A DNA stretch of 64,000 bases from Octopus vulgaris (lineage: Eukaryota): NCBI GenBank assembly GCA_951406725.2, contig OX597814.1:155930001-155994000 (forward strand). Reading direction: 5' to 3'. Shown one piece after another: positions 1 through 64,000 of this stretch. Made by a program: the position numbers and the translations under genes. Each line of letters starts with the position of its first letter. Positions within the stretch are counted from its first letter, which is position 1. The notes beneath the pieces were generated by a model. The model searched no databases. It saw nothing but the letters and a program-made list of their open reading frames with translations, and was not told the DNA's origin.

Positions 1-1184
1 TCAAATATATATTTGCTTCCTCAGCAACTGGGAAAATTTCACCGTATCTGAGTGAACATCCACATATCATTTTATAAACAATGAGTCCTCCCCATGCGCA
101 AAAGAGATATTTGAATAGCATAATCACGCAAACATTATACGTACACCCACTTGCATAAATGAGGATGCGTTTATACTGTAGTCACTTGAATCACCAGAAA
201 CGTTTGTCAAACCACCTTCAAATCAAATCCTTACATTTTTAAAGGAAACAATGACACGTTCATAGACAGCGCTGAAGGAAAAAATACAAAAAAAAAAAAT
301 TAAAAGAAGACAAGAATCTCATGACTAATTTCTTCGATCATACATGTCATCGATCTGAGTTGACCAGTGGCTGAACAAAAGAAAAGAAAAATGCCTAAAT
401 CCACGCCACATCCATGTTCATATTCTTTATTATACTATATGTTTTATCACTTAAGATAATTGGATTTATTACTCGTTCAGTTGTATTCATCGTTATAAAG
501 CATAATAGCTGAGGGAAAATTATATAGGTATGCATAGCGTCTGTATACAGTGTGCTATATATAGTAATTGATATAAATATTTGCGTGATGATGAATAAGA
601 ATTTATTCTAATAACCTTTAATATTGTTATAGGTCCTCAACTTGGTTTGGGAAGGTTATATGTAACCATTGGAATCAACAAAATACATATCTCATCTTTG
701 TCTTACTGAGTCTGGAAGATTAATGAAATTAATCGCCAAAAGATTTGAAATTGCGGAAAGGGACAAAATGAAATATTAAACTATCGATAGAATTTTAGTA
801 AAAAGAAATACACCAATATATCTCAGACATTGAGATAACGTTGACAAGATCCTCCTTGTTTGTTTTATACAAAGATACCAATTTTAACTTTCAACGCGTG
901 GAAGCAATAGTAAACGAGTTAGCTGAATCTGCTCTTTCATTTCGTTATGTCCTCAAAATCTAAGAGTTCTAACAGTTCAAGTTTGGCGCTGCAACTCACT
1001 ACGCTCTTTATAACTTTATAATATATTTATCCTTTGACTAATTCTCTATTGTAAAATGTCATTTCACACGTAAATAATGTCAATGAATCACTTTATGGTG
1101 TTACAATATGAACTATGACTAAAGTATATTTACCATCACGCACATACACACACTCACACACATATCTTGAATATATATCGTGCA

Positions 1185-1486
1185 GCTCTTAACTCTCTCT
1201 ACTCTTACTCTATCCCTTTCCATTTCTACCCTTACTCTTTCTCTTTCTCCACTCTTACTCTCTCTTCCCGTCCTTCTTGCCTCACTTGATCCTTTCAATT
1301 CTCTCTCTGTCTCTGTTTCTTTTTCATTGTCTCTCTCTCTTTCTCTCTTATTCTATTTCTTTCTATCTCTATTTTTATTCTATCCTTTTCTCCACTCTTA
1401 CTCTCTTTTTCCATCATTACTTGCCTCCCTTGTACCTGTTTCTTCTCTCCCTGTTACTCTGTTTCCCCATTCCCTCTACTTCTTCG

Positions 1487-1539
<53 letters not shown>

Positions 1540-1545
1540 AATACT
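1185..1545. repeat. Pyrimidine-rich low-complexity tract ending in (CT)n
   Basis: CT-rich sequence with a pure (ct)n run at ~1490-1538. ORFs 1180/1277/1476 are translations of it. Confidence 0.9.
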
Positions 1546-1765
1546 TCCTTTTCCCTACCACGTGACCGGTGTCCGGGGATGGTGGTGTTGTTCTTTTTCG
1601 CCTTACTTTGACCATACTGGCCATGCAGGTCTGAGCTCCTGCTACGTCCACTAGGGCTTACCCCATTTCCTCTTTGCGTAACCCCACTATGTTCGTTCGA
1701 TAGCTGCAAAGAACTTTCTGTTGTATTTATGGAATACACTGAACAGCAAAAGAACCGCGATTTTT

Positions 1766-3780
1766 TTAGATGTCATTTTTATATTGTAAATTCTGAAAAT
1801 TCACTTCGGGGATAAGTAAGTGTAAGTGTTCCAAGACATGGTAGTTTATGGTTGAGACCCAAATTGCAGGTAATCTTTCGATTTTCCATGAAACGAGAAA
1901 CCAAACGCAGCTGCGTTGAATGCTGTGGGCGGATCGGGGTGTCATTGCCAAGCTTGGTGTCTCAGAGGTGTTCCGCGAACCGGTCAGCCAAGAGGCGTCT
2001 CGTTTGATCGATGTACAGAGGACAGAGAGAGCAGGAGATGCAGTAAATAACATTACTTGAGGTAAAGGTAAAGGAGTCGGTGATGTGATAGGGACGGTTA
2101 TGGGTACCAGTGTGGTACTGGAGAGGTAGGAGTAGGTGCGACAGGGTGAACGGGAGCAAGGGACGGAGCCAGGCTGGGAGGCAGGTGTAGGGACGGTCAC
2201 GCAAGGTATAGGCTCGTTTGAAGGAGGGAAGGGGTAGGTTAGGGAAGATGTGCGAAGGGTGGGCCTGTAGTCGACGGAAAGCTCGCTCGGAGAACGGTGC
2301 GTTGGAGGGGTTGGGTGGAGGGGGTGATAGGTAAGAGGAAACGGGAGACGGGTAAGGGTGGGGTGACTGTGGGAAGAAAGAACAGATGCATAGTACACTA
2401 ATCGTCCCCGGTTAAGGGTAGTGTGGATAATCGCGTGGGGATATCCACGTAGGTTGAAGTGGTGAGCTATGAGTTGAGACTGAGTCTCAAAATCATAGTC
2501 GCCATTGCAGAGCCTGCGTAGGCGGAGGAATTGGGAATAGGAAATGGAGAGTTTGGTGTGGGTAGGGTGGGAGAACTTAAGGTATGAGTGTGAGTCAGTG
2601 TATTTGTACTGGGTGGAGATGGTGAGGGTGGAGTAGTATATGCTGACAGAATTGTCGAGAAATTCGATGGAAGAGTTAGAGATAGTACAGGAGATTTCGA
2701 GGGCAGAATAGAAGCACGGGTCAGCACGGGTTTCGAACTCGTTACTGGGCAGAGTGAGAGCGATGAAGCGCAGACTCTTACTGAGAAGAGAGCGCACCGC
2801 TTCAGAGAGGAGGAGAACCGGACGAATTGTAACAACAGACTGAAGTGGGAGGAGGGGGAGTTAGGTCGGGGAAGGTGAAAGTGGTGGTAGAAGTCTGAGA
2901 GGAAAGAGGAGGAAGATGTGCGTAGGAGATTTGGAGTAATGGAAGGGTGGGAGTGAAGATGAGCGGCAGTGGGTCGGAGATGGAGGGAGATGGGTAATTG
3001 TAGTGGCATCGGGTGGGACAGGATGAAAGGGTGAGTGGAGTTTGTTATTTAGTGCGAGCGATAAAGTCGTGGAAAATGTGGTTTAAGTGGAAGATAAAGT
3101 GTAAGGTGGAATGTACAATTGATGATGAGCAGTAGGAAAAGAGGTGGAATAAGCAAAAGGGATAGGCGGTCGAGGATGTGTATTTGTGAGAGATTGGAAC
3201 GAATGGTGGAACGCATAAGGCGATAGGGAGCAGTGCGAAGTATGGGTAAGATGGCTGAAGCAGAATGGAAAGTAGAGTTGAAATGGAGGCGAAAATATTT
3301 GGGGATGAGGTGGTGGTGAGGGCAGCGACCGAGAAACGTGGCTACAAAACTACAAAAGCGATTTTTTTTTTGAAAATCAGTAGGGGAAACAATATATTAG
3401 AAGGTTGAAAGCAGCGGATACGAAACGTGATAAAGTTTTTGTTTTTAAAGGTAAAGGTGGACAAGGAAGGATTCATAATTAGACATGTTGGGAAAAAGAG
3501 GAAAGAGAAAAAGTTAAAATGGTGAGAGAATGGCAAGGATATTAACGTACGGAGTTTAAAAAATCAGAAAGTTCAAATGTCGTGGTAGATTAGAGCGATT
3601 TACATCAACGAAAATAGCCAGTGAGATCCGTGGAGTCCGAAAGAGTACGAAGATCCAGTGGTAATCCGGGTGGAGTGCTGCTTATCTGGACGAGAAGAGG
3701 TACAGAAAGTTCGAGAATTAGCTAAGATTCAAGTCCAAGAGATTAAGAAGTTCAGTCAGGCAGGATTAAACTAAGGTAAC
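1766..3780 (-). mobile_element. Degenerate Penelope-like element (RT thumb, Cys linker, GIY-YIG endonuclease)
   Basis: ORF 1766..2797 has FLD..YKYTDSHSYLKFSHPTHTKLSISYSQFLRLRRLC..RGYP (PLE RT C-terminus) and PCSRSPCRT. ORF 1962..2204 has SSNVIYCISCSLCPLYIDQTRRLLADRFAEH (GIY-YIG). Frameshifted; the 5' boundary is approximate. Confidence 0.85.
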
Positions 3781-3800
3781 CACTTGTACGTATAATATAA

Positions 3801-3997
3801 GAGCTGGCAGAAACATTAACACGCTGGCTGAAATGCTTAGCGGTATTTTTACGTTCTGAGTTCAAATTCTGCCGGGCTTGACTTTGCCTTTCATCCTTTC
3901 GGGGTCGAAAAATTAAGTACCAGTTGCGTACTGGGTCGATCTAATCGACTGGCCCCCTACCGAAAAATTTCAGGCCTTGTGCATTTGGGTAGAAGTG
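3801..3997 (+). mobile_element. tRNA-derived SINE family 1 (central domain resembles the Meta/MESC domain)
   Basis: A-box-like tggcagaaac, B-box-like gagttcaaattct, core gactttgcctttcatcctttcggggtcgaaaaattaagtaccag. Several homologous copies occur in this window. Confidence 0.8.
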
Positions 3998-4004
3998 AAT
4001 ATAT

Positions 4005-4140
4005 AGTTCAACTTTACGGAAAACAAAAGACGAAGACAGGTGTAGGAACACAAAGCATGTATTTTAGTTTAACTCCTGGGTAAAAATGGAAAAGTCTTTT
4101 ACGTTTCGAGCCTATGCTCTTCGAAAGAAAGGATTAAGAA
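4005..4140 (-). mobile_element. Short repeat family A carrying a minimal HHR-like motif (4096-4131)
   Basis: Minus strand CUUU-CUUUCGA-A-GAGCauagGCUC-GAAA-CG-UA-AAAG. Homologous to 17090-17310, 20657-20832 and 50720-50880. Confidence 0.65.
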
Positions 4141-4142
4141 TG

Positions 4143-4183
<41 letters not shown>

Positions 4184-4436
4184 GATAAAGGTAAAGTTAA
4201 CTCTAACAAACGAAGGTGCACAAGTGTGTGTGTGTATGTGAGAATAGTGTGTGTGAGTGTGTATTGTTGAATAGGGGCGAGTGTGCCTAACGTGTGTTTG
4301 TGTGCGTTGAGTGTAGCAGTTGATGTGTGCTTGTTGAGGATGTGTATGTGATGAAATAGTGTGCATGTGTATAGTGTATGTTTGTGGGCAAAAGTTATCG
4401 TTGCCGATGCGTGTTGCGTATGTTTATGCGTATTGC

Positions 4437-4501
<65 letters not shown>

Positions 4502-5449
4502 ACTTACCACTCAGCGAGGTATTACATATATTATCGGAACCATTTCAGATGGTAAAATTTCACTTTAGCTATATAAATCGTATTAGCTTGTGGGCTAGAT
4601 ATAATTGCTGGACCTGTGTTGCATTGTTAAATTATTTTTGCACGATGAATAATGGTGAAGTAAACCAAGAAGAATTACCAAAGATGGAAAAATTAATGAA
4701 AGCTGCCAACAGAAGAACACAAAAGCATACAAAAGCCAGTGAAGCAAGAATTATAGCAAGAATGAGAATGCCTGGACAAAAGGATTTCGCATGGCACCGG
4801 TAGCAAAAAAAAAAACACTTTATAACGTAGTGCATGGATATGCAAAATATAGAGGAGATTATGAGCTTTCGCTGGCCCGGAAACAAAAGCTAAGTTCAGC
4901 TGTAAAGAATTATATACCTACACAAAGATTTTTTTTATTTTTCTGCAATAGGGAATATTTACAAAGAAAAACAACCCAGGCTAGATTCTGTAGGACCATA
5001 TTATTTCATAAATATAGTGTTAGAAGCTAACATGATGTCGTTTTGACAGCCACGAGTTGAATTAGAAGTAGAAACACGAAATATCTGTCGGAAAATCAGG
5101 AGTAGACTATGATTAGTTATCTCTGACGAAATGTAAAACTATTTGCTTGCTTCTGGTGTTACAACATATTTCTTTGCTCTTATAAAGCTATGAGCTGTAA
5201 ATTACTTTGGAAATAAAATTATCATCACCGAACTTGACAGTTAGGAATTAAGTTGCAGTATGCAGGACTCCATCATCAATTTTGCATCATTTCCATATCT
5301 CAACAAATAAGGAAAATCATTATCATAAGTTGTAAAGAGTAATAGAAACGGAAAAAAATTATAGTACATAAAGAATAATTGAAAAAAGTTATAATGTTGA
5401 TCAAGAATGATACATTATCAACGGTTTAAAACAGATTATATTTCTGAAT

Positions 5450-5900
5450 TCAAAGAAATGGATTCTGGATGCAATAACCCCTTTTTATCCTAAGCATCTC
5501 AAAATATTTCAGTTCTAGGCAAAGATGTGAAGTTTGACAGAACATCTATTGGACAAGCAATTTTGCATTTAACCAAACACTGAGTAATTTATGGCTTCAC
5601 TTAAATTTGTTTCAGGATTTCTGTTATCATTTTGCATGTATATTCTTCGATGTATATTCTTTTGACTTTGGATTATGTTGCACTTAAGCTGAGCTGAAAT
5701 GAACAGAGTGGTGTGCTACAATCGGTCAAGTAACTAAAATTCCAAATCTCACAGCAAAATTATCTGTGCAATACGATACTGATAATTTAGACAACTATAC
5801 ATGTACTCTTAATGATTAGAACGCATTTCATGTCATTACAGCAATTACACAGTTTTCCTAGAATATCAGTCACAGCTGATGATATATCTCTAATTGGAAA
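5450..5900 (+). mobile_element. Highly decayed DNA transposase fragment, Academ-like
   Basis: Manual translation near 5765-5850 gives VQYDTDNLDNYTCTLND*NAFH, similar to the QxxxDNxDxxxxTLDGxxTFH motif. The family assignment is from memory. Confidence 0.35.
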
Positions 5901-6079
5901 GACCACCTGTTGACTATTTATTTCAAAATGATGAGAGTTGCAATTACCAACAGTTAAAACATAACAATCTTATAAAGCATCTATTACTGCAATGTTTGTA
6001 CAGAATATCTCGATCACTAAGTTGAGCTTCTCCTTATACAATAATTCAACTTGTACACATAGACGACCATTTTAAAAAG

Positions 6080-7150
6080 TCACCTATTTTAAACATGCCC
6101 ATGTTTGCATGAAGTCTTGGTAACATGACATTTTTTTTATTCTACGCAACCAATAGTCAATTCACATGCAGAGGGGAAAAGGTTGCACTTTTGGCATTTG
6201 ACTGAACGTTGTAATTGAAAATAATTTCGGAAATGTATACCTTCTACGAGGGAAATTGGTTCATTCATAAATTTGGGTTGTTTCCCGGTTATGATAATTT
6301 TTAGGTGCATTTGGACACATCACGTAATGATTATATACAAGCTAGTAAATCTCTAATGGAAGATCTACTAGTATTTATATAAGAAAGTACTTCAATAAAC
6401 CACACATGGTAAGGCGATCTCAAGATTATTAAACGCAATGCAGACATTTGGTCCATCAATATCAACATTAGACAACCCTTGGAATTGTCTTCTGTTTCAA
6501 GATCATATAATTCATTCGTATTAATAAATTATTATCTCAATATGTTTTAAACATACCATAACCTGTTCAAATATCTTTTTGACCCATTATTATTTTTCGC
6601 ATGCGCTTTTATGACTCCCGAAAACATGGTACTTGTCCAATTCATGGACTTGTCTACTTGATGTTCATGTTTACTAGTCAAATTGATGTTTCTGTCTTAT
6701 GTAATGTAATCACGTGCACTTCGCATTTTCGCAGCAAAATACGGGTTTATAATGCAAGTATAAATATCATCAGACAGATCCAGTCTCTTTGAAATATGCA
6801 CTTTCGATAATTTATCCTATCAAATGCCATACAGTTATTTCCTGTATTTAACTTCAGTATTGCACGAAGTGAGAACATAATCCATTTTTTTATATCTATC
6901 TAAATATCTTTTGTAAATATCTCTTCTGACAGATTTACTTAGAACTTCCTTTGCAAATCCCAGAGCACCTTCACTTTTATTTCTTTGGCTACGATGATAT
7001 TGTTACTATTACAGTAATACTTTAGGAATAAGTTCAAACACACTGCATACACTTCATGCTTTAAATTTCCGGTGGTTCTTGTCTTACGAATGGCATTTTT
7101 ATTTAGCATCGGACTCATTTCTCAATACCATCCGATTTTATACATCTATA
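6080..7150 (-). mobile_element. Highly decayed piggyBac-like transposase
   Basis: Minus-strand remnants LMDQMSALRLIILRSPYHVWF (cf. GGVDxxDQ...W) at ~6400-6470 and KCQKCN (Cys-rich tail) at ~6180-6205. Many stops and frameshifts. Confidence 0.4.
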
Positions 7151-8486
7151 TTTCCAATGAAAGATCCGCTTGTAACAAGTAATAGCAAATACTCGACAGA
7201 AGGCGAGTTTTGGCTTGGCTTTATAACTCATAATCAAATCTTTCCCAATATTTTTAGTTCAGTATCAAATTACCGCTACAGAGAGTAAGCTCTGGTGTAA
7301 CGCAAGAAAACACCTTTTTTTTTCACATTTTTGCTTGGCGTATCACATCCAGGTTAAACTACTTTTTCACTTCGTAATTTTATTCTCTTGAGTGAATCTA
7401 TATCTTCTTGAGAAGGAGCTTTTGTAATTTTCCTCTCCTGTCATCTCTCTGCTGATTTTGATTGATTTCAACTGAAATACTTATTAATTTTCATTCACTT
7501 ACTGTCGCCTGATGATTGTTTCCCATTGACATTTTTTAACTCCTGCCGAGTCTGATAAATTTATTTTCGCGTTTTCTTTTTTACTATATCCATACATTAA
7601 TCTATATTCTTTTTCAATTTTTGTTAAAAATAAAGGTTTCTATTTGTTTATATTTGACAAGTATCGCCAATCTTCTGGAGATTAACATATTTTTCTGTTG
7701 CTAAATCTATGATTTTTTTTCCTATTGTTTTGCTTATGTTTACTTCTTTAGTATATTCTGTTTTATTTATTCTCCTTGATATCGTTGATCATTGTCAACA
7801 GCAACTCTGTGGGTCTCTTACCAATACTATTTAGATATGACCTGTCTCAAAGCATGTGTTCCCAAAACGATATAATATTCTCTTGAAATATTACATTTAA
7901 GATATCATTTCAGTTGTTTATAATCTGCACTCTCCCACTTCATAAAACACTTATCGTGGGATAATGCAGTGATCACTGACATGTGTAGATAGTCAGCATT
8001 ACTTCGAGGTAAAGAAACAACTGTCAGACTCTGGTTTTGTATCATGGGCAGTGTTGGCATATAACACCTGGAATGGTTTTATTTACTGTAATTTTTGCAC
8101 TATGTACAACATTGTGAATACAGTTACAGTCTCTAACCCTCCTCTTACGTTCAATAAATATTTCTTGAGGTAAAGGTTACATCATATAATTTAACAGTGG
8201 ATGTAGTTAGTCACAGTAGATTTTCACTTTGTTCATCAAGCCAAAATACTGGTCTTTGCTATTTTACAATTATCTCAATTAATGTTGAATTGAAAACTCC
8301 ATGAAAAATGCGTAAAAAATGTTCATTTCTTCTGCAAATACGTCTACCAAGTATCTCTTAAGATTGTTCGATGTTGCTTTACTTTGATGTTTTTCTTTCC
8401 AGTTGGTGTAGTTGAAACACTCTTGTACTCCGTGTCCATGTTGCATATTCAATCCATATACGTATACATCCATAAATATGTATTAT

Positions 8487-8513
8487 ACACGCACGCTCGC
8501 ACACACACACTCA

Positions 8514-8579
<66 letters not shown>

Positions 8580-8590
8580 TGTGTGTGTGT
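8487..8590. repeat. (CA)n microsatellite followed by (GT)n
   Basis: Directly visible. Confidence 0.95.
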
Positions 8591-8929
8591 ATTGCTTTCA
8601 GATGAGACTGCAGCAAACTTGTTAGAGTGTTAGACTGATAGTTTCGCGTTATTCCCGAATCTCTTCGCACTGACTACACATTCGACCGAGGCAACGCTTT
8701 CATGTTTTATGTCTCTATGAATATATAACAATCCAAGGCTATGAATTAGCGGAACTCTTTAAGGGATCGACAAAATATATTGCAGAATTTGATCAGTTAA
8801 TGTCATTCTAACGTCAACGCCTGAAACTACACTATTGTCAAGTTGCATCAATCTTTACAGAAATCCCTTTCTTTCGAAAATACAGTTAGTATGGAGAGGC
8901 CAGATTTGTAGGCATGTGTATCTCCTTGT

Positions 8930-9540
8930 TTTTATTTTAAAATCCGTACTTAGGCGTACTATAAGTGCAGATAGATGGTCAACACTGAGCGGAAGCTGTT
9001 TACTGATGTACATCAACGAATGGTGCAAACAACCAAACGATGGGGAGAAGTAACAAAAGGAAAAAAATCCAGTGTCTTTCGACACTTTGCAAAATTTACT
9101 CCGCATCGAGTTGCAGAGGCACCTCCGTCATTGATGCCTTCAGAAATGCAGTGAACCAATGACTGATACACTGTAAATTGGGAACCAATCGTAGTTATTG
9201 CTTTCCACTATACTATAAAATAAATAATTTATCCCAGGGAATATATCTAGAAAAGTACAGTTTCTACTAGGCCGAATGATCTAAAATATATCACGTTAAA
9301 ACAAAGCATTCAACAGTGTTCTCAAGGTTAGGTTATGAAATCTACATGATACCTACACACCCAGAACCACCTCGGACAGCAACAACGCTTTCAGCCTAGA
9401 TATACGGTCCATGTACTTCAGCATACCATTGGCTGCAGCAACACAAACAATCCAAGAGCGACTAGAGTAAATCCAGAAGCAGGTAACGGACTTCCCACTA
9501 GTAAGCCTTAAATCCATCCTAGTGTTTTTAAGATCTATGT
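8930..9540 (+). mobile_element. Decayed LINE RT fragment
   Basis: STLSGSCLLMYINE resembles GSxLSPxLFxxYIND. Downstream IRSMYFSIPLAAATQTIQERLE*IQKQ resembles the LINE RT C-terminus. Confidence 0.45.
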
Positions 9541-9771
9541 GCATGTGGCGAAAATCTCAGACAATAGATCAATGTGTGTGTGTGTGTGTGTGTGTGAATA
9601 TTTGAAGTCTGTCAGACACTGGGCCGAAATAATGAAAATCACTAACGAATCATTAGACACATTAATACATAAATACACATACAACAAAAAAGCCTTTCAC
9701 ACAAGAGTGCAAGTATTGGTCGCAAATCTTTGCAGGGTGAGAGTTTATGTTAATTACATCTCTCGCTGTGC

Positions 9772-9900
9772 CTAACTGGTACTTCCGTTATCGGCTCCGA
9801 ATAGATGAGAGGTAAAGTCGAACTCGGCGGAATTTTAACTCAGATGAAATGCCGCAAAGTATTTTGCCCGGCACGCTAATGATTCTGCCATCTTGCCGCT
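9772..9900 (-). mobile_element. SINE family 1 copy (5' part)
   Basis: Reverse complement matches the head and core of 3801-3997. Confidence 0.7.
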
Positions 9901-10704
9901 TTATATCAGTGTAAGTATTGAAAGAGTTAATGAATGCATCACAGTGGTAAACAGTTTCATACCGTAAAGTAATGCTTAGGTTGAGAATTAGGAAAGTTGC
10001 TTATTGTACTTACAGAGAATAAGTTTTGATTTATAGATGTATGATGTGTGTGGTGATGTAGTTCAACATTTAATTGCAATTATCGATTTCTTTGAATGTT
10101 AAATTGGGTGTAAGTAGGTGAGCCGAGGTTCATAAAATTTGAGGGAAATTTTTTATCTTGGTTATGAGAAAATTAAGTTTTAAGTAGCTTAGTATGATAG
10201 GGTTGGGTATGATGATGAATAATTGCAAAAAAAAAAATAATAAAAAGGAGTATATGTGTATTTATTTGCAAGGGGATACAATGTTGAGAGCATATAATTG
10301 TAGTTCGAAAGCGATAAAAATTAGAAACTAAAGCGAATAAACAAACTAAGAAACAAAAGCGTGTGTTTTCAAAAGAATGAGATCAATTTGAATAGCATAG
10401 AGTGGATATTAGGACACATGTTCAAGTTGGTTCCTAGTCTTGTATAATTGTGGGAAATGGTAAAAATGAGATGTTGAGTAAAACTGAAAATTGCATGTAG
10501 GTTTGTGAGTATATGGTGTTAGGAAGATGGGTTAGAAGTAATGGAGTGTTAACTGGAGCAGGTGCTATAAGGAACATATAAAGTTACAGTATGACATATA
10601 TCAATGTATATAAACAAACTTACATTTAACAAACAACACGCATCTATACAGGCATATTTGTGTGAGAGTGTTTGTGTGCATGCGTGCGGGCGAGTGTACC
10701 GATG

Positions 10705-11135
<431 letters not shown>

Positions 11136-11202
11136 GTGTTGTTGAAAACGCACCTAAATTTCAAAAACTTGTAAATGTTTAAAATGCATTTATTTACATA
11201 CA

Positions 11203-11244
11203 TACCAAACTAGTTTCAACAATATTTTTTGTTTATCAATGGTA
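11203..11244 (-). ncRNA. Minimal type I hammerhead-like motif, U3-A8 core
   Basis: Minus strand UACCA-UUGAUAA-ACAAaaaauaUUGUU-GAAA-CUAG-UU-UGGUA: 5-bp stem I and palindromic stem III. AATAAA and a microsatellite lie downstream. Stem II is one nucleotide out of register. Confidence 0.6.
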
Positions 11245-12077
11245 AAAGTTTAAAAGTAGAAAAAATAAACTTTAAAAGTTTCAAGGTCGACAAATTAAAA
11301 TTGTTCAATGTTGATAAATTAACATGTTCAAAACAGAATGTGTAAGTTTCAATGTTCATAGCAGTCAATAAAATTAAAACTGTATATCAATTTGCTTGAA
11401 TGTACAAAGTTCATTAATTTTAGACGTAGTCATCAAGTCATACTGAAAAGAACAAGTGTGAAATGAAAATAGTAAAAAAAATGGGAATTTGGTTTACAGT
11501 TTTCCTGATCGAAGAGGATTGCTAGTGGATTGCCATTAGCAATCACCCATGCTCGCAATAGAAGATTCAATTCTTTCTTCTCCCACTTTGGTGCCATCTT
11601 CGTTTCTGCAGCCTAGAGTGGGGTAGAGGATAGAGAGGAACTGAGAAATATAGGGATGAAATAGGGAAAGTGAGAGGGTTATATGAAGGAAAGAGAGAAG
11701 GTGATATGAAGAAAAGAGAGCGGAGTGGGATGTTAGCGTGCCAGAAGGAGGTAGATGAGGGGGAGGGAAAGAGAGACAGAGCGAGGAAGAGGATCGGAAG
11801 AGAATGAGAGACAAAGTGAAGGAGAGGAGGCGAAGAGAAAGAGACAGAGGGATGGAGAGGATGGGAAGAGAAAAGGAGACAGAGTGGGGGAGAAACAGGA
11901 AAGGATAAAGGATGTGAGGGAAATGGAGAAACGGAGTGAGAAGAGGGGGGAAGATGAAAAGTGTATAAAGGAGAGGATGAGGTAGATGTTGAGAAGGAGG
12001 AAAATAGGAAAGGGAGGGAGGGACAATTGTCATGTCTTTATATAGGATGTAAATAGGAAATTAGTTTTATATAATCC

Positions 12078-12173
12078 AGACCTGAAGATTGGCAGTATAG
12101 TCGGATTGATATGATATTGAATTTATATTTCAGCACTACCAATAGATATATTGTCATGAAACGCGCGTTGTCT
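12078..12173 (+). ncRNA. Type I hammerhead ribozyme motif with canonical CUGAAGA core and long loop II
   Basis: AGAC-CUGAAGA-uUGGCAGUAU...AUAUUGUCAu-GAAA-CGCGCG-UU-GUCU. All three stems pair. Predicted cleavage after 12169. Confidence 0.75.
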
Positions 12174-12321
12174 ATATAATTTAATATATGATTCAGAATA
12201 GTAATTGTAGATATTAATTTGATAAAATGTAATCTTGTATATCTCTATCATAGATAATGTCGTTCAATGTAGTTTGAGTTGCTTGAAGGTGGTTCTGTCT
12301 CTTAAACCTATATATATATAT

Positions 12322-14235
12322 AGCCTTCTACAGGTATGCCAAAGAAACAGCTATGGTGCACTGTAGGATAGGGCCACTCCTTGAAAAGGATGGCACACTC
12401 ACAGGAAATCCAATGAGGATAAGTGAAATACTAAATGAGCAATTCAAGAGTATTTTCACGCCACCCCTAGGGCATTTTCAAGTCAGCAATCCAACTGACT
12501 TCTTTACCACTGCAGATATAAAATCGGAGGCAGCGATGATTGATTACAACAATATAAAGGAAGACGATGTAATAAAGGCTATTGATGAAATGAAAACAAA
12601 CTCAGCTACTGGCCAAGATGGATTCCCAGCAATCCTTCTAAAAGTATGTAAGAGAGTCCTAGCAAGACCACTGTAGTTCCTCTTTCAGAGCTTCCTTGCA
12701 ACTGGCAAACTTCCAAGAAAACTGAAGGAAGGTAAAATATGCCCTATTCATAAAGGAGGTAGCAGAGCGGAGGCCAAGAACTACAGACCTATCTCTCTGA
12801 CCTCACACATCAGCAAGGTCATGGAACGAATAGTCAGAAGGAAACTAATCACCTTCCTTGAAGAAAATGACTTGCTGCCTGACACCCAACAGGTTTTCCG
12901 ATCAGGAAGAAGCTGCTTAACTCAGCTCCTACAACTGGGTGCTGAAACGACTGCTCAACCACTCAAATGTGGAAGTCATATATCTCGACTTTGCAAAGGC
13001 CTTTGATAAATTCCATCATGGAATGCTATGTCACAAACTGCGTGATCTTGGCATAGTTGGAAAATTGGGAGAATGGCTTCATGACTTTCTGAAGGATAGA
13101 AGTCAAGTGGTAGTAGCCAATGGGGCCGCTTCCACTAACACGCAATTAGTGAGCGGTGTTCCGCAGGGCACTGTTTTGGAACCACTACTGTTCATAATGG
13201 CCCTCTCAGACATGCCCTCAGCCACGCAGAGAGCCACGATCACAAGTTATACAGATGATACAAAAGTTTCACAGGCAATACAGAACCCTGAAGACACTAA
13301 GCACCTGCAATGTGAGCTGGACAAAATATACAAGTGGGCTGAAAAGAATAGCATGCAGTTCAATGCTGAAAAGTTTCAAGCTCTATGCTATCAGCACGCA
13401 AAACTAAATGCAATACCCAATAAATACACTGGACCTGGAGGGACTGCAATCCCAGAGGCACAATCAGTGCGAGACCTGGGTATTTACATGAGTGATGATG
13501 CAACCTTTCATGTGCATGTTGCTAAATTGGCAATGAAATGTAGGCGGCTGACCGGATGGATTCTTAGAACCTTCAGAACAAGAGACCAGGAAACCATGAT
13601 GGTCATCTGGAGGACACTTGTCCTAAGCCACTTTGACTATTTCTCTCAGCTATGGTTACCATCCAGTGTCAAGTTAATCACAGAACTTGAGGCGATCCAA
13701 CGAAGCTACACGAAGAAGATAGCCTCTGTGCAGCATATAAGCTATTGGGAAAGACTCAAGAGATTGAGACTCTATTCATTAGAGCATAGGTGAGAAAGAT
13801 ATGCCATAATATACATCTGGAAGATCCTAGAAGGACTTGTCCCAAACTTTGGCATCGAGAGTTACACAAATGCCAGAACTGGGCGCCACTGCATTGTGCC
13901 AAGGAAACCAAATTTGCCATCAAGATGTAGGACAAGATACTGTGATAGCCTGGGCTTCGGAGGCCCACAGCTCTTCAATATCCTCCCAAAGAACCTAAGA
14001 GACCTGCATGGGGTGGATGCAGATGTCTTTAAAATAAAACTGGATCTCTTCTTGTCAGGTGTCCCAGATGAACCAACTTCACGGCAGGAGGTGCAGTTGA
14101 GGGCAGTTGCATCGAACTCTCTCATGCACCAAATGGCAATTGCTAAAAAGCATTCGTGAATTAAAATCATGTAGCAACACCAAATGGCGGTGCCCCAGCA
14201 TGGCCACAGCTTGTGAGCTGAAACTAGATAAATAA

Positions 14236-14245
<10 letters not shown>
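12322..14245 (+). mobile_element. CR1-group LINE, 5'-truncated, RT pseudogene plus 3' UTR and A-rich tail
   Basis: ORF fragments 12353, 12821, 12939 and 13896 give NYRPISLTS, YLDFAKAFD, SGVPQGTVL, YTDDTK and YWERLKRLRLYSLE. The tail is atggcggtgccccagcatggccacagc..ctgaaac. Flanked by (TA)n. Confidence 0.92.
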
Positions 14246-14278
<33 letters not shown>

Positions 14279-14304
14279 TATATATATACGGTTATATATA
14301 TGTT

Positions 14305-16972
14305 TGTAGTTTTAGCTCAGATTTGTGGCCATGCTGGAGCACCACCATTTTGCTACACTGTTATCACTGTGAGCCTCCTCTAATATGTGGCACTTGGTGA
14401 AGAATGAAGTTTGATGTAGCTATCCTCATTGCCCCTCTTGCCGTGAAGTAGTTTCTTCTGGGACTCTCGCCAGCAAGATGTCCAGCCTTGATTTAAAAAC
14501 ACCTACATCTACTTTGTGCAGGTTCCTCAAGCACTTTGAGAGAATATTAAAAAGCTGTGGGCCCCTGAAACACGGGCTGTTGAAGTAACAGCTCCTGAAG
14601 CGCGATGGCATTGCTGGGATATTTGGCACTATGCAGTGTCGACCCGTTCTGGCATTGATGTAGCTTTGAACGCCAAAATGTGGCACAATTCCGTCAAGGA
14701 TCTTCCAGATGTACATTGCTGCATACCTCTCCCTCCTTCGTTCCAGGGCGTAGAGTCTTAGCTGTTTCAGCCTTTCCCAGTAGCTGAGCTGTTGCAAAGA
14801 GGCGATCTTGTTTGTGAATATTTGCTGGATTGCTTCAAGGTTCGCTGTTAATTTTACACTGTTAGGTGACCATAGCTGGGAGCAGGAATTCAGGCGGCTG
14901 AGGACGAATGTCCTCCAGAGGACCATCAGAATTTTCTTTTTTCTGGTTGTGAATGCTCTCAGAATCCATCCAGCTAGTCGCCTGCACTTTGTCGCCATCC
15001 TGGGAATGTGCATTTGCTAAGAGGTATCATCACTCATCTCGATACCTAAGTCCCTCACCGATTTAGGCTCTGGGATTGCAATTCCCTGTGGACCAGTGTA
15101 CCCTGTAAGTTTCATATTTAGCTTCGGACGCTCATAGCGTAGGGCTTGGAATTTTTCAGCATTAATCTGCATATCATTATCCTCAGCTTATCTGAGAGGG
15201 CCACTATGAAAAGCAGTGGTCCCAAAACAGTGCCCTGTGGAACACTGCTCACTATTTGTGTTTTCATAGAGGTAGCTCCATTGGCCACTACTGCCTGACT
15301 TCTATCTTTCAGAAAGTCATGTAACCACTCTCCAAGTTTTCCAGCGCTGCCGAGATTACGCAGTCTGTGCCATATCATACCATGATCCACTTTGTCAAAA
15401 GCTTTTGCAAAATCTAGGTATATTACGTCCACATTTGATTTGTTGAGTAACTGCCTCAGCACCGAGTCATAATGTTGTAAGAGCTGGGTCAGGCAGCTCC
15501 TACCTGCTGGGTATTAGTCAGCAAGTTATTTTCTTCAAGGAATGCGATTGATTTCCCTCTGACTAGCCGTTCCATGACTTTGTTGATGTGTGAAGTCACG
15601 GAGATAGTTCTATAGTTTTTGGCATCTGCTCTGCTTCCCCCTTTATGGATTGGGCATATTATTCCCTCCTTCAGCTTGCTTGGCAGTCTGCAATTTGCAA
15701 GAAAGCTGTGAAGGAGTTTTGCCAGGACACACTTACACGATTTAAGGAGGATTGCTGGGGAACCGTCATGACCAGCAGTTGAGCTTGCGCCTATCGCATC
15801 TATGGCTAGTAGTATATCTTCGCTAATGTTGATGTATTCCATTGTAACTGTCTCGCTGGTTACAGGTGAGGCGGCAAAGAAGTCGATTGGTTCGTTCATT
15901 TGTCTGTGTCAAAAAGAGGTGGTAAAAACACTTTTAAACTGGTCATTCAGTATCTCACTGATCCTGGTTGGACTATCTGCGAGGGAGCTATCCTTTTGGA
16001 CGAGAGTCCTGTATTTCAGGGTACTGAAGTTACTTCTTCCGCATAATGAAAGAAGACCTTTGGGTTTGACTTAATGTTTTTTATAACCCATGCTTCTTTG
16101 TGTGCTCTTTCCCTCACATTAGATTGTCGCAGGCTTTTTTACAATCTCCATCAGTGTTGTTTTTAGGCGGGACGTTTCGCTACGTTTGAGATATTGGTGG
16201 AGGCGATTTGCAACCTTCGTCCGTTGTCTCATGAGGATCTTCCTCTCCCTTGGAATCTTGTTCCTATTTGTGTTGGCCTTGTGCTCTGGGCCATATCTCT
16301 GGCATATGGCTTGCATACCAGTCATGAAATATTCTAGTTTCATGCCAAAGTCTGGTGTGGAGAGACGTTTCGACCAGTCCTGTCTGAGGATCTCTTTTTG
16401 GATCGATTTGCAGGCTGCTTTGAGGAAATTTAGATTGGAGAGATTTAGGGTGCTTCCTTTAAACTGTATGTCTGGCTACTTTCGGCTCAAACATAGCCAG
16501 CTCTATTATGCTTGATCTGAGACTAATGTCGGCGTCCCTTTCACATCATGAACCATATCCATATTGTTCATGAAGCAGAGATCCAAAATGTTATTTGCCC
16601 AAGTTGGTCTGAGTAAAAACGTGCTCCATAAATAGGGCATTGGTGAGGTTGAGCAGTGATTCCACCTGTGCTTGTTTAAATGAGTCGTTCCAAGAACATG
16701 AGGCCTTCTGGACATCTGACGTTGGGGAAGTTGAAATCACCCATAAGATATATGCTCACGTGGCGTTCTAGTTTCAAGAGAATTTCTTTAATTCATGTGA
16801 GGCAATCTTCAGATTGCGTATGTGGTTTTGAGCATCCGGTGGGCAATATGTATTGCATATGACTATATTGTCTTGTCGGATGTATACAGCAACTCCAATT
16901 TCCAATATGGCTCCTTTTCCTTCTGTCTGTTCGCAGTATGGCATATTTTGGTACGTGTACTTCTGCATTCTC
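14305..16972 (-). mobile_element. Second CR1-group LINE (APE endonuclease + RT relic)
   Basis: APE motifs GVAVY, NTYCPPD, MGDFNFP and NILDL; RT motifs YLDFAKAFDKVDH and VPQGTVLGPLLF. A deletion near 15190 removes the YxDD region. The 3' tail is homologous to that of the first LINE. Confidence 0.92.
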
Positions 16973-16992
16973 TCTCTATATATACATTTATA

Positions 16993-17073
<81 letters not shown>

Positions 17074-17089
17074 GTGTATATATATATGT

Positions 17090-17310
17090 ACAACCCCTCT
17101 GTCCGACATTCGCCATTATTGATCGCTAACCACTAAACCTTTTTCTATTTTCTCTCAGTGTTTATTTCTGTGTTCCTTTCTGTCGAAAAGTGTAGGCTGG
17201 AAATAGAAAAGACTTTCTCCCTTCCCGAGCGTTAAACTAATATATCTGTTTGATTTTTACACACCCATCTTCGATCTTTACTGTTTTTTTTTGTAAATTC
17301 TCACTATGTA
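17090..17310 (+). mobile_element. Family A short repeat with decayed HHR-like motif (17176-17211)
   Basis: cctttctgtcgaaaagtgtaggctggaaatagaaaag. Lies between (TA)n tracts and is homologous to the other family A copies. Confidence 0.65.
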
Positions 17311-17342
17311 CATAGATATACATTTAGATACACACACACATG

Positions 17343-17376
<34 letters not shown>

Positions 17377-17393
17377 CACACATATAACTATAC

Positions 17394-17455
<62 letters not shown>

Positions 17456-17481
17456 ATATATATACACACATATAACTATAC

Positions 17482-17532
<51 letters not shown>

Positions 17533-17533
<1 letters not shown>

Positions 17534-17774
17534 TGGAGTAAACTCATAAATCTGAAACAAGGTGGAAAAAAGAGTACTCAAATACCAGTGGTAGAGTAAT
17601 ATGCTTTATTTAAAAGCAGCAAAAAATTCAACAAAACCTGTTACTCTAAGTTTCACGTTCCCGTTCGTCGGACAGTTTTTGCTAGAAAAATCTAGCAAAA
17701 ACTGTCCGACGAACGGGAACGTGAAACTCAGAGTAACAGGTTTTGTTGAATTTTCTGCTGCTTTTTTAAATAAA

Positions 17775-17780
<6 letters not shown>
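17533..17780. mobile_element. Foldback element (family B) inserted in (TA)n, arms 17599-17686 and 17691-17780
   Basis: Near-perfect inverted repeat with a 4-nt loop. Each arm carries an HHR motif. Confidence 0.85.
17702..17739 (+). ncRNA. Minimal type I hammerhead motif, CCGACGA core (mirror copy 17638-17675 on minus)
   Basis: CUGU-CCGACGA-ACGggaaCGU-GAAA-CUCaGAG-UA-ACAG. Confidence 0.75.
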
Positions 17781-17840
<60 letters not shown>

Positions 17841-17894
17841 GCATTTAGATATATACATACATTTATACATATATATATAGATATATATATATAT

Positions 17895-17932
<38 letters not shown>

Positions 17933-17952
17933 TTATATATATACTTACATTT

Positions 17953-17995
<43 letters not shown>

Positions 17996-20656
17996 TTTAT
18001 TTATGTATATATAATATGCAAATACGTAGATAAATAGGCATATCTCTATATTTGTGCATCTATCTAAAATAAGTATATATATATATATATACATATATAT
18101 ACATATATCTGCATGTGTGTGTATGTGTTTGCGCGCGCGCACTTCTTTGAATGTATGTGCTGCGTAGCTTAAATTCTGCATTATTTACAACGAATGTTTT
18201 GCATTTTGCATTAATGTTGACATGCAAGTAATTCATTTATTGTTAAATATGATAATACTTATTATTTGCATGCTTTTGAGTTACGAGACAATATGTTGTG
18301 ATATTAGTATTTTCTTTGTTGTTAATAAAATTTCATCATAATATTTCTCTCTCCTTTATGACTTTATACACTCTTTAACCTTTTATCTTGTATATCACTA
18401 TATATCGTGTAAGGCTTGTACAATGATGCAATAAGGATCTTTTTTTCATTTTATCAGTACAACTGGACTACTTGAATCCATATATTGTTTGCTTAAATAC
18501 ATATATATATATATGTTGTTTTTTGCACTTCTTACACCAGTACGATGACCACTGACAAATTATTCTACCCTACATTTTAAAGACTATCATTGTTAGCAAT
18601 TCCCGTTGCTGAAATATAAACTCAATGACATCTTCCTCAACATCGTTAAGGCACTCGTCTGCGCGCGAAGGCAGGATCTCCGTCTTAGCAAGAGAGACAT
18701 TGAAACGTATACTAGGGGTGTCATACTTCTGTATACATATATTAACGCAGTAAAAGACATTATTTATCTATTAAATAGTGATATAAAGAAAATTTTAATA
18801 AAATCAGAATGTGCGTGTTTGAACACCCACATGGAAATAAATGAATCTGGTAATATATCTAATTATTCATTTTCCTGGACTTGTAAATAATTGGAAAGAT
18901 CTGTTTATTTCCTAATCTTCTTAGGTATTTATCACGAAATAAATACCTTCTTTCTAATGGCGGATTTATTAGATTATAACTGTTTCTAGTGTATAGAACT
19001 TAAGCCACAGTTAAGTAAGTCTTTCTAATTAACATACCAGTAATGTAGATATGGTGAGGGTAGTGATCTACACATATTTTTTAAAGATGATTTAAAATGA
19101 AACAAGGATTTCCAATGAGCATAAAATTCTAACCTTGCTAAAAAAAGTAAATAAATGGTTAAAATGGGACGTTTATCTTTCAGTATACAGAAAAAAATGG
19201 GATCGATATCGATATGTTCTGCATCTAAATTTCGTTGATCTTTATCGGAGAAATATTACCCATCTGTCCACGGAGAGATTTGTAGCTTGGATTTATGATG
19301 TCTGCAAAAGCAATAAAAAAAAACGCAGCTAAAATGATTAGAATATATATGTATGTACATTATGCTTGTGTGTGCGTGTGTGTTTGCCTACCATACTCAT
19401 CGTACCCTGCACAATGGTTTTTGTACACACAGAACACAAACACACACACGCACATACACTTACATGCACATGCATACGTGCATATTTGTGTGTTTGTGTA
19501 AGCCTTGGTGGATGTGTATTTCTGTTTTTTGTTCCTGTCATCATTAAATCCTTCTCTTTCTTTTACTTGATTCTGTCTTTGGATTGTAGCCATGCTGGAA
19601 AAATGTCTTGTGGGGTCTTAGTCAATCAAATAGACGCGGATATTTATCTTACATTTGGCACTTATTCCATCTGACACTTCTCACTCAACTGCTAGACGTT
19701 CGGTTCGCAACCATACTCCCACAGTACGGTTCTTAGAGGAACACATTTCTGTAACAGTTCCGAGTAATACTTTGAAATTGAATCTGAGAAACGGAATCTG
19801 TGTGAAAGATCACTGTAAAACATATGCGTGAAAATATGTGCATACACGCACACACATATGTATATATTTTTGTTTAAATGTGTAGGAGTATATGGATTTA
19901 CCGCCTGGACTTTTTAATTGTGGAGTTGAAATCAAAATTCGTTTCCTGACTACATCGTATTCAAGGAGTTTCGATGTTTTTACTGTTGACGTCCGTACTA
20001 AAGGTTTTGGTACGAATATTACACATAAATGATAGTTGGATGTGTTTATGAATGCGTGTGAGAGTATTTTTTTAGTCTGTACATCAATCTGTGCCTGTTT
20101 GACTCTGTAGTTTGTTCTAAGTGTTTGTAATAGGAATATGATGGTTGAAAGTTGATCAGAGTCCTAGTTTAAAATGATAAGAGAGAGTGATGTAGGGATA
20201 GATATCGTATGGAATGTAAATATGTGTTGATACTTATGTGAATTTGTATACGTTTTTTTGTTTCTGTTCCTTAGAGTATATGTTCGATAATACATACACT
20301 CTCAAATATCTGAATGTTCATGCTTGCAATAAGATTGCGTTTGAGTATTGTGCACACACGTTGTATTCCTGCAAGTGTGGATAATTCTCCAGTTTGAAAT
20401 GGGCATTTGAAGAGATTTAAAGAGATTGAAGAGATTTAGTTACATACCAACTGCCTAATACAGTTTGGCAGATAATGGATTTACTATTCCCTGGAGAGAT
20501 GGTATAGATTGTAAATGCAAACTAAAGCATGAACTGCTATTTTATCTATCGACACAAAAATTCATTAGATTGCTTAACTAGCCGAAACTGCAAAGCCACT
20601 TTCCATATTTCTCTTGTTAATGACCACTGTTAAACGCTATATATATATATATATAT

Positions 20657-20832
20657 AGTTAAAATTCACAGAAAAGCAAAAGCGAAGACGGGTGTATAAG
20701 CAACAAGCAGGTGTATTAGTTTGACGCTCGGGAAGGTGAGAAACTGTTTTACGTTTTGAGCCTACGCTCTTCAACAGAAAGGAACACGATGAAATAAACA
20801 GAGAGAATAAAAAAAAAACTTGTGGAGTTAGC
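20657..20832 (-). mobile_element. Family A short repeat with HHR-like motif (20746-20781)
   Basis: Minus strand ccttt-ctgttga-a-gagcgtaggctc-aaaa-cg-ta-aaac. The 3' end abuts (TA)n. Confidence 0.65.
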
Positions 20833-20975
20833 AGTCAAAGCACATAAATTTGAAACAAGGTGAAAAAAAAAGTACTCCAATAACGGAGGTAGAGTAATAT
20901 GCTTTATTTATAAAGCATACATGTATGCATGCATACATACATATATACATACATACATACAAACATATATATCTA

Positions 20976-21037
<62 letters not shown>

Positions 21038-21108
21038 CATACTTTATTTAAAAGCAGCAGAAATATAACAAAAGCTGTTACTCAGAGTTTCACGTTCCCG
21101 TTCGTCGG
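20833..21108 (-). mobile_element. Family B copy interrupted by a microsatellite
   Basis: 20835-20917 and 21041-21108 match 17540-17672. HHR core ccgacga-acgggaacgt-gaaa-ctctgag-ta-acag on the minus strand. Confidence 0.75.
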
Positions 21109-21740
21109 TTAGTCTTGTGAAAATAAAACAGAAATAACGATATGATCAAAACTAGTTCAAGGATACACCTTTGAAAATGGATTTGTTTCATTGGTCCTTT
21201 CAAATAATGGTCTTAAGCATGCGATAAACAAATTAAACAAACTAAATTAATTCAATATAAATTCATCCTATTATGAAAAATCGAGGAAATCTCAAATCGA
21301 AGAGCGGATTCAAAATACATATTGTCAATAATTATATATGAAATATAATTCGATTAATACAATTAATACGTTAAAAATTAAGATATTTTACAACAGTATA
21401 TACACATACTAACCCATCAATATACATATATACATCAAAATACATTGATGGGATATACACAGACCACATACATATGCAGACATATATGTAAGACGTAAAT
21501 ATATAGACACAAATACACATATACATATGTATACGTATGTACGCAATCTTGTCTGCATGCAAAAATCACTTAGTGTATACATATAGACTGAAGTAAAACG
21601 CAGAGAGGGGTAAAGAAAAAGAAAAGGGAAGAATATTAGTGAAAGAAGTGAGTAAGAGAAGAGGAAGGGCGTGCAAAGTTAAGATGAAATGGGTTAAAAA
21701 GAGAGATAAATATCAAAGTGATATTAATTTTTGACATTAT

Positions 21741-21790
21741 CGATTTTGATATTGTCAATATGGACATATCGGCAATAACGCGCGTCGTCG
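21741..21790 (+). ncRNA. Decayed hammerhead-like motif related in layout to 12078-12173
   Basis: cgat-tttgata-ttgtcaatat ggac atatcggcaa-taa-cgcgcg-tc-gtcg. Stems are intact but the core is mutated. A purine-rich tract precedes it, as at 11600-12040. Confidence 0.4.
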
Positions 21791-21936
21791 TTTTAGTGTG
21801 TATTATTTAGTATAATAATTTTTAGTACAATATTAATAACATATTTAAATGTATATTTTATTATAGATGATATATTTCATTATATGTTGAATTACTTTGT
21901 GGAGGTTCTGTCACTTAACTCTCTATATGTACACAC

Positions 21937-21967
<31 letters not shown>

Positions 21968-21999
21968 CATGTATATATACATGTACACACACAAACACA

Positions 22000-22075
<76 letters not shown>

Positions 22076-22290
22076 CATATATATATACTTATACACATAT
22101 ATAAATATACATGTATATATACGTTTAAATATTTGTTGTGCAAGATTTTTTATGTGAAGTCGTGTGTTGAAACAGATATTGTTATATTTCGGAATGGTCA
22201 TATTGCCAGTTTAGCCCATAAAAACACACGCACTATATATTTGGTGTTATTTTGCTTCAGTGATATTTATTTTTTACATTAATCTTAATC

Positions 22291-22340
22291 TTATTTCGGC
22301 CAGAGTTCTTTCGTCCCACTCCTGTGACCGCATCAGTGGT
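22291..22340 (-). ncRNA. HHR-like variant downstream of the Naiad-like ORF
   Basis: Minus strand CUGAUGC-GGUCA..GAGU..ACUC-UGGCC-GAAA. Stem II is clear; stems I and III are not convincing. Confidence 0.35.
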
Positions 22341-22830
22341 CCTTTGTTTTCTTCTCACTTATTTGTGTCTCTTCTTACTAACCGTCAGCCATTTTGTATT
22401 TCTATTGTATGTCTTCATTTGCGCATGCTTTATATCTCTATGTGCGTCTATGTTTATTTAGTGTGGGGGGGGGATGCCTGTAATATTTGTATCTTCTGTT
22501 TATATACATTCTTGTAATTTGTATTTCGTTTTTGTTGTTGTTGCTTTTGTTCTAATTTTGTTCATGTGTTTACATCCACCCACTATTATCATTACATATA
22601 CTTGTATGTATGTATAACAACAATATTAGTAATAATAATAATAAATCTAATCGAAAAAAAAAAATATATATATATATATATATACATGTATATATACACA
22701 CATATATGCACATATACATATATATATATATACACATAGACATACATAGATATATACACATATATATAGTTATTCATTTCTATCTGTTTATTTACCTGTG
22801 TATTTATTATGTTTTCAGGATCCTCTATCG

Positions 22831-24245
22831 TCATATGTTGTGGTGTGTGCTATTGCTCCATTCTAGTTTTCTATTCAGGCTAGGTTTACTTTCTATTATA
22901 TGTGTAGCTTCTGTAATTTGTCTAATTGTTGCATCTGTTCTATATGTGGACAATATCTTAATCTCTATGTTATTGATTGATCCCCCGTGTTCCTGTTCGG
23001 CGTGTTGGTACAGAATCGCTGAGCTTTTACCTTCCTTGAGTTGTCTCCAATGTACATTCACCCGCTCTCCAATGCTTCTTGCTGTTTCCCCTACGTATGT
23101 TACTGTCTCGTTACTGCATCGTCCCTCTATACATCTTATACTATAGACTACATTTCTGGCTTTACAGTTTGTTTGTGGGCTAAATCTACATACAGTGCAA
23201 TAGTTATCCGTACAGAGGGTTCTACTAAAAGGATAGGTTCTACCAATTATAGATCTGATAGGGTTGCCTGGCTTTTCAACAACCTTAATTCTTAGTTTAA
23301 GTTTATCTAGGGTCCTTCTAAAGCGGTACGCCAGTTCACCTCCAGGGGTGGTGTCAACGAACATGACACTCTGGTATTTATGGCTATCATACCAAGAGTT
23401 GGCCTTCCCTATTTTCTTTTTTGTCCTTTCTATAGTGTTCCATGACTTGTTCCTATAGATTGGGCAAATCCCATTCCTATCATTACATAATATATTATCA
23501 AATTTCTTCATGGCTCCTTTGTATACTCAGATCCTTTCTTTATGGCTGTAACCTGAGAACTGCATGCGGTGAATGAAATACTGTATGTGTCTCTTTAATT
23601 CTGTAGGCTCGCACATGCGTGACACATTTCTCATTATTCTGACGAGGTCTGCCATCAAAATATTGAATTTGGCATTGCCCGCAATGGTTGAGTTCCGGTG
23701 GATCAGGTATTTTGAGGCCATAGGTTTTGCATAGTATGAATGAAGGATATGGGTTTTATTTTTCACAATTTCTAGCCAGAGTTCAGTGTCTAGTACTGGT
23801 AGTCTATGGTTGGGGTGTTTAGTGGGGTAGTCTATTGTGACCTTAATACTCTGGTGGATGGAGTTAGCTATTTGCTGGATGCTTTCCATAGTATTAGTTT
23901 CTATTACTATATCAACATTACTCTCTTGTGGGGGTGCCTTTACTACTATGTTGATATCATCAACATAGCGAGAGTACATGTTTACGAGTATGGATTTCTG
24001 CAGTAGGCATTCTTTAAGCCTTCTGTCCCACCATACCATGAAGAGGTTGGCCACATCACCAGCGATACTAACACCGATGGCTGCCCCATCGTCCTGGGCA
24101 TATATTTTATTATTAAATTTAAATGTGTGGCCTTTTAGGGTAACTCTTATACTAGCTCCTAGTGCATGTGCGATCATTTTCTTTACCTGATGGACATTTG
24201 CGGGGCTCCGTATGGCTCTGGTCCATCCGCGCCATCTACTGGTCC
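22831..24245 (-). mobile_element. Naiad-like Penelope element: RT + Cys linker + GIY-YIG, 5'-truncated, single in-frame TGA
   Basis: GAAIGVSIAGDVANLFM, RYVDD, LPVLDTELW, YYAKPMAS, FVDTTPGGELA, IKVVEKPG, CTDNYCTVC, VVYSIRC..YVGETARSIGER..H, LNRKLEW. ORFs 23527..24177 and 22831..23511 are in the same frame, separated by TGA at 23527-23529. Confidence 0.88.
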
Positions 24246-24334
24246 ATCTACTGGGGCAGAAACTACTAGTAGATGTTTAAGAGGTAGACCGCCTACAATT
24301 ACTTCTATGGCTAGGAAGACACATATAGAAAGAC

Positions 24335-24970
24335 AACATGTTTTCATTCCAAAGGAATAAATGGTGCATTATGCAATCTTGTCATCAGGAAAGAAAGGGA
24401 TCCTATCTCGACAACAAGACAAACAAAAATTTCGATGACTGCCTACATGGTAAACAAAGCGATAATGAGTGTTTTTTTAAAGAAACCGTTAGAAGAATTG
24501 ACGTCAAAGATAGATAGTAGGAAGAGAAGGGTTAAAGAAATAATAGGTAGGGAACAAGTGGAGAGGGAAGGGTACGTTGACTGAAAGAATGTTCTGCACT
24601 GGCAGAAATACACTTTCTACTCATATAAATGATAACGATAGTCACTGTGGTTTGAACAATTAGCTTTACGTCCACCCCACTTCTATAGAGAAATTCTTTC
24701 CTAAGCCTTCGAACATTCTTTCAATCAACGTACCCTTCCCTCTCCACTTGTTCCCTACCTATTATTCCTTTAACCCTTCTCTTCCTACTATCTATCTTTG
24801 ACGTCAATTCTTCTAACGGTTTTTAAAAAAACACAGTCATTATCGCTTTGGTTACCATGTAGGCAGTCATCGAAATTTTTGTTTGTCTTGTTGTCGAGAT
24901 AGGCTCCCTTTCTTTCTTGATGAGAAGATTGCATAATGCACCCTTTATTCCTTTGGAATGAAAACATGTT
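24335..24970. repeat. 260-bp inverted repeat (24335-24594 / 24711-24970), 116-bp spacer
   Basis: The arms are reverse complements with scattered substitutions. The right arm runs into an HHR-like motif at 24911-25001 (UUGAUGA-GAAGA...UCUUC-GAAA-CUU..GAG-UA). Confidence 0.9.
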
Positions 24971-25127
24971 CTCTTCGAAACTTATGTCGAGAGTAAAGGA
25001 ATTTTGTTAACATCTTCGTTCGACTCCATTCTTTCCTTTATTTATATACTTATATATGTACATATATATAAATACATATATATATATATATATATATATA
25101 TTACACTCCCACACACATATATGGATA

Positions 25128-25206
<79 letters not shown>

Positions 25207-25529
25207 ATACAGGCTCACGCATGTCTGACTATAGAATTGGAACACATTCTCTTTTAAACATGTTCTCTTACTGACAACACATTTGCACAGATTTGATATT
25301 TGCATAAAGAAATGTTTCTTATTTCTTTGTTCGTTCTTCATGTTCAATTGGGACACGAGCTTTCCTAAATCAATTAATCCATTAAGTCTTAGATTCTATA
25401 TCAGTCCTATACTCAAAATGATAATGGTGCGCATTGCTGCTTTCATGCAATATGCGTTGGGTGATTTTAATAAATATTCGACGCAAATTTTATTTTTTCA
25501 TCGGTTAATGTGTGTATCTGTGACTGTAA

Positions 25530-25574
<45 letters not shown>

Positions 25575-27479
25575 GTTATAACCATCTCGTATATCATGGG
25601 ATTCGATATAGAAGAGTATTATTAGAAAACAATCTATTATTAGAAAACAATCTATAACAAGTATAGATTGTTTTCTAGTGATTAACTACCACTGTATTGT
25701 ATTGCAAAAACTCTTCGTTAAAAGTGCATGGGCAAAATACTGGAGATTGTTGTACTTCTATGACCAATGTAGGACTTTACAACTTTCATGTTGCAACTAT
25801 ATATTACATCAGTACATTGAAATACTAACTTTTTCTTTGTTTCTGATTTTCTATAAATAAGTGGCTATTTTTTTCAATGAATGTTTTTAGAAAAACATTC
25901 TAAGTTTTGTCCGGGTTTATGAATTTTTATTTATTTATTTTGTGATCACTCATTATGTAATCTGGCGTTCATTACGTTATTACAGTATAATATATATACT
26001 GTGTGTGTGTGTATGTTTATTATGGGGGCTGGATGTGATATATCAGACCTAAACCCACACAAAGAAAATTTAATTTGTATTTTTTATTGGCTTCGTTTAC
26101 AAATGTTTCGAGTTACTCGTCGTTATCTAATATTTCTTTCACATATAGCATTTCTGTATTTAGTGTTTCTTTAGTTGAATAGTGAAGTAAGCATTGATTT
26201 TGGAAGTTGCAGGTATAACTTTTGGGGTTATAAGCCTACTTATGTTAATGCTATAAATACGTACTTACACACACACACACACACACACGTACGCACACAC
26301 ACATACACGCACACGTATAAGCTTAAATGAGAAGTGCGCTAGCATATGTCAGAGGGTGTATACGTGTGTGCATGATTAATGTAACATGACAATATGTGTC
26401 TGCGTGGTGTATCTATGTTTGTGAGTGTATACAGGTATGTATGCATTGCATGTATGATATATGTCAGAAGAAGCGATATAAAAACACTGTCGACATTTAG
26501 GAGTATGTAGGTTGAGTTAGTGTGACTAACGGAAGGATCGATGTTTGTTGAAGGTTGCAGGTTAAGATGATTTTAAACGAAAAATGTGTCATTATTCTTT
26601 GTGCACCGATGGTTGATATACAGTGTAAAACGACACGGAGATTGGAGACTGTGACACGTTGAACAGAAATTCGGATGTGTTGTGTGTTGTTAAGTCAATA
26701 TTCAAGATGATATTTTGTAAATTAGTCGTCCGCGAATCTACGAAATATTATTCAAACATACAGCATAGCAGCATACATCGACCGGTTTCCCCGTGCTAGT
26801 ACGTCTACTTCCCGGTCATTTCGGCCTGCACAGCCACTCCGAGAATGCCCTTAGCCAGATTTCCCAAACAGGCGTAATGTTTACTGGGAAATTAGACTGC
26901 TTAGAGCAAACCTTCTAACCCTCTGATTTCTAGCTTGCATGCAAAAACAATGTAAGGAAAACGGATGTAGAAATTGTCAGTCATAGAGAAGTTACGCAAA
27001 TCAGAACTCAAACTGCAAAACGAGACTCAATTTACTGCAAAACATCTTCAACAAAGCTGACAGGGTCCCTGTATATAAACAATGAAAGCACTTCAATTAA
27101 GCGCAGATCTACAAACAAATTCACTGGGGACGCGATAGTGATATCAGCATGAAAAATCCTACTCTTGGGTGCACCGTCGGATATCATGATTTTGTTTTTA
27201 CCACTAGTGTATTGTTACTTCATCTGAGAGGGTCAACAGCAGTTAAAAACAATTTCCATGGGAAACTAAAGGAAAGTATAGATCTAAAAGGTATATAGAA
27301 CGAAAATTATAGAAAGATATATGAAACTATTATTTCATACTAAAATGCAATTCTGTTTACCACGATTTCCAAACTCGAGTTCGCTGCTCACTTGCCAGCT
27401 TCAAATAATAGTTAGTTACTTCAAAATATTACCTTAAACCTAGGTTGCGATGTAAGAAAAGGCTTAATCAGCAATTCCT

Positions 27480-27885
27480 TAGGGTATCCTTATATATATA
27501 CTGGTACTGCAAATGCATTTGTTGTACTAGTATTAATACCAATGACTGGAATTCTTGATTGGTATATAGAGGAAATTCCTTCTATAGATATAATATCTGC
27601 ATGATCCTGACATTAACCTCGAGCCGCCATGGATTCATTGATATTAACAGTCTCAATTTCAAGAGAAAAGGGAAAATAACAGGCGTAATTGTATGCAAAG
27701 CCCTTGAGGTTCATACAATATTACTCGGACATTACCAGCTGAACAACAGCAACATCATTTAACATATCAACTGTTCAAATGTGACCAGCATCTTCTAGCT
27801 TGACAGTGCTAATTTCCTGATGATCATCTAGGAGCATTCCATAATCGCGGGAACAGTGTGCCTGAAACAAGACTTAAAGGAGAAT
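27480..27885 (+). mobile_element. Decayed PLE 3' end (GIY-YIG remnant) followed by CTGATGA...GAAA
   Basis: IYWYCKCICC.. and VCKALEVHTILLGHYQLN resemble the GIY-YIG N- and C-terminal motifs. ctgatga at 27817 and gaaa at 27864. Confidence 0.35.
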
Positions 27886-27952
27886 CACTGTCTAGAGAAA
27901 CAGTTGTACATGAATATGTTTCTCATAACCTTGATAACGGGGATAATATTGG

Positions 27953-28156
27953 TTTCAAATTTTGGAACAAGGACAGCAATTCCAGAGTAGAGGCTATGTC
28001 GATTTTATCGACACCAGTAATCAACTGGTACTGATTTTATCGACCTCGAAAGGGAAAGTCGACCTCATTGGAATTTTAACTCAAAACTTAAGACGGACGA
28101 AATGCTGCTAAATATTTTGACCAGCGTACTGACAATTCACTCAGCTAGATGCCTTA
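27953..28156 (-). mobile_element. SINE family 1 copy
   Basis: Reverse complement of the family 1 head and core. Confidence 0.75.
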
Positions 28157-28186
28157 AGGCCGATGATTATATTAATATGAAATTTA

Positions 28187-28404
28187 AGGTGGTAAGCTGG
28201 CAGAATTGTTAGCACGTCAGCCACCATTCTTAGCATTTCGTTGGTTTTACGTTTCGAGTTAAAATTACAGTGACGGTTGAGACGATGCCGTTTATTTTTT
28301 CGGAGTCGATAAAACGGATACCAGTTGAGCACTGAATTCGATTTAATCGACTATCTCCATCCTGGAAAATTTCAGGCCTCGTGCCTAGAGTAGAAAAGAA
28401 TATT
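28187..28404 (+). mobile_element. SINE family 1 copy, head-to-head with the previous copy
   Basis: ggtggtaagctggcagaattgttagcacg...gtcgataaaacggataccagttg...aatttcaggcctcgtgcctagagtagaaaag. Confidence 0.75.
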
Positions 28405-28769
28405 GATATGAAGTGTAACATTAACATGGAAATAACTTCTGGGGTGAGTGCGCTAATTTATGTCACTATTAAAAAGCGATGTTATTGCAATCCAAGAAAA
28501 GCAAATAAATACAAAATAAGTAATGAACCAAAGAGATAGTGAGCATTTAAAACACCATGACGCTAATGAAAATGACGATTACATCAAACAAGACTGGAAA
28601 AACTTCACGCATGAACTGAGCAGCTTCACCAAACATATCATCTGCGTAATATCTCCCAATGTGACATAATGTTGTTACTAACAAAAAGTATAAATTTGTC
28701 AGTAAGAAGAGTAAATACAGGCAAAGTCGTAGTGCAAACATAGCAGGCCTTAAACAGTTATTAGAGAGA

Positions 28770-29120
28770 GAGACGTGGCTGTTTTGGAAGAAGCTTGCTT
28801 CTCAAGCACATTTCGAGGTTGAGTTCCACAGCGTATCGCTTTGACCAAGTGGCCTCTACTCTTGCCTCAGGCTGACCAAATCTTTGTGAGTGGATTTCTT
28901 AGATGAAAACTGAAAGAAGTCCGTCATATGTGTATGTTTGTGTGTGTCTTTGTATCTCTGTTTATCCTCCGCTACTGCTTGCTGTGTTTATGTCCCTCTA
29001 ACATGGCTGTTGGTCAAAATAGACCTCTAGAAAATGTACCTAGTTTAAGAAATTATCAGTGATTCGTTCCACAAAAACTTTTCGGATGACCGCAATCTAA
29101 TGACAGAAACAATTAAAAGG
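28770..29120 (+). mobile_element. CORE-type SINE family 3, decayed
   Basis: gtggctg..agaagcttgcttc..tttgaccaagtggcctctact..gaccaaatctttgtgagtggattt..aaactgaaagaag. Homologous to 30688, 48308 and 59585. Confidence 0.65.
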
Positions 29121-29660
29121 GAGAGAGAGAGAGAGAGAGAGAGATACACACAGACACACATATGTACTTGCAAATACACATATGTACAAATACACTCTTA
29201 GACATATGCTTGCAAATAACTATACATTCACACACACACGAAAGTGTGTGCCCATTCTCGACTCATTTTATATTCGTGTGTTTAATAATCTCGAACTTAA
29301 AACAAACGAAATATCGAATGCAAAATTATCAATGAATGCATAAGTGAAAAAGGGTAAAAATGGCTGGATTAGAGTAAAAGCATGAATGTATGAATGAATG
29401 TTTGAAAGTTTTTCGGATGTACAAACAATCGAGCAAATGTATGCCACAAAACAGCGAAAGCTATATGTCATTGGACAAACGAGTGAATGTATAAATAAGA
29501 AGAATGACAAATTGACAGTTGCGCTAGTGAACTGAATGAGTAAATGAACGGTTGCTTGAATGAATAGCATAACACAGTATGTACAAAAAGAATGTAGTTA
29601 ACCATCTGCTATAAAACCACAGGTTTACTATTAATGTGTGTAATATATGCATACGTGAGT

Positions 29661-30043
29661 GGAGGCGCAATGGCCCAGTGGTTATGGCAGCGGACTCGCG
29701 GTCATAGGATCGCGGTTTCGATTCCCAGACCGGGCGTTGTGAGTGTTTATTGAGCGAAAACACCTAAAGCTCCACGAGGCTCCGGCAGGGGATGGTGGTG
29801 ATCCCTGCTGTACTCTTTCACCACAACTTTCTCTCATTCTTTCTTCCTGTTTCTGTTGTACCTGTATTTCAAAGGGCCGGCCTTGTCACTCTCTGTGTCA
29901 CGCTGAATATCCCCGAGAACTACGTTGAGGGTACACGTGTCTGTGGAGTGCTCAGCCACTTACACGTTAATTTCACGAGCAGGCTGTTCCGTTGGTCGGA
30001 TCAACCGGAACCCACATCGTCGTAACCGACGGAGTGCTTCCAT
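29661..30043 (+). mobile_element. tRNA-derived SINE family 2, apparently full length
   Basis: A box tggcccagtgg, B box ggtttcgattccc, GC-rich body. A second head lies at 52153. Confidence 0.85.
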
Positions 30044-30687
30044 CCATATGCATAGGTGTGGACTTACAGATATTCAGCTTGTTGAACTTTGGTTAACTAT
30101 TAATCATGGTTATTTGCTTATATTGTACACATACATTGAAACATGATCGTTATTGCACGCGCACACATAAACACTTAACACACATTTAAGCATGCACACA
30201 CATAGACTTACCTACACATATACAGATTTTTTAGATATCTTTCAAAACATGTGATGTATGTTTTTGTTCTTTTTAAAAATAATTGGCTCGTTTCCTTGCG
30301 TGCATTTGTTTATTAGTATGCTTCGTGTGTAAGATTTTAGGAGTGTAATCTTATGTGTAAGCATACGCTTTTGAAATTGACCATTCTTAGGTTATAGATG
30401 TCTAAAATTAAAATATCTGTTTATATTTGCGTCGCTATTAATGACTACCTTGTATATTGCACAAATGTAATTCTTCTGCTAAATAAGTTGCATTTCCTGT
30501 TCGAGGCCCCGATGAAGCTATAGGATGTTATTCAGGCAATCAACTATGGGTGCACTAATGAATTTCATAACATAACCACCATTATTCCTGTGTCATCTCC
30601 TTTTATTACCGCTCTATGCTTGTCTAACACTTTGTACTGAAACATACGCATATTGATTTCTATAGTAAGTTATTAGTCTCGAATGCC

Positions 30688-30850
30688 TCAGTGTGGCTGA
30701 CTGATAAGAAGCTGGCTTCCCTACCACATGGGTCAGGGTTCTCTCCCACTGCATGCCACCTTGGGCAAGTGCCTTCTACACTATAGCCTGTGGATGACCA
30801 AGGCTTTCTGGATAGAATTGGTAGACGAAAGTTGAAAGAAGCCCGCTGTA
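30688..30850 (+). mobile_element. CORE-type SINE family 3 (5' half)
   Basis: Contains the CORE-like ccttgggcaagtgccttct after a tRNA-like head. Confidence 0.75.
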
Positions 30851-31439
30851 TATATATATATATATATATATCCCTAATTCGAATAAAGTACTTTCTAATT
30901 TACATTTACCGAACTTACTACTTCTTTATATTTTATTCACATCATTATCATTACACCTAAATCCCTTGCATGATCATACCCGTACTTTCTAGCAAAATTA
31001 GGACCTTAACAATCACATAAGCGAAGACAAATATCTTTAAAATTACTTCTTTAGACATGCATTTATTATAATTAGCTATCTCATTATTTGCTGGAGTTGA
31101 TCTATGTATATAACTAATATAACACAGGTCTGCGAAATGCAACAATTTGAAAATCGTTTTGCCATTTGTATATTTATAGACATTTGTGGAGTTAATTCGG
31201 AATATCAAAATAGCTCTTTCCCATTACCTCAAAATTTAATAAAATATACCATAATTTGTAGGTAAATTCACATATTTTAGGACAAAATAAAACTAATAAA
31301 AGTTATTTTGTTTCTTTATTTAAACAAAATTATATGGGGGAAATGCTATTAAAAGGCGAGAATGATTTTTACAAGGGTTACCTTCATTTTTGAGGTTCAG
31401 CACCTCAAAATCCCTTCTTTTTCACTTGGTAACTATGCC

Positions 31440-32800
31440 TAGAACACTTTCACTTGTGAGCATTTGATGGACATTCACGAGGCAACATACAGCAGGAGTA
31501 GTTGGCCATCATATTCACATTCCATATTCCCCGAAAAATTTGTTTCTGTTTCTCTCCAGCATCTCCCAGATTTTCCTGAACGTAACTCATGTGAGCATGA
31601 AGGAAATTAACTTCAATGTTCATTTTACATCTTAAGGTTTCAAATTTTATGGAATTATTACCATATTGTCTCTGTAGTTTGAAGCCTAGTAGTTAACCAA
31701 GAATTTTTTATTTTTCCACTTTTTAAAAATTATTCCATGAATTTTTTTTAAAAATCGTTGAGAGAGTTTTCAAACTTTTCATCCTTGACGAGTTTCCTTA
31801 TATTTGACGTTAAAAATATACCCTCTTTAACCATGGCGTCTAATAGAGCAGAAAACTTGGTACGCAAATATTTGAAACGGTCTCCATCATGTTGCAAATG
31901 TTTTACAAATTGTTTTATTTAGGCCAAGTTTTATATGTACAGGAGGGCAAAAAAAACCTTATCGGATGAACCAAACTTTTGTTCCTTACTCGGATATTCT
32001 TTTTATAGGCTAATAGACGTCTCATTGAAAAAAAAACATGGTAACTTTGCGTAGCTGTCTGTTGCCTAAGCAACATGCAAATTATTTTTAAGTCGCTGTC
32101 AAATATCCAACTGTGACCTTTGAATTTAATCTTGTGCGAGAATGACAACAAATGTTCATGCTTCCTTCGTGATCAATGAGTTTTCAAGAGGGATAGAAGC
32201 ACATTTATTACATTATACAGTAGAATAGTTTTAAGATGTTTCTTTGAAAAATCAGTAAAATGTCTCCATTCGTCAGGGTTGTAATTTTAATTTCTTTGCA
32301 TGCTCTAAGCCGTTCACAAGATCTTTTGTATCAGACTGGTTGAAAAATTGAGATCCTTCACTTTCATTGTTATTGAAGACTTCATCGTCATTGCTATTTT
32401 TGCCTTCTGATTCAGGACTCATGTGTATGTCTTCAATGTTTCCTGATGGTAATGGGACTGGAACGTCTGGACCACGGGCAACAAGTCGCAATGCAGGTGG
32501 GAGATTTGGTTAAACAATATTTTCCCATTCTTCGAATTGTGTCCCTGCACATTACATGAGCAAAATTAGCAGTCATAACTGTGACTTTTAGGCTATCTCC
32601 ATATCATTGGAACCTCAAAACGAAACGACGTCTTTGTACATATTTTCCGTTGTCTTAGTTCTTCAATACAAATTGAGCAGGCCTTATGAGTAGCTTATTT
32701 CTTAATTTCACTTCAAAGTAGGTATAGTAAGATTTTTGGACAAATTTGTTAATGTTGATAGGACGTATTTTAATCATAAACGCGCCATAAATATAACAAA
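31440..32800 (-). mobile_element. Chapaev3-like DNA transposase relic
   Basis: Manual translation gives VPMIWR*PKSHSYDC*FC, DLKIICMLLRQQ, LPPVHIKLGL..KQFVK, NFLHAHMSYVQENLG and GIWNVNMMANY, in the expected order. Confidence 0.7.
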
Positions 32801-35651
32801 AGTTACTCAGGCTTGCATCAAATGATATAGAGGCGTGTACCTTGCATCAAACGATGTAGAGGTGTGTACAGAAAGAGGAGGGGACATATTGAACGGCATA
32901 TATTTAATTTGGCATCTAAATATATACATAATATCATTAAAGGAGCATTGAAGTGTTACATGATTCAATAAAACAATGTTTGTAGCATATATAGATTCAA
33001 AAAAAAACAAGACGAAATAGATGAAATAAAAAAAAAGAAACGTTTTAATGTAAGCATCGCGACCCCGTAAAGCGAGTCTTTCGCCCTGAATTGCATATGG
33101 CTGATTGAAGCTACAGTAATGCAGGCACCTCTCTGTGTAGTTGAAGTGGCTTAAACGTTGCCAGATGTGATACTTATTTTCCAAATCACGCCCATTAGTG
33201 ACACTGTCAATCTATATGAATATGGCAATTAATAGTAAATAAGACAATAGTCAAATTAGGACATAAAGGGTAAAATGTAATGATTGATCGTATGAAGAAA
33301 CTGAATGCAATAAGATAATACATTTGTGATCTTTAAAATCAGTTGATCATCTTCACCGAACTTGTGAAACAAGTTTTTTGAAAATTGTAATTTCTTTTCT
33401 TGAAATTTACTCAATAAAAAATAGGGCGTATTCCTATTCAAAGGAAAAATAAAGCAGTTATAATTTTCTCCTGAGAACTTTGCATTCTTAAACAAGCAAT
33501 TAGAATATCTATTTTTTATACACAAACTTACATCTGTGTTAATTTTACTGTACATGTTCCTTAAGTATTTAAGCGCGTCCGAAACGACTACCATCCAAAC
33601 AAAGCATACTCTTTTATAGAAGGTTGTGACTCCAATGAGATTTAGCTGCTAGCTTCAGTAAATTGGCTACACAAAGAATAGTTCAAAGACTCGATACGAC
33701 GCATTTTTATAAATATCGGAATAGATTTTAATTCATAACTCCGTCACAATTACCAATTTGTGTAGAAAAAGCCACCGAGACAGCAAGGGACTTACAGCGA
33801 AATCAATTAATCTTCATGATTAGTAGCTATTTCTCCCTCAAACTATCCCCCAAGAACATAAAAAATACATTCGACAATGTAACCCCGTAGTCCGAGATGC
33901 GCTATTGTTGAGAAATAGATGGCTTCTTAATGACAGAACAATTTAATCAGAGTTCACTCTGGAAACAAATTGGCTGTTGCAGCAACAACAACATATTCTA
34001 TGAAGTTGATACCATCTAATCTCAAGTTATACGTAAAACACCAGTTACAATACTAAACCGTGTGTGCTTGTATTTTCCAGTGATTTTGTTGTTTACAGCG
34101 GTGAGCTATATCGGTTATGTGATTTATTCAGAGCAACTAGATGAATTGGACCATATTTATCTCAAATGACTCCGACATCGGCATCCCTGAGGTATAAGTG
34201 GCTAGATACGGACATTTCACAGAGATGGTGACAGATAACGAACTGGCAACGTTTAACTCGCCGTCAGTAATAAACGACCATAGATTACAGGCATACATAC
34301 ATAAACATCGAGATTTACACTCATGTAAACATATATATATATAAATATATGTGTGTGTGTGTGTGTGTGTGTATAAATATAGTTATATTCATATATATAT
34401 ATATATATATACGTATGTGAACACACATAAATACACATACGTGTGCGTATATGTGATAGTCCGAGCCTTTATATTTTTGTTTTCATTATTTATCCGTTAT
34501 CAAGAGATCGTTTAACACTATTCTTTTTAAATGCGTGCCATTGTCATCAAAAATGCGTGTTCCACGCTCCCGTTTTCTCGCTCATTGATGGCATTCGTGA
34601 TAACAAACGCAGTTCGTTTATTTATCATTGCATTACTAATTTAAATCTAAAGTAAATAGAGCAAATTCTCTATCACATATGAAATTAATTTGTTTAAATA
34701 ACATGCTTAATATTTCTAAAACAGTCCTAACTAACTGCTTACTCACTTAGCTACAAAGAAAAGTCGAGTTGGTTGGTTCTTACATAAACAAATATTCTTA
34801 TGCATTCGTGTTCCTGATAATTCTGCTCTTTAGTAAAAAAATCTCTGCTTTCGTGAAGTTTTCTTATAAGTTTCTGTATGGTTGTACCTCGTCGAGAATC
34901 GGCTGCGTAATTTTCAATCAATGAAGACTTGCTTCATGTATGAATCATGCCAAATATCATAAGTTCACTAATACTTTTCAAACCAAATTTAAATGTGACA
35001 TGAATAATTTTATGAGTCCCGAAAAACTTCAATTTTCTGATAAATCTAATAAAACAACAAAATTATCTGTCACTATTTTTTATACAAATATTTTCCAAAC
35101 ATAAATGACAAACATAAATATTTAAAATAGTGTAAATTTTTAGTATAAAAATATGATTCAGAAAGTTGCAGTCCATCTGAACTCGAAGCTTATCTTGCGC
35201 TTAATAACCATAAGGGACATTTTGCCTCAAATCCTGAGTGTAAATAAGTTGTGTACAAAATGGAGACAGGGTTAATAACGAAGAATATTTTACATAAAAT
35301 TAATTATAATGTTAGGAAAACAACGAGCCTCTAGGAATGGAATAACAGCAAAACAATGATTAATTCATACGATAGTATTAATATTCAATGCGGGTCTAGG
35401 ATCATCCGAATTAACATTACTGAAACTTATTCTTGTAGGAATTTATTTCACTCATTACTGCCCGATATTTTGCTAGAGTACATAATAACATAGAAGGTAG
35501 TCACATAGTTTTCAATTTTCACCTAGGGAAGTTTCTGTCTGGTTTCGGTCCTGTGTTAACATAACAAATCCCACGAGTTTCTTCTTTGTCATTACGGAGC
35601 CGTTCGATTATAGAGAGATATATGATCTCATCGAACAATATATATATAAGG

Positions 35652-36308
35652 ATTAATAAATCTCTGAACGAGATATAAACAGTAACCGCTCGACAACGTA
35701 AAGTGTACTAGCCATCTGAATGTGGCTAGCCACTGGGGGTGGGGTGTTACTGATGCTTTTAGCCCCAGGAGATCAACGTCACCAGCTGGCCTTAGACACA
35801 AAATTTCAGTGCCCTTGTGTTATTTGCAAAGGGAGGTCATCCTCCCTCGAAAACCTAAGTGATACATACGGACTATAGTTTCAAGGTAATTGTCTCTCGT
35901 CAACGCATGGTAAACACCGATTTTCGATGAAGGAGACCCTCTGCAAATAATACTATTTAACGTTTTTCACAGCAAGCACTGTCACTGATTTAGAAAAACT
36001 GTCTGAAAGCATTAATAAATCTCTGAACGAGATATAAACAGTAACCGCTCGACAACGTAAAGTGTACTAGCCATCTGAATGTGGCTAGCCACTGGGGGTG
36101 GGGTGTTACTGATGCTTTTAGCCCCAGGAGATCAACGTCACCAGCTGGCTTTTCGAGGGAGGATGACCTCCCTTTGCAAATAACACAAGGGCACTGAAAT
36201 TTTGTGTCTAAGGCCATCTGGTGACGTCGATCTCCTGGGGCTAAAAGCATCAGTAACACCCCACCCCCAGTGGCTAGCCACATTCAGATGGCTAGTACAC
36301 TTTACGTT
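35652..36308 (-). mobile_element. Retrozyme-like 359-bp tandem unit (1.4 copies) plus a 159-bp inverted copy, flanked by (TA)n
   Basis: 35652-35790 repeats at 36011-36149 (period 359). 36150-36308 is the reverse complement of 35695-35853. Confidence 0.85.
35865..35909 (-). ncRNA. Type I hammerhead ribozyme motif
   Basis: Minus strand CAUGCG-UUGACGA-GAGacaauuacCUU-GAAA-CUAUAG-UC-CGUAUG: 6-bp stem I, palindromic stem III, GUC cleavage triplet. Confidence 0.8.
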
Positions 36309-36324
36309 AATATATATATATATT

Positions 36325-36607
36325 GATAGAAATGATAAGACAACAAAAGAATGAAAGAGACCTTGATATTATGTAATAAGAGGAATTTATTTGTAAATGT
36401 AATATGTGACAATTATTCGGCAGCCATGATAAAACTCCGAGTTTCGGATGTCGGGGTGGAAATCCACGCCGCCATCTCTTCGGTTATCCGGCCATGGGAA
36501 AAATGCATTTCTTTCCGATGGCCGGATAACCGAAGAGATAGCGGCGTGGATTTCCACCCCGACATCCGAAACTCGGAGTTTTATCATGGCTACCGAATAA
36601 TTGTCAC

Positions 36608-36611
<4 letters not shown>
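36325..36611. mobile_element. Foldback element (arms 36402-36505 / 36506-36611) between (TA)n tracts
   Basis: Near-perfect ~210-bp palindrome centred on atgcat. The minus arm continues to AATAAA and then (TA)n. Confidence 0.88.
36525..36585 (+). ncRNA. Type I hammerhead motif, CCGAAGA core (mirrored in the left arm)
   Basis: GAUAA-CCGAAGA-GAU(A/G)gCGGcGUGGauuuCCACcCCGaCAUC-c-GAAA-CUCgGAG-UU-UUAUC. Confidence 0.7.
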
Positions 36612-36657
<46 letters not shown>

Positions 36658-37062
36658 GCCGTACTAAATTAGAAATAAATTTCATACACGCAAATGGTTT
36701 TATCTTTGATAACTCACTATCTTCATTAACGAGAAGACTTTATTCACACCCATAAATATTTTTGTTTAAAAATAATTTAAAAATCAGAAATGCTTCAAAT
36801 GTCACTAAATTTAATCATACATAAATACGAATTTTAACTTAACTAAATGAAAAATTGACATGCATTAGTAATAAATCCTACCTGTAGTCTTAGTTTTCAA
36901 ATACTCATCATTAACAATATTAGGAGGATCCCCAGCTACTCATCAAATAAAAAAAAGTTGATAAAGAGATTCCTTTATACAATGCTTACAAGCTACATAC
37001 ATAAGACTCAACTCTACAAACTTTGCGAAATGTTATTTTTTGCAAACAAAATATTTAAAAAT

Positions 37063-37247
37063 TCCCTTTGCAAGGCGATACGAATTTGAATTTTATCATA
37101 CGGAATATGAGTGTTATTTGGTATAAAGAGGTACCCTATCATAGAAATTAGAGGAAATAAAGTAGACAATAGTGGAGTAGAATTTATGGATGATAGTGTT
37201 TTCAGGTAAATGGACAGAAATCGATAAAGTAACTTGGTATTTTACAA
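37063..37247 (+). repeat. 185-bp inverted duplicate of 39998-40182
   Basis: Reverse-complement match, with one mismatch seen by eye. Confidence 0.9.
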
Positions 37248-37446
37248 ATATTTTTCAAATCTACATCATATCCGTAACTGTGAACTATTGCCCATGAACT
37301 GATATGAGTATAAATCTCCCAAGGGGCTTCGTCAAGTATATCGTAATTTTCTCACACCTCCTCCACATAGCATTTTTTTATCATTGTTTGATCGTTCCTA
37401 TAAAAGCTTAGTAAAATTGTATTGTATTATTGCAATATTATTTCTC

Positions 37447-37519
<73 letters not shown>

Positions 37520-37802
37520 TGTATTTGTCATGACTTGTATTGGTATTTTGTACTGTATTCCACTTTCACTCACAACTCCACTTCTACCAAAAATAATATA
37601 TCTCCTGACCTACATCAACCAATCATAGCCTTCATTTATCACAGTTTCATAATATTATGTTCCACCATATCACCTCAATCCTCTTCGATTTCAATTTCAT
37701 CCATAACCTTTCATTATTTCATTTCAGCAAATTGTATTTGCTTGAAAATCTATATATAAATATCCTGCAGAGTGAGTTGTTCGTCGAGGAAGCGGTGCCT
37801 AC

Positions 37803-37847
37803 CATACGTTGATAATAGGCAAACACCTTGAAACCTAGGTCCGTGTG
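37803..37847 (+). ncRNA. Type I hammerhead ribozyme motif, U3-A8 core (copy 1)
   Basis: CAUACG-UUGAUAA-uAGGcaaacaCCUu-GAAA-CCUAGG-UC-CGUGUG. Stem I extends through gaagcgg/ccgcuuc and uauccugca/ugcaggaua. Predicted cleavage after 37841. Confidence 0.82.
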
Positions 37848-38162
37848 TGGTTTCCGCTTCATCGGGGAATTATCTCCCTTTGCAGGATAGAGGACGCCGT
37901 GATGGTGTCAAGCCTATCTGGCGACGTTGATGTTCGCCTGGGGCTAAATGCAACAGTAACACCCCCACCACCCTGCCCTATCCCTAGCCATATTCAGATG
38001 GCTTTAGTCCCTTATGTTATGGAGCAGTTACTGTCTATATCTCATTTAGAGAATTATTATTGCTGTCGAACAGATTTTCGAAATCAGCAAATTGTATTTG
38101 CTTGAAAATCTATATATAAATATCCTGCAGAGTGAGTTGTTCGTCGAGGAAGCGGTGCCTAC

Positions 38163-38207
38163 CATACGTTGATAATAGGCAAACACCTTGAAACCTAGGT
38201 CCGTGTG
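38163..38207 (+). ncRNA. Type I hammerhead ribozyme motif (copy 2, identical)
   Basis: Same sequence 360 nt downstream. Predicted cleavage after 38201. Confidence 0.82.
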
Positions 38208-38649
38208 TGGTTTCCGCTTCATCGGGGAATTATCTCCCTTTGCAGGATAGAGGACGCCGTGATGGTGTCAAGCCTATCTAGCGACGTTGATGTTCGCCTG
38301 GGGCTAAATGCAACAGTAACACCCCCACCACCCTGCCCTGTCCCTAGCCATATTCAGATGGCTTTAGTCCCTTATGTTATCATATTTTGTTTTTCATTTA
38401 ATAAGTAAATTATTTAGCTTGTATTTATTTCCTAATGTCTAATAATTTATTTCCTTGTTTTTAATCTAACATCTAATTCTATTCTCTTATCTTAACAATT
38501 TCGTATCAACATGCTGTATAAAATATTACTAATTAAACATTTTTTTCGGAATTTCGTCTTATCCAGTTTCATTACATCCCACTACAAACATTTCTTGTTT
38601 TCCTAACTATAGATCTCACCCTCTTTTTTACCGGACATTAGCGCCACCC

Positions 38650-41600
38650 TCTCCCTTTTTTTTATCGTATGCTCTCATCGAAAAGATAATAGTACCAGCA
38701 AATCATTGGGATCGATGGCATCGACTGATTACTAACTCCCCAAATTCCTGGACTTTTGCCTAAATTAGAAATTACTCCTATAACTATTACTGAATAAAGA
38801 AATAGCGGTTCTCTCCAGTTTTGATGTTCTTCCGGATTCTTTATGCTATATCTCTGATCCTTCCTTAGAGAAAACATTTTCCTTAACGCATGCGATGTTT
38901 TGAGGACAGTCACCCCTTGTATACTTCCAATGATGTCAGGTAGTTCGAAATTTTAATTTCTTATAGATGGTTTCCAGTGCACTAACAACTATGCTCATCG
39001 CGCTAATTCTTCAGGCTGTATGAATACGCTGTATTGTGAAAGCTAGGCCATGCTACTTACGGGTTTGTCATTCTCGTCTCTGTTCTCTTAGGGCGGTAAC
39101 GCTATAAAAATGAAAACCCATTCATTGGTCTCTTTTCATATGAGTGTGGTATTTGATAGATTTTACTGAAGTATCTTACCGGTGCAGTTTGTCACATCCC
39201 GAGTGATTTTCAACTTGCTCATTCTCTGTAACTGGAAAGAGTTGGTGTTCATGCCACTCATAGTTACACTCTAGCTCGTACTTTACCAACCGTGAAATGT
39301 TGTATCGTTTTCTATACCCCTGGGCCGATTCTCAACATACACTAACTACAATCGTTTACAGATTAGTTTCCACACAATGGACATACATATATTGCTCATG
39401 TCTTATCAATGTTGTACTTGATAGCATTAGTTAGCAAAACTTGTTCTTGAGCAGCAAGGAACAAACCTTTAGTCTCCTTTAAAAACCATATCTTAACCAT
39501 ATCCAGAATTCCTCACCTCGATTCGATATTTGTTGGAAAAACTCTCCATGTAGTACTTTCTCTAGTTTTCTATCTTACCCTTCATGAGTCTTCCTTTTAA
39601 ATTCCTTAAGCTTCTGGTTATCATCCCTAGTCACCTCACACATTGTGACCCGAAACATCCATTTATCTATATTCTTAGTATGTGCATTCAATGATTTACC
39701 TTCTTTCCTACCACACTTCTCTACTCTATGCAATCTTTCCCTCCGGCATTGTTTGGAAGATAGCCCTAGCTACATTACTTCTGGTATGAAAGTATTTGTG
39801 CTTATCTTTCTACTTCTTTCTATGCTGACCTGTTTCTCTTTTGTCAAATCTACAGGTTATTACATCAGCCCATGCTTACAATTTAAGTGTTAATGCCATG
39901 CCATTTGTCATATTGATTCATTTAGCTTGAATCTACACGATTTAGATTTTTTCTTCTAATCTGCTATGATCATCTTGATTTCAGTCATCTGGTTTCATTG
40001 TAAAATACCAAGTTACTTTATCGATTTCTGTCCATTTACCTGAAAACACTATCATCCATAAATTCTACTCCACTATTGTCTACTTTATTTCCTCTAATTT
40101 CTATGATAGGGTACCTCTTTATACCAAATAACACTCATATTCCGTATGGTAAAATTCAAATTCGTATCGCCTTGCAAAGGGAGACAATTTAATCCCTTCT
40201 AGCCCCGTTAAACGTCAGATTATCCATCAATAGTGGGAAGTGGTTGTTATGTTTTTTCAACAGACTCGATCTTCAATCTATAACCAGATTTTATTTTCAA
40301 AACCAAAGTCAATGGTAACAATAAAAACAAACAACTGTGGCAAAGGTCCTCAACCTGCTGTCAAACTTGTCTTTGAATTCCTAGTACTGTAGCTTACTCA
40401 AGATATAGTTTGAGCTGCCCCGATCATCTCCCGGCATTTCCTAATCTACGAGTGACATATCATGCCTTTAGCATTTGATGCACTGTTCCTTTAGATCCCT
40501 CCCCCGATTCTTTTATTCATCAGCTATTAATGGCTTTCTTTCCAAGAGTTCATACTGTATTTCTCCCACTATTCCATATCACGAGAAACCAGACTATCAC
40601 TTGGTAGTTAATAACATAAGCTCCAGCTTTTGTTGAGACCGGGTAAATTTGCCTCTTCTCGTTTTTCTCCATCTACAATTTCGAACACCAGGGTCTGGTT
40701 AGTTCTAAACAGTCTATTTTGTTTGAACTGTAGGCATCTTTCCTCATATCATCTGATCTTTATTCCATCAGCTTTGATCTTTTTGAATCAAACAATGTTC
40801 CATTTTCTTACGGGTGTTATATCACTTTGTCAAGTCACTTATTTCTTCACCTTACCTCTTCAATCTAACTCAAATTATTTTTTTAATTATCCATATTACC
40901 TCCGATTTACGAAAATTGTATATTGCTTCTCTTTCTTTTCTCTTCCTTCAACATATACTCATTCTTTCCGTAGTGACATGTGCAGCGCCATACATGAACA
41001 CGATTCCTCTTTGTGATAGTTTTAGTTTGAATTTTCAGAACCTTTTCTTTTACTTCCCCATCCTCCGATATCAGCTTTGAAGACGAACGAAATACTGCTA
41101 AGTATTTTGACTGGCGTGGTAACAATTCTGCCAGCTTACCGCCTCTGAAGTTCCTCAATGACGGCAATCCTTTCTTCTCTACAAAAAACATCACCTGTAG
41201 AAGTTCTGTCATGCGAATCTGTGCTGATCTCTCCTCGTGACTTTTCAGCTAAAGGGTTATATTGTGGTTCTCTACAGCTGGCATATTTCCCTCTTCCATA
41301 TCCGAGCTATGCTGATTCCCTTATACAACGGGTATTTCTTCCGGGACTGCATTTCATTTCTCATTGCCTCTGTGCTTTTATCTTGTACCACATTTTCTAA
41401 TCAAAACTTCATATTGATTTGAGTCGCTTCTTTTCATTGACAACCTTCAGCTCATCTTGGTGGTAAAATTTTCTCCAGGGATGTGATCATTTATTTTATA
41501 GTCTTGTTTTTCTAGCTGACTCCTGATGTAACTTGCAAAGAACATTTTATTGTCCTCTTTTGACCTTATTAATTTCATTTGTTGTTCGTCAACTGCAACT

Positions 41601-41700
41601 TGATTATGATCGGGCCTACGAGATAGTTTACTGGACACCTGCTTGACGAGACACCTTCCCTAAAAACTTCAGTCCTTTTAACAACGTTACATTTAAATCC
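38650..41700 (-). mobile_element. Decayed R4/Dong-like non-LTR retrotransposon (RT, CCHC, restriction-like endonuclease)
   Basis: Manual translation remnants LQGD (~40170), YLP..GGK (~39750), ETKGLFLAAQEQVLLT (~39450), CPLCG (~39375) and VIVIGVI (~38780). Boundaries are approximate. Confidence 0.65.
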
Positions 41701-41984
41701 AGTTCTTGACGTTTTTCTAACACATTAGGTATATGTTGTAAGTTTTCTCAATCAGTAGATTTCAACAATTCAAGTGGTCATCCAAGATTCTTAGAGGCCC
41801 GTTTGTTCACATTTAAGCTGGTTACTTTGTGCTTGTCGCAACAAATAGTATTTAACTGTGCATCAAGTAAATATAAAAGAAATAAGATAAGGGAGACAAG
41901 AGAAGGAATAAAATTGATTGAAGAACAGATCTTTATTTTAGAGGTTATTAACTCCTAGATGACTTTTCTTTTAAAGAAATTCAG

Positions 41985-42200
41985 AGGCGGCAAGCTGGCA
42001 GAATTGTTAGCGCAACAGGCAAAAGACTTAGCAGTATTTCGTCCGTCTTTACGCTCTGAGTTCAAATTTCACCGATTCTCAATTTGCTTTTCATCCTTTT
42101 GGGGGCGATAAATTAAGTGCAGTGAAACATTGTGGGTTAATATAATCGACTAGTCTCTCCCCGCAAAATTTCAGCCTTTGTTTCTTAGTAGAAAGCATTA
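41985..42200 (+). mobile_element. SINE family 1 copy
   Basis: ggcggcaagctggcagaattgttagc...gagttcaaatttc...tttcatccttttgggggcgataaattaagt. Confidence 0.8.
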
Positions 42201-42462
42201 TTATTACTATACATTAATATCATGCTTACATTATTTATTCACCCACATGAGGCTTTGTGCTATGCGAATATATTTCAACTGCAATTATGTGCATGAAATA
42301 CATATTGCGTAATCAATGAAGAACTATCAAAAGCATAAATATACACATAATGGCCTCCACTAATGCATCAGACAGGTTTATGATTAATTTATATACTAGC
42401 AGATGGGTGCCCTCAGCTGGGGAGAGAATCCTATTATGATATTCTAGAGAGAGATTACCAAA

Positions 42463-42535
42463 CTGAGGAGATGTTTGTTGGGTTACGCCTCTCTTTTTCC
42501 TTGTATAAGAAGCATCGAAAAAACATATTTACTTT
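42463..42535 (+). ncRNA. Hammerhead-like motif, CUGAGGA core, weak stem I
   Basis: CUGAGGA-GAUGUU...AGCAUC-GAAA-aa..uu-UA, followed by AATAAA and a microsatellite. Confidence 0.4.
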
Positions 42536-42751
42536 CGTATTTTCCCCACATCGACTTCTCGTAATAAATGCATACATATATATATATATATGTATGTGTA
42601 TGGAAGTGTACATACACATCTATCTATCTATCTACCTATCTATCTATCTATATATATATATATATATAGATGCAAAGGAATATGGTACTTAAGTTAGATT
42701 CACTAGAATTTTGTATGGTGTTATCCATATAAATCCATGGGGTGATTATAA

Positions 42752-43094
42752 TCAAAATAAGCAAAAAGAACATATTCGGTAATTTGGTACGATCGTTTCA
42801 CGCTACATCATTTTATTAAACATTGTAAGTATTACAACAGTTTTAAAATGTTGAGCAATCATCAGCCATTTATAGATGTTTTCCATTAATACATATTTTC
42901 AAATTAATTGATAACAGCCCTCTCTATAATGTTATCAATTAATATGAAAATATGTATTAATGGAAAACCTCTATAAATGGCCGATGATTGCTCAGCATTT
43001 TAAAACTGTTGTAATACTTACAATGTTTAATAAAATGATGTTGCGTGAAACGATCGTACCAAATTACCGAAGATATTCTTGTTGCTTATTTTGA
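42752..43094. mobile_element. Foldback element, 165-bp arms (42752-42916 / 42930-43094)
   Basis: Reverse-complement arms with a few substitutions and a 13-nt spacer. Confidence 0.88.
42785..42868 (-). ncRNA. Type I hammerhead motif, canonical CUGAUGA core (mirror copy 42978-43061 on plus with CCGAUGA)
   Basis: UGG-CUGAUGA-uUGC...GCGu-GAAA-CGAUCG-UA-CCA, with palindromic stem III. Confidence 0.7.
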
Positions 43095-43874
43095 GTGCGG
43101 ATTCAGAATGTTTGTATACTCTGCTAGCTTTCCTTGCATGATCAGTGAAGCTATTAGGAATCTGAAACTCATCAATGGATTATTTTATCCGAGCGTATTT
43201 CGGATCTTACGTAACTGTGAGAAATGAATACTATGAAAATTTCATATCTCATTACTAACATTTCATTAAATTTTATTCAAGCATACATCCATTATGTCCA
43301 TTTTGCTCAATACAAAGAAAACAAAAATTATATATTAGTGTGAATGACTTCAATTTTTCTTCTTTTCTCACCTGTTAAATGATATACATTTTTTTTATAT
43401 ATATTCGAGATCACTTAGTTAACTTACTTTATCTTATAGAATTTGCTTTAGGCTGAAACAAATGATGTAATCTTCGTTATTTACGCACTCGTTCATCATC
43501 GACAACGTCAGTACGATGAGTGAAGTAGATAATCGGTGTTTACTTGGAATATATATCATTTAAGTAAATTAACCTCGACATATTTCCCTCCCCTGCTTTG
43601 TTTTCTTTTCTTCATGCGATCACCCAGAGAACGTTCTCGATGTCTAGGATATCATTGTATAATGCCTAATGACTGCGAATCGATTAATGGCTTTCATCAT
43701 CTACTTTATTTCAAAATTAATTTAAAAGCAAAATTGAGAAAAATACATTATGCAAAATGATATATATGCATATATACGTACGTACATGCGCACATACATA
43801 CATAAAAGCATATACACATACATACGTGTTTATGTGTGTATGTACGTATCTATGTATATATGTACTTTGTAAGT

Positions 43875-43963
<89 letters not shown>

Positions 43964-45294
43964 GTATGTATAAATATAAGCTGTCAAAGTGCTATACGCA
44001 CATACTGTTATACATATAAAATGGTGTGTAAACTTACTTCTATTTAATAGAAAATGAACGGAAGATTAAGTTATAAAAATGCTTTAAAAGGAATATAATA
44101 TTTGAACAGCATGAGTTGGATTTAGCTAAAGAGTGTGACACAACTTAGTATGCATTTTTGACATTACCATCCAACAATGGTACTGCAATATTTGGTACGA
44201 AGGGGAAGCAACAGGCAATAACATGAACCGTGCGAGATTTTGACCACTCTGTACCAATATTTCTATTGGACTGTTCTAAGTAATTTAATTACTATCGGTT
44301 CTTTAACGTTTGTTACTTATTTTCAATTTCACGTTCCATGTTTTCTAATGAAAGCAGTTCTGTAAGAAGAATATGATTATAAACTTGCTTCATCCTCTTG
44401 AAGATTGCAAGAGATCTGTAATTTCTAAATTACATTTTTTAAAGAAAGTAGCTAGATATTTCATTCAAGGTTTTAATTTTCGTTTAAAAGGAATTCGAAA
44501 TAGTCCCCACCCCCATCCATTAACTTACCTCATATCTCTGCAGAACTCTTCACATTCAATGATATATTTAATCGTGTCGAATGAGCTTAATTATCAGAAA
44601 ATAAAAGAGGATACAATAAGAACCTGATTTCAACAGCAAATAGAAAGCAACGGTATTCATTTTGCTCAATAAAATATTACGTATTAAAACAGCACAAAAA
44701 CCATACGATTATAACGGAGTGTAGCGCTGAATGAAAATACTAGTATTGATCTCAATTTAACAGTTATGAAACACAAATATGCTGTAGGTGGGATCTGTAG
44801 AAACGGCCATCAATAGACTTAAGTATGTGAGTCATATTATTCTGCAATCTGCTGATTCTGCTATTCGTCCTTATAAAATAGTGAATTCTAACAGTCTAAT
44901 GTTACAAATCTTGGGGGTGAATGCAGTGAATTATAGCGACCCTATTACTTGCAAGATACATTATTTTATCCACTCCAGAAAGATTAAAGGCAAATTCAAC
45001 TGTCAAAGATTTTGAACTCAAGATGTGAAGAACCTTTAATTAAAAAAAAAAAAATTCGTGAGACACTTTGGTAAGAATACCTTCATTGGATTTCTCTGAT
45101 GAATTAATATTGATACATAAAACAGACACGTAGCGAAAAACATTTCTATAAATAGTCGGTATAATTGCTCTGAAATTCCTTAGTATTTGATTGGTATTTA
45201 TTTTATTAACACTGATTATATCAAAGAGAAACTTCACTGTGACTGGATTCGACCACAAGACATAAAATGGCTTCATGGAACATACAAGATTGTA

Positions 45295-47719
45295 ATGGAT
45301 CACTTTTGCGTCCGTTATTTTAGAAATTTTGCCTTTATGAGGGTCATTTTTAGTCATTTCGGTTGTTTGTGGGTTTTAAGGATCTTAAGTGTGTGTAAAA
45401 TGTCCTTTAATTTGGAATCCTTATGCAACATTGGTAAATTTTAGGTGACAATGGGGAAGGTTTCTTTGTTTCTGGGGTTGTATGTGTATATGTACGACAG
45501 TATTTTCGGGGAAGGTGTGTTGCTGTGTTGAACTTTTCTTAAGGTTTCTATGTAGATATGTGTTGCAAGTCTGATTCCATCCTCTATGAGATGAACTGGA
45601 CAGTGGTTGTTAATCGGGGTGTTTTTGAGATCTTACAGTGTAAAGTCTCTGTTATTTTGTCTGACACTATTGGTCATATCCTTCTTGCAAGGTTCAAGGG
45701 GATGTTTGTTTTGGTGTCTTGGGTGGCAGGAATTAAATAGTAGATATTGTTTAGCGTCTATGGTTTTGTAAAATATCTCTGTTTCTATTTTTAGGTTTAT
45801 TTTATAATTAATATATCCAAGAATCGGAGTTCCTTGTGGTGGTATTCCGTTGTAAACTGTATCTTTGGGCTGACGCTGTTCAATAGTCTTTTGAATTTTA
45901 GGAGTTAGCCTGTGTTTTCATTCCAGAGAATGAATCAGTCATCTAGGAGTCTTTTCCAATTTTCTTTTATGTATTGGGAAAGGGGGTTTCCAAAGGTAGA
46001 TAACGATTTCTGGTAATTATTATTTCCAGATAGCCCATTGTTAGATTCTCAATGACCAGGGCGACCCTAGTGCCCATGTTATTTCCAGATTTTTGTTGAT
46101 AAAGCATATTGTCAAACATAAAATGGTTGTTTCGTAGGATGAATTCAACCGATTCAATTATGAATTCTTTGCTGATCCTTTCCGGTATTTCTTCCGGATA
46201 TTGGTTCAGCCAGAACTGAATTGCCTCTAGCCCATAATTATGAGGTATACTGGTATATAAATTAATCACATCAAATGAAACCATGATTGTTTCTTCCTTG
46301 ACTTCTTTGGAGGTGATTTAACATGTCCAAGTCATATCTAATATAGTTATTGATGTGTTTAAGAAAGGGTTTCAGGAGGATGTTCATAAATAGACTTAGT
46401 CTGTGTGCTTCACAGGCTGGGCCAGTTATAATGGGTGGTAATTGTAGGTCCGCTGGGTTTGTTGCATGTATATACGTCTTCGGTGATTTTTTATGTTTTC
46501 ATTTATAATCTGACTTTTGTTGAATTTTGGTAGACTGTAGAAAAGGTTAGGTTTGCATTTAAAGTTTGTTAAATAGTTAATTTCTTTGGTTGTTAGTTCT
46601 TTTCCATGGGTTTTAATTAGTGAGGACAAGATTTTCATTATTTTTTGCGGGGTGTGTTTAGTGATTTTTTCGTAATGTTGACTGTCATTCAGCATAGGGA
46701 TTAATAGATTTCTATAGTATAATGTGTCTATTACTACCACTGCACTTCCTTTATCTGCTTTCTTAATCGTTATATCATCTTTATTTTGAAGTTCTGTTAG
46801 TTCCTTCCATTGTGTAGTGCTAAACCTTTCCCTAATAGCCCGCTCTCTGTCAGGTTAATTTAGTATTATTTTGATCTGGAATTTGCGTGGAAGAATAATT
46901 GGTGTTGATTTCATCCATCTCTCGTAGATATCTGCTCTGTTGGAATTTTTTATCATATTCCAGAAAGCTAGTTTTCTATTATGGAAGTTTGTATTCCAGA
47001 TGTTCTCTACTTTTCTTTTTGTTAGATTGACTTGTAAGTATGACGTCCTGGTGTGTTTCATTTGATGTGCGTTGGTTGTTCTTCGGTTTGTTTGTGAAGA
47101 CCGACTTCAGTGTGGTGCATAGAGTGTTTAAATCTTTACTAATCTGTTCCTGTTTTAAACTGAATTCATTGTAAGTGTCGTGGAGAGAGAGTTGTTCATT
47201 GTTGGGTTTGTTAATAAACATTGAGTTGAGAGTTGTGCATAAAAGTTGTAAGCCATTACTAACCTGATCTGTGAGATGAGTTGTTTCTTCAATGTTTTTC
47301 CTCTCCCGGGCGAGTAGGTTTGAGTTCTCGATTTTGTTATTTATGATAATGAGGTGCGATTTAATATTTTTGAGTTCTTTAAGTATGTCCTAGTTTGTAA
47401 TTTTATCTGATGTATTGGTCTTCTGTGGCATTTTCGGTTCCACGTGTTTTAGCTTATGGTTGAGGGAGTTGGTATGTGAAAGAACGTCGTTGAATGTACA
47501 ATAGACAAAAATTAGGTGAAAAAAATTAAAAAAGACGTGTTATATGGTTAAAGAATATATTTAAATTGTTATGCTAGAAAAATGTTATAAAATTTTGTGT
47601 ATAGTAACATTGTTTTTGGAGAAATAACCATCATATTTTCTTCTCAAATTTCTCAAATTTCTTTGCCAATACTGTGTCATCTCTTTGCTAGATATCACAG
47701 TACGAGAGTTCCAGACAGG
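45295..47719 (-). mobile_element. Degenerate Penelope-like element (N-terminus and RT)
   Basis: IKKADKGSAVVV (~46740), FYSLPKFNK, VSFDVINLYTSIPH, NNHFMFDNMLYQQKSGNNMGT, IFYKTIDAKQYL and TNIPLNLARR. Multiple stops and frameshifts. Confidence 0.88.
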
Positions 47720-48297
47720 GGAAGGTAATCGCTCAGGCGAAGATGCACTCTGCACCGACAGCAGATTGCATTCCTAGAATACAGAATGATACCCTTTAGT
47801 GAACACATTCAGAAATGCGCAAAGCAACTGCTACCACAATTTGTAATCTTTACATTATATCAATGTGCCATTGGAACGCCAACACAAGTTAAATTAAATA
47901 AGGAAACCTATTTCATTGGAAAATATAAGCCAAAACTTGACCATTTCTAGCATTTTTAAATAAGGAAACTTACCTCACAGTATAAAAATATAAAGCAAAA
48001 CCTAGCATTCAATTCTTTCTAAATCAAAACATGTTAAATTAATAAAAGCTAATCATTCCCAACATTTTTGATTATCTCTTTTATACCGAAAATATCCCTG
48101 ATTATCTTATCCTGTCTGGAACTCTCATACTTCATAGCAAAAAGATGACGCAATATCGGTAAAGAAATTTGAGAAATTTGCAAAGAAAATACGAAACCGA
48201 AATTTCTCCAAAAACAATTTTACTATACACAAAATTTTATAACATTTTTCTAACATAACGATTTAAATATATTCTTTAAAACCATATAACACGTCTT
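47532..48297. repeat. Diverged ~187-bp inverted repeat at the PLE 5' end (47532-47719 / 48111-48297)
   Basis: The arms align as reverse complements (aagacgtgttatatgg..ccagacagg / cctgtctgg..ccatataacacgtctt). Confidence 0.8.
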
Positions 48298-48307
48298 CTG
48301 TAGTTTT

Positions 48308-48680
48308 CACAGGCTTGGCTGTGTGATAAAAAGCTTGCTTCCGAAACACATGATTCCGGGTTCAGTCCCACTGCGTGGTACCTTGGTTGTGTGTTTCTAC
48401 TGTAGCCTCTGGTCAACCAAAACCTTGTGAGAGAATTTGATAGACGGAATCTGAAAGAACCCCATCGAATATGTGTGTGCACGTGCGCGTGTGAGTGCAA
48501 CTTTGTGTCTTTGTCTCTCACCGCCGTTTGACAATTAATGTTGATGTGTTTACGTTCTCTCAACGTAGCGGTTCGGTAAAAGGGTCCATAGAATATGTAC
48601 TACATTTAGCAAAAATCCTGTAGTTGATCTGTTCGACTTTAAGGCGGTACTCTGAAACGATTAAAATATAAAAGAAAAGA
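48308..48680 (+). mobile_element. CORE-type SINE family 3, near full length
   Basis: tRNA-like head (gggttcagtccc), CORE-like segment, (GT)-rich middle, aaggcggt..ctgaaac tail. Confidence 0.75.
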
Positions 48681-48701
48681 TTATATACATATATATATAT
48701 A

Positions 48702-49540
48702 CAGGGTGCGTAAGTTGTTTGAAGACATATTTATGTTTATAAAAAATACAGATATACAATAACAGATAACATTATATATTTAAAAAATGCTGTGAGGATA
48801 AAAGTAAACCTTCTTTTCTATAATTTTATTCAATAAAGCTACTTTCAGCATCCGCTTCTATATGAGATCTAAATCATCAATATGCTTGAATCAAGTTGTC
48901 TCGGTTCATTTTGGACATTACTTTCACTATGACAGCTTTCAAAGAATCTTTGGTGCTATGGGCGTGTTTATTGAGCTCTCTCTGAACAACGCTCCACATG
49001 TAATAGTCCAATTGAATGATATCTGGGGAATTAGGAGGCCGAATTTTAGGGGCTATGTAATCGTGAAAATTTTCAGCCATCCATTCCTCTGTTAATAGAG
49101 GCATGTGTGATAGTGCAGAGTCTTACTGAAACACATATATCCTTCCATTACATACACTGTCTATCCAGGGCTTTACAAGTGTTTCAAGTACCTCAATGTA
49201 GGTGAAAAAGTTGACTCGATAGCCTTGTGGAAAGAAGTAAGGAGGCATCATATGTCCTTCATTGCTGACAAACCCTAAAACCATGACAGTTGCAGGAAAT
49301 TTTGTATGCATAACGCTTGGAACTTCAGAAAGGTCTGCACATAACCATCTGTCATTTCTTCTGTTAAATATTTGACCTTGGTCGAAGTTTTTTTCGTTTG
49401 GAAAAAAACAAATCAAATCTTCCTCTGCAAGATTTTTCAGATTTTTTAAGTACCTTTTAGATCTGTTGTAGTAATTTTACTTTTGCTTTTTCGGACAAAT
49501 TGACTTTTCCTCATCATATCAGACTTACATCTGATGTCTT
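48702..49540 (-). mobile_element. Tc1/mariner DD37D (maT-like) transposase relic with one terminal repeat end
   Basis: The in-frame ORFs give VFQ*DSALSH...PPNSPDIIQLDY, with 37 residues between the second and third Asp. TA-CAGGGTG terminus at 48700-48708. Confidence 0.85.
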
Positions 49541-49594
49541 GTGTATATCCCACATGGGTTTTATTTACATGCATTTTTATGTATATTTAGATAT

Positions 49595-49856
49595 ATATTT
49601 ATACTTTTTAATTACGGAGAAGTACTTGCATAGCAATTGATTTGATCTGAGATCGTGTGCTGAAACGAAAACAAATGCAGCGTGGAAGGTGTTTGTAAGC
49701 CATTTAAGAAACACACAAAAGCCGTTCGATTCACTTCAACATTTAAGTTTAATTTGTCAAAATATTTTCGTCGCTTTAAGACCGCGACCTGTTCACTGAC
49801 AAAAATCCGAGTTTTGTCAGTGAACAGGTCGCGGTCTTAAAGCGACGAAAATATTT
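49595..49856 (-). mobile_element. Short HHR-bearing element ending in a perfect ~45-bp-arm hairpin (49760-49856)
   Basis: aaatattttcgtcgc..ctgacaaaa / atccgag / ttttgtcag..gcgacgaaaatattt. The left boundary is approximate. Confidence 0.75.
49753..49803 (-). ncRNA. Type I hammerhead motif with swapped G3-C8 core
   Basis: UUUGUCA-GUGAACA-g-GUCGCggucuuaaaGCGAC-GAAA-AUAU-UU-UGACAAA: 7-bp stem I, 5-bp stem II, palindromic stem III. Confidence 0.75.
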
Positions 49857-50600
49857 ATGCCGATGTTTATTAATATCTATATACGCATTTTAAGTCGAAT
49901 TTATGACTGTATAGTATGTTTAAAATGTTGATTGCCTAATTTGAGTTTACATGTTAATCCTTATCTTTTGTCTCGTGTTAAACCCGAGTACTTCTTAGGC
50001 AGCTCTATATATTTCGTAAGAAAGAGCAATAATATTATATATCTATGTGTGTGTGTGTATACATGTATGTATATAGTGTAACTGTGCGTGTATTTGTGTC
50101 TATTATTGTGAATAGTTTAACAGTTTTCACACAAGTATATTTACGATACAAGAAACATTTGAAAACTTGATAAAAATAAACAAAGCATTTTCATTTTTTT
50201 CATCAAAATACGATACGGGTTTCAAACGCCTAAAAGGACAATTTAGTTATGAATATATATAATAGGAAAAATAAGTTGAAATAAATTATTTTTTTCATTT
50301 GAGTTCTGAGGATCACATGTTTTTTCTATTCAAGAATGACATGGTATTCGTATGTCGTTTCCTTCTCACTGTAGCTGGTTCGTGGACACACTCCCACTGC
50401 TACCTCCACTACCTCAGATGAAACGAAACACCAACATCATATGATTTTGTAAGAAAAACATGTGATCTTCCAGAACTGATATAATGGAAGTTTACATTAA
50501 TTTAGGTTTTTTCATTTTATATATTCTCTTACATCTCTTTGACTAAATCTTCCTTTTAAGCGATTCAAACCCGTTACATATCTCAATACATTCTTTTTTG

Positions 50601-50645
<45 letters not shown>

Positions 50646-50719
50646 TAAGTACATTATATATATATATATATGAGGCCGAAACTTCGAAGTCACTGTCAAC
50701 AACATTCTTTATATATATA

Positions 50720-50880
50720 TAGGGAAAGTTTTCGAAAAAAAACAAAAGACGAAGATAGGTGGTGTACAAAACAAACAGCTGTATTAGTATAACGCTCAGG
50801 AATAGAAAAAGTCTTTTACGTTTCGAGCCTACGCTCTTCTATAGAAAGGCACACAGAAACAACAAGGAGAGAAACAATGA
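50720..50880 (-). mobile_element. Family A short repeat with HHR-like motif (50813-50848)
   Basis: Minus strand ccttt-ctataga-a-gagcgtaggctc-gaaa-cg-ta-aaag. The 3' end abuts (TA)n. Confidence 0.65.
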
Positions 50881-52152
50881 GAGATGTATGTATGTATGTA
50901 TATATATAGCTACGTGAATGTGTATTCTTTAGAATAGTGAGATGTGAGTTCAAAAAATATTGACAGCTATATCTTGCAGGTAAAGCAATGAATCACAAAA
51001 AGGATTGCTTATTGGCTCAATTAATATGCTTTCATGAATGAATAATAAAATGATCGTGTTTGTTTAAATGTCTTGTTTTTTAAACACAATATTTTGTAAT
51101 TATTGAGGCTTTCTGCATTGCATGCGCTTCTCCAGCTACAATCCCCTATCCTTTTTCAGGTTTAATATTTCAACCTGAAATTCTTATTTTTACCATGTAA
51201 ATAAGGTGAGATTTGAAGGAGATTCATTTTTACTATACGTACAATAATAAAGAAAACAATAGAATGTGATACGAGGGAAATTTAGCAGTTATATCAAGCA
51301 AAAAGAGAGACGATGTTGAGGTTAACAGCAGACTGAAAAGAGAGAAACAGTGGATGGACAGTACCTGATGCAATGACGTTAATATTTGAAAGCTCAGCCT
51401 TCACTTACATGGTCAACTATATGAACGATGAAGAATTACTTTTGCAATCAAATAGACTTCGAAATCGATCACACCGTGCAGTAATTTGGTCGAAGCGTTT
51501 TAACATAACATGTAATACTCTGTGCCCTAAGATAAGCCATGTGAACAAACTACGATAAAATACATTCCAACTATTACTCTCTCTTCTTTTATAATGTATA
51601 CTGAGCTCGACAGCATATCTTGGTTTCTAGAACTGCATCACATGATAAGAAGGCAGTATTTCAGCTATTTCTAGGACGAGAGATGATGCTGATATACCTT
51701 TGTCTGCTAGTACGGAAATGGTTAAATGGAAGACGTGACAGCCCAACGATGTAATGAATCGAGGATATAACAGCCCATTCTTGGGCTTCATGTATAGATC
51801 CATCCATATGCTCCGGTTTTCGAAAAACTCTGATCGCGAATAAATCGTACTATATATATATATATACACACTCACGTAATCTGTGCATGTATCAATATGT
51901 GTATCTAAAGGAGTGATTAATAAACCTGCTGCTAGAACAGCATAAACAAACAAATATTAGCAAAAACCATTGATTCCCACAGGGCGTGTTCGCGTGTTTC
52001 TGATGGCTTATGGGTTTTTCTTTTGTTTGATGATTTATGCTTCATATTCACATATACGGACAACATACATACAAGTGTGTGTGTGTGTGTGTACCTACCT
52101 ACCTGCCTGCCTGTCTGCCTACCTACCTACCTACCTAAATACATGTATATAT

Positions 52153-52379
52153 ATGGCCTAGTGGTTAGGGCAGCGGACTCGCGGTCGCAGGATCGCGGTT
52201 TCGATTCTCAGACCGGGCGTTGTGTGTGTTTATTGAGCGAAAACACCTAAAAGCTCTACGAGGCTCTGGCAGGGGGTGGTGATCCCTGCTGTACTCTTTC
52301 ACCACAATGGCGGTGCCCCAGCATGGCCACAGCTCAAGAGCTGAAACTGGAAAAACAAAACAAAAACAAACAAAACAAA
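52153..52379 (+). mobile_element. Chimera: SINE family 2 head fused to a CR1 LINE 3' tail
   Basis: 52153-52307 matches 29670-29826. 52306-52348 matches 14183-14225. A (CAAAA)n tail follows. Confidence 0.85.
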
Positions 52380-52401
52380 TATACACCTACCTACCTACCT
52401 A

Positions 52402-52468
<67 letters not shown>

Positions 52469-54494
52469 AAATAAAGAGTGAGTTACAAATGCCGCGTGCA
52501 GTAGAGTAAACAACATTTTATTATCTTTATAGTAACAGTAGATTGCTTGTTAGTAGTATAAGTGTGCATGTGCACGAGTGTGTACCGCAGTGTGTACTGA
52601 CGTTCATGTGACTTTTAAATTGCTAATTCTCTTTCATTTCGGCTTTCCTGCTTCATAAATCTATCTATATTTTTTTAGATAAATATTGCATTGTATTGCT
52701 TCACAATTAGTTCTCATATGAATGTTCTGTACTAAAAAGCCTTATATTGTGATATTAAATTTTCGCTCTCTTTCAGTCTCCTCTGCTAATCACGACTTTA
52801 TATTTATCGACTAATGTGCTTCGTGCTACAATATTAAAGTGCATTCTACTAGTATGTTTACAGTGTACTTTAAAATGTTTCTATGAACTCTGAAATGCTG
52901 TCTATTAATTGCTTATTTAGGTACCTATTGTATCATGAGTCCTTCATTTGTACATGAATAATTTTCACGATATTGATTTATATTTTGTTTTGATTAATTT
53001 TGCTTTTATCTTTCGTTTACGTTTTAGCTAATTTTCTTTGCGTGTTGTTGATTAAATTTCAAAGCGTAAAATCACAGTGTGGGGAGAGATGTGGGAGGAA
53101 GAGGTGAACTTCAATTTCGATTCATCAACGATGTAAATTTAATAAGTATCCTTAAGCATTTTTATTTCTTACTTTCTTAATATTTTTTATCAAATTAATT
53201 TTCATGTTTTAATGCTTTATTAACAATTAACTGATACTGCCATCCACACATTTGTTGATTTCCTTTTACAATTCCGGGACAAAAGCTAAATCTGTTATCT
53301 TTTATCTCGAGCGATTGCTATTCTATTTCTTTACTGATTTTAGTATTACTTTTGCGGTTCATATAAGTGATCATTAATTTTAAAATTAATTTATGAGAGG
53401 AAATGCACACGATTAGTTTTAAATAATAGTAATTAAATATTTTATCCATACAAATATAACTATTTCTTGAAATAAAATTACAGAATATATACTGTAATAA
53501 TGAGAATCTTACGTTTTTTAAAAGCGTCCGGTCACGGAATAAGATTTAGTCTTCATGTTAACATTTTTCATAGGGTCTGGTGAATGATGTACTCAATACT
53601 CTAAAAGGAAATTTTTGATATTTTTTTTTTGTTTTTCCTGACAAGTATTTCAAAATTATCATGATTGCTAGATACATATATGGCTCAATTAATAAGAAGA
53701 GATATCTGTAACTGTCAAAATGCTGGTGTCAGGAATCATGTCAGTCGAACACAGATTCTCGCGAATCGTAAATCTTTGTCTGTAAGACAGAGGTAAAGTC
53801 TAAGACACAGTAACTTGTAGTAAACTATATGGAATAAAAAAAGAAAGAACATTTTCACATTATAAAGTCTGTCTCCCCTAGCTTTACAAACCTGAATAAG
53901 TCAATCGGACTATGATTGCTCACCAAAATAGAGGTGCTTAATGAATTAATCAGAATAGCTTGGTTGTATATACCTAGCATGCCAACACCCACAGTGCTAC
54001 GTTATAAAATGCCAAGTTGCAAACATATTTCAACAACATTCAACAATCGACCACTTCATGCATTTTGAACGTTGAAACGTGAAACGAAAAGGAAAATTGC
54101 TAGTCTTCGTCTGTAACAATTTATTCAACTTTTCGAATCAAATTATGGCATTTAAAACGAGTGAGTATACAATAGAAAACATATGGTAAAGAGAGCTATT
54201 ATTTCTCAAATACTGGATAGCCAATACAAATTATGTTTATATATCGCTTCTGGTATCATAATGTAGATCTTAATGCATGGAGACAGTAAGCAGACATATT
54301 GAGATGGCAATTTCACAGAATTTCATACAATTTCCAAATAAATATTTCATAATTTATTTTTTCTACAAATTCAATAACTTACTGTTTCTAAAAGCACAGC
54401 GTAGGTGGCATGGACAATTTTGATACATCCCTCGAATAAGAACTGTAAAGTATATACATTACAAAAATATAAAATTTTCTCATTAATATCTGTT

Positions 54495-54630
54495 TCAAAT
54501 TTTGGTACAAGGCCATCAATTTCGAGGGAGAGCATCAGTTGATTATATCGACCCCAGCATTTAACTAGTTCAGAGTTCAAGGTCAATCTGTGCCAAGCGG
54601 CTTTATCCTGCGTGCGTTAGCTTCGTTACT
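54495..54630 (-). mobile_element. SINE family 1 copy, internally deleted
   Basis: tttcaaattttggtacaaggcca..atcgaccccag..aactag matches 27953-28030. Confidence 0.55.
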
Positions 54631-54683
54631 ATAGCAACAGTCTGGATACTTATTGATCGCACCACACACACACACACATATAA

Positions 54684-55066
54684 TATATGTATATAATAAA
54701 CGCGAAATTCTGTCTGTCCGGTCATTCAGGACGACTGTATCTCTTACATAGACATATAATACCTTTTGAGAATCGAGATGATTCCGGGATAGAAAAGCTA
54801 CCCTTCCTTTGGTTCTTGAACATCCACCATTGGGTTCAAGTCTGCTCGAGGATTTGTGATATACAGTCGAAAATTCAAACTTTAAAAGAACTCCAAAAAT
54901 TTGTGGACTTACAAGTTTTTCATTTAAACTGAATTTAAAGCAGTACCATATTGGTATGGTACCAAAAATCCTTTATTATTATTGTTCTCTTCAGTTTTAG
55001 GCCGCAAGCCTAATTTTCCCTCCTAGCTACCCTAAAAGTTTTCACGAGGTGAAGCTTTTAAGCTAA
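54684..55066 (+). mobile_element. Possible non-autonomous Helitron-like element
   Basis: The 5' end tatataataaacgcgaaattctgtctgtc and the 3' end cacgaggtgaagc..gctaat loosely resemble Helitron termini. The ends are not canonical. Confidence 0.25.
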
Positions 55067-55132
55067 TATATACATATATATGTATGAGTGTATGTATAAT
55101 GTGTGTGTATGTATATAATGTGTGTGTGTGTG

Positions 55133-55170
<38 letters not shown>

Positions 55171-56017
55171 GCGCGTGTGAATTTGCCATTACCTTGTTAA
55201 AAACATACTATCACATTAAGAATAAACAGTTAAATATTCTGGCCTGAAGCAGGGAATTTATGAGATACTCAAGTGCATATTTCTGAAAGTGCAGTCTCTA
55301 TGAAGACGTCAAGTATCCAACTGCTGTACTCTTCATCAAATGAAATATTATGTGTTGAGGTTGAGGTCAGTCTTATTTGGTATTTTGATATTTGTACTTT
55401 TCATTTCTCAATGACTATAATTACATTATTCTGCTTAGTTAATACCATTAGTGTAGCCTTAATTCAATACGCAAATTTTAATATATAAAAATTCAATACG
55501 CTAATTTAAATGCATAAAAGAGGATTCCTGACCTTGATCTAGAAACAACGACGGTATACCTAACCAACTGTAAACTGACAGGTATAGTTAGCCGTTAACT
55601 GTGATACAATTGAACGTTCTCCTGATATAGTCAGACTAAAATAGAATTAATGCAATGAATGATTGAATAAGTGAATGACTGGATAAATCAATCGATCAAT
55701 CAATCATGTTCAATTATGCTATTTTTGTTTTGTTTTAGCGTTTACGAACATTTGGCTTTATAAAAAAACGTATGAAAGCCAAGATATTGTAAATAAAATA
55801 TATATTTCAAAGTCAAGGGGAAATAAAATGCTGTTCAATAATCTAAAGCCGAATGTTTTCATATTACATTCATGTTTCTGCAGATTGTTACATACATAAC
55901 ATTTTTCACAAAACATATTTTACACTGTTGTGGCTGACTGTTAAAACATATTAAACAATGAATATAAAGCATCAGTAATTCATGAAAGTTTATGTACTTT
56001 AATACACACACACACAT

Positions 56018-56070
<53 letters not shown>

Positions 56071-58823
56071 CGATAAAAGCGATATTGACTACATGGATAA
56101 TTAATATCTATTGTTTTAGGTCTTAAAAAACTCTATTATCAAACTTATACATCCTGACCAACCCGATTACATATACACACATACAGACAGGCACACGTAC
56201 ATGATCACAGAAAACACTAAAACCTTTTGTAATCATTCGATTGGGAAACTTTCGCCCCCACCAACACAAAGAACCTCAATGTTGAAAACTAAGTATACAA
56301 TATTGATTTCATCCTTTTATTTTATAACATACAAACTTTTACGCCTATCAAAAGCTCGCCTCAGCGAAAAGAGAGACTACATATATACACATACTCACAC
56401 CTATACTGCACTTTAGTTTTAAACTCCGATGAAGATATAGAGTGATACACAATCACTCAACTATGAGTGCATTGCATATTAAAGAAGGAACACTTGTAAG
56501 CTAGTGAAATTCAGGACACAATTTCTTATTCTCTTGCTTATCTAATTTAATATTACTCTGTATTCGACTGAAGTTTTGCTCTAAAGCGCATGTATATTAA
56601 GTTCTAACAACAGATTATTATCATTAGCCTACGCAAAATAATAAAATTCAATATGAGGGTGTGTATATATGCGTGTGTATGTTGGAGCATAATTTAACAT
56701 CGTGCACTTGTTTTATCTGTCACCTGTTTTTATAAGAAATCAAGTATAATAGCTGGTAGAAAATTCTACGTACTGTCATTTTGGTTCTGGTTTCGACTTA
56801 TTATTTATTAAATTATCTACATTCTGATGATGGTATTGAGTACTTGTTTCCTGTTGGTTACACACATGCACACACACACACACACACATGAATTTATAAT
56901 ACAAATATATGAAAGTTACAGAATACCATTTAAGCTTGCTTGACCTGGCATTTACGTTTATAGTGCTGTGTAGCAGTCATCAGGATGTTTGGAAACGGTT
57001 ACCTACAATTATATTATTCTGTGGTAATTATAGAACAATTCATCTTATTTCAACGATTTTGCAGCAGTATCTTCTATCAAATGTATCGCGTATATTTTCG
57101 TGTTCAGAATTATATTTTTCATTGTTTGCGCTTATTAAATACTGTTTATACGTTAATAGTTTATTAAAGTTTTAATAATAATATCTGATTATCAAAGAAA
57201 ACTGTTTCACGTTTCGTTGAAAATACTTTTGTCGTTTAGAAGTTGTTCGATGCCGCAAGCACATTACCATACAGTTGATATCCTGGTTCACGTTACTATG
57301 TCGGTAGATATATATATTTGCAACTGACGTTCTTTTGATTTGTGAAGATAAGTACTGATGGTTGAGGGATATCTAATCATATATCTCTTGTTTTCTTGGC
57401 ACTAAAAGTAAGACCAAATTACTTTTCACTCCAACACTTAAACTAATCAGATATTGCAAGTGTCAAATGTTGTCTGTCAGAGCGACAAAAATAAAAAATA
57501 AAAAAGAGATTAGTTTCAAATCATGCAAAACACAGATCGTTACTTCTAAGCGTAGTTCCTGATTAATCACATCAGCAAAAAGGAAAAGAATATAACGTTC
57601 TTCACACTGAAGTAACCTGAGGTTGATAAAGAAATGAAAATGGTGTTTGAGATTCATGTTTTTTCTAAACACATCTGCAATGTAAATAAAAGTTCCTGAA
57701 CTGGAAAATGAGTCGATTTAACCTCTTTTGTCACACAAGGAATACATTGAGTAGTTCATATTTAATCAATTTAACTTAGAAGTAGAAACGAATATCTAAT
57801 GTTTAATTGGTGAAGCTATTTCGTTTGTCCATTTACTTATTTTATTATATTATTTCAACCCTGGATTTATACATCAACAACTACGTTTTGCTATCAGTTT
57901 GAAAGCTTAAGGACGTGAAAAGATGAAGTAAAATTAGGACACAGAAATAGGCAAATGTGTCCATATTTGTTCAGTAAATTCCCTGCAAGAATCCATTGCA
58001 ATGGTATTGTTCTGAAGCACGTCTGCAAAAGTCAGAATGCACTTGAAATACGCTTGCTAACACTTGAAAAGCCACTATCTACTCAATAAGACTTAACTTT
58101 CTTTCGGTTCTTTCTTTGCTCTAAGTGTATTTATTCTCTGCATTATTATTTAGCTTTATAATTAAAGGTCTTTATATTCCAATATTGATATGCGACTTGA
58201 AAATGTTAAATCGATATAGCATAAACATCATCAAAATATAGTGATATCTAGTTAACTACCTACTGCAGTAAAGTGAATATGTGGTGCATTTGGATGATTA
58301 ATTAATAAGTTATCAGAGAACATATGATAGCGTGTAGAAATAAGGAGTTCAGCTTTTAAACAAAATTACCCTACTGTGAATAGTAAGGAGCAACGATATC
58401 AGCAGACATATATTCTCACCTTGCTTATTTCTGGTGGTGTTTTATAGTATGATTACAATAAAGAACTATTCTAACTCATGCCACTTGCTGTAAGCTTATT
58501 ATGTATAAATTTTATAGATACTAATTGGCACAATATTTCGATCTTACAGTGTTGTAAGATTTAAACTGCATGAGTAATTCATTAGTCAGCTGTGCTGTGA
58601 TTATACCACACTTCTTGGAATGCAAACTGCAAACAATACAATGACATATGACCTGCAACAATCCGGAAAGAATAAATGCTTTTCTGGGAAATGGCAGAAA
58701 ATCATACACCAGCAAAAGTTTCCAATGTGATTAGTGAAGACACACACCACACACACACACACACTCACTCACTCACTAACACAGACGCACTCACGCACAC
58801 ACACACATGTGAGAGTACGTGGA

Positions 58824-58891
<68 letters not shown>

Positions 58892-58947
58892 CTTTATTTC
58901 GCTGGTGATCTAAGCGAATTGGTACGCTGTGTAAGTGCTAAAATTTG

Positions 58948-58983
<36 letters not shown>

Positions 58984-59584
58984 TGTGTATACAGTGAGAT
59001 GTACGACTGCTACTAAATATTTTAGAGCTTGATGTAGAGTATTTATCCAGTGACACTTGCAACATACACTGCAGTGGTGCGGTAGATGAAAATGGTTTTG
59101 AATGGAGGTGTTGTGTCGAAGCGTCTAGTATTTTAGAACCCGTTGAAGTGAGATAGTTGTTTTTCATTAACGTTTTAGTTTCAAGAATAACAATATGTTT
59201 CGTACCATTTACAGACCACATCAGACTGAGTTGATATTTGCAGTTACTTAAATTAAACCTCTGCAGACTGACGCGTGATGAATACATGTGAGGAGGAAGA
59301 GAGCATCCAGACGCTGGTTAAATGTTTCAGCCAACTATTTAGAGGTTAGGCACAGTAGAGTTGGTGTAAGTGAATAGCATGAACTTGTATAATGTGGTAC
59401 AACGTGAACTTGTTCAGAGAAGCAAATGCTGTAGCCATGGATGTCGATAGGAAAACAATATGCTAATGGACTATCGGTTACAGACTCCCATAAGTAAAGT
59501 TATGCTAATCAGGAAACTTTACTTGTTTTATCATTGAGCATTTAAAATAAATGTCACTGCTGCAGCACTGCTTATATACATACA

Positions 59585-59707
59585 CGCAGGTGTGGATGTG
59601 TGATTAGAAGCTTGCTTCTCAACCACATGGTTCCGGATTCAGTCCACTGCGTAGCACCTTGGGCAAGTGTCTTCTACTATAGCTTCGGGCCGACCAAAGC
59701 CTTGTGA
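59585..59707 (+). mobile_element. CORE-type SINE family 3 (head + CORE)
   Basis: ggttccggattcagtccactgcgtagcaccttgggcaagtgtcttctactatagc. Confidence 0.8.
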
Positions 59708-62399
59708 TCTTGAGGAAGTCTCATCTCCCTCCTCTCTCGAGACTCCATTTGATGTGCTGCAGCATGCCTTTGATGATCTTGAGAAAGTCTCATCTCCTTT
59801 CTCTCTTTTCTTTGGTGGCATATGTTTTCAACATAATATACCAACAATTACGGATATAGAAGAAATCATATTGTAATCTCTAATAAGGTAAGCAGCTGTA
59901 TGTATGTAGCTTGTCTTTATTATTGTATGCAGTATGAATTAATCAAATATAAGCAAATTAACCAAATAGAGGTACATGTATGAACTACTAATTTGACGGT
60001 AAATTTGCAACTGCTGAGATAATTATTAACTGGTAATTGAATGGTAAATGTGTATTTTTATATATATTGGCCCTGTCACCTCATTGCTCTTTGTCAAAAG
60101 TTTCACCTCCAGCCGTTCGTTATGTCAGTCAACACACATTGTCACACCATTTCACTCTCGTGACCGTAAAGACGGAAATTTACCGATGTGTAATATTGTT
60201 CACATTAGGATATAATACGAATTAAAAGTGTAAGACTAAAAGCGAAACAGTATTATAGTCTTATCAATTAGAATTAAAAGTAAAAGAATAAAAGCGAAAC
60301 AGAATTATATCACATTGCAATATAGGTGTTATTTTTCACTTTTGATATGAAATACCTAACCAGTACCAATGCTGTATTATTTTAATCCAAATATAAATAA
60401 TTACATGTTGACAAGCATGTCGATACTCTTACCATGTAGAATTTGATTTGATTTGATTTGGTTGAGACGTTTGAGAATGCATTGGAAACGGACAAAGAGA
60501 AAGAGAACTATATATATATATATATATATATATATTTACGCGCGCACACACACAAAATCATTAATCAAGTGTTATGCGTAATTTTACTTGTAATCTATTT
60601 TGTTAAGCAGCTTTTCGGAACTGAAGTAGTTTATGCCACTGAAGAGAACAAAATGCAGTGAATCCTAATATATTTAGTTTACTGCATTTTGTGTGAAACA
60701 TTTCTACAGTTTCCTCAGGTTTACCAAAGCTTTTGGGATTGAAGTTGATAGACGGACATTCTGTGGAAGTCAATCGAAGGAGTTTCAACTCTTTTTTTTA
60801 TATTTCTAAACTTAACTTATTGTCGCGTTTTAACCGCCACCTAGTTTTCGGTTGCCATTAGCAAGGTTTACTCTCTTGCAAGCAATTCAACTATGTTTCT
60901 TGCTTTTTGACCTTCAAAATACTTAATCTTGAGACGAGTCATATGCACTGCCATTACACCTGTAAGCTGTCAAAAATTGGATCACAGCAATTCACGAACG
61001 TTTCCATGTATTTCTTTGCTACAATAAAATAAATGGGTCACAGAAATTCAAGAATGTTTCCACGGATTGCTTTACTAAAATCAAAAGCCCCAGTATTGAT
61101 TACACTAGTATGACGAAAACTTCATTGAAGAAGCAGAAGCAGAAGCAGCCTCACCATTTATTAACGCCAGGAATGAATTGCCAACTTCGACTGTACCAAC
61201 TCGTGGATTTGTACTTGATTCTGAACGTATCTGCATGTGATCTGTGGTGTTTAATTGATTGTCTCACGTTATTTTCACCACACAAGTAACGACAACCAAT
61301 TGGATAATATGTTTGATGGTAAATAATTCGATGGTGGTGATATATTTATTAGCACTTTCTTATTGCTGAAGTCTGTTCCATATAGCTTATTAATGAATTC
61401 CATTAATTCTCTTCCCGCATTCATTTAATTCTAATCAAGCTTAGTTTGGCAGTGTAAAAATTAGTTTACATATTCTTTTTCTACTAGAACATGAAAAACA
61501 TTGCAAATGCATGACGCAATAATTCCAACTAACCGAAATTGTAGATAATTAAATAAACGTGAAAGAGAGAAGGTGAGAGAGAGGAGGGGAAGAAAGAAAA
61601 GAGAAAAGTGCAATTAATCTTCTTTAATGACTTTATAAAGTTCTAATTAGGAATTAGTGCTGGAATTTGCGGTGAAGTATATATTGATTGGCAAAGGCAG
61701 ACTCAGAATAATTACTTACGTTAAATCTAAATTTCTTGACCATAGGTACAACGCACGAGGATGAAACTAAAGATAACTTTTCACGCAAGCTTTTGATATA
61801 TTTACAATATATTATTCAGCACTTCTTTATTTTTATTTATCCTTACATATACATGCTTCCCCTTTAAGCTCTTGTCTCTCACATTGCCCTGGTGTCATTT
61901 CTTTCCTGTTGTTTCATTTTTATTTTATTTTATTCTTAAAATTGATATAATTTGTTTACGATTAAACTATCTTAAAATCTTCGTTTCTATGTGTACATGT
62001 ATATATTTATATATCCTAGTGTCATTGTCGCTATTCTTAACCGTACATGTTTTACTGTTTTGTGTTTTCTCTTCTCACATTTGCTAAGAAACTGTTTATC
62101 GTGCTTAAAACTTCAACCATCTCTCTCATTCTCTCTCTCTTTCTCTCCCTCTTTCTTCCATTCTCGCTCACACACACGCACTTACACACACACACATATT
62201 TCCCAACTTTATTCCTTCTAATATAGTAGCGCCAATATGTTCTTCATCCCTTCAAATATTTCAGCACAATTATGGTTCTAAACCATACTTCTACAAAACA
62301 AAAATTTTCTTCGATATTCAACAAAATATTCACATGCAATGTAGACGCAACATGCAACGTAAATATCATACGTAATCCTGAATCACACAATAGTATAGA

Positions 62400-63100
62400 C
62401 ACCACCGAGGGCAACCATCCGCGGAACCATGCCCTTGGTGTCTCTTCCAACTGCAAAGCGTCTCTGTTACTGCATATATCAAGAAACCACCATCGCGCCA
62501 CATGGAGTCTAACATGAGCGGTATTTAATAGGAGTTTTCCAAATGCTAGACCTCACTACAGCCAATAGTATCCCCTGGATACGAAAATAACCTAAATAGG
62601 CTCGCATCACAAAGCTTGGAACTTCTCTTCATGAAAATATTTTAGGCCCAACAAATTACTGACTCACTATAATGCATAAATAAACTACACACAAGAGTAT
62701 TGCTTCCATATCAGGAACATTACTGCATCCTAAACAACATCGACGAAAGAGACAGTTTAAATCATTAATATTAAATCACTCTCAGCTACGCTCCAGCCTC
62801 TGGCTTCCTTTTGCGCAGTTTTCTTTATCTTTTCCATCGCTACTATAATAGCCTTCGTAACTTATTTTTATTATTACTGCAACTGCCACCCCCATCTTAC
62901 TCTTCCCACTGTACACAGTTTATCTTCCTCAAGATCTCAGCAATCTCCTCCTTACACATGTATTTTTTACAGGGATTGACTTGCTACAATTTAAACGAAA
63001 CATTAACAGCATCAGTTTCTCCAGCCTCGAATTGTGTGTTGTTATCGTGGGCAATGCCCCTTCACTTAGTATTGCAAGTTGTACAGCATCTATGGTAGTT
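62400..63100 (+). mobile_element. Decayed LINE 3' fragment (CR1/L2-group RT C-terminus)
   Basis: Remnants ASQSLELLF..KLLTHYNA*I..QEYCFHI and LYLFHRYYN resemble ASxxLGxL..LLxLYKAQIRPxLEYCSHIW and LxLFYRYY. Confidence 0.55.
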
Positions 63101-63129
63101 AGGTTTTGCATATATATATAAGTGATATA

Positions 63130-63173
<44 letters not shown>

Positions 63174-64000
63174 TATGTGTGTATATATATGTGTGTATAT
63201 AGATAGATAGATAGAGAGATACATTACTTTACATTTTTTATTGACGACCAAATATTTTATTGATATTTTCCATATTATTCATCAGAGCTAATATGTATAT
63301 TTAATGTGTGAGTGTAAGTGTATTTATATTATACATAGTATAATACGTGTATGTGAGTCTGTATTTTGTGCTTTTATATAACTCGAATTATTAATATTTA
63401 TAAATATATGTTTGCATCTTTAGATTTTGAGTCAGTCTGAAATGGTGTATTCGTATGTGTATTTCAGTAAAATAGTGATTTATTTTGTGATGGAAATAAT
63501 AAAACAACATTTGTTGTGAATAAAATTTATATAAACTATAAAACATTCATAAATATTCGGATGTGAATTATCATCAGATACACAACAATAGAAAAACACA
63601 AATTTTCGATATGATTAAGAATAGATTCTTAGCTCTACCTTCAGGCGAAATCAACATCTTTCAGGTCTATTAGAGAAGTGTGATAGGTTACACTTGAGAT
63701 ATGAATATAAGAGGATGATGGTGATGGTGGTGGGGGGAGTGGGGGTGCGCAGGGTACTTCAGTGTTTTATTTTTTTCCTTCTCTTGAAATTATTCCGAAA
63801 TCAAATTGGAGTTTGATAGTCGTTGCCTGTAAATAAATTAATAGATCTATCTACATCTATACACATTCACTTCTATACTGTCGTGACATTTACTAAATGG
63901 CAAAGTAACGTATATATATTTTTTATATTTTTTAAGCTCTTTTGTATCGCATTTTGGTAAAATATCAGCGTTTTGCAGTTTAATGGAATTTTAAAAGCAT

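Follow-up and report, generated by a model that had tools for sequence, protein, structure and literature searches.

The window analysed here, a stretch of 64,000 nucleotides of the Octopus vulgaris genome, contains six inverted repeats, at 17599-17780 (family A), 24335-24970 (B), 35695-36308 (C), 36402-36611 (D), 42752-43094 (E) and 49760-49856 (F). All six are real and, in line with the original prediction, they represent different families, none having a DNA-level match to another. The element limits given initially were too short, because the left arms carry a tail that takes the elements to 17533 (A), ~35650 (C), 36323 (D), 42669 (E) and 49614 (F). In foldback A the tailed arm on the minus strand (17533-17685) consists of an 84-nt arm and a tail of ~70 nt, has a type I hammerhead ribozyme (HHR) motif at 17642-17671 and ends in (TA)n. 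It is followed by the centre (17686-17690), which is one fixed base in most copies of the family and has additional A's in the window copy, and by the untailed plus-strand arm (17691-17775, HHR 17706-17735), again with (TA)n at its outer end. Foldback B has an inverted minus-strand arm (24330-24594), 3'-truncated within the HHR and with a non-TA flank, and a plus-strand sense arm (24595-25038) with the last codons of the ORF of a Penelope-like element (PLE; stop at ~24630-24632), a 3' UTR and an HHR at 24917-24988, the untailed end of which runs into a TA-rich repeat.

Foldbacks C and D are neighbours that have the short (TA)n at 36309-36322 in common. The tailed arm of C, together with a partial tandem copy (36007-36152), lies on the minus strand at 35650-36152 (HHR 35871-35903), and its untailed arm on the plus strand at 36150-36308; a 12-bp AT-rich sequence found at both 35637-35648 and 36309-36320 is the probable target-site duplication (TSD) of C. 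Foldback D has a tailed minus-strand arm (36323-36506, HHR 36433-36483) and an untailed plus-strand arm (36507-36607, HHR 36530-36580) that ends in (TA)n. In foldback E, whose family corresponds to a PLE 3' UTR, the tailed minus-strand arm (42669-42916, HHR 42788-42865) ends in (TA)n and the untailed plus-strand arm (42930-43094, HHR 42981-43058) has a non-TA flank. Contigs of four public runs were compared with positions 35000-43500: among the joints listed none skips C, D or E, and three run into the left junction of C. Foldback F combines a tailed minus-strand arm (49614-49803, HHR 49760-49796 with the core variant G3-C8) with a shortened centre and a plus-strand right arm (49804-49855). 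Only in the window copy does that right arm stop at the nucleotide of HHR cleavage; such an end was considered as a rule for the family and rejected, as it is absent in 24 other copies. A seventh foldback, overlooked at first, belongs to family H (47522-48307); its HHR is decayed in the window copy, and the HHR found in right-arm sense in 5 of 7 other copies gives it outward polarity. A further family, at 50215-50574, is old and has a partial HHR-like end. All five intact tailed arms in the window are on the left, which we take as chance (family F: 20 left, 19 right).

An Rfam scan returned no hammerhead, only sub-threshold miRNA hairpin matches. Since a strict HHR descriptor misses D, E and F, a type I HHR descriptor was used instead, which gave 45 matches in 600 kb of genome versus 1 and 2 in two controls at equal threshold. 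Its matches are on the minus strand in the left arms of A, C, D, E and F, and on the plus strand in the right arms of A, B, D and E. The three arms lacking a full HHR, B-left (cut inside the motif), C-right (which starts downstream of it) and F-right, were oriented via homology to the partner arm; the polarity of B is independently supported by the plus-strand PLE codons in its spacer. HHR motifs, in several core variants (C4, U3, G3-C8), are found in all six window families, and their self-cleavage is predicted from the motif.

The ribozyme-sense 3' ends thus point outward in all six window foldbacks, as had been proposed; the proposal that all foldbacks share this polarity holds only for the ribozyme-bearing ones. 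The window also contains inverted pairs of an abundant dispersed repeat (27945-28404 and 41080-42049), a pair of RT elements that faces inward (12384-15997) and a 185-bp repeat that flanks an inversion (37063-40182). Beyond the window, a blind sample of 60 blocks of 10 kb (600 kb) was scanned. A first homology-based count (20 inward, 22 outward) was discarded because non-PLE flanking repeats contaminated it. When the recount was limited to families at two or more loci, same-family neighbours on opposite strands within 600 bp were outward in 15 cases and inward in none (P=6e-5), although the copies are not wholly independent, as they derive from only nine families. No HHR was detected in 69 of the 80 inverted-repeat rows of the sample. 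Such head-to-head polarity is the usual arrangement of PLEs and has already been published (PMC3846280, PMC8557442).

The connection to PLEs is most direct for families B and E, both of which are preceded on their own strand by PLE sequence coding for RT/GIY-YIG. PLE ORFs accompany family B in three loci (L226-L228); in the Atlas they match RT clusters at 0.93-0.96 and one cluster at 0.95 with GIY-YIG in 11% of its members, and Pfam and NCBIfam searches of the ORFs gave no relevant match. Family E has endonuclease-like matches upstream in two loci (L229 and L230, E about 1e-8). Many intact ORFs of ~900 aa are present in the genome, and in 19 of 20 ORF loci the HHR lies downstream on the ORF strand, the remaining locus being 3'-truncated. 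B and E are 3' ends of PLEs with RT and GIY-YIG, judged by their motifs most similar to the C-terminal EN+ PLEs of the Hydra clade (section 11 of PMC8557442). All 20 ORFs have DKT in place of DKG, CCHH is absent between GIY and YIG, 17 of 20 have CxxC...CxH around the conserved E and N, and the HHR, the (TA)n insertion and the single ORF are shared with that clade as well. In contrast, the RWK motif and the CxCX5C linker of the Hydra clade were found in none of the 20, RWL and a low-complexity Asn/Ser-rich linker being in their place, and the element measures ~3.6 kb versus <3 kb (PMC8557442). The ORFs are best filed as Hydra-like only, a description based on motifs rather than on a tree or reference Hydra RTs. 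For C and D no upstream ORF was seen in flanks of 1.5 kb, and for A, C, D and F neither a terminal match nor an autonomous partner was found among 20 full-length loci; these four families were placed as PLEs by their HHR, tail, TSD and layout.

The tail, 45-150 nt in length, is found on one side only. In family A a tailed arm is combined with an untailed arm in 36 of 36 two-armed copies among 40 loci chosen by BLAST, such sets being top matches rather than random copies. Among 30 family A loci chosen by the centre alone, the same pairing was found in 28 of 29 assessable copies (one untailed/untailed, none tailed/tailed, one interrupted; one label was set by eye). It holds for 33 of 39 copies in family F (three others are truncated, two untailed/untailed and one tailed/tailed), for 11 of 13 in D and for 6 of 7 in C, with one tailed/tailed and one untailed/untailed exception among nine in E. 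Of 19 full-length ORF elements examined, 11 have an inverted partner that reaches the 3' end, and all 11 are tailed plus untailed; their long arm is the tailed one in 9 and the untailed one in 2. Untailed solo copies also occur. TSD-like repeats of 10-14 bp flank 10 of 19 non-microsatellite pairs (10 of 14 tailed/untailed pairs of C and F), compared with 0.6% of 342 mismatched pairs; their length is approximate and not fixed. The (TA)n noted at the ends is a preferred target, but not a required one, since non-microsatellite targets occur. Microhomology between the internal start site and the target is present in the A, B and D templates and slight in non-microsatellite copies of C and F; we make no claim of it.

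These properties bear on whether the foldbacks could be MITEs or foldback DNA transposons targeting TA repeats. They resemble MITEs in being small, non-coding, palindromic and numerous with AT-rich targets; moreover, the size and centre of A and F are fixed and their insertion sites are (TA)n tracts, and TSDs of ~10 bp resemble Mutator-type ones. The outer ends are, however, not mutual inverted repeats, given the one-sided tail, and the TSD varies in length. Solo arms and tandems are frequent, as is inner truncation of variable extent, an outward HHR is present in all families, and B and E continue into RT/GIY-YIG ORFs, by which the MITE reading is already refuted for these two families. For the foldbacks as a whole we give it next to no credence. 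Tandem or inverted pLTRs, a one-sided tail and a variable TSD are, on the other hand, PLE traits, and the proposal that the palindromes are retro-derived rather than MITEs is borne out by the position of B and E, the unequal ends, the variable joints in B, C, D and E and the variable TSD length.

We consider it probable that the foldbacks are head-to-head insertions of HHR-bearing PLE 3' ends, likely made by twin target-priming. The strict pairing of a long and a short end suggests two reverse transcripts that likely began at two cut target strands. Of the earlier idea that both ends of a break in a TA microsatellite prime cDNAs that then join, the best model keeps the fusion of two target-primed cDNAs through their template-5' ends, whereas the primers were most likely staggered endonuclease nicks instead of a random break, because of the 10-14 bp TSDs and the non-microsatellite targets. 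In this model, nicks made by the PLE endonuclease in the two strands, ~10-14 bp from each other, would serve as separate primers for reverse transcription of a single RNA. Synthesis would begin at the end of the tail for one cDNA and 45-150 nt further upstream, at an internal site, for the other, so that the two arms would start at two fixed, different template sites. Both cDNAs would grow towards the 5' end of the RNA, where they would be joined. In vitro, a lizard PLE uses two start sites bounding the tail, and its PAc protein, a predicted dimer, cleaves and extends both strands (PMC11167929); the two sites proposed here match that pair. If one RNP primes at two fixed sites, a single event would have left two traces, the tail on one side and the inverted copy of the 5' part. 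A similar scheme is known from L1 twin priming and proposed dual priming (PMC2837659), where both target strands prime, the 5' parts meet centrally, the 3' ends point outward and TSDs surround the whole. Twin priming in L1 yields inverted fragments that have an internal deletion, whereas the arms here overlap fully, and unlike in L1 the second start site here is at a fixed, family-specific position.

The two arms of one copy share variants far more often than expected. In family A 26 shared variants were counted versus 6.5+-2.1 after permutation, which was replicated in 19 new copies (8 versus 2.0+-1.5, P=0.0013), and in family F 79 versus 24+-6. Priming of both arms on one RNA would require that one cDNA displaces the other, or that the RNA is a tandem. 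Dual priming on two separate RNAs, e.g. one per dimer subunit with each forced to a different start site, makes strand displacement unnecessary and accounts for the arm overlap as well as for the few copies with discordant subfamily markers (L081 and L083 in the A-set analysis, 2 of 21 distal cases in F), which are compatible with two RNAs or with later mutation. It fits the predicted dimer (PMC11167929), and a two-mRNA concept has been named for L1 (PMC2837659). Because copy-private variants are common to both arms far above chance, however, a single source locus would have to supply both RNAs, and an extra rule would be needed for the strict tailed/untailed pairing; we regard this alternative as unlikely.

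The joints themselves differ between families. They are variable in B, C, D and E, where the cDNAs would end at variable points and be linked through little homology or none. Of 10 full-length joints, 7 have microhomology, which is weak at 1-4 nt; in B and C, mismatches to the references spoil such measurements. A and F are miniature families that inherit a fixed palindromic centre in random orientation relative to the tail (12:16 in A and ~19:14 in F, where classes were assigned by motif and about two are doubtful), and both orientations occur within each F subfamily. This randomness weakens the published reading of palindromic joints, in which one cDNA or antisense template folds at a palindrome and copies itself, after which the endonuclease trims one end to leave the tail on one side (PMC3846280, Discussion; Arkhipova et al. 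2013). Such self-priming explains the shared variants, and perfect or near-perfect palindromic centres do occur. It would also explain why the arms of F differ near the centre and match distally (7 agree and 7 differ at marker +24, 19 agree and 2 differ distally; P=0.015, from few and partly linked markers). Yet it predicts a centre orientation fixed relative to the tail in each lineage, many joints are without a palindrome, and the untailed arm is sometimes the full, centre-supplying one or carries the whole ORF (L271 and L275). The copy data favour twin priming of one RNA over this self-priming, which we hold to be quite improbable, and over MITEs.

Nine family A copies have one inner-truncated arm and a retained centre. 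In all nine (five tailed, four untailed) the full arm goes with the identical central base (P about 0.0015), and read-through is just 2-9 nt. This bears on the alternative that the palindrome is copied as a unit, by a long cDNA through a hairpin transcript, with gene conversion or arm recombination later homogenising the arms and flipping the centre and with hairpin-tip deletions truncating arms. Fixed centres and strict tailed/untailed pairing in A and F would follow directly from it, and palindromes readily lose central sequence. If arms had been truncated by deletion from both centre classes, however, either base would be expected on the full arm, whereas 9 of 9 carry the same one. Homogenisation would have to be strongest far from the centre, about half of the young copies would need flipping, and B, C, D, E and the full-length elements with variable joints are not covered, all of which makes unit copying very improbable. 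Under twin priming, a palindromic master would, in A and F, give an RNA whose 5' end lies slightly within the opposite arm; the cDNA ends would then be self-complementary, anneal and rebuild the same centre, which would be inherited from the master and not newly made. The outcome would be non-autonomous elements of ~240 bp and 345 bp, MITE-like in look and moving as retroelements. There is about an even chance that twin priming is built into the PLE machinery (one RNP, both nicked strands, two fixed RNA sites) and sustains A and F as self-regenerating miniatures, with the hairpin centre joining the two cDNAs.

The head-to-head layout, the one-sided tail, the TSDs and the (TA)n preference are already published PLE features. 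EN+ PLEs with an inverted 5'-truncated pLTR (PMC3846280; PMC8557442 Fig. 2) share with the present elements the head-to-head inverted copy, the tail at one end, the HHR in the pLTR, AT or (TA)n targets, palindromes at the pLTR 5' end and an Asn-rich ORF insert. TSDs are comparable in size, with 10-14 bp here and 8-10 bp in the published elements, in which the tail measures 30-40 nt as against 45-150 nt here. Unlike in the published elements, tailed/untailed pairing is near-obligate here when counted, and two ORF-free miniature families exist that consist of the foldback only and have an inherited centre. Family C, a non-coding tandem monomer of 359 nt with a type I HHR, resembles the non-LTR retrozymes, for which the available parts of PMC7229834 and bioRxiv 10.64898/2026.07.22.740005 propose a derivation from PLE pLTRs. 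These parts describe tandem arrays, and the word 'inverted' is absent from the available part of PMC7229834. Tandem non-coding monomers, each with a type I HHR, were found in family C only (arrays L223 and L091) and not in A or F, which, unlike retrozymes, are inverted pairs shorter than a retrozyme dimer.

The origin of the tandem or inverted PLE ends and of the one-sided tail has been called undefined (PMC8557442), and the steps of PLE insertion after initiation were left unvalidated (PMC11167929). Copy statistics discriminate between models of PLE integration, and a template of 85-155 nt with a matching enzyme would allow a cheap direct test. If the present reading is true, MITE finders would misfile palindromic miniatures such as A and F as DNA transposons; in genomes of this kind, it is advisable to look for a tail and an outward hammerhead in palindromic TA-associated repeats before they are labelled MITEs. 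Such ribozyme-bearing foldbacks occur at about one per 35-40 kb (15-18 in the blind sample), which by rough extrapolation amounts to several tens of thousands in the whole genome.

The six inverted repeats of the original prediction, here termed foldbacks A (at 17599), B (24335), C (35695), D (36402), E (42752) and F (49760), were all recovered by self-BLAST of the window, without a match between any two, in line with their assignment to different families. The coordinates first proposed do not cover the complete elements: they were drawn only to the end of symmetry and therefore omit the tails. An Rfam scan reported no hammerhead. A custom descriptor of the type I hammerhead ribozyme (HHR), tolerant of the core variants seen in the window families, gave 45 matches at its threshold score of 14 in 60 blind 10-kb blocks of the microsatellite-rich 2.8 Gb assembly; a Markov control yielded 1 match and the reversed sequence 2. 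In the window, five left arms (A, C, D, E and F) have the motif on the minus strand, and four right arms (A, B, D and E) have it on the plus strand; for the three arms that lack a complete motif, the orientation was taken from homology to the partner arm. Among 80 inverted-repeat rows of the blind blocks, 11 (10 loci) carried the motif, and in all 11 the ribozyme-sense 3' ends faced outward. Counted by family homology in these blocks, pairs at most 600 bp apart were outward in 15 cases and inward in none, whereas more distant pairs gave one of each. Motif orientation and blind-block counts thus show that the outward polarity is real for ribozyme-bearing foldbacks; the original extension to all foldbacks does not hold. 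A further foldback at 47522-48307 obeys the outward rule.

In the hammerhead core of family F (49760-49796, minus strand), the C3-G8 pair normally found is replaced in compensatory fashion by G3-C8, a variant conserved family-wide. Solo hammerhead-like motifs lie outside the foldbacks at 11208-11239 (-), 12082-12169 (+) and 48801-48880 (-), and relatives of an old imperfect foldback at 50215-50574 terminate, on the strand of the right arm, with a 3' half that resembles an HHR. Fragments of a further family A tailed arm (20838-20914 and 21038-21119, minus strand) are separated by (TA)n. The (TA)n left by earlier insertions collects foldbacks: C and D share the short repeat 36309-36322, and nested foldbacks in (TA)n occur at two other genomic loci (L227, 4345-4952; L087).

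All families have two 3' ends, a long one with an extra tail (tailed) and a short one (untailed), 45-150 nt apart. Two-armed copies combined one of each in 36/36 cases in A (among 40 BLAST-chosen loci), 33/39 in F, 11/13 in D, 6/7 in C, 5/9 in E and 6/13 in B, where the remaining 7 rows are truncated or doubtful pairs. A loci were also re-chosen by their centre, against selection bias; the 30 used of 35 exact centre matches, 10 of them overlapping the BLAST-chosen set and one (L303) classified by eye, comprised 28 tailed/untailed, one untailed/untailed, no tailed/tailed and one interrupted copy. An inverted partner reached the 3' end in 11 of 19 full-length loci, with the main arm tailed and the partner untailed in nine and the reverse in two. 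At the outer ends of non-microsatellite pairs, a direct repeat of 10-14 nt (lengths are approximate, since the search span extended 6 nt into the element) was found in 10/19, compared with 0.6% of 342 mismatched pairs; among C and F tailed/untailed pairs it was found in 10/14. Among the nine pairs without it, one is a nested copy, and in another, from family B, the reference fell short of the tail end.

We propose that an endonuclease nicks both target strands 10-14 bp apart; the 3' end of one nick would prime at the tail end of an RNA and the other at an internal site of the same RNA, after which the two cDNAs would be joined by the ends distal to their primers. In A and F, self-complementary cDNA ends may anneal, and elsewhere short or no homology would serve. 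For the arms to overlap, either strand displacement or a tandem RNA would be needed, both hypothetical.

Substitutions common to both arms of a copy numbered 26 in family A (one poly-T length marker included) versus 6.5±2.1 after permutation, 8 versus 2.0±1.5 in 19 new A copies, and 79 versus 24±6 in family F; some were private to a single copy. Judged from these sequences, both arms would derive from one template arm. The leading rival is priming on two RNAs from one locus. A few copies have arms discordant at subfamily markers, which count against a pure one-RNA model.

The joint position is variable in B, C, D and E, and 7 of 10 full-length joints have 1-4 nt of homology. The centre is fixed in A (one unpaired base) and in F (an imperfect palindrome of 18-20 nt). 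Which way it faces is independent of the tail (12:16 in A; about 19:14 in F, with 6 unclassified), and both orientations were found for each F subfamily haplotype. In F, almost every copy has arms that disagree at the centre; they disagree in 7/14 at a marker ~35 nt away and in 2/21 distally, a gradient (P=0.015) based on few, partly linked markers. Copying of the whole unit with later conversion ranks third among the rivals. In nine A copies with one inner-shortened arm and the centre kept, the full arm (5 tailed, 4 untailed) carried the same central base in 9/9 (P about 0.0015 versus deletion from both centre classes), and the opposite arm continues beyond it for only 2-9 nt. The shared base and short read-through imply that the A template would be of one polarity, with its start a short distance into the opposite arm, and that the centre can come from either cDNA.

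The foldback layout is already known biology of Penelope-like elements (PLEs). Inverted terminal repeats with 8-10 bp target-site duplications, a tail on one repeat and palindromic joints have been described (PMC3846280), with head-to-head as the commonest arrangement, explained by self-priming on an antisense template. The same layout, a (TA)n bias and the Hydra clade are described in PMC8557442, the tail being ascribed to endonuclease resolution. In PMC11167929 both strands are cleaved and extended and two start sites bound the tail, while the main text proposes no origin for the inverted copy. Twin and dual priming were defined for L1 (PMC2837659). Among the titles and abstracts covered, largely outside subscription journals, none makes this case for Penelope elements, whether as twin or both-strand priming or as palindromic, MITE-like non-autonomous derivatives; the PLE papers of 2002-2006 may hold precedents for parts of it. 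Nothing decisive came from PMC8969392 or bioRxiv 10.1101/2024.12.14.628481. New here are the counted tailed/untailed rule, the arm-common variants and the inherited yet freely oriented centres, which lead us to favour twin priming over self-priming, the second of the rivals. They also favour the retro-derived origin originally put forward, in which two cDNAs would have joined, over MITEs, the least probable rival, and point to the existence of MITE-like miniature PLE derivatives.

The window copy of B retains the last codons of a PLE ORF on the plus strand, and related endonuclease sequence lies upstream of family E on the same strand. Pfam and NCBIfam searches did not recognise the B-linked ORF; its matches in the Atlas were RT clusters plus one cluster in which 11% of the members carry GIY-YIG. 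A protein search gave 150 scored matches among 3716 candidates, many with open frames near 900 aa. In 20 of these, DKT was present in 20/20, CxxC...CxH in 17/20, and RWK and CxCX5C in none; an HHR lay downstream on the ORF strand in 19/20. Compared by motifs only, the ORFs share some defining features of the Hydra clade but not others (PMC8557442, section 11), and the elements appear Hydra-like by some of the features. Intact ~899-aa copies are numerous. At L226-L228 and L260-L279, a long Asn/Ser-rich insert in the RT-endonuclease interval replaces the Cys linker; rotifer Penelopes are described with a similar insert. No link to an ORF was found for A, C, D and F in the examined flanks and full-length loci. 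Family C, with a 359-nt tandem monomer, is retrozyme-like (retrozymes are treated in PMC7229834 and bioRxiv 10.64898/2026.07.22.740005). Two tandem HHR-bearing relatives of it (~70-77%) lie at 37724-38380 (+), the first with a tail region and the second untailed.

Other inverted sequences also occur in the window. Copies of a highly abundant dispersed repeat (82 matches in 600 kb), probably SINE-like and without a hammerhead, stand next to each other in inverted orientation at 27945-28404 and 41080-42200. Two decayed RT-bearing LINE-like copies, 12384-14243 (+) and 14290-16970 (-), ~71% alike, meet with their 3' ends at one (TA)n, a polarity opposite to that of the PLE foldbacks. Finally, a 185-bp inverted repeat (37063-37247/39998-40182, 99%) lies on either side of 2.75 kb. 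This inner segment is inverted in run X9 (organism D), since a contig joins 37420->37063 to 40183; run X7 keeps the window order at the right junction. The region 37063-40182 looks like a small inversion with breakpoint duplication.

What the first reader, a model, noticed from the sequence alone, without database searches (positions are those of the whole stretch)
35652..36308. Sister 359-nt retrozyme-like family: structure conserved, sequence diverged
Seen: the minus strand is homologous to the 37724 unit (gggctaaa.gca.cagtaacacccc, tagcca.attcagatggct, gttactgt.tatatctc) with almost the same unit length. The HHR changes are compensatory: stem I CAUGCG/CGUAUG vs CAUACG/CGUGUG, stem III palindrome CUAUAG vs CCUAGG, outer helix uauuugca/ugcaaaua vs uauccugca/ugcaggaua. 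The locus is a 1.4-mer starting at an arbitrary phase. Inference: selection acts on RNA structure, and a greater-than-unit, permuted insert is what reverse transcription around a circular template would produce.
Basis: partly seen in the sequence, partly recalled or inferred. Interest (0 to 1): 0.85.

Follow-up and report, generated by a model that had tools for sequence, protein, structure and literature searches.

The report
Two-armed Penelope-mobilised hammerhead retrozyme
This is one dead-end copy of a small, protein-free jumping element that carries a self-cutting RNA motif; its many relatives in the genome sit in the pattern typical of Penelope-type retrotransposons and were likely copied, from both sides of the DNA break, off a single and probably circular RNA.

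Summary
The homology is real (70% identical units, 359 vs 360 nt), but the locus is not a plain 1.4-mer. It is a 502-nt arm plus an inverted 159-nt arm between 12-nt direct repeats in a (TA)n tract. Across genomic copies the 3' ends are fixed at two sites about 45 nt apart, while 5' ends are uniform in phase. Two-armed copies are always head-to-head, and 84 of 87 with both ends canonical use one of each site. This is the published Penelope-like (PLE) insertion signature on a known class, the metazoan non-LTR retrozyme. Structure is under selection: at paired sites, inherited changes mostly keep the pair (21:6) and copy-private changes mostly break it (32:78). No coding PLE carrying this sequence as its pseudo-LTR was found in 61 loci. 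A circular template is favoured (about 55%): 278 scar-free crossings of the ribozyme cut site, arms up to 10.8 units, and mostly one haplotype per insertion. It is not proven, because mosaic arrays and non-canonical ribozyme cores allow uncleaved linear multimers. No RNA evidence was obtained. The scan has noted the same kind of element before, in this window, elsewhere in this genome and in other genomes.

The parts
35648..36149 (-). Long arm, 502 nt = 1.4 units of the 359-nt family A monomer; 3' end at the distal fixed site (T), 5' end at phase 214-217
36150..36308 (+). Short inverted arm, 159 nt (phases 154-312); 3' end at the proximal fixed site (S); joined head-to-head to the long arm with a 3-nt overlap
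   Evidence: (I2)
35648..35694 (-). 47-nt PLE-type 'tail' between the S and T sites, containing a small conserved hairpin
35865..35909 (-). Type I hammerhead motif: stem I, core UUGACGA (U3.G8), short stem II (broken by a private change at 35893), GAAA, palindromic stem III, predicted cut between 35871 and 35870; the only hammerhead in this insertion
35821..35949 (-). Long outer helix that encloses the hammerhead (arms 35942-35949 and 35821-35828)
35710..35728 (-). Conserved hairpin just upstream of the S site (also at 36069-36087 minus and 36275-36293 plus)
35637..35648 (+). Left copy of a 12-nt target-site duplication candidate (low complexity, in a TA tract)
36309..36320 (+). Right copy of the 12-nt target-site duplication candidate
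37724..38380 (+). Independent insertion of sister subfamily B: one 657-nt arm (1.8 units of 360 nt) ending at the homologous S site, with two hammerheads (37803-37847, 38163-38207; core UUGAUAA, U3-A8)

Best explanation
The locus is a two-armed, head-to-head insertion of a non-coding 359-nt hammerhead repeat (a non-LTR retrozyme) with the fixed 3' ends, tail and target-site duplication of Penelope-like elements, likely made by a PLE reverse transcriptase/endonuclease acting in trans on one, probably circular, RNA. Shown from sequence: the architecture, two fixed outer ends 43-47 nt apart, uniform inner ends, 10-15-nt duplications, TA-tract bias, purifying selection on the helices, and the same haplotype in both arms of most insertions. 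Inferred steps: (1) a multimeric copy is transcribed; (2) hammerheads, probably working as dimers through the palindromic stem III, cut out a monomer that is ligated to a circle; (3) the PLE protein, probably a dimer, nicks both strands of AT-rich DNA about 12 nt apart; (4) one nick primes at S and the other at T on the same RNA; (5) each enzyme runs through the ligated cut site and stops at a roughly constant rate (mean run about 420 nt in the youngest subfamily); (6) the two cDNA ends are joined by microhomology. This particular copy has one damaged hammerhead and is predicted to be a dead end.
For: Ends: of 102 arms in 64 A/B loci, 91 end at S or T; Rayleigh R is 0.86 for 3' phase and 0.05 (p 0.77) for 5' phase. 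All 38 two-arm A/B loci are head-to-head. S+T pairing: 27 of 28, 35 of 36 and 22 of 23 further distinct loci (counted by hand) among two-arm loci with both ends canonical. TSD: 10 of 10 S+T loci outside TA tracts have 10-15-nt duplications, against 4-6 nt for shifted controls. 37 of 64 loci abut (TA)4+, against 5% of window positions. These match PLE hallmarks in PMC8557442 and PMC3846280 (passages) and the two internal RT start sites that bound the tail in PMC11167929 (parts 1-2 read). Selection: on 33 pairs in 98 copies, internal-branch changes keep:break 21:6, terminal 32:78, Fisher p 5e-6; 15 of 38 pairs show double changes, 0 of 500 shuffles as high. One template: at shared-variant sites in B, arms agree 41 of 45 and tandem units 34 of 37, against 181 of 981 between loci; 45 of 50 young-subfamily loci are homogeneous at four haplotype sites. 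Continuous template: 0 private indels within 3 nt of the cut in 172+51+55 crossings; arms of 6.0 and 10.8 units; little or no pile-up of 5' ends at the cut (3 vs 2.5 expected; 3 vs 0.8, P 0.049 unadjusted). Four private variants are present in every unit of both arms. Intact 781-aa RT + GIY-YIG frames exist in many copies, end in TA tracts at two sites about 35 nt apart, and share the U3-A8 core variant.
Against: No RNA evidence: cleavage, circles and expression were not tested. The cores are non-canonical (U3.G8 54, U3-A8 26, C3-G8 17, C3-A8 1 of 98 copies; U4C in the youngest subfamily). In the one in vitro PLE system, uncleaved RNA was the dominant substrate (PMC11167929). Eight of nine predicted Xenopus retrozyme dimers did not cleave in vitro (bioRxiv 2026.07.22.740005). 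Mosaic arrays exist (L003, L062; L222, L244, L248, L255, L261; L241), which a single monomer circle cannot give without template switching or later recombination. Of 48 variants seen in both arms, 39 are in every copy but 35 of those are shared haplotype markers; among private ones, 4 fit monomer reiteration, 2 fit a linear donor and 1 fits neither. In family A, tandem units agree at only 43 of 70 shared-variant sites. Only 1 of 42 pairs is individually significant in a tree-aware covariation test, and partners slid by -2 or +2 also keep pairs fairly often on internal branches (9:3 and 11:5). The partner PLE is not identified by homology. Samples are the best-scoring 40 candidates per search, so the A/B sets are biased to long, young copies.
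Confidence: 0.6

Rival explanations
1. Same element and same PLE machinery, but the template is an uncleaved linear multimeric transcript from a tandem donor array; the hammerhead is slow or used at another step, and arrays are kept homogeneous by youth and unequal crossing-over.
For: Attenuated-looking cores; PMC11167929 found hammerhead mutants did not affect insertion in vitro; long arrays exist (10.8 and 6.5 units); 5 of 48 two-arm variants fit a linear-donor pattern; L241 has three adjacent units sharing three private changes, as local expansion would give; scar-free crossing of the cut is equally expected.
Against: The palindrome and helices around the cut are conserved with compensation, so cutting seems to matter for spread. 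No locus shows read-through into a donor's inverted junction (all 38+41 two-arm loci are simple head-to-head). Recurrent single-unit variants are few (10 of 124 sites; by my rough estimate no more than chance). The longest array's private 307G occurs in none of the other 50 loci. Four private variants are in all units of both arms.
Confidence: 0.28
2. The template is a cleaved but unligated monomer whose ends are held together by stem I, and the enzyme jumps across the nick on each round.
Against: 0 private indels within 3 nt of the cut in 278 crossings, whereas the two jumps seen there lose bases. Those two are 2 of 57 listed discontinuities (P 0.25), or about 2 of 20 once alignment artefacts are set aside by eye (post hoc, weak).
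Confidence: 0.07
3. The units are ordinary pseudo-LTRs or truncated 3' ends of a coding PLE, or a satellite amplified locally, with no life cycle of their own.
For: Fixed 3' termini and the inverted arrangement are what truncated PLE copies show; bioRxiv 2026.07.22.740005 links Xenopus retrozymes to pLTRs; only part of the genome's PLE diversity was sampled (150 of 6136 GIY-YIG candidates scored).
Against: In 161 retrozyme loci the few PLE coding pieces lie hundreds of bases away, and those inspected are separate insertions. In 61 coding-PLE loci the retrozyme profile hits only three neighbouring insertions. Arms longer than one unit continue into another unit, not into coding sequence (48 of 91 arms exceed one unit). 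Each copy has its own target site.
Confidence: 0.05

Closest known systems
Metazoan non-LTR retrozymes (Cervera and de la Pena 2020, PMC7229834: passages and Discussion read; bioRxiv 10.64898/2026.07.22.740005: parts 1-3 of 5 read, supplements closed)
   Same: Non-coding tandem units of about 300-400 nt, GC 43-45%, one type I hammerhead per unit, short palindromic stem III, a U-U mismatch at the base of stem II in subfamily B as in axolotl HHR_Amex2, co-occurrence with coding PLEs; circle plus PLE RT is their stated hypothesis.
   Different: Cleavage and circular RNA are shown there and untested here. The cores here are mostly U3.G8, U3-A8 or U4C. The passages read do not describe head-to-head arms, two fixed ends or target-site duplications for retrozymes, and no homologous coding pLTR was found here.
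Endonuclease-bearing Penelope-like elements (PMC8557442 and PMC3846280: passages; PMC11167929: parts 1-2 of 4; PMC4209133: part 1 of 4)
   Same: 5' truncation, partial tandems, inverted truncated copy, tail at one end, 8-10-bp duplications in rotifer examples, microsatellite bias, two internal RT start sites bounding the tail, U3-A8 hammerhead variant.
   Different: No ORF (longest ATG frame 52 and 67 aa); the tail is 43-47 nt rather than 30-40; the hammerhead has a full 6-bp stem I inside a long outer helix rather than the minimal form; arms wrap the whole unit up to 10.8 times.
Non-autonomous Chlamys PLEs such as MRC1 (PMC8557442, passage)
   Same: Non-autonomous PLE derivatives with multicopy head-to-tail insertions.
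   Different: Those resemble their autonomous partner at the 3' end; here only a faint resemblance near the T site was seen by eye.

Membership tests
Metazoan non-LTR retrozyme | Short (150-450 nt) non-coding unit in tandem copies, no LTR, PBS or PPT | tested here: met
   359/360-nt units, arms to 10.8 units, longest ORF 52/67 aa; PBS and PPT were not searched for
Metazoan non-LTR retrozyme | One type I hammerhead motif per unit | tested here: met
   Motif with stems I-III in each unit; 1668 pattern matches genome-wide, 0 for the reversed control. Rfam gave no match at gathering score; the core is variant
Metazoan non-LTR retrozyme | At least two consecutive hammerheads (the 2026 preprint's 'active' criterion) | tested here: not met
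   This locus has one hammerhead; the sister at 37724 and many relatives have two or more
Metazoan non-LTR retrozyme | Self-cleavage of the RNA | not testable with these tools
   Only indirect: conserved palindrome and helices; core conservation on internal branches not significant (1 vs 9 changes, p 0.18)
Metazoan non-LTR retrozyme | Accumulation of circular monomer RNA | not testable with these tools
   Only assembled contigs of unrecorded kind were available; they cannot show circles
PLE-type insertion | Fixed 3' ends at two sites bounding a tail; variable 5' truncation | tested here: met
   91 of 102 arms end at S or T; 5' phase uniform
PLE-type insertion | Inverted 5'-truncated copy joined head-to-head | tested here: met
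   38 of 38 and 41 of 41 two-arm loci
PLE-type insertion | Target-site duplication and AT/microsatellite bias | tested here: met
   10-15 nt in 10 of 10 S+T loci outside TA tracts; 37 of 64 loci at (TA)4+
Autonomous PLE | Own RT + GIY-YIG ORF between pLTRs | tested here: not met
   No ORF in the unit; no ORF found linked in 161 loci
pLTR of a coding PLE in this genome | Homologous sequence directly downstream of a PLE ORF | tested here: inconclusive
   None in 61 coding-PLE loci, but only the best 150 of 6136 GIY-YIG candidates were scored

The most novel reading that the evidence does not exclude
A PLE reverse-transcriptase dimer performs twin-primed rolling-circle reverse transcription: both target strands prime on one circular retrozyme RNA, one at each of two start sites, and each enzyme runs round the ligated ribozyme junction up to ten times. 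The genome's 1,000+ copies would then be a readable fossil record of circular-RNA retrotransposition, including its processivity and a one-S-one-T rule.
Probability: 0.5. Interest if true: 0.68.

Novelty: new member of a known kind. Interest (0 to 1): 0.42.

Why it matters
The class is known, and so is the idea that PLE enzymes copy retrozyme circles, but my five topical searches listed no paper that tests it on insertion footprints. The PLE transposition cycle, including how tandems and inverted arms arise, is described as unresolved (PMC8557442, PMC11167929). This family offers a 360-nt natural substrate with mapped start sites, a very young subfamily (231 exact-match units, about 1.2% divergence between loci) and a candidate intact enzyme in the same genome. 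Circle against linear template is therefore directly testable in vitro and by a full genomic census. The locus itself is an ordinary dead copy.

Tried and rejected
Rfam scan of the window: no match at gathering score. RNA: no RNA holder listed on record; contigs of three runs of guessed kind lie on the stretch only as short pieces (longest listed on the element 215 nt) and one run was unreadable; not used for or against. Per-pair tree-aware covariation on 19 copies: 1 of 42 pairs significant, none significant among all pairs, and the outer helix was entered one column out of register; the same slip was fixed. One search was rerun as after dropping one duplicate, one mis-registered helix and one stem II pair; the result held (31:10 vs 41:87, then 21:6 vs 32:78). 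Pile-up of 5' ends at S or T (collision after a full round): 5 vs 2.7 expected, P 0.14 in the 41-locus set; 8 vs 3.4, P 0.025 with ten hand-picked long loci added; not claimed. Arm lengths are not correlated (rho -0.26, p 0.20) and the two 5' phases are not coupled (p 0.40). L025-L028 looked like a longer element but is a segmental repeat of one insertion. L030's nearby PLE ORF is a separate insertion. Shared flanks between loci are other dispersed repeats at varying offsets, with no common 5' body seen. My flank filter wrongly dropped three distinct loci (L037, L067, L092); they fit the pattern (S-ended single arm; S+T; T+S) but are not in the 64-locus counts. Most 'jumps' are alignment artefacts from subfamily indels. 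Supplements of the 2026 preprint could not be seen and may list related families.

Full report
OBSERVATION. The minus strand of 35648-36006 is a 359-nt unit. It aligns end to end with the 360-nt unit at 37724-38083 at 263 of 377 columns (score 358; 200 shuffles 87.6 +/- 11.5). The reported interval is, however, two arms: a 502-nt arm on the minus strand (35648-36149, 1.4 units) and a 159-nt inverted arm on the plus strand (36150-36308), joined at their 5' ends with a 3-nt overlap. A 12-nt AT-rich direct repeat flanks the whole (35637-35648, 36309-36320). The insertion contains one type I hammerhead (35865-35909). Its core reads UUGACGA, and it has a private change in stem II that other family A copies lack. 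Rfam finds nothing at gathering score.

FAMILY. The window's genome (2.8 Gb) holds many copies: 2776 and 1535 first-look candidates for the two units, of which 40 each were scored, and 1668 exact matches to a degenerate hammerhead pattern against 0 for the reversed control. The copies fall into several subfamilies, about 60-90% identical to each other. They include an older one with a canonical C3-G8 core and a very young one with a U4C core (152 of 158 hammerheads read share one sequence; 231 exact-match units). Divergence between loci is 3.4% (A), 1.7% (B) and 1.2% (young subfamily).

ENDS. In 64 de-duplicated A/B loci (three more were dropped by a filter error, see Tried and rejected), 91 of 102 arms end at one of two homologous sites. 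S lies about 177 nt downstream of the ribozyme cut and T lies 43-47 nt further on. 3' phase is strongly clustered (R 0.86) and 5' phase is uniform (R 0.05, p 0.77). All 38 two-arm loci are head-to-head, as are all 41 in the young subfamily. Where both ends are canonical, one arm ends at S and the other at T in 27 of 28, 35 of 36 and 22 of 23 further distinct loci (my hand count): 84 of 87. All 10 S+T loci outside TA tracts have 10-15-nt target duplications (controls 4-6 nt), and 37 of 64 loci abut (TA)4+ against 5% of window positions. Junctions overlap in 19 loci, are blunt in 11, have a short filler in 7 and a longer gap in 1. These are the PLE hallmarks given in PMC8557442 and PMC3846280 (passages read). 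PMC11167929 (parts 1-2 read) showed in vitro that a PLE protein nicks and extends both strands of AT-rich DNA and starts at two internal RNA sites that bound the genomic tail. S and T are therefore best read as the two RT start sites (inference). The window locus is a typical case: T-ended long arm, S-ended short arm.

STRUCTURE. On 19 natural copies from five subfamily groups, 38 named pairs are 92.7% paired, with double changes at 15 pairs; 0 of 500 shuffles reach this, and slid partners give 24-45%. That control ignores relatedness, and a tree-aware per-pair test finds only the stem III palindrome centre significant (1 of 42). A stronger test uses the fact that only propagating copies pass changes on. 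On a tree of 98 copies, changes at 33 pairs keep:break pairing 21:6 on internal branches and 32:78 on terminal branches (p 5e-6). Paired columns change at about half the rate of other columns internally (0.56 vs 1.04) but at nearly the same rate terminally (1.79 vs 1.98). Slid controls are mixed, two of six also leaning to 'keep'. Selection on structure is supported. Between the two window copies, the stem I differences are one-sided wobbles; real compensations lie in stem III, the outer helix and the stem I extension. U3-A8 and U4C are known natural core variants (PMC4209133 part 1; PMC3088659 passages, where U4C lowers activity in vitro).

PARTNER. The genome has many intact 781-aa RT + GIY-YIG frames. 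A CxxC motif before the endonuclease suggests the Neptune group (recalled criterion). They end in TA tracts at two sites about 35 nt apart and carry a minimal UUGAUAA hammerhead. Their pLTR shows no detectable homology to the retrozyme, and the retrozyme profile on 61 coding-PLE loci hits only three separate neighbouring insertions. In 161 retrozyme loci no PLE ORF was found attached. So this is a free non-autonomous family, and its partner is only a candidate.

CIRCLE OR CHAIN. For a single, continuous template: both arms and all units of an insertion usually share one haplotype (B: 41 of 45 and 34 of 37 sites vs 181 of 981 between loci; young subfamily: 45 of 50 loci). Arms cross the predicted cut up to about ten times, with 0 private indels within 3 nt in 278 crossings and at most a slight excess of 5' ends there. 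Mean run length past the search motif is about 420 nt. Four private variants lie in every unit of both arms. Against a pure monomer circle: mosaic arms occur (L003 and L062; L255, L241, L261, L222, L248); family A agreement is weaker (43 of 70, 38 of 53); 5 of 48 two-arm variants fit a linear donor, 2 of them private; long arrays that could serve as linear donors exist; cores are non-canonical; uncleaved RNA was the main substrate in vitro for a coding PLE; and 8 of 9 Xenopus dimers did not cleave. Two discontinuities resume just inside the predicted cleaved 3' end, a weak hint that cleavage occurs. I put a circle at about 55%, an uncleaved linear multimer at about 30% and jumping across a nick below 10%. 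The 1.4-mer at this locus does not discriminate between them.

KNOWN OR NEW. It works like, and by the testable features belongs to, the metazoan non-LTR retrozymes. Their authors already proposed that a PLE RT copies the circle into tandem cDNA (PMC7229834 Discussion), and a 2026 preprint ties them to PLE pLTRs. Cleavage and circular RNA could not be tested. The one-S-one-T rule, shared haplotype of both arms and scar-free crossing were not found in the papers listed, but the one-sided tail is long known, and the scan has noted similar elements before. Verdict: new member of a known kind, with a useful data set for an open mechanistic question; interest 0.42.

Noticed in passing
window 36313-36611: A second head-to-head, PLE-like insertion directly beside the finding in the same TA tract: 100-nt inverted arms (36402-36501, 36512-36611), each with a hammerhead-like motif whose core is CCGAAGA (U4C). 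A similar core lies downstream of the PLE ORF in L143.
   Followed up: partly
window 45324-46824 (-), 47729-47941 (+), 22867-24153 (-), 2321-2695 (-): Broken coding PLE fragments (27-45% identical to intact PLE proteins of this genome); the 47729 piece belongs to a multi-copy family.
   Followed up: partly
window 37063-37247 and 39998-40182: 185-nt, 99% inverted repeat enclosing the sister copy at 37724; possibly a DNA-transposon-like or another two-armed element.
   Followed up: no
window 42752-43094 and 41080-42049: Further long inverted repeats (165-nt arms 13 nt apart; 79-nt arms 812 nt apart).
   Followed up: no
L199 (G000:C1:27695120-27697294), L255 (G000:C14:72706492-72710747): The youngest subfamily, with the longest arrays seen, has a U4C hammerhead core. 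L199 is a 6.0-mer with units 0-2 nt apart; L255 is a 10.8-mer that is a mosaic of haplotypes.
   Followed up: yes
L003, L007: Both carry the same 25-nt duplication between two copies of a 7-nt word at the hairpin upstream of S; in L003 it coincides with a haplotype switch.
   Followed up: partly
L096:1338-1604: An A-like arm and a B arm lie head-to-head, separated by a TA tract: a chimera or two insertions at one microsatellite.
   Followed up: partly
L013:337-491, L130:15-264, L156, L166: Weak profile hits with 4-nt palindromic stem III in L013 and L130: a more distant retrozyme family.
   Followed up: no
L137-L142, L148: Young PLE family with many intact 781-aa frames, an upstream Asn/Thr/His-rich repeat region and a long repetitive 3' region. 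Three sampled coding PLE families carry U3-A8-type minimal hammerhead motifs.
   Followed up: partly
flanks of L004, L041, L054, L057, L062, L089, L149, L158, L185, L187, L197: One dispersed repeat recurs within 250 nt of many insertions, at varying offsets; it may be a preferred target or simply very abundant.
   Followed up: no

Follow-up and report, generated by a model that had tools for sequence, protein, structure and literature searches.

A 360-nt hammerhead unit in Octopus vulgaris belongs to a dispersed retrozyme family with PLE-like insertions

What kind of element is a head-to-tail hammerhead repeat that encodes no protein, and how does it spread? The question was raised by a 64 000-nt stretch of Octopus vulgaris DNA (contig OX597814.1; hereafter the window), in which direct repeats at 37724-38020 and 38084-38380 recur with a period of 360 nt, giving 657/360 = 1.83 units. 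The two copies differ solely at 37920/38280 (G/A) and 37980/38340 (A/G). An ORF scan over 37724-38380 found overlapping ATG ORFs of only 47-67 aa at most. The original prediction, a reading of the letters alone, had described an ORF-less 360-nt unit present 1.8 times with two differences, and each part of that description was borne out. The predicted monomer has a folding z of -4.3 as a linear RNA (0/100 shuffles equally stable) and of -3.6 as a circle (25 shuffles). The features of the repeat are:

37724..38083, + strand: unit 1, 360 nt; the insertion is a partial tandem truncated at its 5' end
38084..38380, + strand: partial unit 2, 297 nt, terminating at the 'short' 3' end of the retrozyme family
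37842..38201, + strand: predicted monomer, branched rod fold, GC 0.45
38021..38064, + strand: 44-nt 'tail', the interval from the short (~297) to the long (~341) 3' end; it is internal here

This copy is a single arm without an inverted partner; it lies outside (AT)n and has no clear target duplication, and nine reading frames of its flanks gave no Pfam family. It is enclosed by a 185-nt inverted pair (37063-37247 and 39998-40182, 99% identical), possibly an inversion or duplication scar, that was absent from the first 80 retrozyme loci fetched and had no Pfam match in its flanks. A TATA-like stretch at 37751-37763, ~80 nt upstream of the predicted cut, is AT-rich but variable in other lineages. 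At 37929-37966 the contig depth in one run (X15) reached up to ~100 times that of the unit start, which suggests that numerous further copies, short or related, share that part.

At the level of sequence, the repeat is a non-LTR retrozyme as defined from the available text of PMC7229834 (this and the other papers are cited here from partial text): a tandem unit of 150-450 nt (here 360), GC below 50% (0.45), a hammerhead, no ORF, dispersed copies and a self-paired monomer. An autonomous PLE was considered and rejected, the repeat having no RT and GIY-YIG ORF.

Each unit holds one type I hammerhead:

37803..37847, + strand: hammerhead 1, type I, predicted cut after 37841
38163..38207, + strand: hammerhead 2, identical to hammerhead 1, predicted cut after 38201

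In hammerhead 1, stem I (37803-37808 with 37842-37847) forms 6/6 pairs, one of them U·G; the core UUGAUAA occupies 37809-37815, with U3-A8; stem II (37816-37829) has three Watson-Crick pairs, a U·U mismatch at its base and a CAAACA hexaloop, and is followed by GAAA; the stem III palindrome ACCUAGGU spans 37833-37840, with C17 at 37841. All of this is repeated at +360. The motif is as originally described, but its core is non-canonical, which had gone unremarked: the window copy departs from consensus twice, with U3-A8 for C3-G8 and U10.1·U11.1 for G10.1-C11.1 (G-C or G·U at the latter position in lineages D, E and F, introduced below). Both departures have precedents, U3-A8 as a natural covariation (PMC3088659, PMC4209133) and U10.1·U11.1 as a tolerated mismatch (PMC3088659), with a U·U also in HHR_Amex2 (PMC7229834). 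The Rfam hammerhead models gave no hit at gathering threshold over the window, none at E<=10 over 37600-38500, and none in 8 lineage C loci despite their canonical core.

In an alignment of 39 hammerheads drawn from six lineages, standard pairs made up 95.1% of cells and 9/15 pairs had double changes. None of 500 shuffles reached either value, a test that relatedness inflates; slid controls, free of that fault, paired at 30-52%. Stem III is a perfect palindrome in 101/131 locus-level cores, with seven different sequences, and is self-pairing in 126 when G·U is included, a regularity that is partly built into the search patterns; a pattern that hardly constrained the stem III loop gave 98 self-pairing sequences, by hand count, among the 100 matches listed. 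The computed energy of an intermolecular stem III is -11.4 kcal/mol, versus +2.9 for a lone hairpin. Folded as circles, 19 monomers gave z values of -1.7 to -6.5, and in a fold common to 20 monomers 15/80 consensus pairs were doubly changed. These data are most simply read as selection for a double hammerhead, cleavage itself being predicted. The fitness of the palindromic stem III for such a structure had been proposed from the window copy, and the covariation of helices and palindrome across lineages agrees with it.

The genome searched comprised 2.8 Gb in 227 contigs. The unit search returned 1535 candidates, 40 of which were scored to give at least 129 matches of 88-100% identity on many contigs. 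Together with the core patterns, this outlines a dispersed superfamily of ~355-364-nt units with hundreds of copies and at least six lineages. We counted at least 66 exact U3-A8 cores in lineage A, at least 71 exact G8 cores in lineage B (where position 3 was left free in the pattern and is U in all aligned copies), at least 44 matches to a C3 pattern, mostly of the divergent lineage C, at least 404 cores in lineage D and at least 111 in lineages E and F, all of these being lower bounds from patterns of unequal strictness between lineages. Monomer length was 353-364 nt in 28/29 natural tandems, and unit length is conserved between lineages that are ~70% identical. The repeat is therefore not a one-off local duplication; copies are dispersed genome-wide and partial tandems recur among them. 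The original prediction was silent on this wider superfamily, on the two fixed 3' ends, on the inverted arms and on the (AT)n target, and it did not include the lineage D element that spans about 35650-36310 of the same window:

35654..36151, - strand: lineage D element, partial tandem with a period of 358, 70-77% identical to the 360-nt unit
36150..36308, + strand: inverted arm of the lineage D element, terminating at the short end in (AT)n

The minus-strand arm terminates near the long end, also in (AT)n, and its hammerhead core at 35903-35871 is U3·G8 with the palindrome ACUAUAGU. Elsewhere (locus L102) a lineage D copy lies inside an RTE-like LINE, and the pair has then been duplicated four times at a spacing of ~1385 nt.

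Except in lineage C, core position 3 is U, and position 8 is A in some copies and G in others; C3-G8 is confined to one divergent lineage; in the alignment the 3-8 column pair was UG 15, UA 14 and CG 8 times of 37. By hand count, the first 100 of 404 lineage D matches comprised 91 U3·G8, 7 U3-A8, 1 C3-G8 and 1 unrelated, and 100 matches listed of 111 in lineages E and F comprised 71 U3·G8 and 29 U3-A8. U4 G5 A6, A9, G12 A13 A14, A15.1-U16.1 and H17 were invariant in the 39 aligned sequences, which is again partly built into the search patterns. A simple path from C-G through U·G to U-A was rejected, as 30 lineage B U·G rows are nested among U-A rows in a 76-row tree. A wider tree (78 of 112 rows, midpoint root, no direction of change implied) needs 7 changes each for U-A and U·G, 5 of them forced by supported branches and some arising from single copies. 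Given the nesting in lineage B and the several switches in the wider tree, a single ordered path is unsupported. The single change to U3·G8 would be expected to impair a hammerhead strongly, and kinetic data for a U3·G8 core were not found in our literature search. Either the U3·G8 ribozymes cut slowly and are assisted by dimerisation or a protein, or spread depends little on the rate of cleavage; the ribozyme of the Anolis Poseidon PLE (PAc), for one, cuts only with protein (PMC11167929).

Evidence on how the units move comes from the anatomy of their insertions, which we scored in 65 loci (L001-L030 and L041-L080, after removal of one twin and of four loci that repeated a single place) that had been picked by best unit match or exact core, a choice that favours long copies and arms. 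Of the 103 outer 3' ends in these loci, 52 fell within positions 290-297 of the unit and 45 within 335-341, the other 6 lying elsewhere. The fixed ends adjoin (AT)n in 91/97 cases. Two inverted arms were present in 38/65 loci, and 32 of these 38 paired one long with one short end. Exact tail-to-ATATAT junctions numbered 512 genome-wide, and the reversed control gave 0. The long end is common to lineages C and D, and lineage D has both ends. Published PLE insertions sit at (TA)n targets as partial tandems with an inverted 5' arm, one of the ends carrying a tail of 30-40 nt (10.1101/2021.04.23.441226); in vitro, this tail corresponds to the interval from one internal RT start site to the other (PMC11167929). 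The octopus copies have the same signature, i.e. 5'-truncated partial tandems, an inverted 5' arm, a tail and a microsatellite target, with a tail of 44 nt that slightly exceeds the published range. On this genomic signature, mobilisation of the retrozyme by a PLE protein is well supported. The original prediction had suggested such mobilisation, and the copies do carry the insertion marks, but linkage to a PLE ORF in the same orientation was absent from 40 loci selected by their tails (of the 512 junctions).

We give a probability of about 0.6 to the reading that this is a non-autonomous non-LTR retrozyme mobilised in trans by a GIY-YIG PLE protein, via a circular RNA. The cycle would begin with read-through transcription of a copy with two hammerheads. 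Adjacent hammerheads would then pair their palindromic stems III and cut, releasing the 360-nt monomer; the paired structure is backed by covariation and its activity is presumed, the cutting being probably slow or helped by protein. As in the mussel and axolotl retrozymes, a host RtcB-type ligase would close the monomer to a circle. A PLE endonuclease, which the (AT)n signature in the genome points to, would nick (AT)n DNA, and RT would begin at two internal RNA positions separated by 44 nt, each serving one DNA strand. Running round the circle, it would produce partial tandems of up to about three units together with the inverted second arm. Counting against this reading are the two core departures of the window copy and its position outside (AT)n, the U3·G8 core of large lineages, the normal insertion of ribozyme-dead PAc RNA, the single dimer of nine that cleaved in Xenopus, the lack of similarity to the PLE ends compared, and the small divergence difference given below.

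Several observations bear on the template. Arms longer than one unit made up 54/104 (the longest 1139 nt), long arms being over-sampled by the selection of loci. The 5' truncations are spread out, with 1/103 at the cleavage site versus ~3 expected if uniform. Variants that are rare elsewhere in the sample were shared by 20/75 tandem pairs and 32/108 inverted pairs. Taken together, arms exceeding the unit, scattered truncations and shared rare variants indicate that the cut linear monomer is not the template and that units pass through a single-unit bottleneck. Median divergence within a locus was 0.98% versus 1.15% to the nearest other locus, and was lower in 64/114 pairs; as the difference is so slight, this test of the template is a weak one. 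Differences at three or more common alleles occurred in 9/183 pairs. No run recorded as RNA was listed as containing the unit. Three runs labelled 'RNA?' and one untyped run (all as contigs of uncertain type) cover the unit and the head-to-tail joint, and tandem DNA gives the same joint; the unique upstream flank had zero cover in those four runs.

A circle accounts for all of the template observations, and an uncut multimer with template jumps could also do so. The latter would be mobilised by the same PLE machinery, extra units arising by RT template jumps or re-priming, and the hammerhead would act in processing or recognition, slowly and under the control of a protein. The anole PLE inserts mainly unprocessed RNA, and its ribozyme is protein-dependent (PMC11167929); U3·G8 lineages have been amplified at least as much as U3-A8 (71 versus 66 exact cores, and 91 of the first 100 of 404 in lineage D); and the absence of cut-site truncations fits an uncut multimer equally well. 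Against it, the invariant catalytic positions and covarying palindrome are most simply selection for paired-hammerhead cleavage, unit length is conserved at ~70% identity between lineages, and a family descended from 5'-truncated parents would need a step that regenerates the unit. We regard the uncut multimer as unlikely, though it fares best among the alternatives to the circular template. A fuller version of the circular reading can be offered tentatively: that the RT of a PLE with no terminal sequence in common copies the hammerhead RNA as a circle, by two-site internal priming and rolling-circle synthesis, and that U3·G8 wobble cores function in vivo through dimerisation or help from the PLE protein.

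Which PLE might supply the protein? PLEs do occur alongside the retrozyme: the same genome holds young families whose open frames run to 781 and 811 aa. Both families have (AT)n ends and tails of ~38-43 nt, i.e. they insert as the retrozyme does. An exact look-up of the two proteins found neither. The 781-aa family (L147-L165) is very young: from 17,754 candidates, the 150 matches scored show 97-100% identity in the endonuclease part. It has internal repeats in its 3' region, where a relaxed scan found no recurrent hammerhead. The 811-aa family (L126-L145) carries a minimal hammerhead ~110-150 nt past the ORF stop, with the core UUGAAAA (U3-A8), a 7-bp stem I and the palindrome ACCGGU, so this genome has U3 cores in autonomous elements as well as in non-autonomous ones. 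In the window itself, a 5'-truncated PLE without retrozyme similarity lies on the minus strand at 22770-24975 between AT-rich microsatellites, with RT and GIY-YIG-like ORF pieces at 24276-22831 (one stop between) and an inverted 5' arm (24330-24594/24711-24975). Degraded PLE pieces occur at 45967-47389, which is ~78% identical in protein to the young 811-aa family, and at 1766-2860. Other repeats of the window include two degraded, inverted LINE-like RT copies (12287-16515) and a MITE-like 165-nt inverted pair, 13 nt apart, at 42752-43094 (71-84% matches in 4 other loci).

The existence of these families raises the idea that the repeats are truncated ends (pseudo-LTRs) of an autonomous PLE, an explanation that is now largely refuted and that we consider very improbable. 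All of the insertion hallmarks are PLE-like, PLE ends are known to bear type I hammerheads including U3-A8 (PMC4209133), as does our 811-aa family, and the scan covered part of the genome's PLE families. Yet the units stand head to tail with no ORF between them; at four wider hammerhead spacings, the arrangement proved to be duplications or separate insertions, likewise without an ORF between. None of 40 tails had a PLE ORF upstream in the same orientation, and two of those loci had an unlinked PLE piece nearby. The hammerhead of the 811-aa PLE is minimal, whereas that of the retrozyme has complete helices and a hexaloop. In blastn of the retrozyme against PLE ends (55 PLE loci, E<0.05) there was no similarity to the 781-aa or 811-aa families, and matches in one PLE locus (L143) were a neighbouring retrozyme copy. 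Similarity to the other PLE pieces of the window was likewise none, and tblastn of 80, then 110 retrozyme loci with those pieces gave nothing. Finally, a satellite or local duplication by unequal crossover around a chance or dead ribozyme-like motif, for which the missing Rfam match, the non-consensus core and the crossover proposed for vertebrate retrozyme arrays (10.64898/2026.07.22.740005) might be cited, is refuted by copies on many large contigs with fixed 3' ends, variable 5' ends, inverted arms and compensatory changes.

Returning to the retrozyme mobilised by a PLE, its closest published relatives are the mussel (Mytilus galloprovincialis, 350-390 nt), Acropora and axolotl (Rtz_353/HHR_Amex2) retrozymes, which are likewise ORF-less tandem units with a type I hammerhead, GC below 50%, a self-paired monomer, a short stem III needing a dimer, and coexisting PLEs (PMC7229834). 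The octopus superfamily differs from these in that position 3 is U except in one lineage and position 8 is then A or G, and in that most copies are short insertions scattered over the genome, with inverted arms, (AT)n targets and a pair of fixed 3' ends; in the octopus family cleavage and circles are predicted. With PLE pseudo-LTR hammerheads, including Cercyon of Schistosoma mansoni, it shares U3-A8 covariation, the palindromic stem III and the dimer model, but those motifs are minimal and sit at the ends of ORF-bearing elements, while the octopus unit is ORF-less with a 6-bp stem I, a 4-position stem II and a hexaloop (PMC4209133). The two 3' ends with a tail, the AT-rich target and the extension of both strands recall PAc, which differs in encoding its own RT-endonuclease and in having its tail in the ORF start; in PAc, the one PLE to have been reconstituted, RNA with a dead ribozyme is inserted as usual, and RNA-seq gave no reads ending at the cut (PMC11167929). 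Chlamys non-autonomous elements (e.g. MRC1) and Naiads similarly have head-to-tail and inverted insertions, tails and a (TA)n bias, but those clades have no hammerheads and have 3' sequence in common with autonomous partners (10.1101/2021.04.23.441226).

PLE mobilisation has itself been hypothesised before (PMC7229834; 10.64898/2026.07.22.740005). The Xenopus retrozymes are, like ours, viewed as non-autonomous PLE dependants; the evidence there is co-occurrence and homology to PLE ends, and here it is an insertion signature without homology to the tested PLEs (10.64898/2026.07.22.740005). That survey covers 31 vertebrates, 3 insects and a coral with canonical and minimal descriptors, and 1/9 Xenopus retrozyme dimers cleaved in vitro; the word 'tail' is absent from its available text (10.64898/2026.07.22.740005). 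Our search of papers found no such retrozyme or hammerhead family described in octopus or other cephalopods, in keeping with what the original prediction had supposed. The giant squid genome has 235 Rfam hammerhead hits, given without analysis in the available text (PMC6962438), and 'hammerhead' and 'ribozyme' are absent from the available main text of a 2026 octopus repeat annotation (PMC13282606).

Three features appear to be novel: an ORF-less retrozyme that bears the tail and inversions of PLE insertions, a U3·R8 core throughout the family, and the series of palindromes. How animal retrozymes move has been a matter of a PLE role proposed from coexistence and homology; the octopus insertions add genomic evidence of an unusually direct kind for PLE mobilisation of animal non-LTR retrozymes. 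An ORF-less retrozyme here bears the two-start-site tail and inverted arms that are made by a PLE protein in vitro, so the claim can be tested directly on candidate proteins that this genome encodes. With their U3·R8 core, hundreds of hammerheads here escape Rfam, so counts of animal ribozymes may be underestimates. The lineages also form a natural series (C3-G8, U3-A8 and U3·G8, with seven palindromes) on cleavage rate versus spread. If circle copying and functional U3·G8 cores hold true, the family would be a natural, tractable system for PLE trans-mobilisation and would represent a core variant missed by standard ribozyme searches.

Follow-up and report, generated by a model that had tools for sequence, protein, structure and literature searches.

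The inverted repeat and its hammerhead motif

The window, that is, the whole stretch of 64,000 nucleotides of Octopus vulgaris DNA that was analysed, comes from a 2.8-Gb genome rich in AT and microsatellites and contains an inverted repeat of 48 bp whose arms are 98% complementary. Positions are numbered here from the predicted ribozyme cut, 0 being U17 and +1 the first base past the cut; those upstream are counted on the reference copy L084, which has an 8-nt loop II, and lie one further out in the focal subfamily with its 9-nt loop. The following features make up the locus:

49601..49612, no strand: left flank, the expected place of a 10-14 bp target-site duplication (TSD), unrepeated at the right junction
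49613..49809, minus strand: main arm, a short pseudo-LTR (pLTR) copy of a Penelope-like element that begins about 49 nt ahead of the predicted cut and reaches the long 'tail' end (+147)
49613..49670, minus strand: tail, 58 nt long, lying between two preferred 3' ends (+89 and +147)
49701..49703, minus strand: likely ORF start codon, +57 from the predicted cut, inferred from the ATG of copy L250
49753..49803, minus strand: predicted minimal type-I hammerhead with a G3-C8 core pair and U17
49803-49797, minus strand: stem I, 5' strand
49796-49790, minus strand: core G3-U4-G5-A6-A7-C8-A9
49789, minus strand: extra G before stem II
49788-49784 / 49774-49770, minus strand: stem II, 5 bp with a 9-nt loop
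49769-49767, minus strand: G12-A13-A14
49766, minus strand: A15.1, with a palindromic 4-nt insert between it and U16.1
49761 and 49760, minus strand: U16.1 and U17
between 49760 and 49759, minus strand: predicted cut
49759-49753, minus strand: stem I, 3' strand, 7 bp perfect
49810..49856, plus strand: inverted partner arm, ending at U17, its first positions differing in allele from the main arm
49857..49964, no strand: right flank, part of it apparently another lower-copy repeat (a weak assignment from contigs only)

All of the type-I hammerhead core is present, namely U4, G5, A6 and A9, the G12-A13-A14 run, the A15.1-U16.1 pair and H17. The canonical hammerhead 3-8 pair is C3-G8; at this locus a Watson-Crick pair is formed as G3-C8, and the canonical identity is absent. 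An earlier note on this DNA had described a swapped G3-C8 hammerhead with core GUGAACA, an extra G before stem II and a perfect 7-bp stem I. Each of these elements was recovered on the minus strand, and the swap itself is upheld, for a predicted ribozyme, by family-wide fixation and by compensatory changes relative to a sister family. RNAfold forms both stems I and II in the 53-mer (-13.9 kcal/mol, z -2.57), an energy matched by 5 of 200 shuffles, while the fold of the whole 201-nt arm gains nothing over shuffles (z 0.24). When both arms stand in one RNA, the predicted structure is a hairpin of -77.7 kcal/mol with the ribozyme buried. At the gathering score, Rfam gave no match to its hammerhead model or to any other in the 64-kb window.

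As had been reported, the match of the plus arm extends through U17 (49856) and is lost at 49857. The inverted partner and the main arm differ in allele at reference position -44, where G is carried by 9 of 89 family copies. Many differing public contigs land on 49873-49964 of the right flank. No TSD was detected at the locus, the longest word shared across the two junctions being the 8 letters of 49595-49602 and 49851-49858; because the 10-14 bp TSD usual for the family is absent, the focal arm was likely clipped, deleted or remodelled after insertion. Contigs from four public runs contain the family in organisms A-D, and none of those listed provided an empty-site or bridging piece for the locus. 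Just to the left of the insertion, window 49123-49476 (minus strand) holds a decayed transposase frame that we take, from its motifs, to be Tc1/mariner-like; Pfam gave no match.

Two explanations of the junction can be weighed at this point. It is extremely improbable that the palindrome arose by inverted duplication at the DNA level, or that it is a MITE flanked by a target duplication of 8 bp. An 8-mer complementary to itself, at 49760-49767 and 49849-49856, does resemble a direct repeat, but it is internal element sequence and the main arm continues for 147 nt. Moreover, the family is linked to an RT ORF and its paired arms can differ by subfamily, by which this reading is refuted. Microhomology-guided internal initiation, in which the AU-rich stem III RNA would match an AT-rich target and the junction would be remodelled later, is unlikely, although it would account for the match between the last 6 letters of the arm plus 2 flank letters and the target at 49595-49602, the place at which a duplication of 12-18 bp should start. 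The preference of the family for (TA)n and the gathering of early ends at AT-rich +18..+21 (5 of 113 copies) also speak for it. Nevertheless, an 8-letter match is weak in AT-rich DNA, and the remainder of the duplication is missing.

A Penelope-like family with a G3-C8 core

Copies were counted genome-wide by exact patterns. The 42-mer occurs 479 times, the downstream 31-mer 3,020 times and the 14-letter core motif 9,439 times, against 19 for the reversed control, so that the core motif is non-random; family size is about 10,000 copies. The upstream anchor is present in 406 longer copies, from which an ORF was reached that encodes DKSG (a DKG-like motif), YVDD, a CX3CXXC linker and a GIY-YIG domain. 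The C-terminal GIY-YIG scores above the Pfam cut-off, and Pfam RVT_1 gave no score on the RT of this family; the RT call consists of motifs and 53-54% protein identity with a sister family, whose fragment in the window gives a sub-cut-off RVT_1 match. In 19 of the 20 best ORF loci, with one partial, the G3-C8 motif follows the RT/GIY-YIG ORF at a distance of about 1 kb, on the same strand. A full-length copy, L250, has the structure pLTR-ORF-pLTR, a partial tandem with a unit of about 4.26 kb, and its ATG at +57 begins a reading frame that runs without a break into the N-terminus of the RT ORF, which would place the ribozyme in the 5' UTR of the element, upstream of the start codon. To judge from the repeat family, the ORF link and the structure of L250, we identify the focal stretch as the pseudo-LTR belonging to a Penelope-like element, and the palindrome as its known inverted 5' copy. 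The family has the single RT + GIY-YIG ORF, flanking pLTRs, inverted copy with a tail and TSDs that define EN+ Penelope-like elements, and the CX3CXXC preceding its GIY-YIG agrees with the CX2-5CxxC linker Zn-finger of the Neptune clade.

Several further insertions deserve mention in their own right. At L029/L030 (G000:C2:17.907-17.913 Mb) a tandem array of ~166-bp units carries a G3-C8 hammerhead in each unit and could provide the dimer needed for cleavage. One inverted insertion with identical flanks recurs in ~30 of roughly 90 sampled 3'-anchored places (L051, L064-L068, L076 and others on C1), and has been captured and multiplied by another repeat. The minus arm of L129 has A-to-G changes clustered in the GAAA core and stem III (8 A>G relative to the reference, the maximum among 264 copies), changes that look like A-to-I RNA editing before reverse transcription. 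Additional Penelope-like and LINE RT fragments, labelled by motifs, occur in the window at 1766-3400, 45967-47389, 47548-48279 and 12287-16475, with a long inverted repeat adjoining one of the Penelope-like fragments.

Of 93 copies not selected by the exact core, 90 retain G3 and 86 retain C8. The sister family carries C3-G8 in a homologous motif at the equivalent place behind its ORF, and one compensatory pair separates the two families in each of stems I and II. Over 50 cells, 98% are paired, and three pairs, including 3-8, are changed on both sides, each change being one event between two related families. The G3-C8 pair is thus, on this alignment, fixed in the family and covarying with the C3-G8 of its sister. 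It is possible, if rather doubtful, that the hammerhead is a dead relic, a G3-C8, U17 motif that no longer cuts and spreads as a passenger of the pLTR. This would agree with copies that keep the motif intact yet leave no footprint at 3' or 5' ends, and with the absence of covariation of hammerhead pairs inside the family. It would also accord with passages reporting that metazoan hammerheads of Penelope-like elements (PLEs) cut poorly in vitro (PMC4209133), and that the double mutant of PAc, the Poseidon element of Anolis carolinensis (Frangieh et al. 2024, PMC11167929), rescues activity only in part. On the other hand, the three compensatory changes argue against decay, as do the retention of the motif in the youngest ORF-bearing copies and the restriction of subfamily changes to loop II, outside the core.

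The sister hammerhead is found in the window at 22298-22339 (minus strand) and at L267-L273, has a non-palindromic stem III insert besides its C3-G8 pair, and has the normally invariant A9 replaced by C in 14/14 matches; a fragment of the sister ORF occupies window 22831-24276. Other hammerhead families appeared in a descriptor scan of 0.92 Mb of collected loci (9 matches with U3-A8 and 13 with C3-G8; none in shuffled sequence). In addition, window 37724-38380 (plus strand) contains two tandem ~360-bp units with U3-A8 hammerhead-like cores at 37809 and 38169, a palindromic stem III and an apparently imperfect stem II, resembling a retrozyme-like dimer.

Ends and starts of the copies

The 3' ends were examined in 114 unique core-bearing copies, chosen without regard to their 3' part. 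Two preferred sites account for 94 of them, 39 ending at +79..99 and 55 at +139..147, and 59 of 74 inverted pairs combine one short end with one tail end. Elsewhere, ends are sparse: 3 at +100..138, 12 at +5..78 and 4 at -29..-5, these last making up 16 copies scattered upstream of +79, while the single end at -4..+4 is the focal arm itself. The background estimated from 113 copies is 0.14% per position per copy, or 0.11% if two internal rearrangements and two near-normal ends are left out. Across the focal subfamily genome-wide (at least 479 copies), 17 differ at +1, in 16 of which the difference is a point change and the sequence continues; 29 differ by +4, and 27 of these continue, the others being L224, which stops at 0/+1, and L222, which stops at +3 into a microsatellite. 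Thus, in counts that rest on exact patterns, 2 of at least 479 copies end at 0/+1, the focal arm included, against 1.0-1.4 expected from background.

Broader searches gave a similar range of ends. With a wider pattern (100 of 155 matches listed), ends at +7 and +10 were seen among 15 loci fetched. In C1 and the first 26 Mb of C2, covering all subfamilies (an estimated 730-850 copies), the 100 of 1,145 matches listed contained the focal copy and L281 as 0/+1 ends, and other ends at +8, +12, +13, +14 and +19. L280, a lone 14-mer without the element, was removed from the count of near-site arms. With ~9,400 copies, 10-13 are expected to stop at any given nucleotide, so that a scan will encounter such an end by chance, and the end point of the focal arm is within chance.

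TSDs of 8-19 bp, mostly 10-14, bound 31 of the 59 units that lie outside (TA)n and, among inverted pairs, 21 of 32, a share that is somewhat high as the filter also removed units with a short AT run as best match. In four TSD-bounded pairs the short arm ends early (+19, +29, +52 and +73), which implies that any position can serve as the start of the second arm. The near-site arms outside (TA)n, namely the focal locus, L224 and L222, have no TSD (0/3), which points to later deletion or remodelling.

These observations bear on the proposal of the earlier note that the right arm was copied as cDNA from the upstream product of self-cleavage and is a genomic footprint of activity in vivo. The cDNA part stands as likely, the arm being an inverted pLTR copy; its derivation from a cleavage product is not supported, since ends are unenriched at the predicted site, an outcome that the note itself had given as refuting, and no TSD marks the end as primary. 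The wider claim of a footprint finds no support, ends at the cut being no commoner in the family than elsewhere; the note had itself allowed that a single case could be chance. Some facts do favour reverse transcription of the inverted arm from the 3' end of the upstream product, with rare arms as cleavage footprints: the focal arm stops exactly at U17, L224 and L281 share its layout, and a cleaved RNA could in principle serve, since arms can derive from a second RNA. All three near-site ends outside the focal locus, L224 and L281 (0/+1) and L222 (+3), are inverted partners of a tail arm. If true, Penelope hammerhead cleavage in vivo would for the first time be documented in a genome. Against it stand the lack of any excess at 0/+1 and the absence of TSDs in near-site arms when most pairs have them, together with the passages on PAc, in which no RNA reads end at the cut and cleavage is unneeded (PMC11167929). 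We therefore hold it to be improbable; true cleavage footprints would amount to at most about 0.4% of copies. The reading that we favour, and consider very probable, is that the locus represents a head-to-head pLTR insertion of a Penelope-like family with a G3-C8 minimal hammerhead, the arm stop likely reflecting chance truncation or later deletion and not the copying of a cleavage product.

The 5' ends were taken from 57 unique copies picked by a 3' anchor. Starts lie between -62 and -41 or at -71/-72 in 33 of them, 3 reach the upstream end of the reference, and 21 are internal, scattered from -36 to +46. The commonest start is -58 (24 of 264 unique copies), and 23 of these 24 have a preceding G where the element has C or T; further upstream they share no sequence. 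LINE RTs copy the cap G, and the extra G is likely a reverse-transcribed cap at the RNA start, a signature that would map where the RNA begins. No report of cap-G copying in PLEs was found in a literature search. A spliced exon was rejected as the source of the extra G: the letter before it varies at random (A 9, C 6, T 6, G 2) and the copies have no longer exon in common, though a branch point and an acceptor are suggested by the sequence upstream.

Of the 21 internal starts, 6 lie within -4..+3 (post hoc p = 0.012, small sample). Sorting by eye the 5' ends near the cut (100 of 154 matches listed) and at a control site 20 nt away (100 of 129 listed) gave ~59 true junctions at each; among the matches listed, positions 0 and +1 had 13 and 11, and the best positions of the control 14 and 10. 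Any bump at the cut is therefore at most about twofold and within the control range, with denominators estimated from local samples, and it is confounded by the stem I complementarity between arms. Copies of the downstream cleavage product were accordingly rejected as the source of these ends, positions 0/+1 being no higher than the best of the control. Most copies retain the whole ribozyme and begin ~58 nt upstream, with an extra G, and the templates were therefore likely for the most part uncleaved RNA. It is improbable that the natural, family-wide G3-C8 hammerhead in the 5' UTR of this Neptune-like element cuts slowly in vivo and that, with two separate RNAs used for each inverted insertion, the focal arm, L224 and L281 were copied from a ~59-nt capped upstream product; L281, which runs from a G-marked start to 0/+1 inside (TA)n, has the exact shape of such a product.

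Possible use of two templates per insertion, and comparison with known systems

The loop-II subfamilies are separated by an indel and several changes, and in 6 of 25 inverted pairs covering loop II (L002, L003, L026, L046, L057 and L221) the arms belong to different subfamilies; 20 of the 25 scored pairs came from patterns holding one loop type. Divergence within pairs is 4.1%, compared to 5.1% in random pairs, which says little alone. Since paired arms belong to different subfamilies, in L002, L026 and L057 inside a single TSD, two RNA molecules would seem to have served per inverted insertion; gene conversion is a possible source of discordant arms.

The most plausible sequence of events would be the following. 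A capped RNA would start ~58 nt upstream of the cut and carry the ribozyme in its 5' UTR. The protein of the element would nick both target strands 10-14 bp apart and initiate reverse transcription within two RNA molecules, at +89 and +147 in the beginning of the ORF. Each cDNA would extend to the capped 5' end, and the two would be joined head-to-head. The ribozyme itself is expected to cut slowly and to depend on a dimer or on protein, and templates would thus remain mostly uncleaved; cleavage, if any, would decap the mRNA instead of setting the ends of inserted copies.

This family bears in part on the role of hammerheads in Penelope-like elements. With ~10,000 insertions that keep an intact ribozyme and no end peak at the cut, cleavage products would make up no more than a percent or two of the templates, in agreement with the in vitro result on PAc. 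Sequence evidence for two RNA molecules per inverted pLTR also makes a dimer model testable.

Minimal type-I hammerheads are known in the pLTRs of Penelope-like elements (Cervera & De la Pena 2014, PMC4209133), where, according to passages of that work, they cut poorly and as dimers. Like the motif described here, they have an extra nucleotide between 9 and 10.1, a G10.1-C11.1 pair and a short palindromic stem III, U17 is common in the alignment, and they occur mostly as solo copies with some close opposite-strand pairs. In contrast to the G3-C8 and 7-bp stem I of this family, the descriptors given there are C3-G8 and one U3-A8 variant; no cephalopod occurs in the part of the supplement text that was searched.

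The PAc element offers the closest mechanistic parallel in the passages of PMC11167929: an engineered C3G/G8C double change partly restores cleavage, which needs protein, and uncleaved RNA is the main template, with internal initiation and a tail. In both systems two internal 3' ends inside the ORF start define the tail, targets are AT-rich, both strands are primed on uncleaved RNA, and the protein is a predicted dimer, with which the two-template reading would fit. They differ in that the likely start codon of the octopus element comes after the ribozyme, the tail measures ~58 nt, the swap occurs in nature and is not engineered, and the protein has a CX3CXXC linker, Neptune/Nematis-like. Indeed, the passages on Neptune-type EN+ PLEs (Craig et al. 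2021, PMC8557442), in which inverted copies and a tail are known, describe a C-terminal GIY-YIG with two Cys between GIY and YIG, a CX2-5CxxC linker, a DKG-like motif, inverted 5'-truncated copies and a (TA)n bias, all shared by this family; its short copies, unlike those, have clustered and not random 5' ends, and the likeness is one of motifs.

Natural 3-8 covariation has a precedent in the U3-A8 core variants of Perreault et al. (2011, PMC3088659), whose section on core variation gives U3-A8 and not G3-C8. Non-LTR retrozymes, as presented in passages of bioRxiv 10.64898/2026.07.22.740005, are non-autonomous, pLTR-derived hammerhead repeats comparable to the 166-bp tandem array of L029, whereas the focal copy is an inverted pair and not tandem.

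Cores with G3-C8 are missed by Rfam and by CUGANGA descriptors, so that hammerhead families of this kind are under-counted. To our knowledge, the G3-C8 core has been known only as an engineered rescue. A natural one was not found in the searched literature, including passages of PMC3884650, PMC6765202, PMC6155905, PMC6962438 and bioRxiv 10.64898/2026.07.22.740005, and the largest such survey, that of Lunse et al. (2017), may list one. Compared with these systems, in which PLE hammerheads, inverted pLTRs and tails are already known, the part that appears to be new is the natural, family-wide G3-C8 core.
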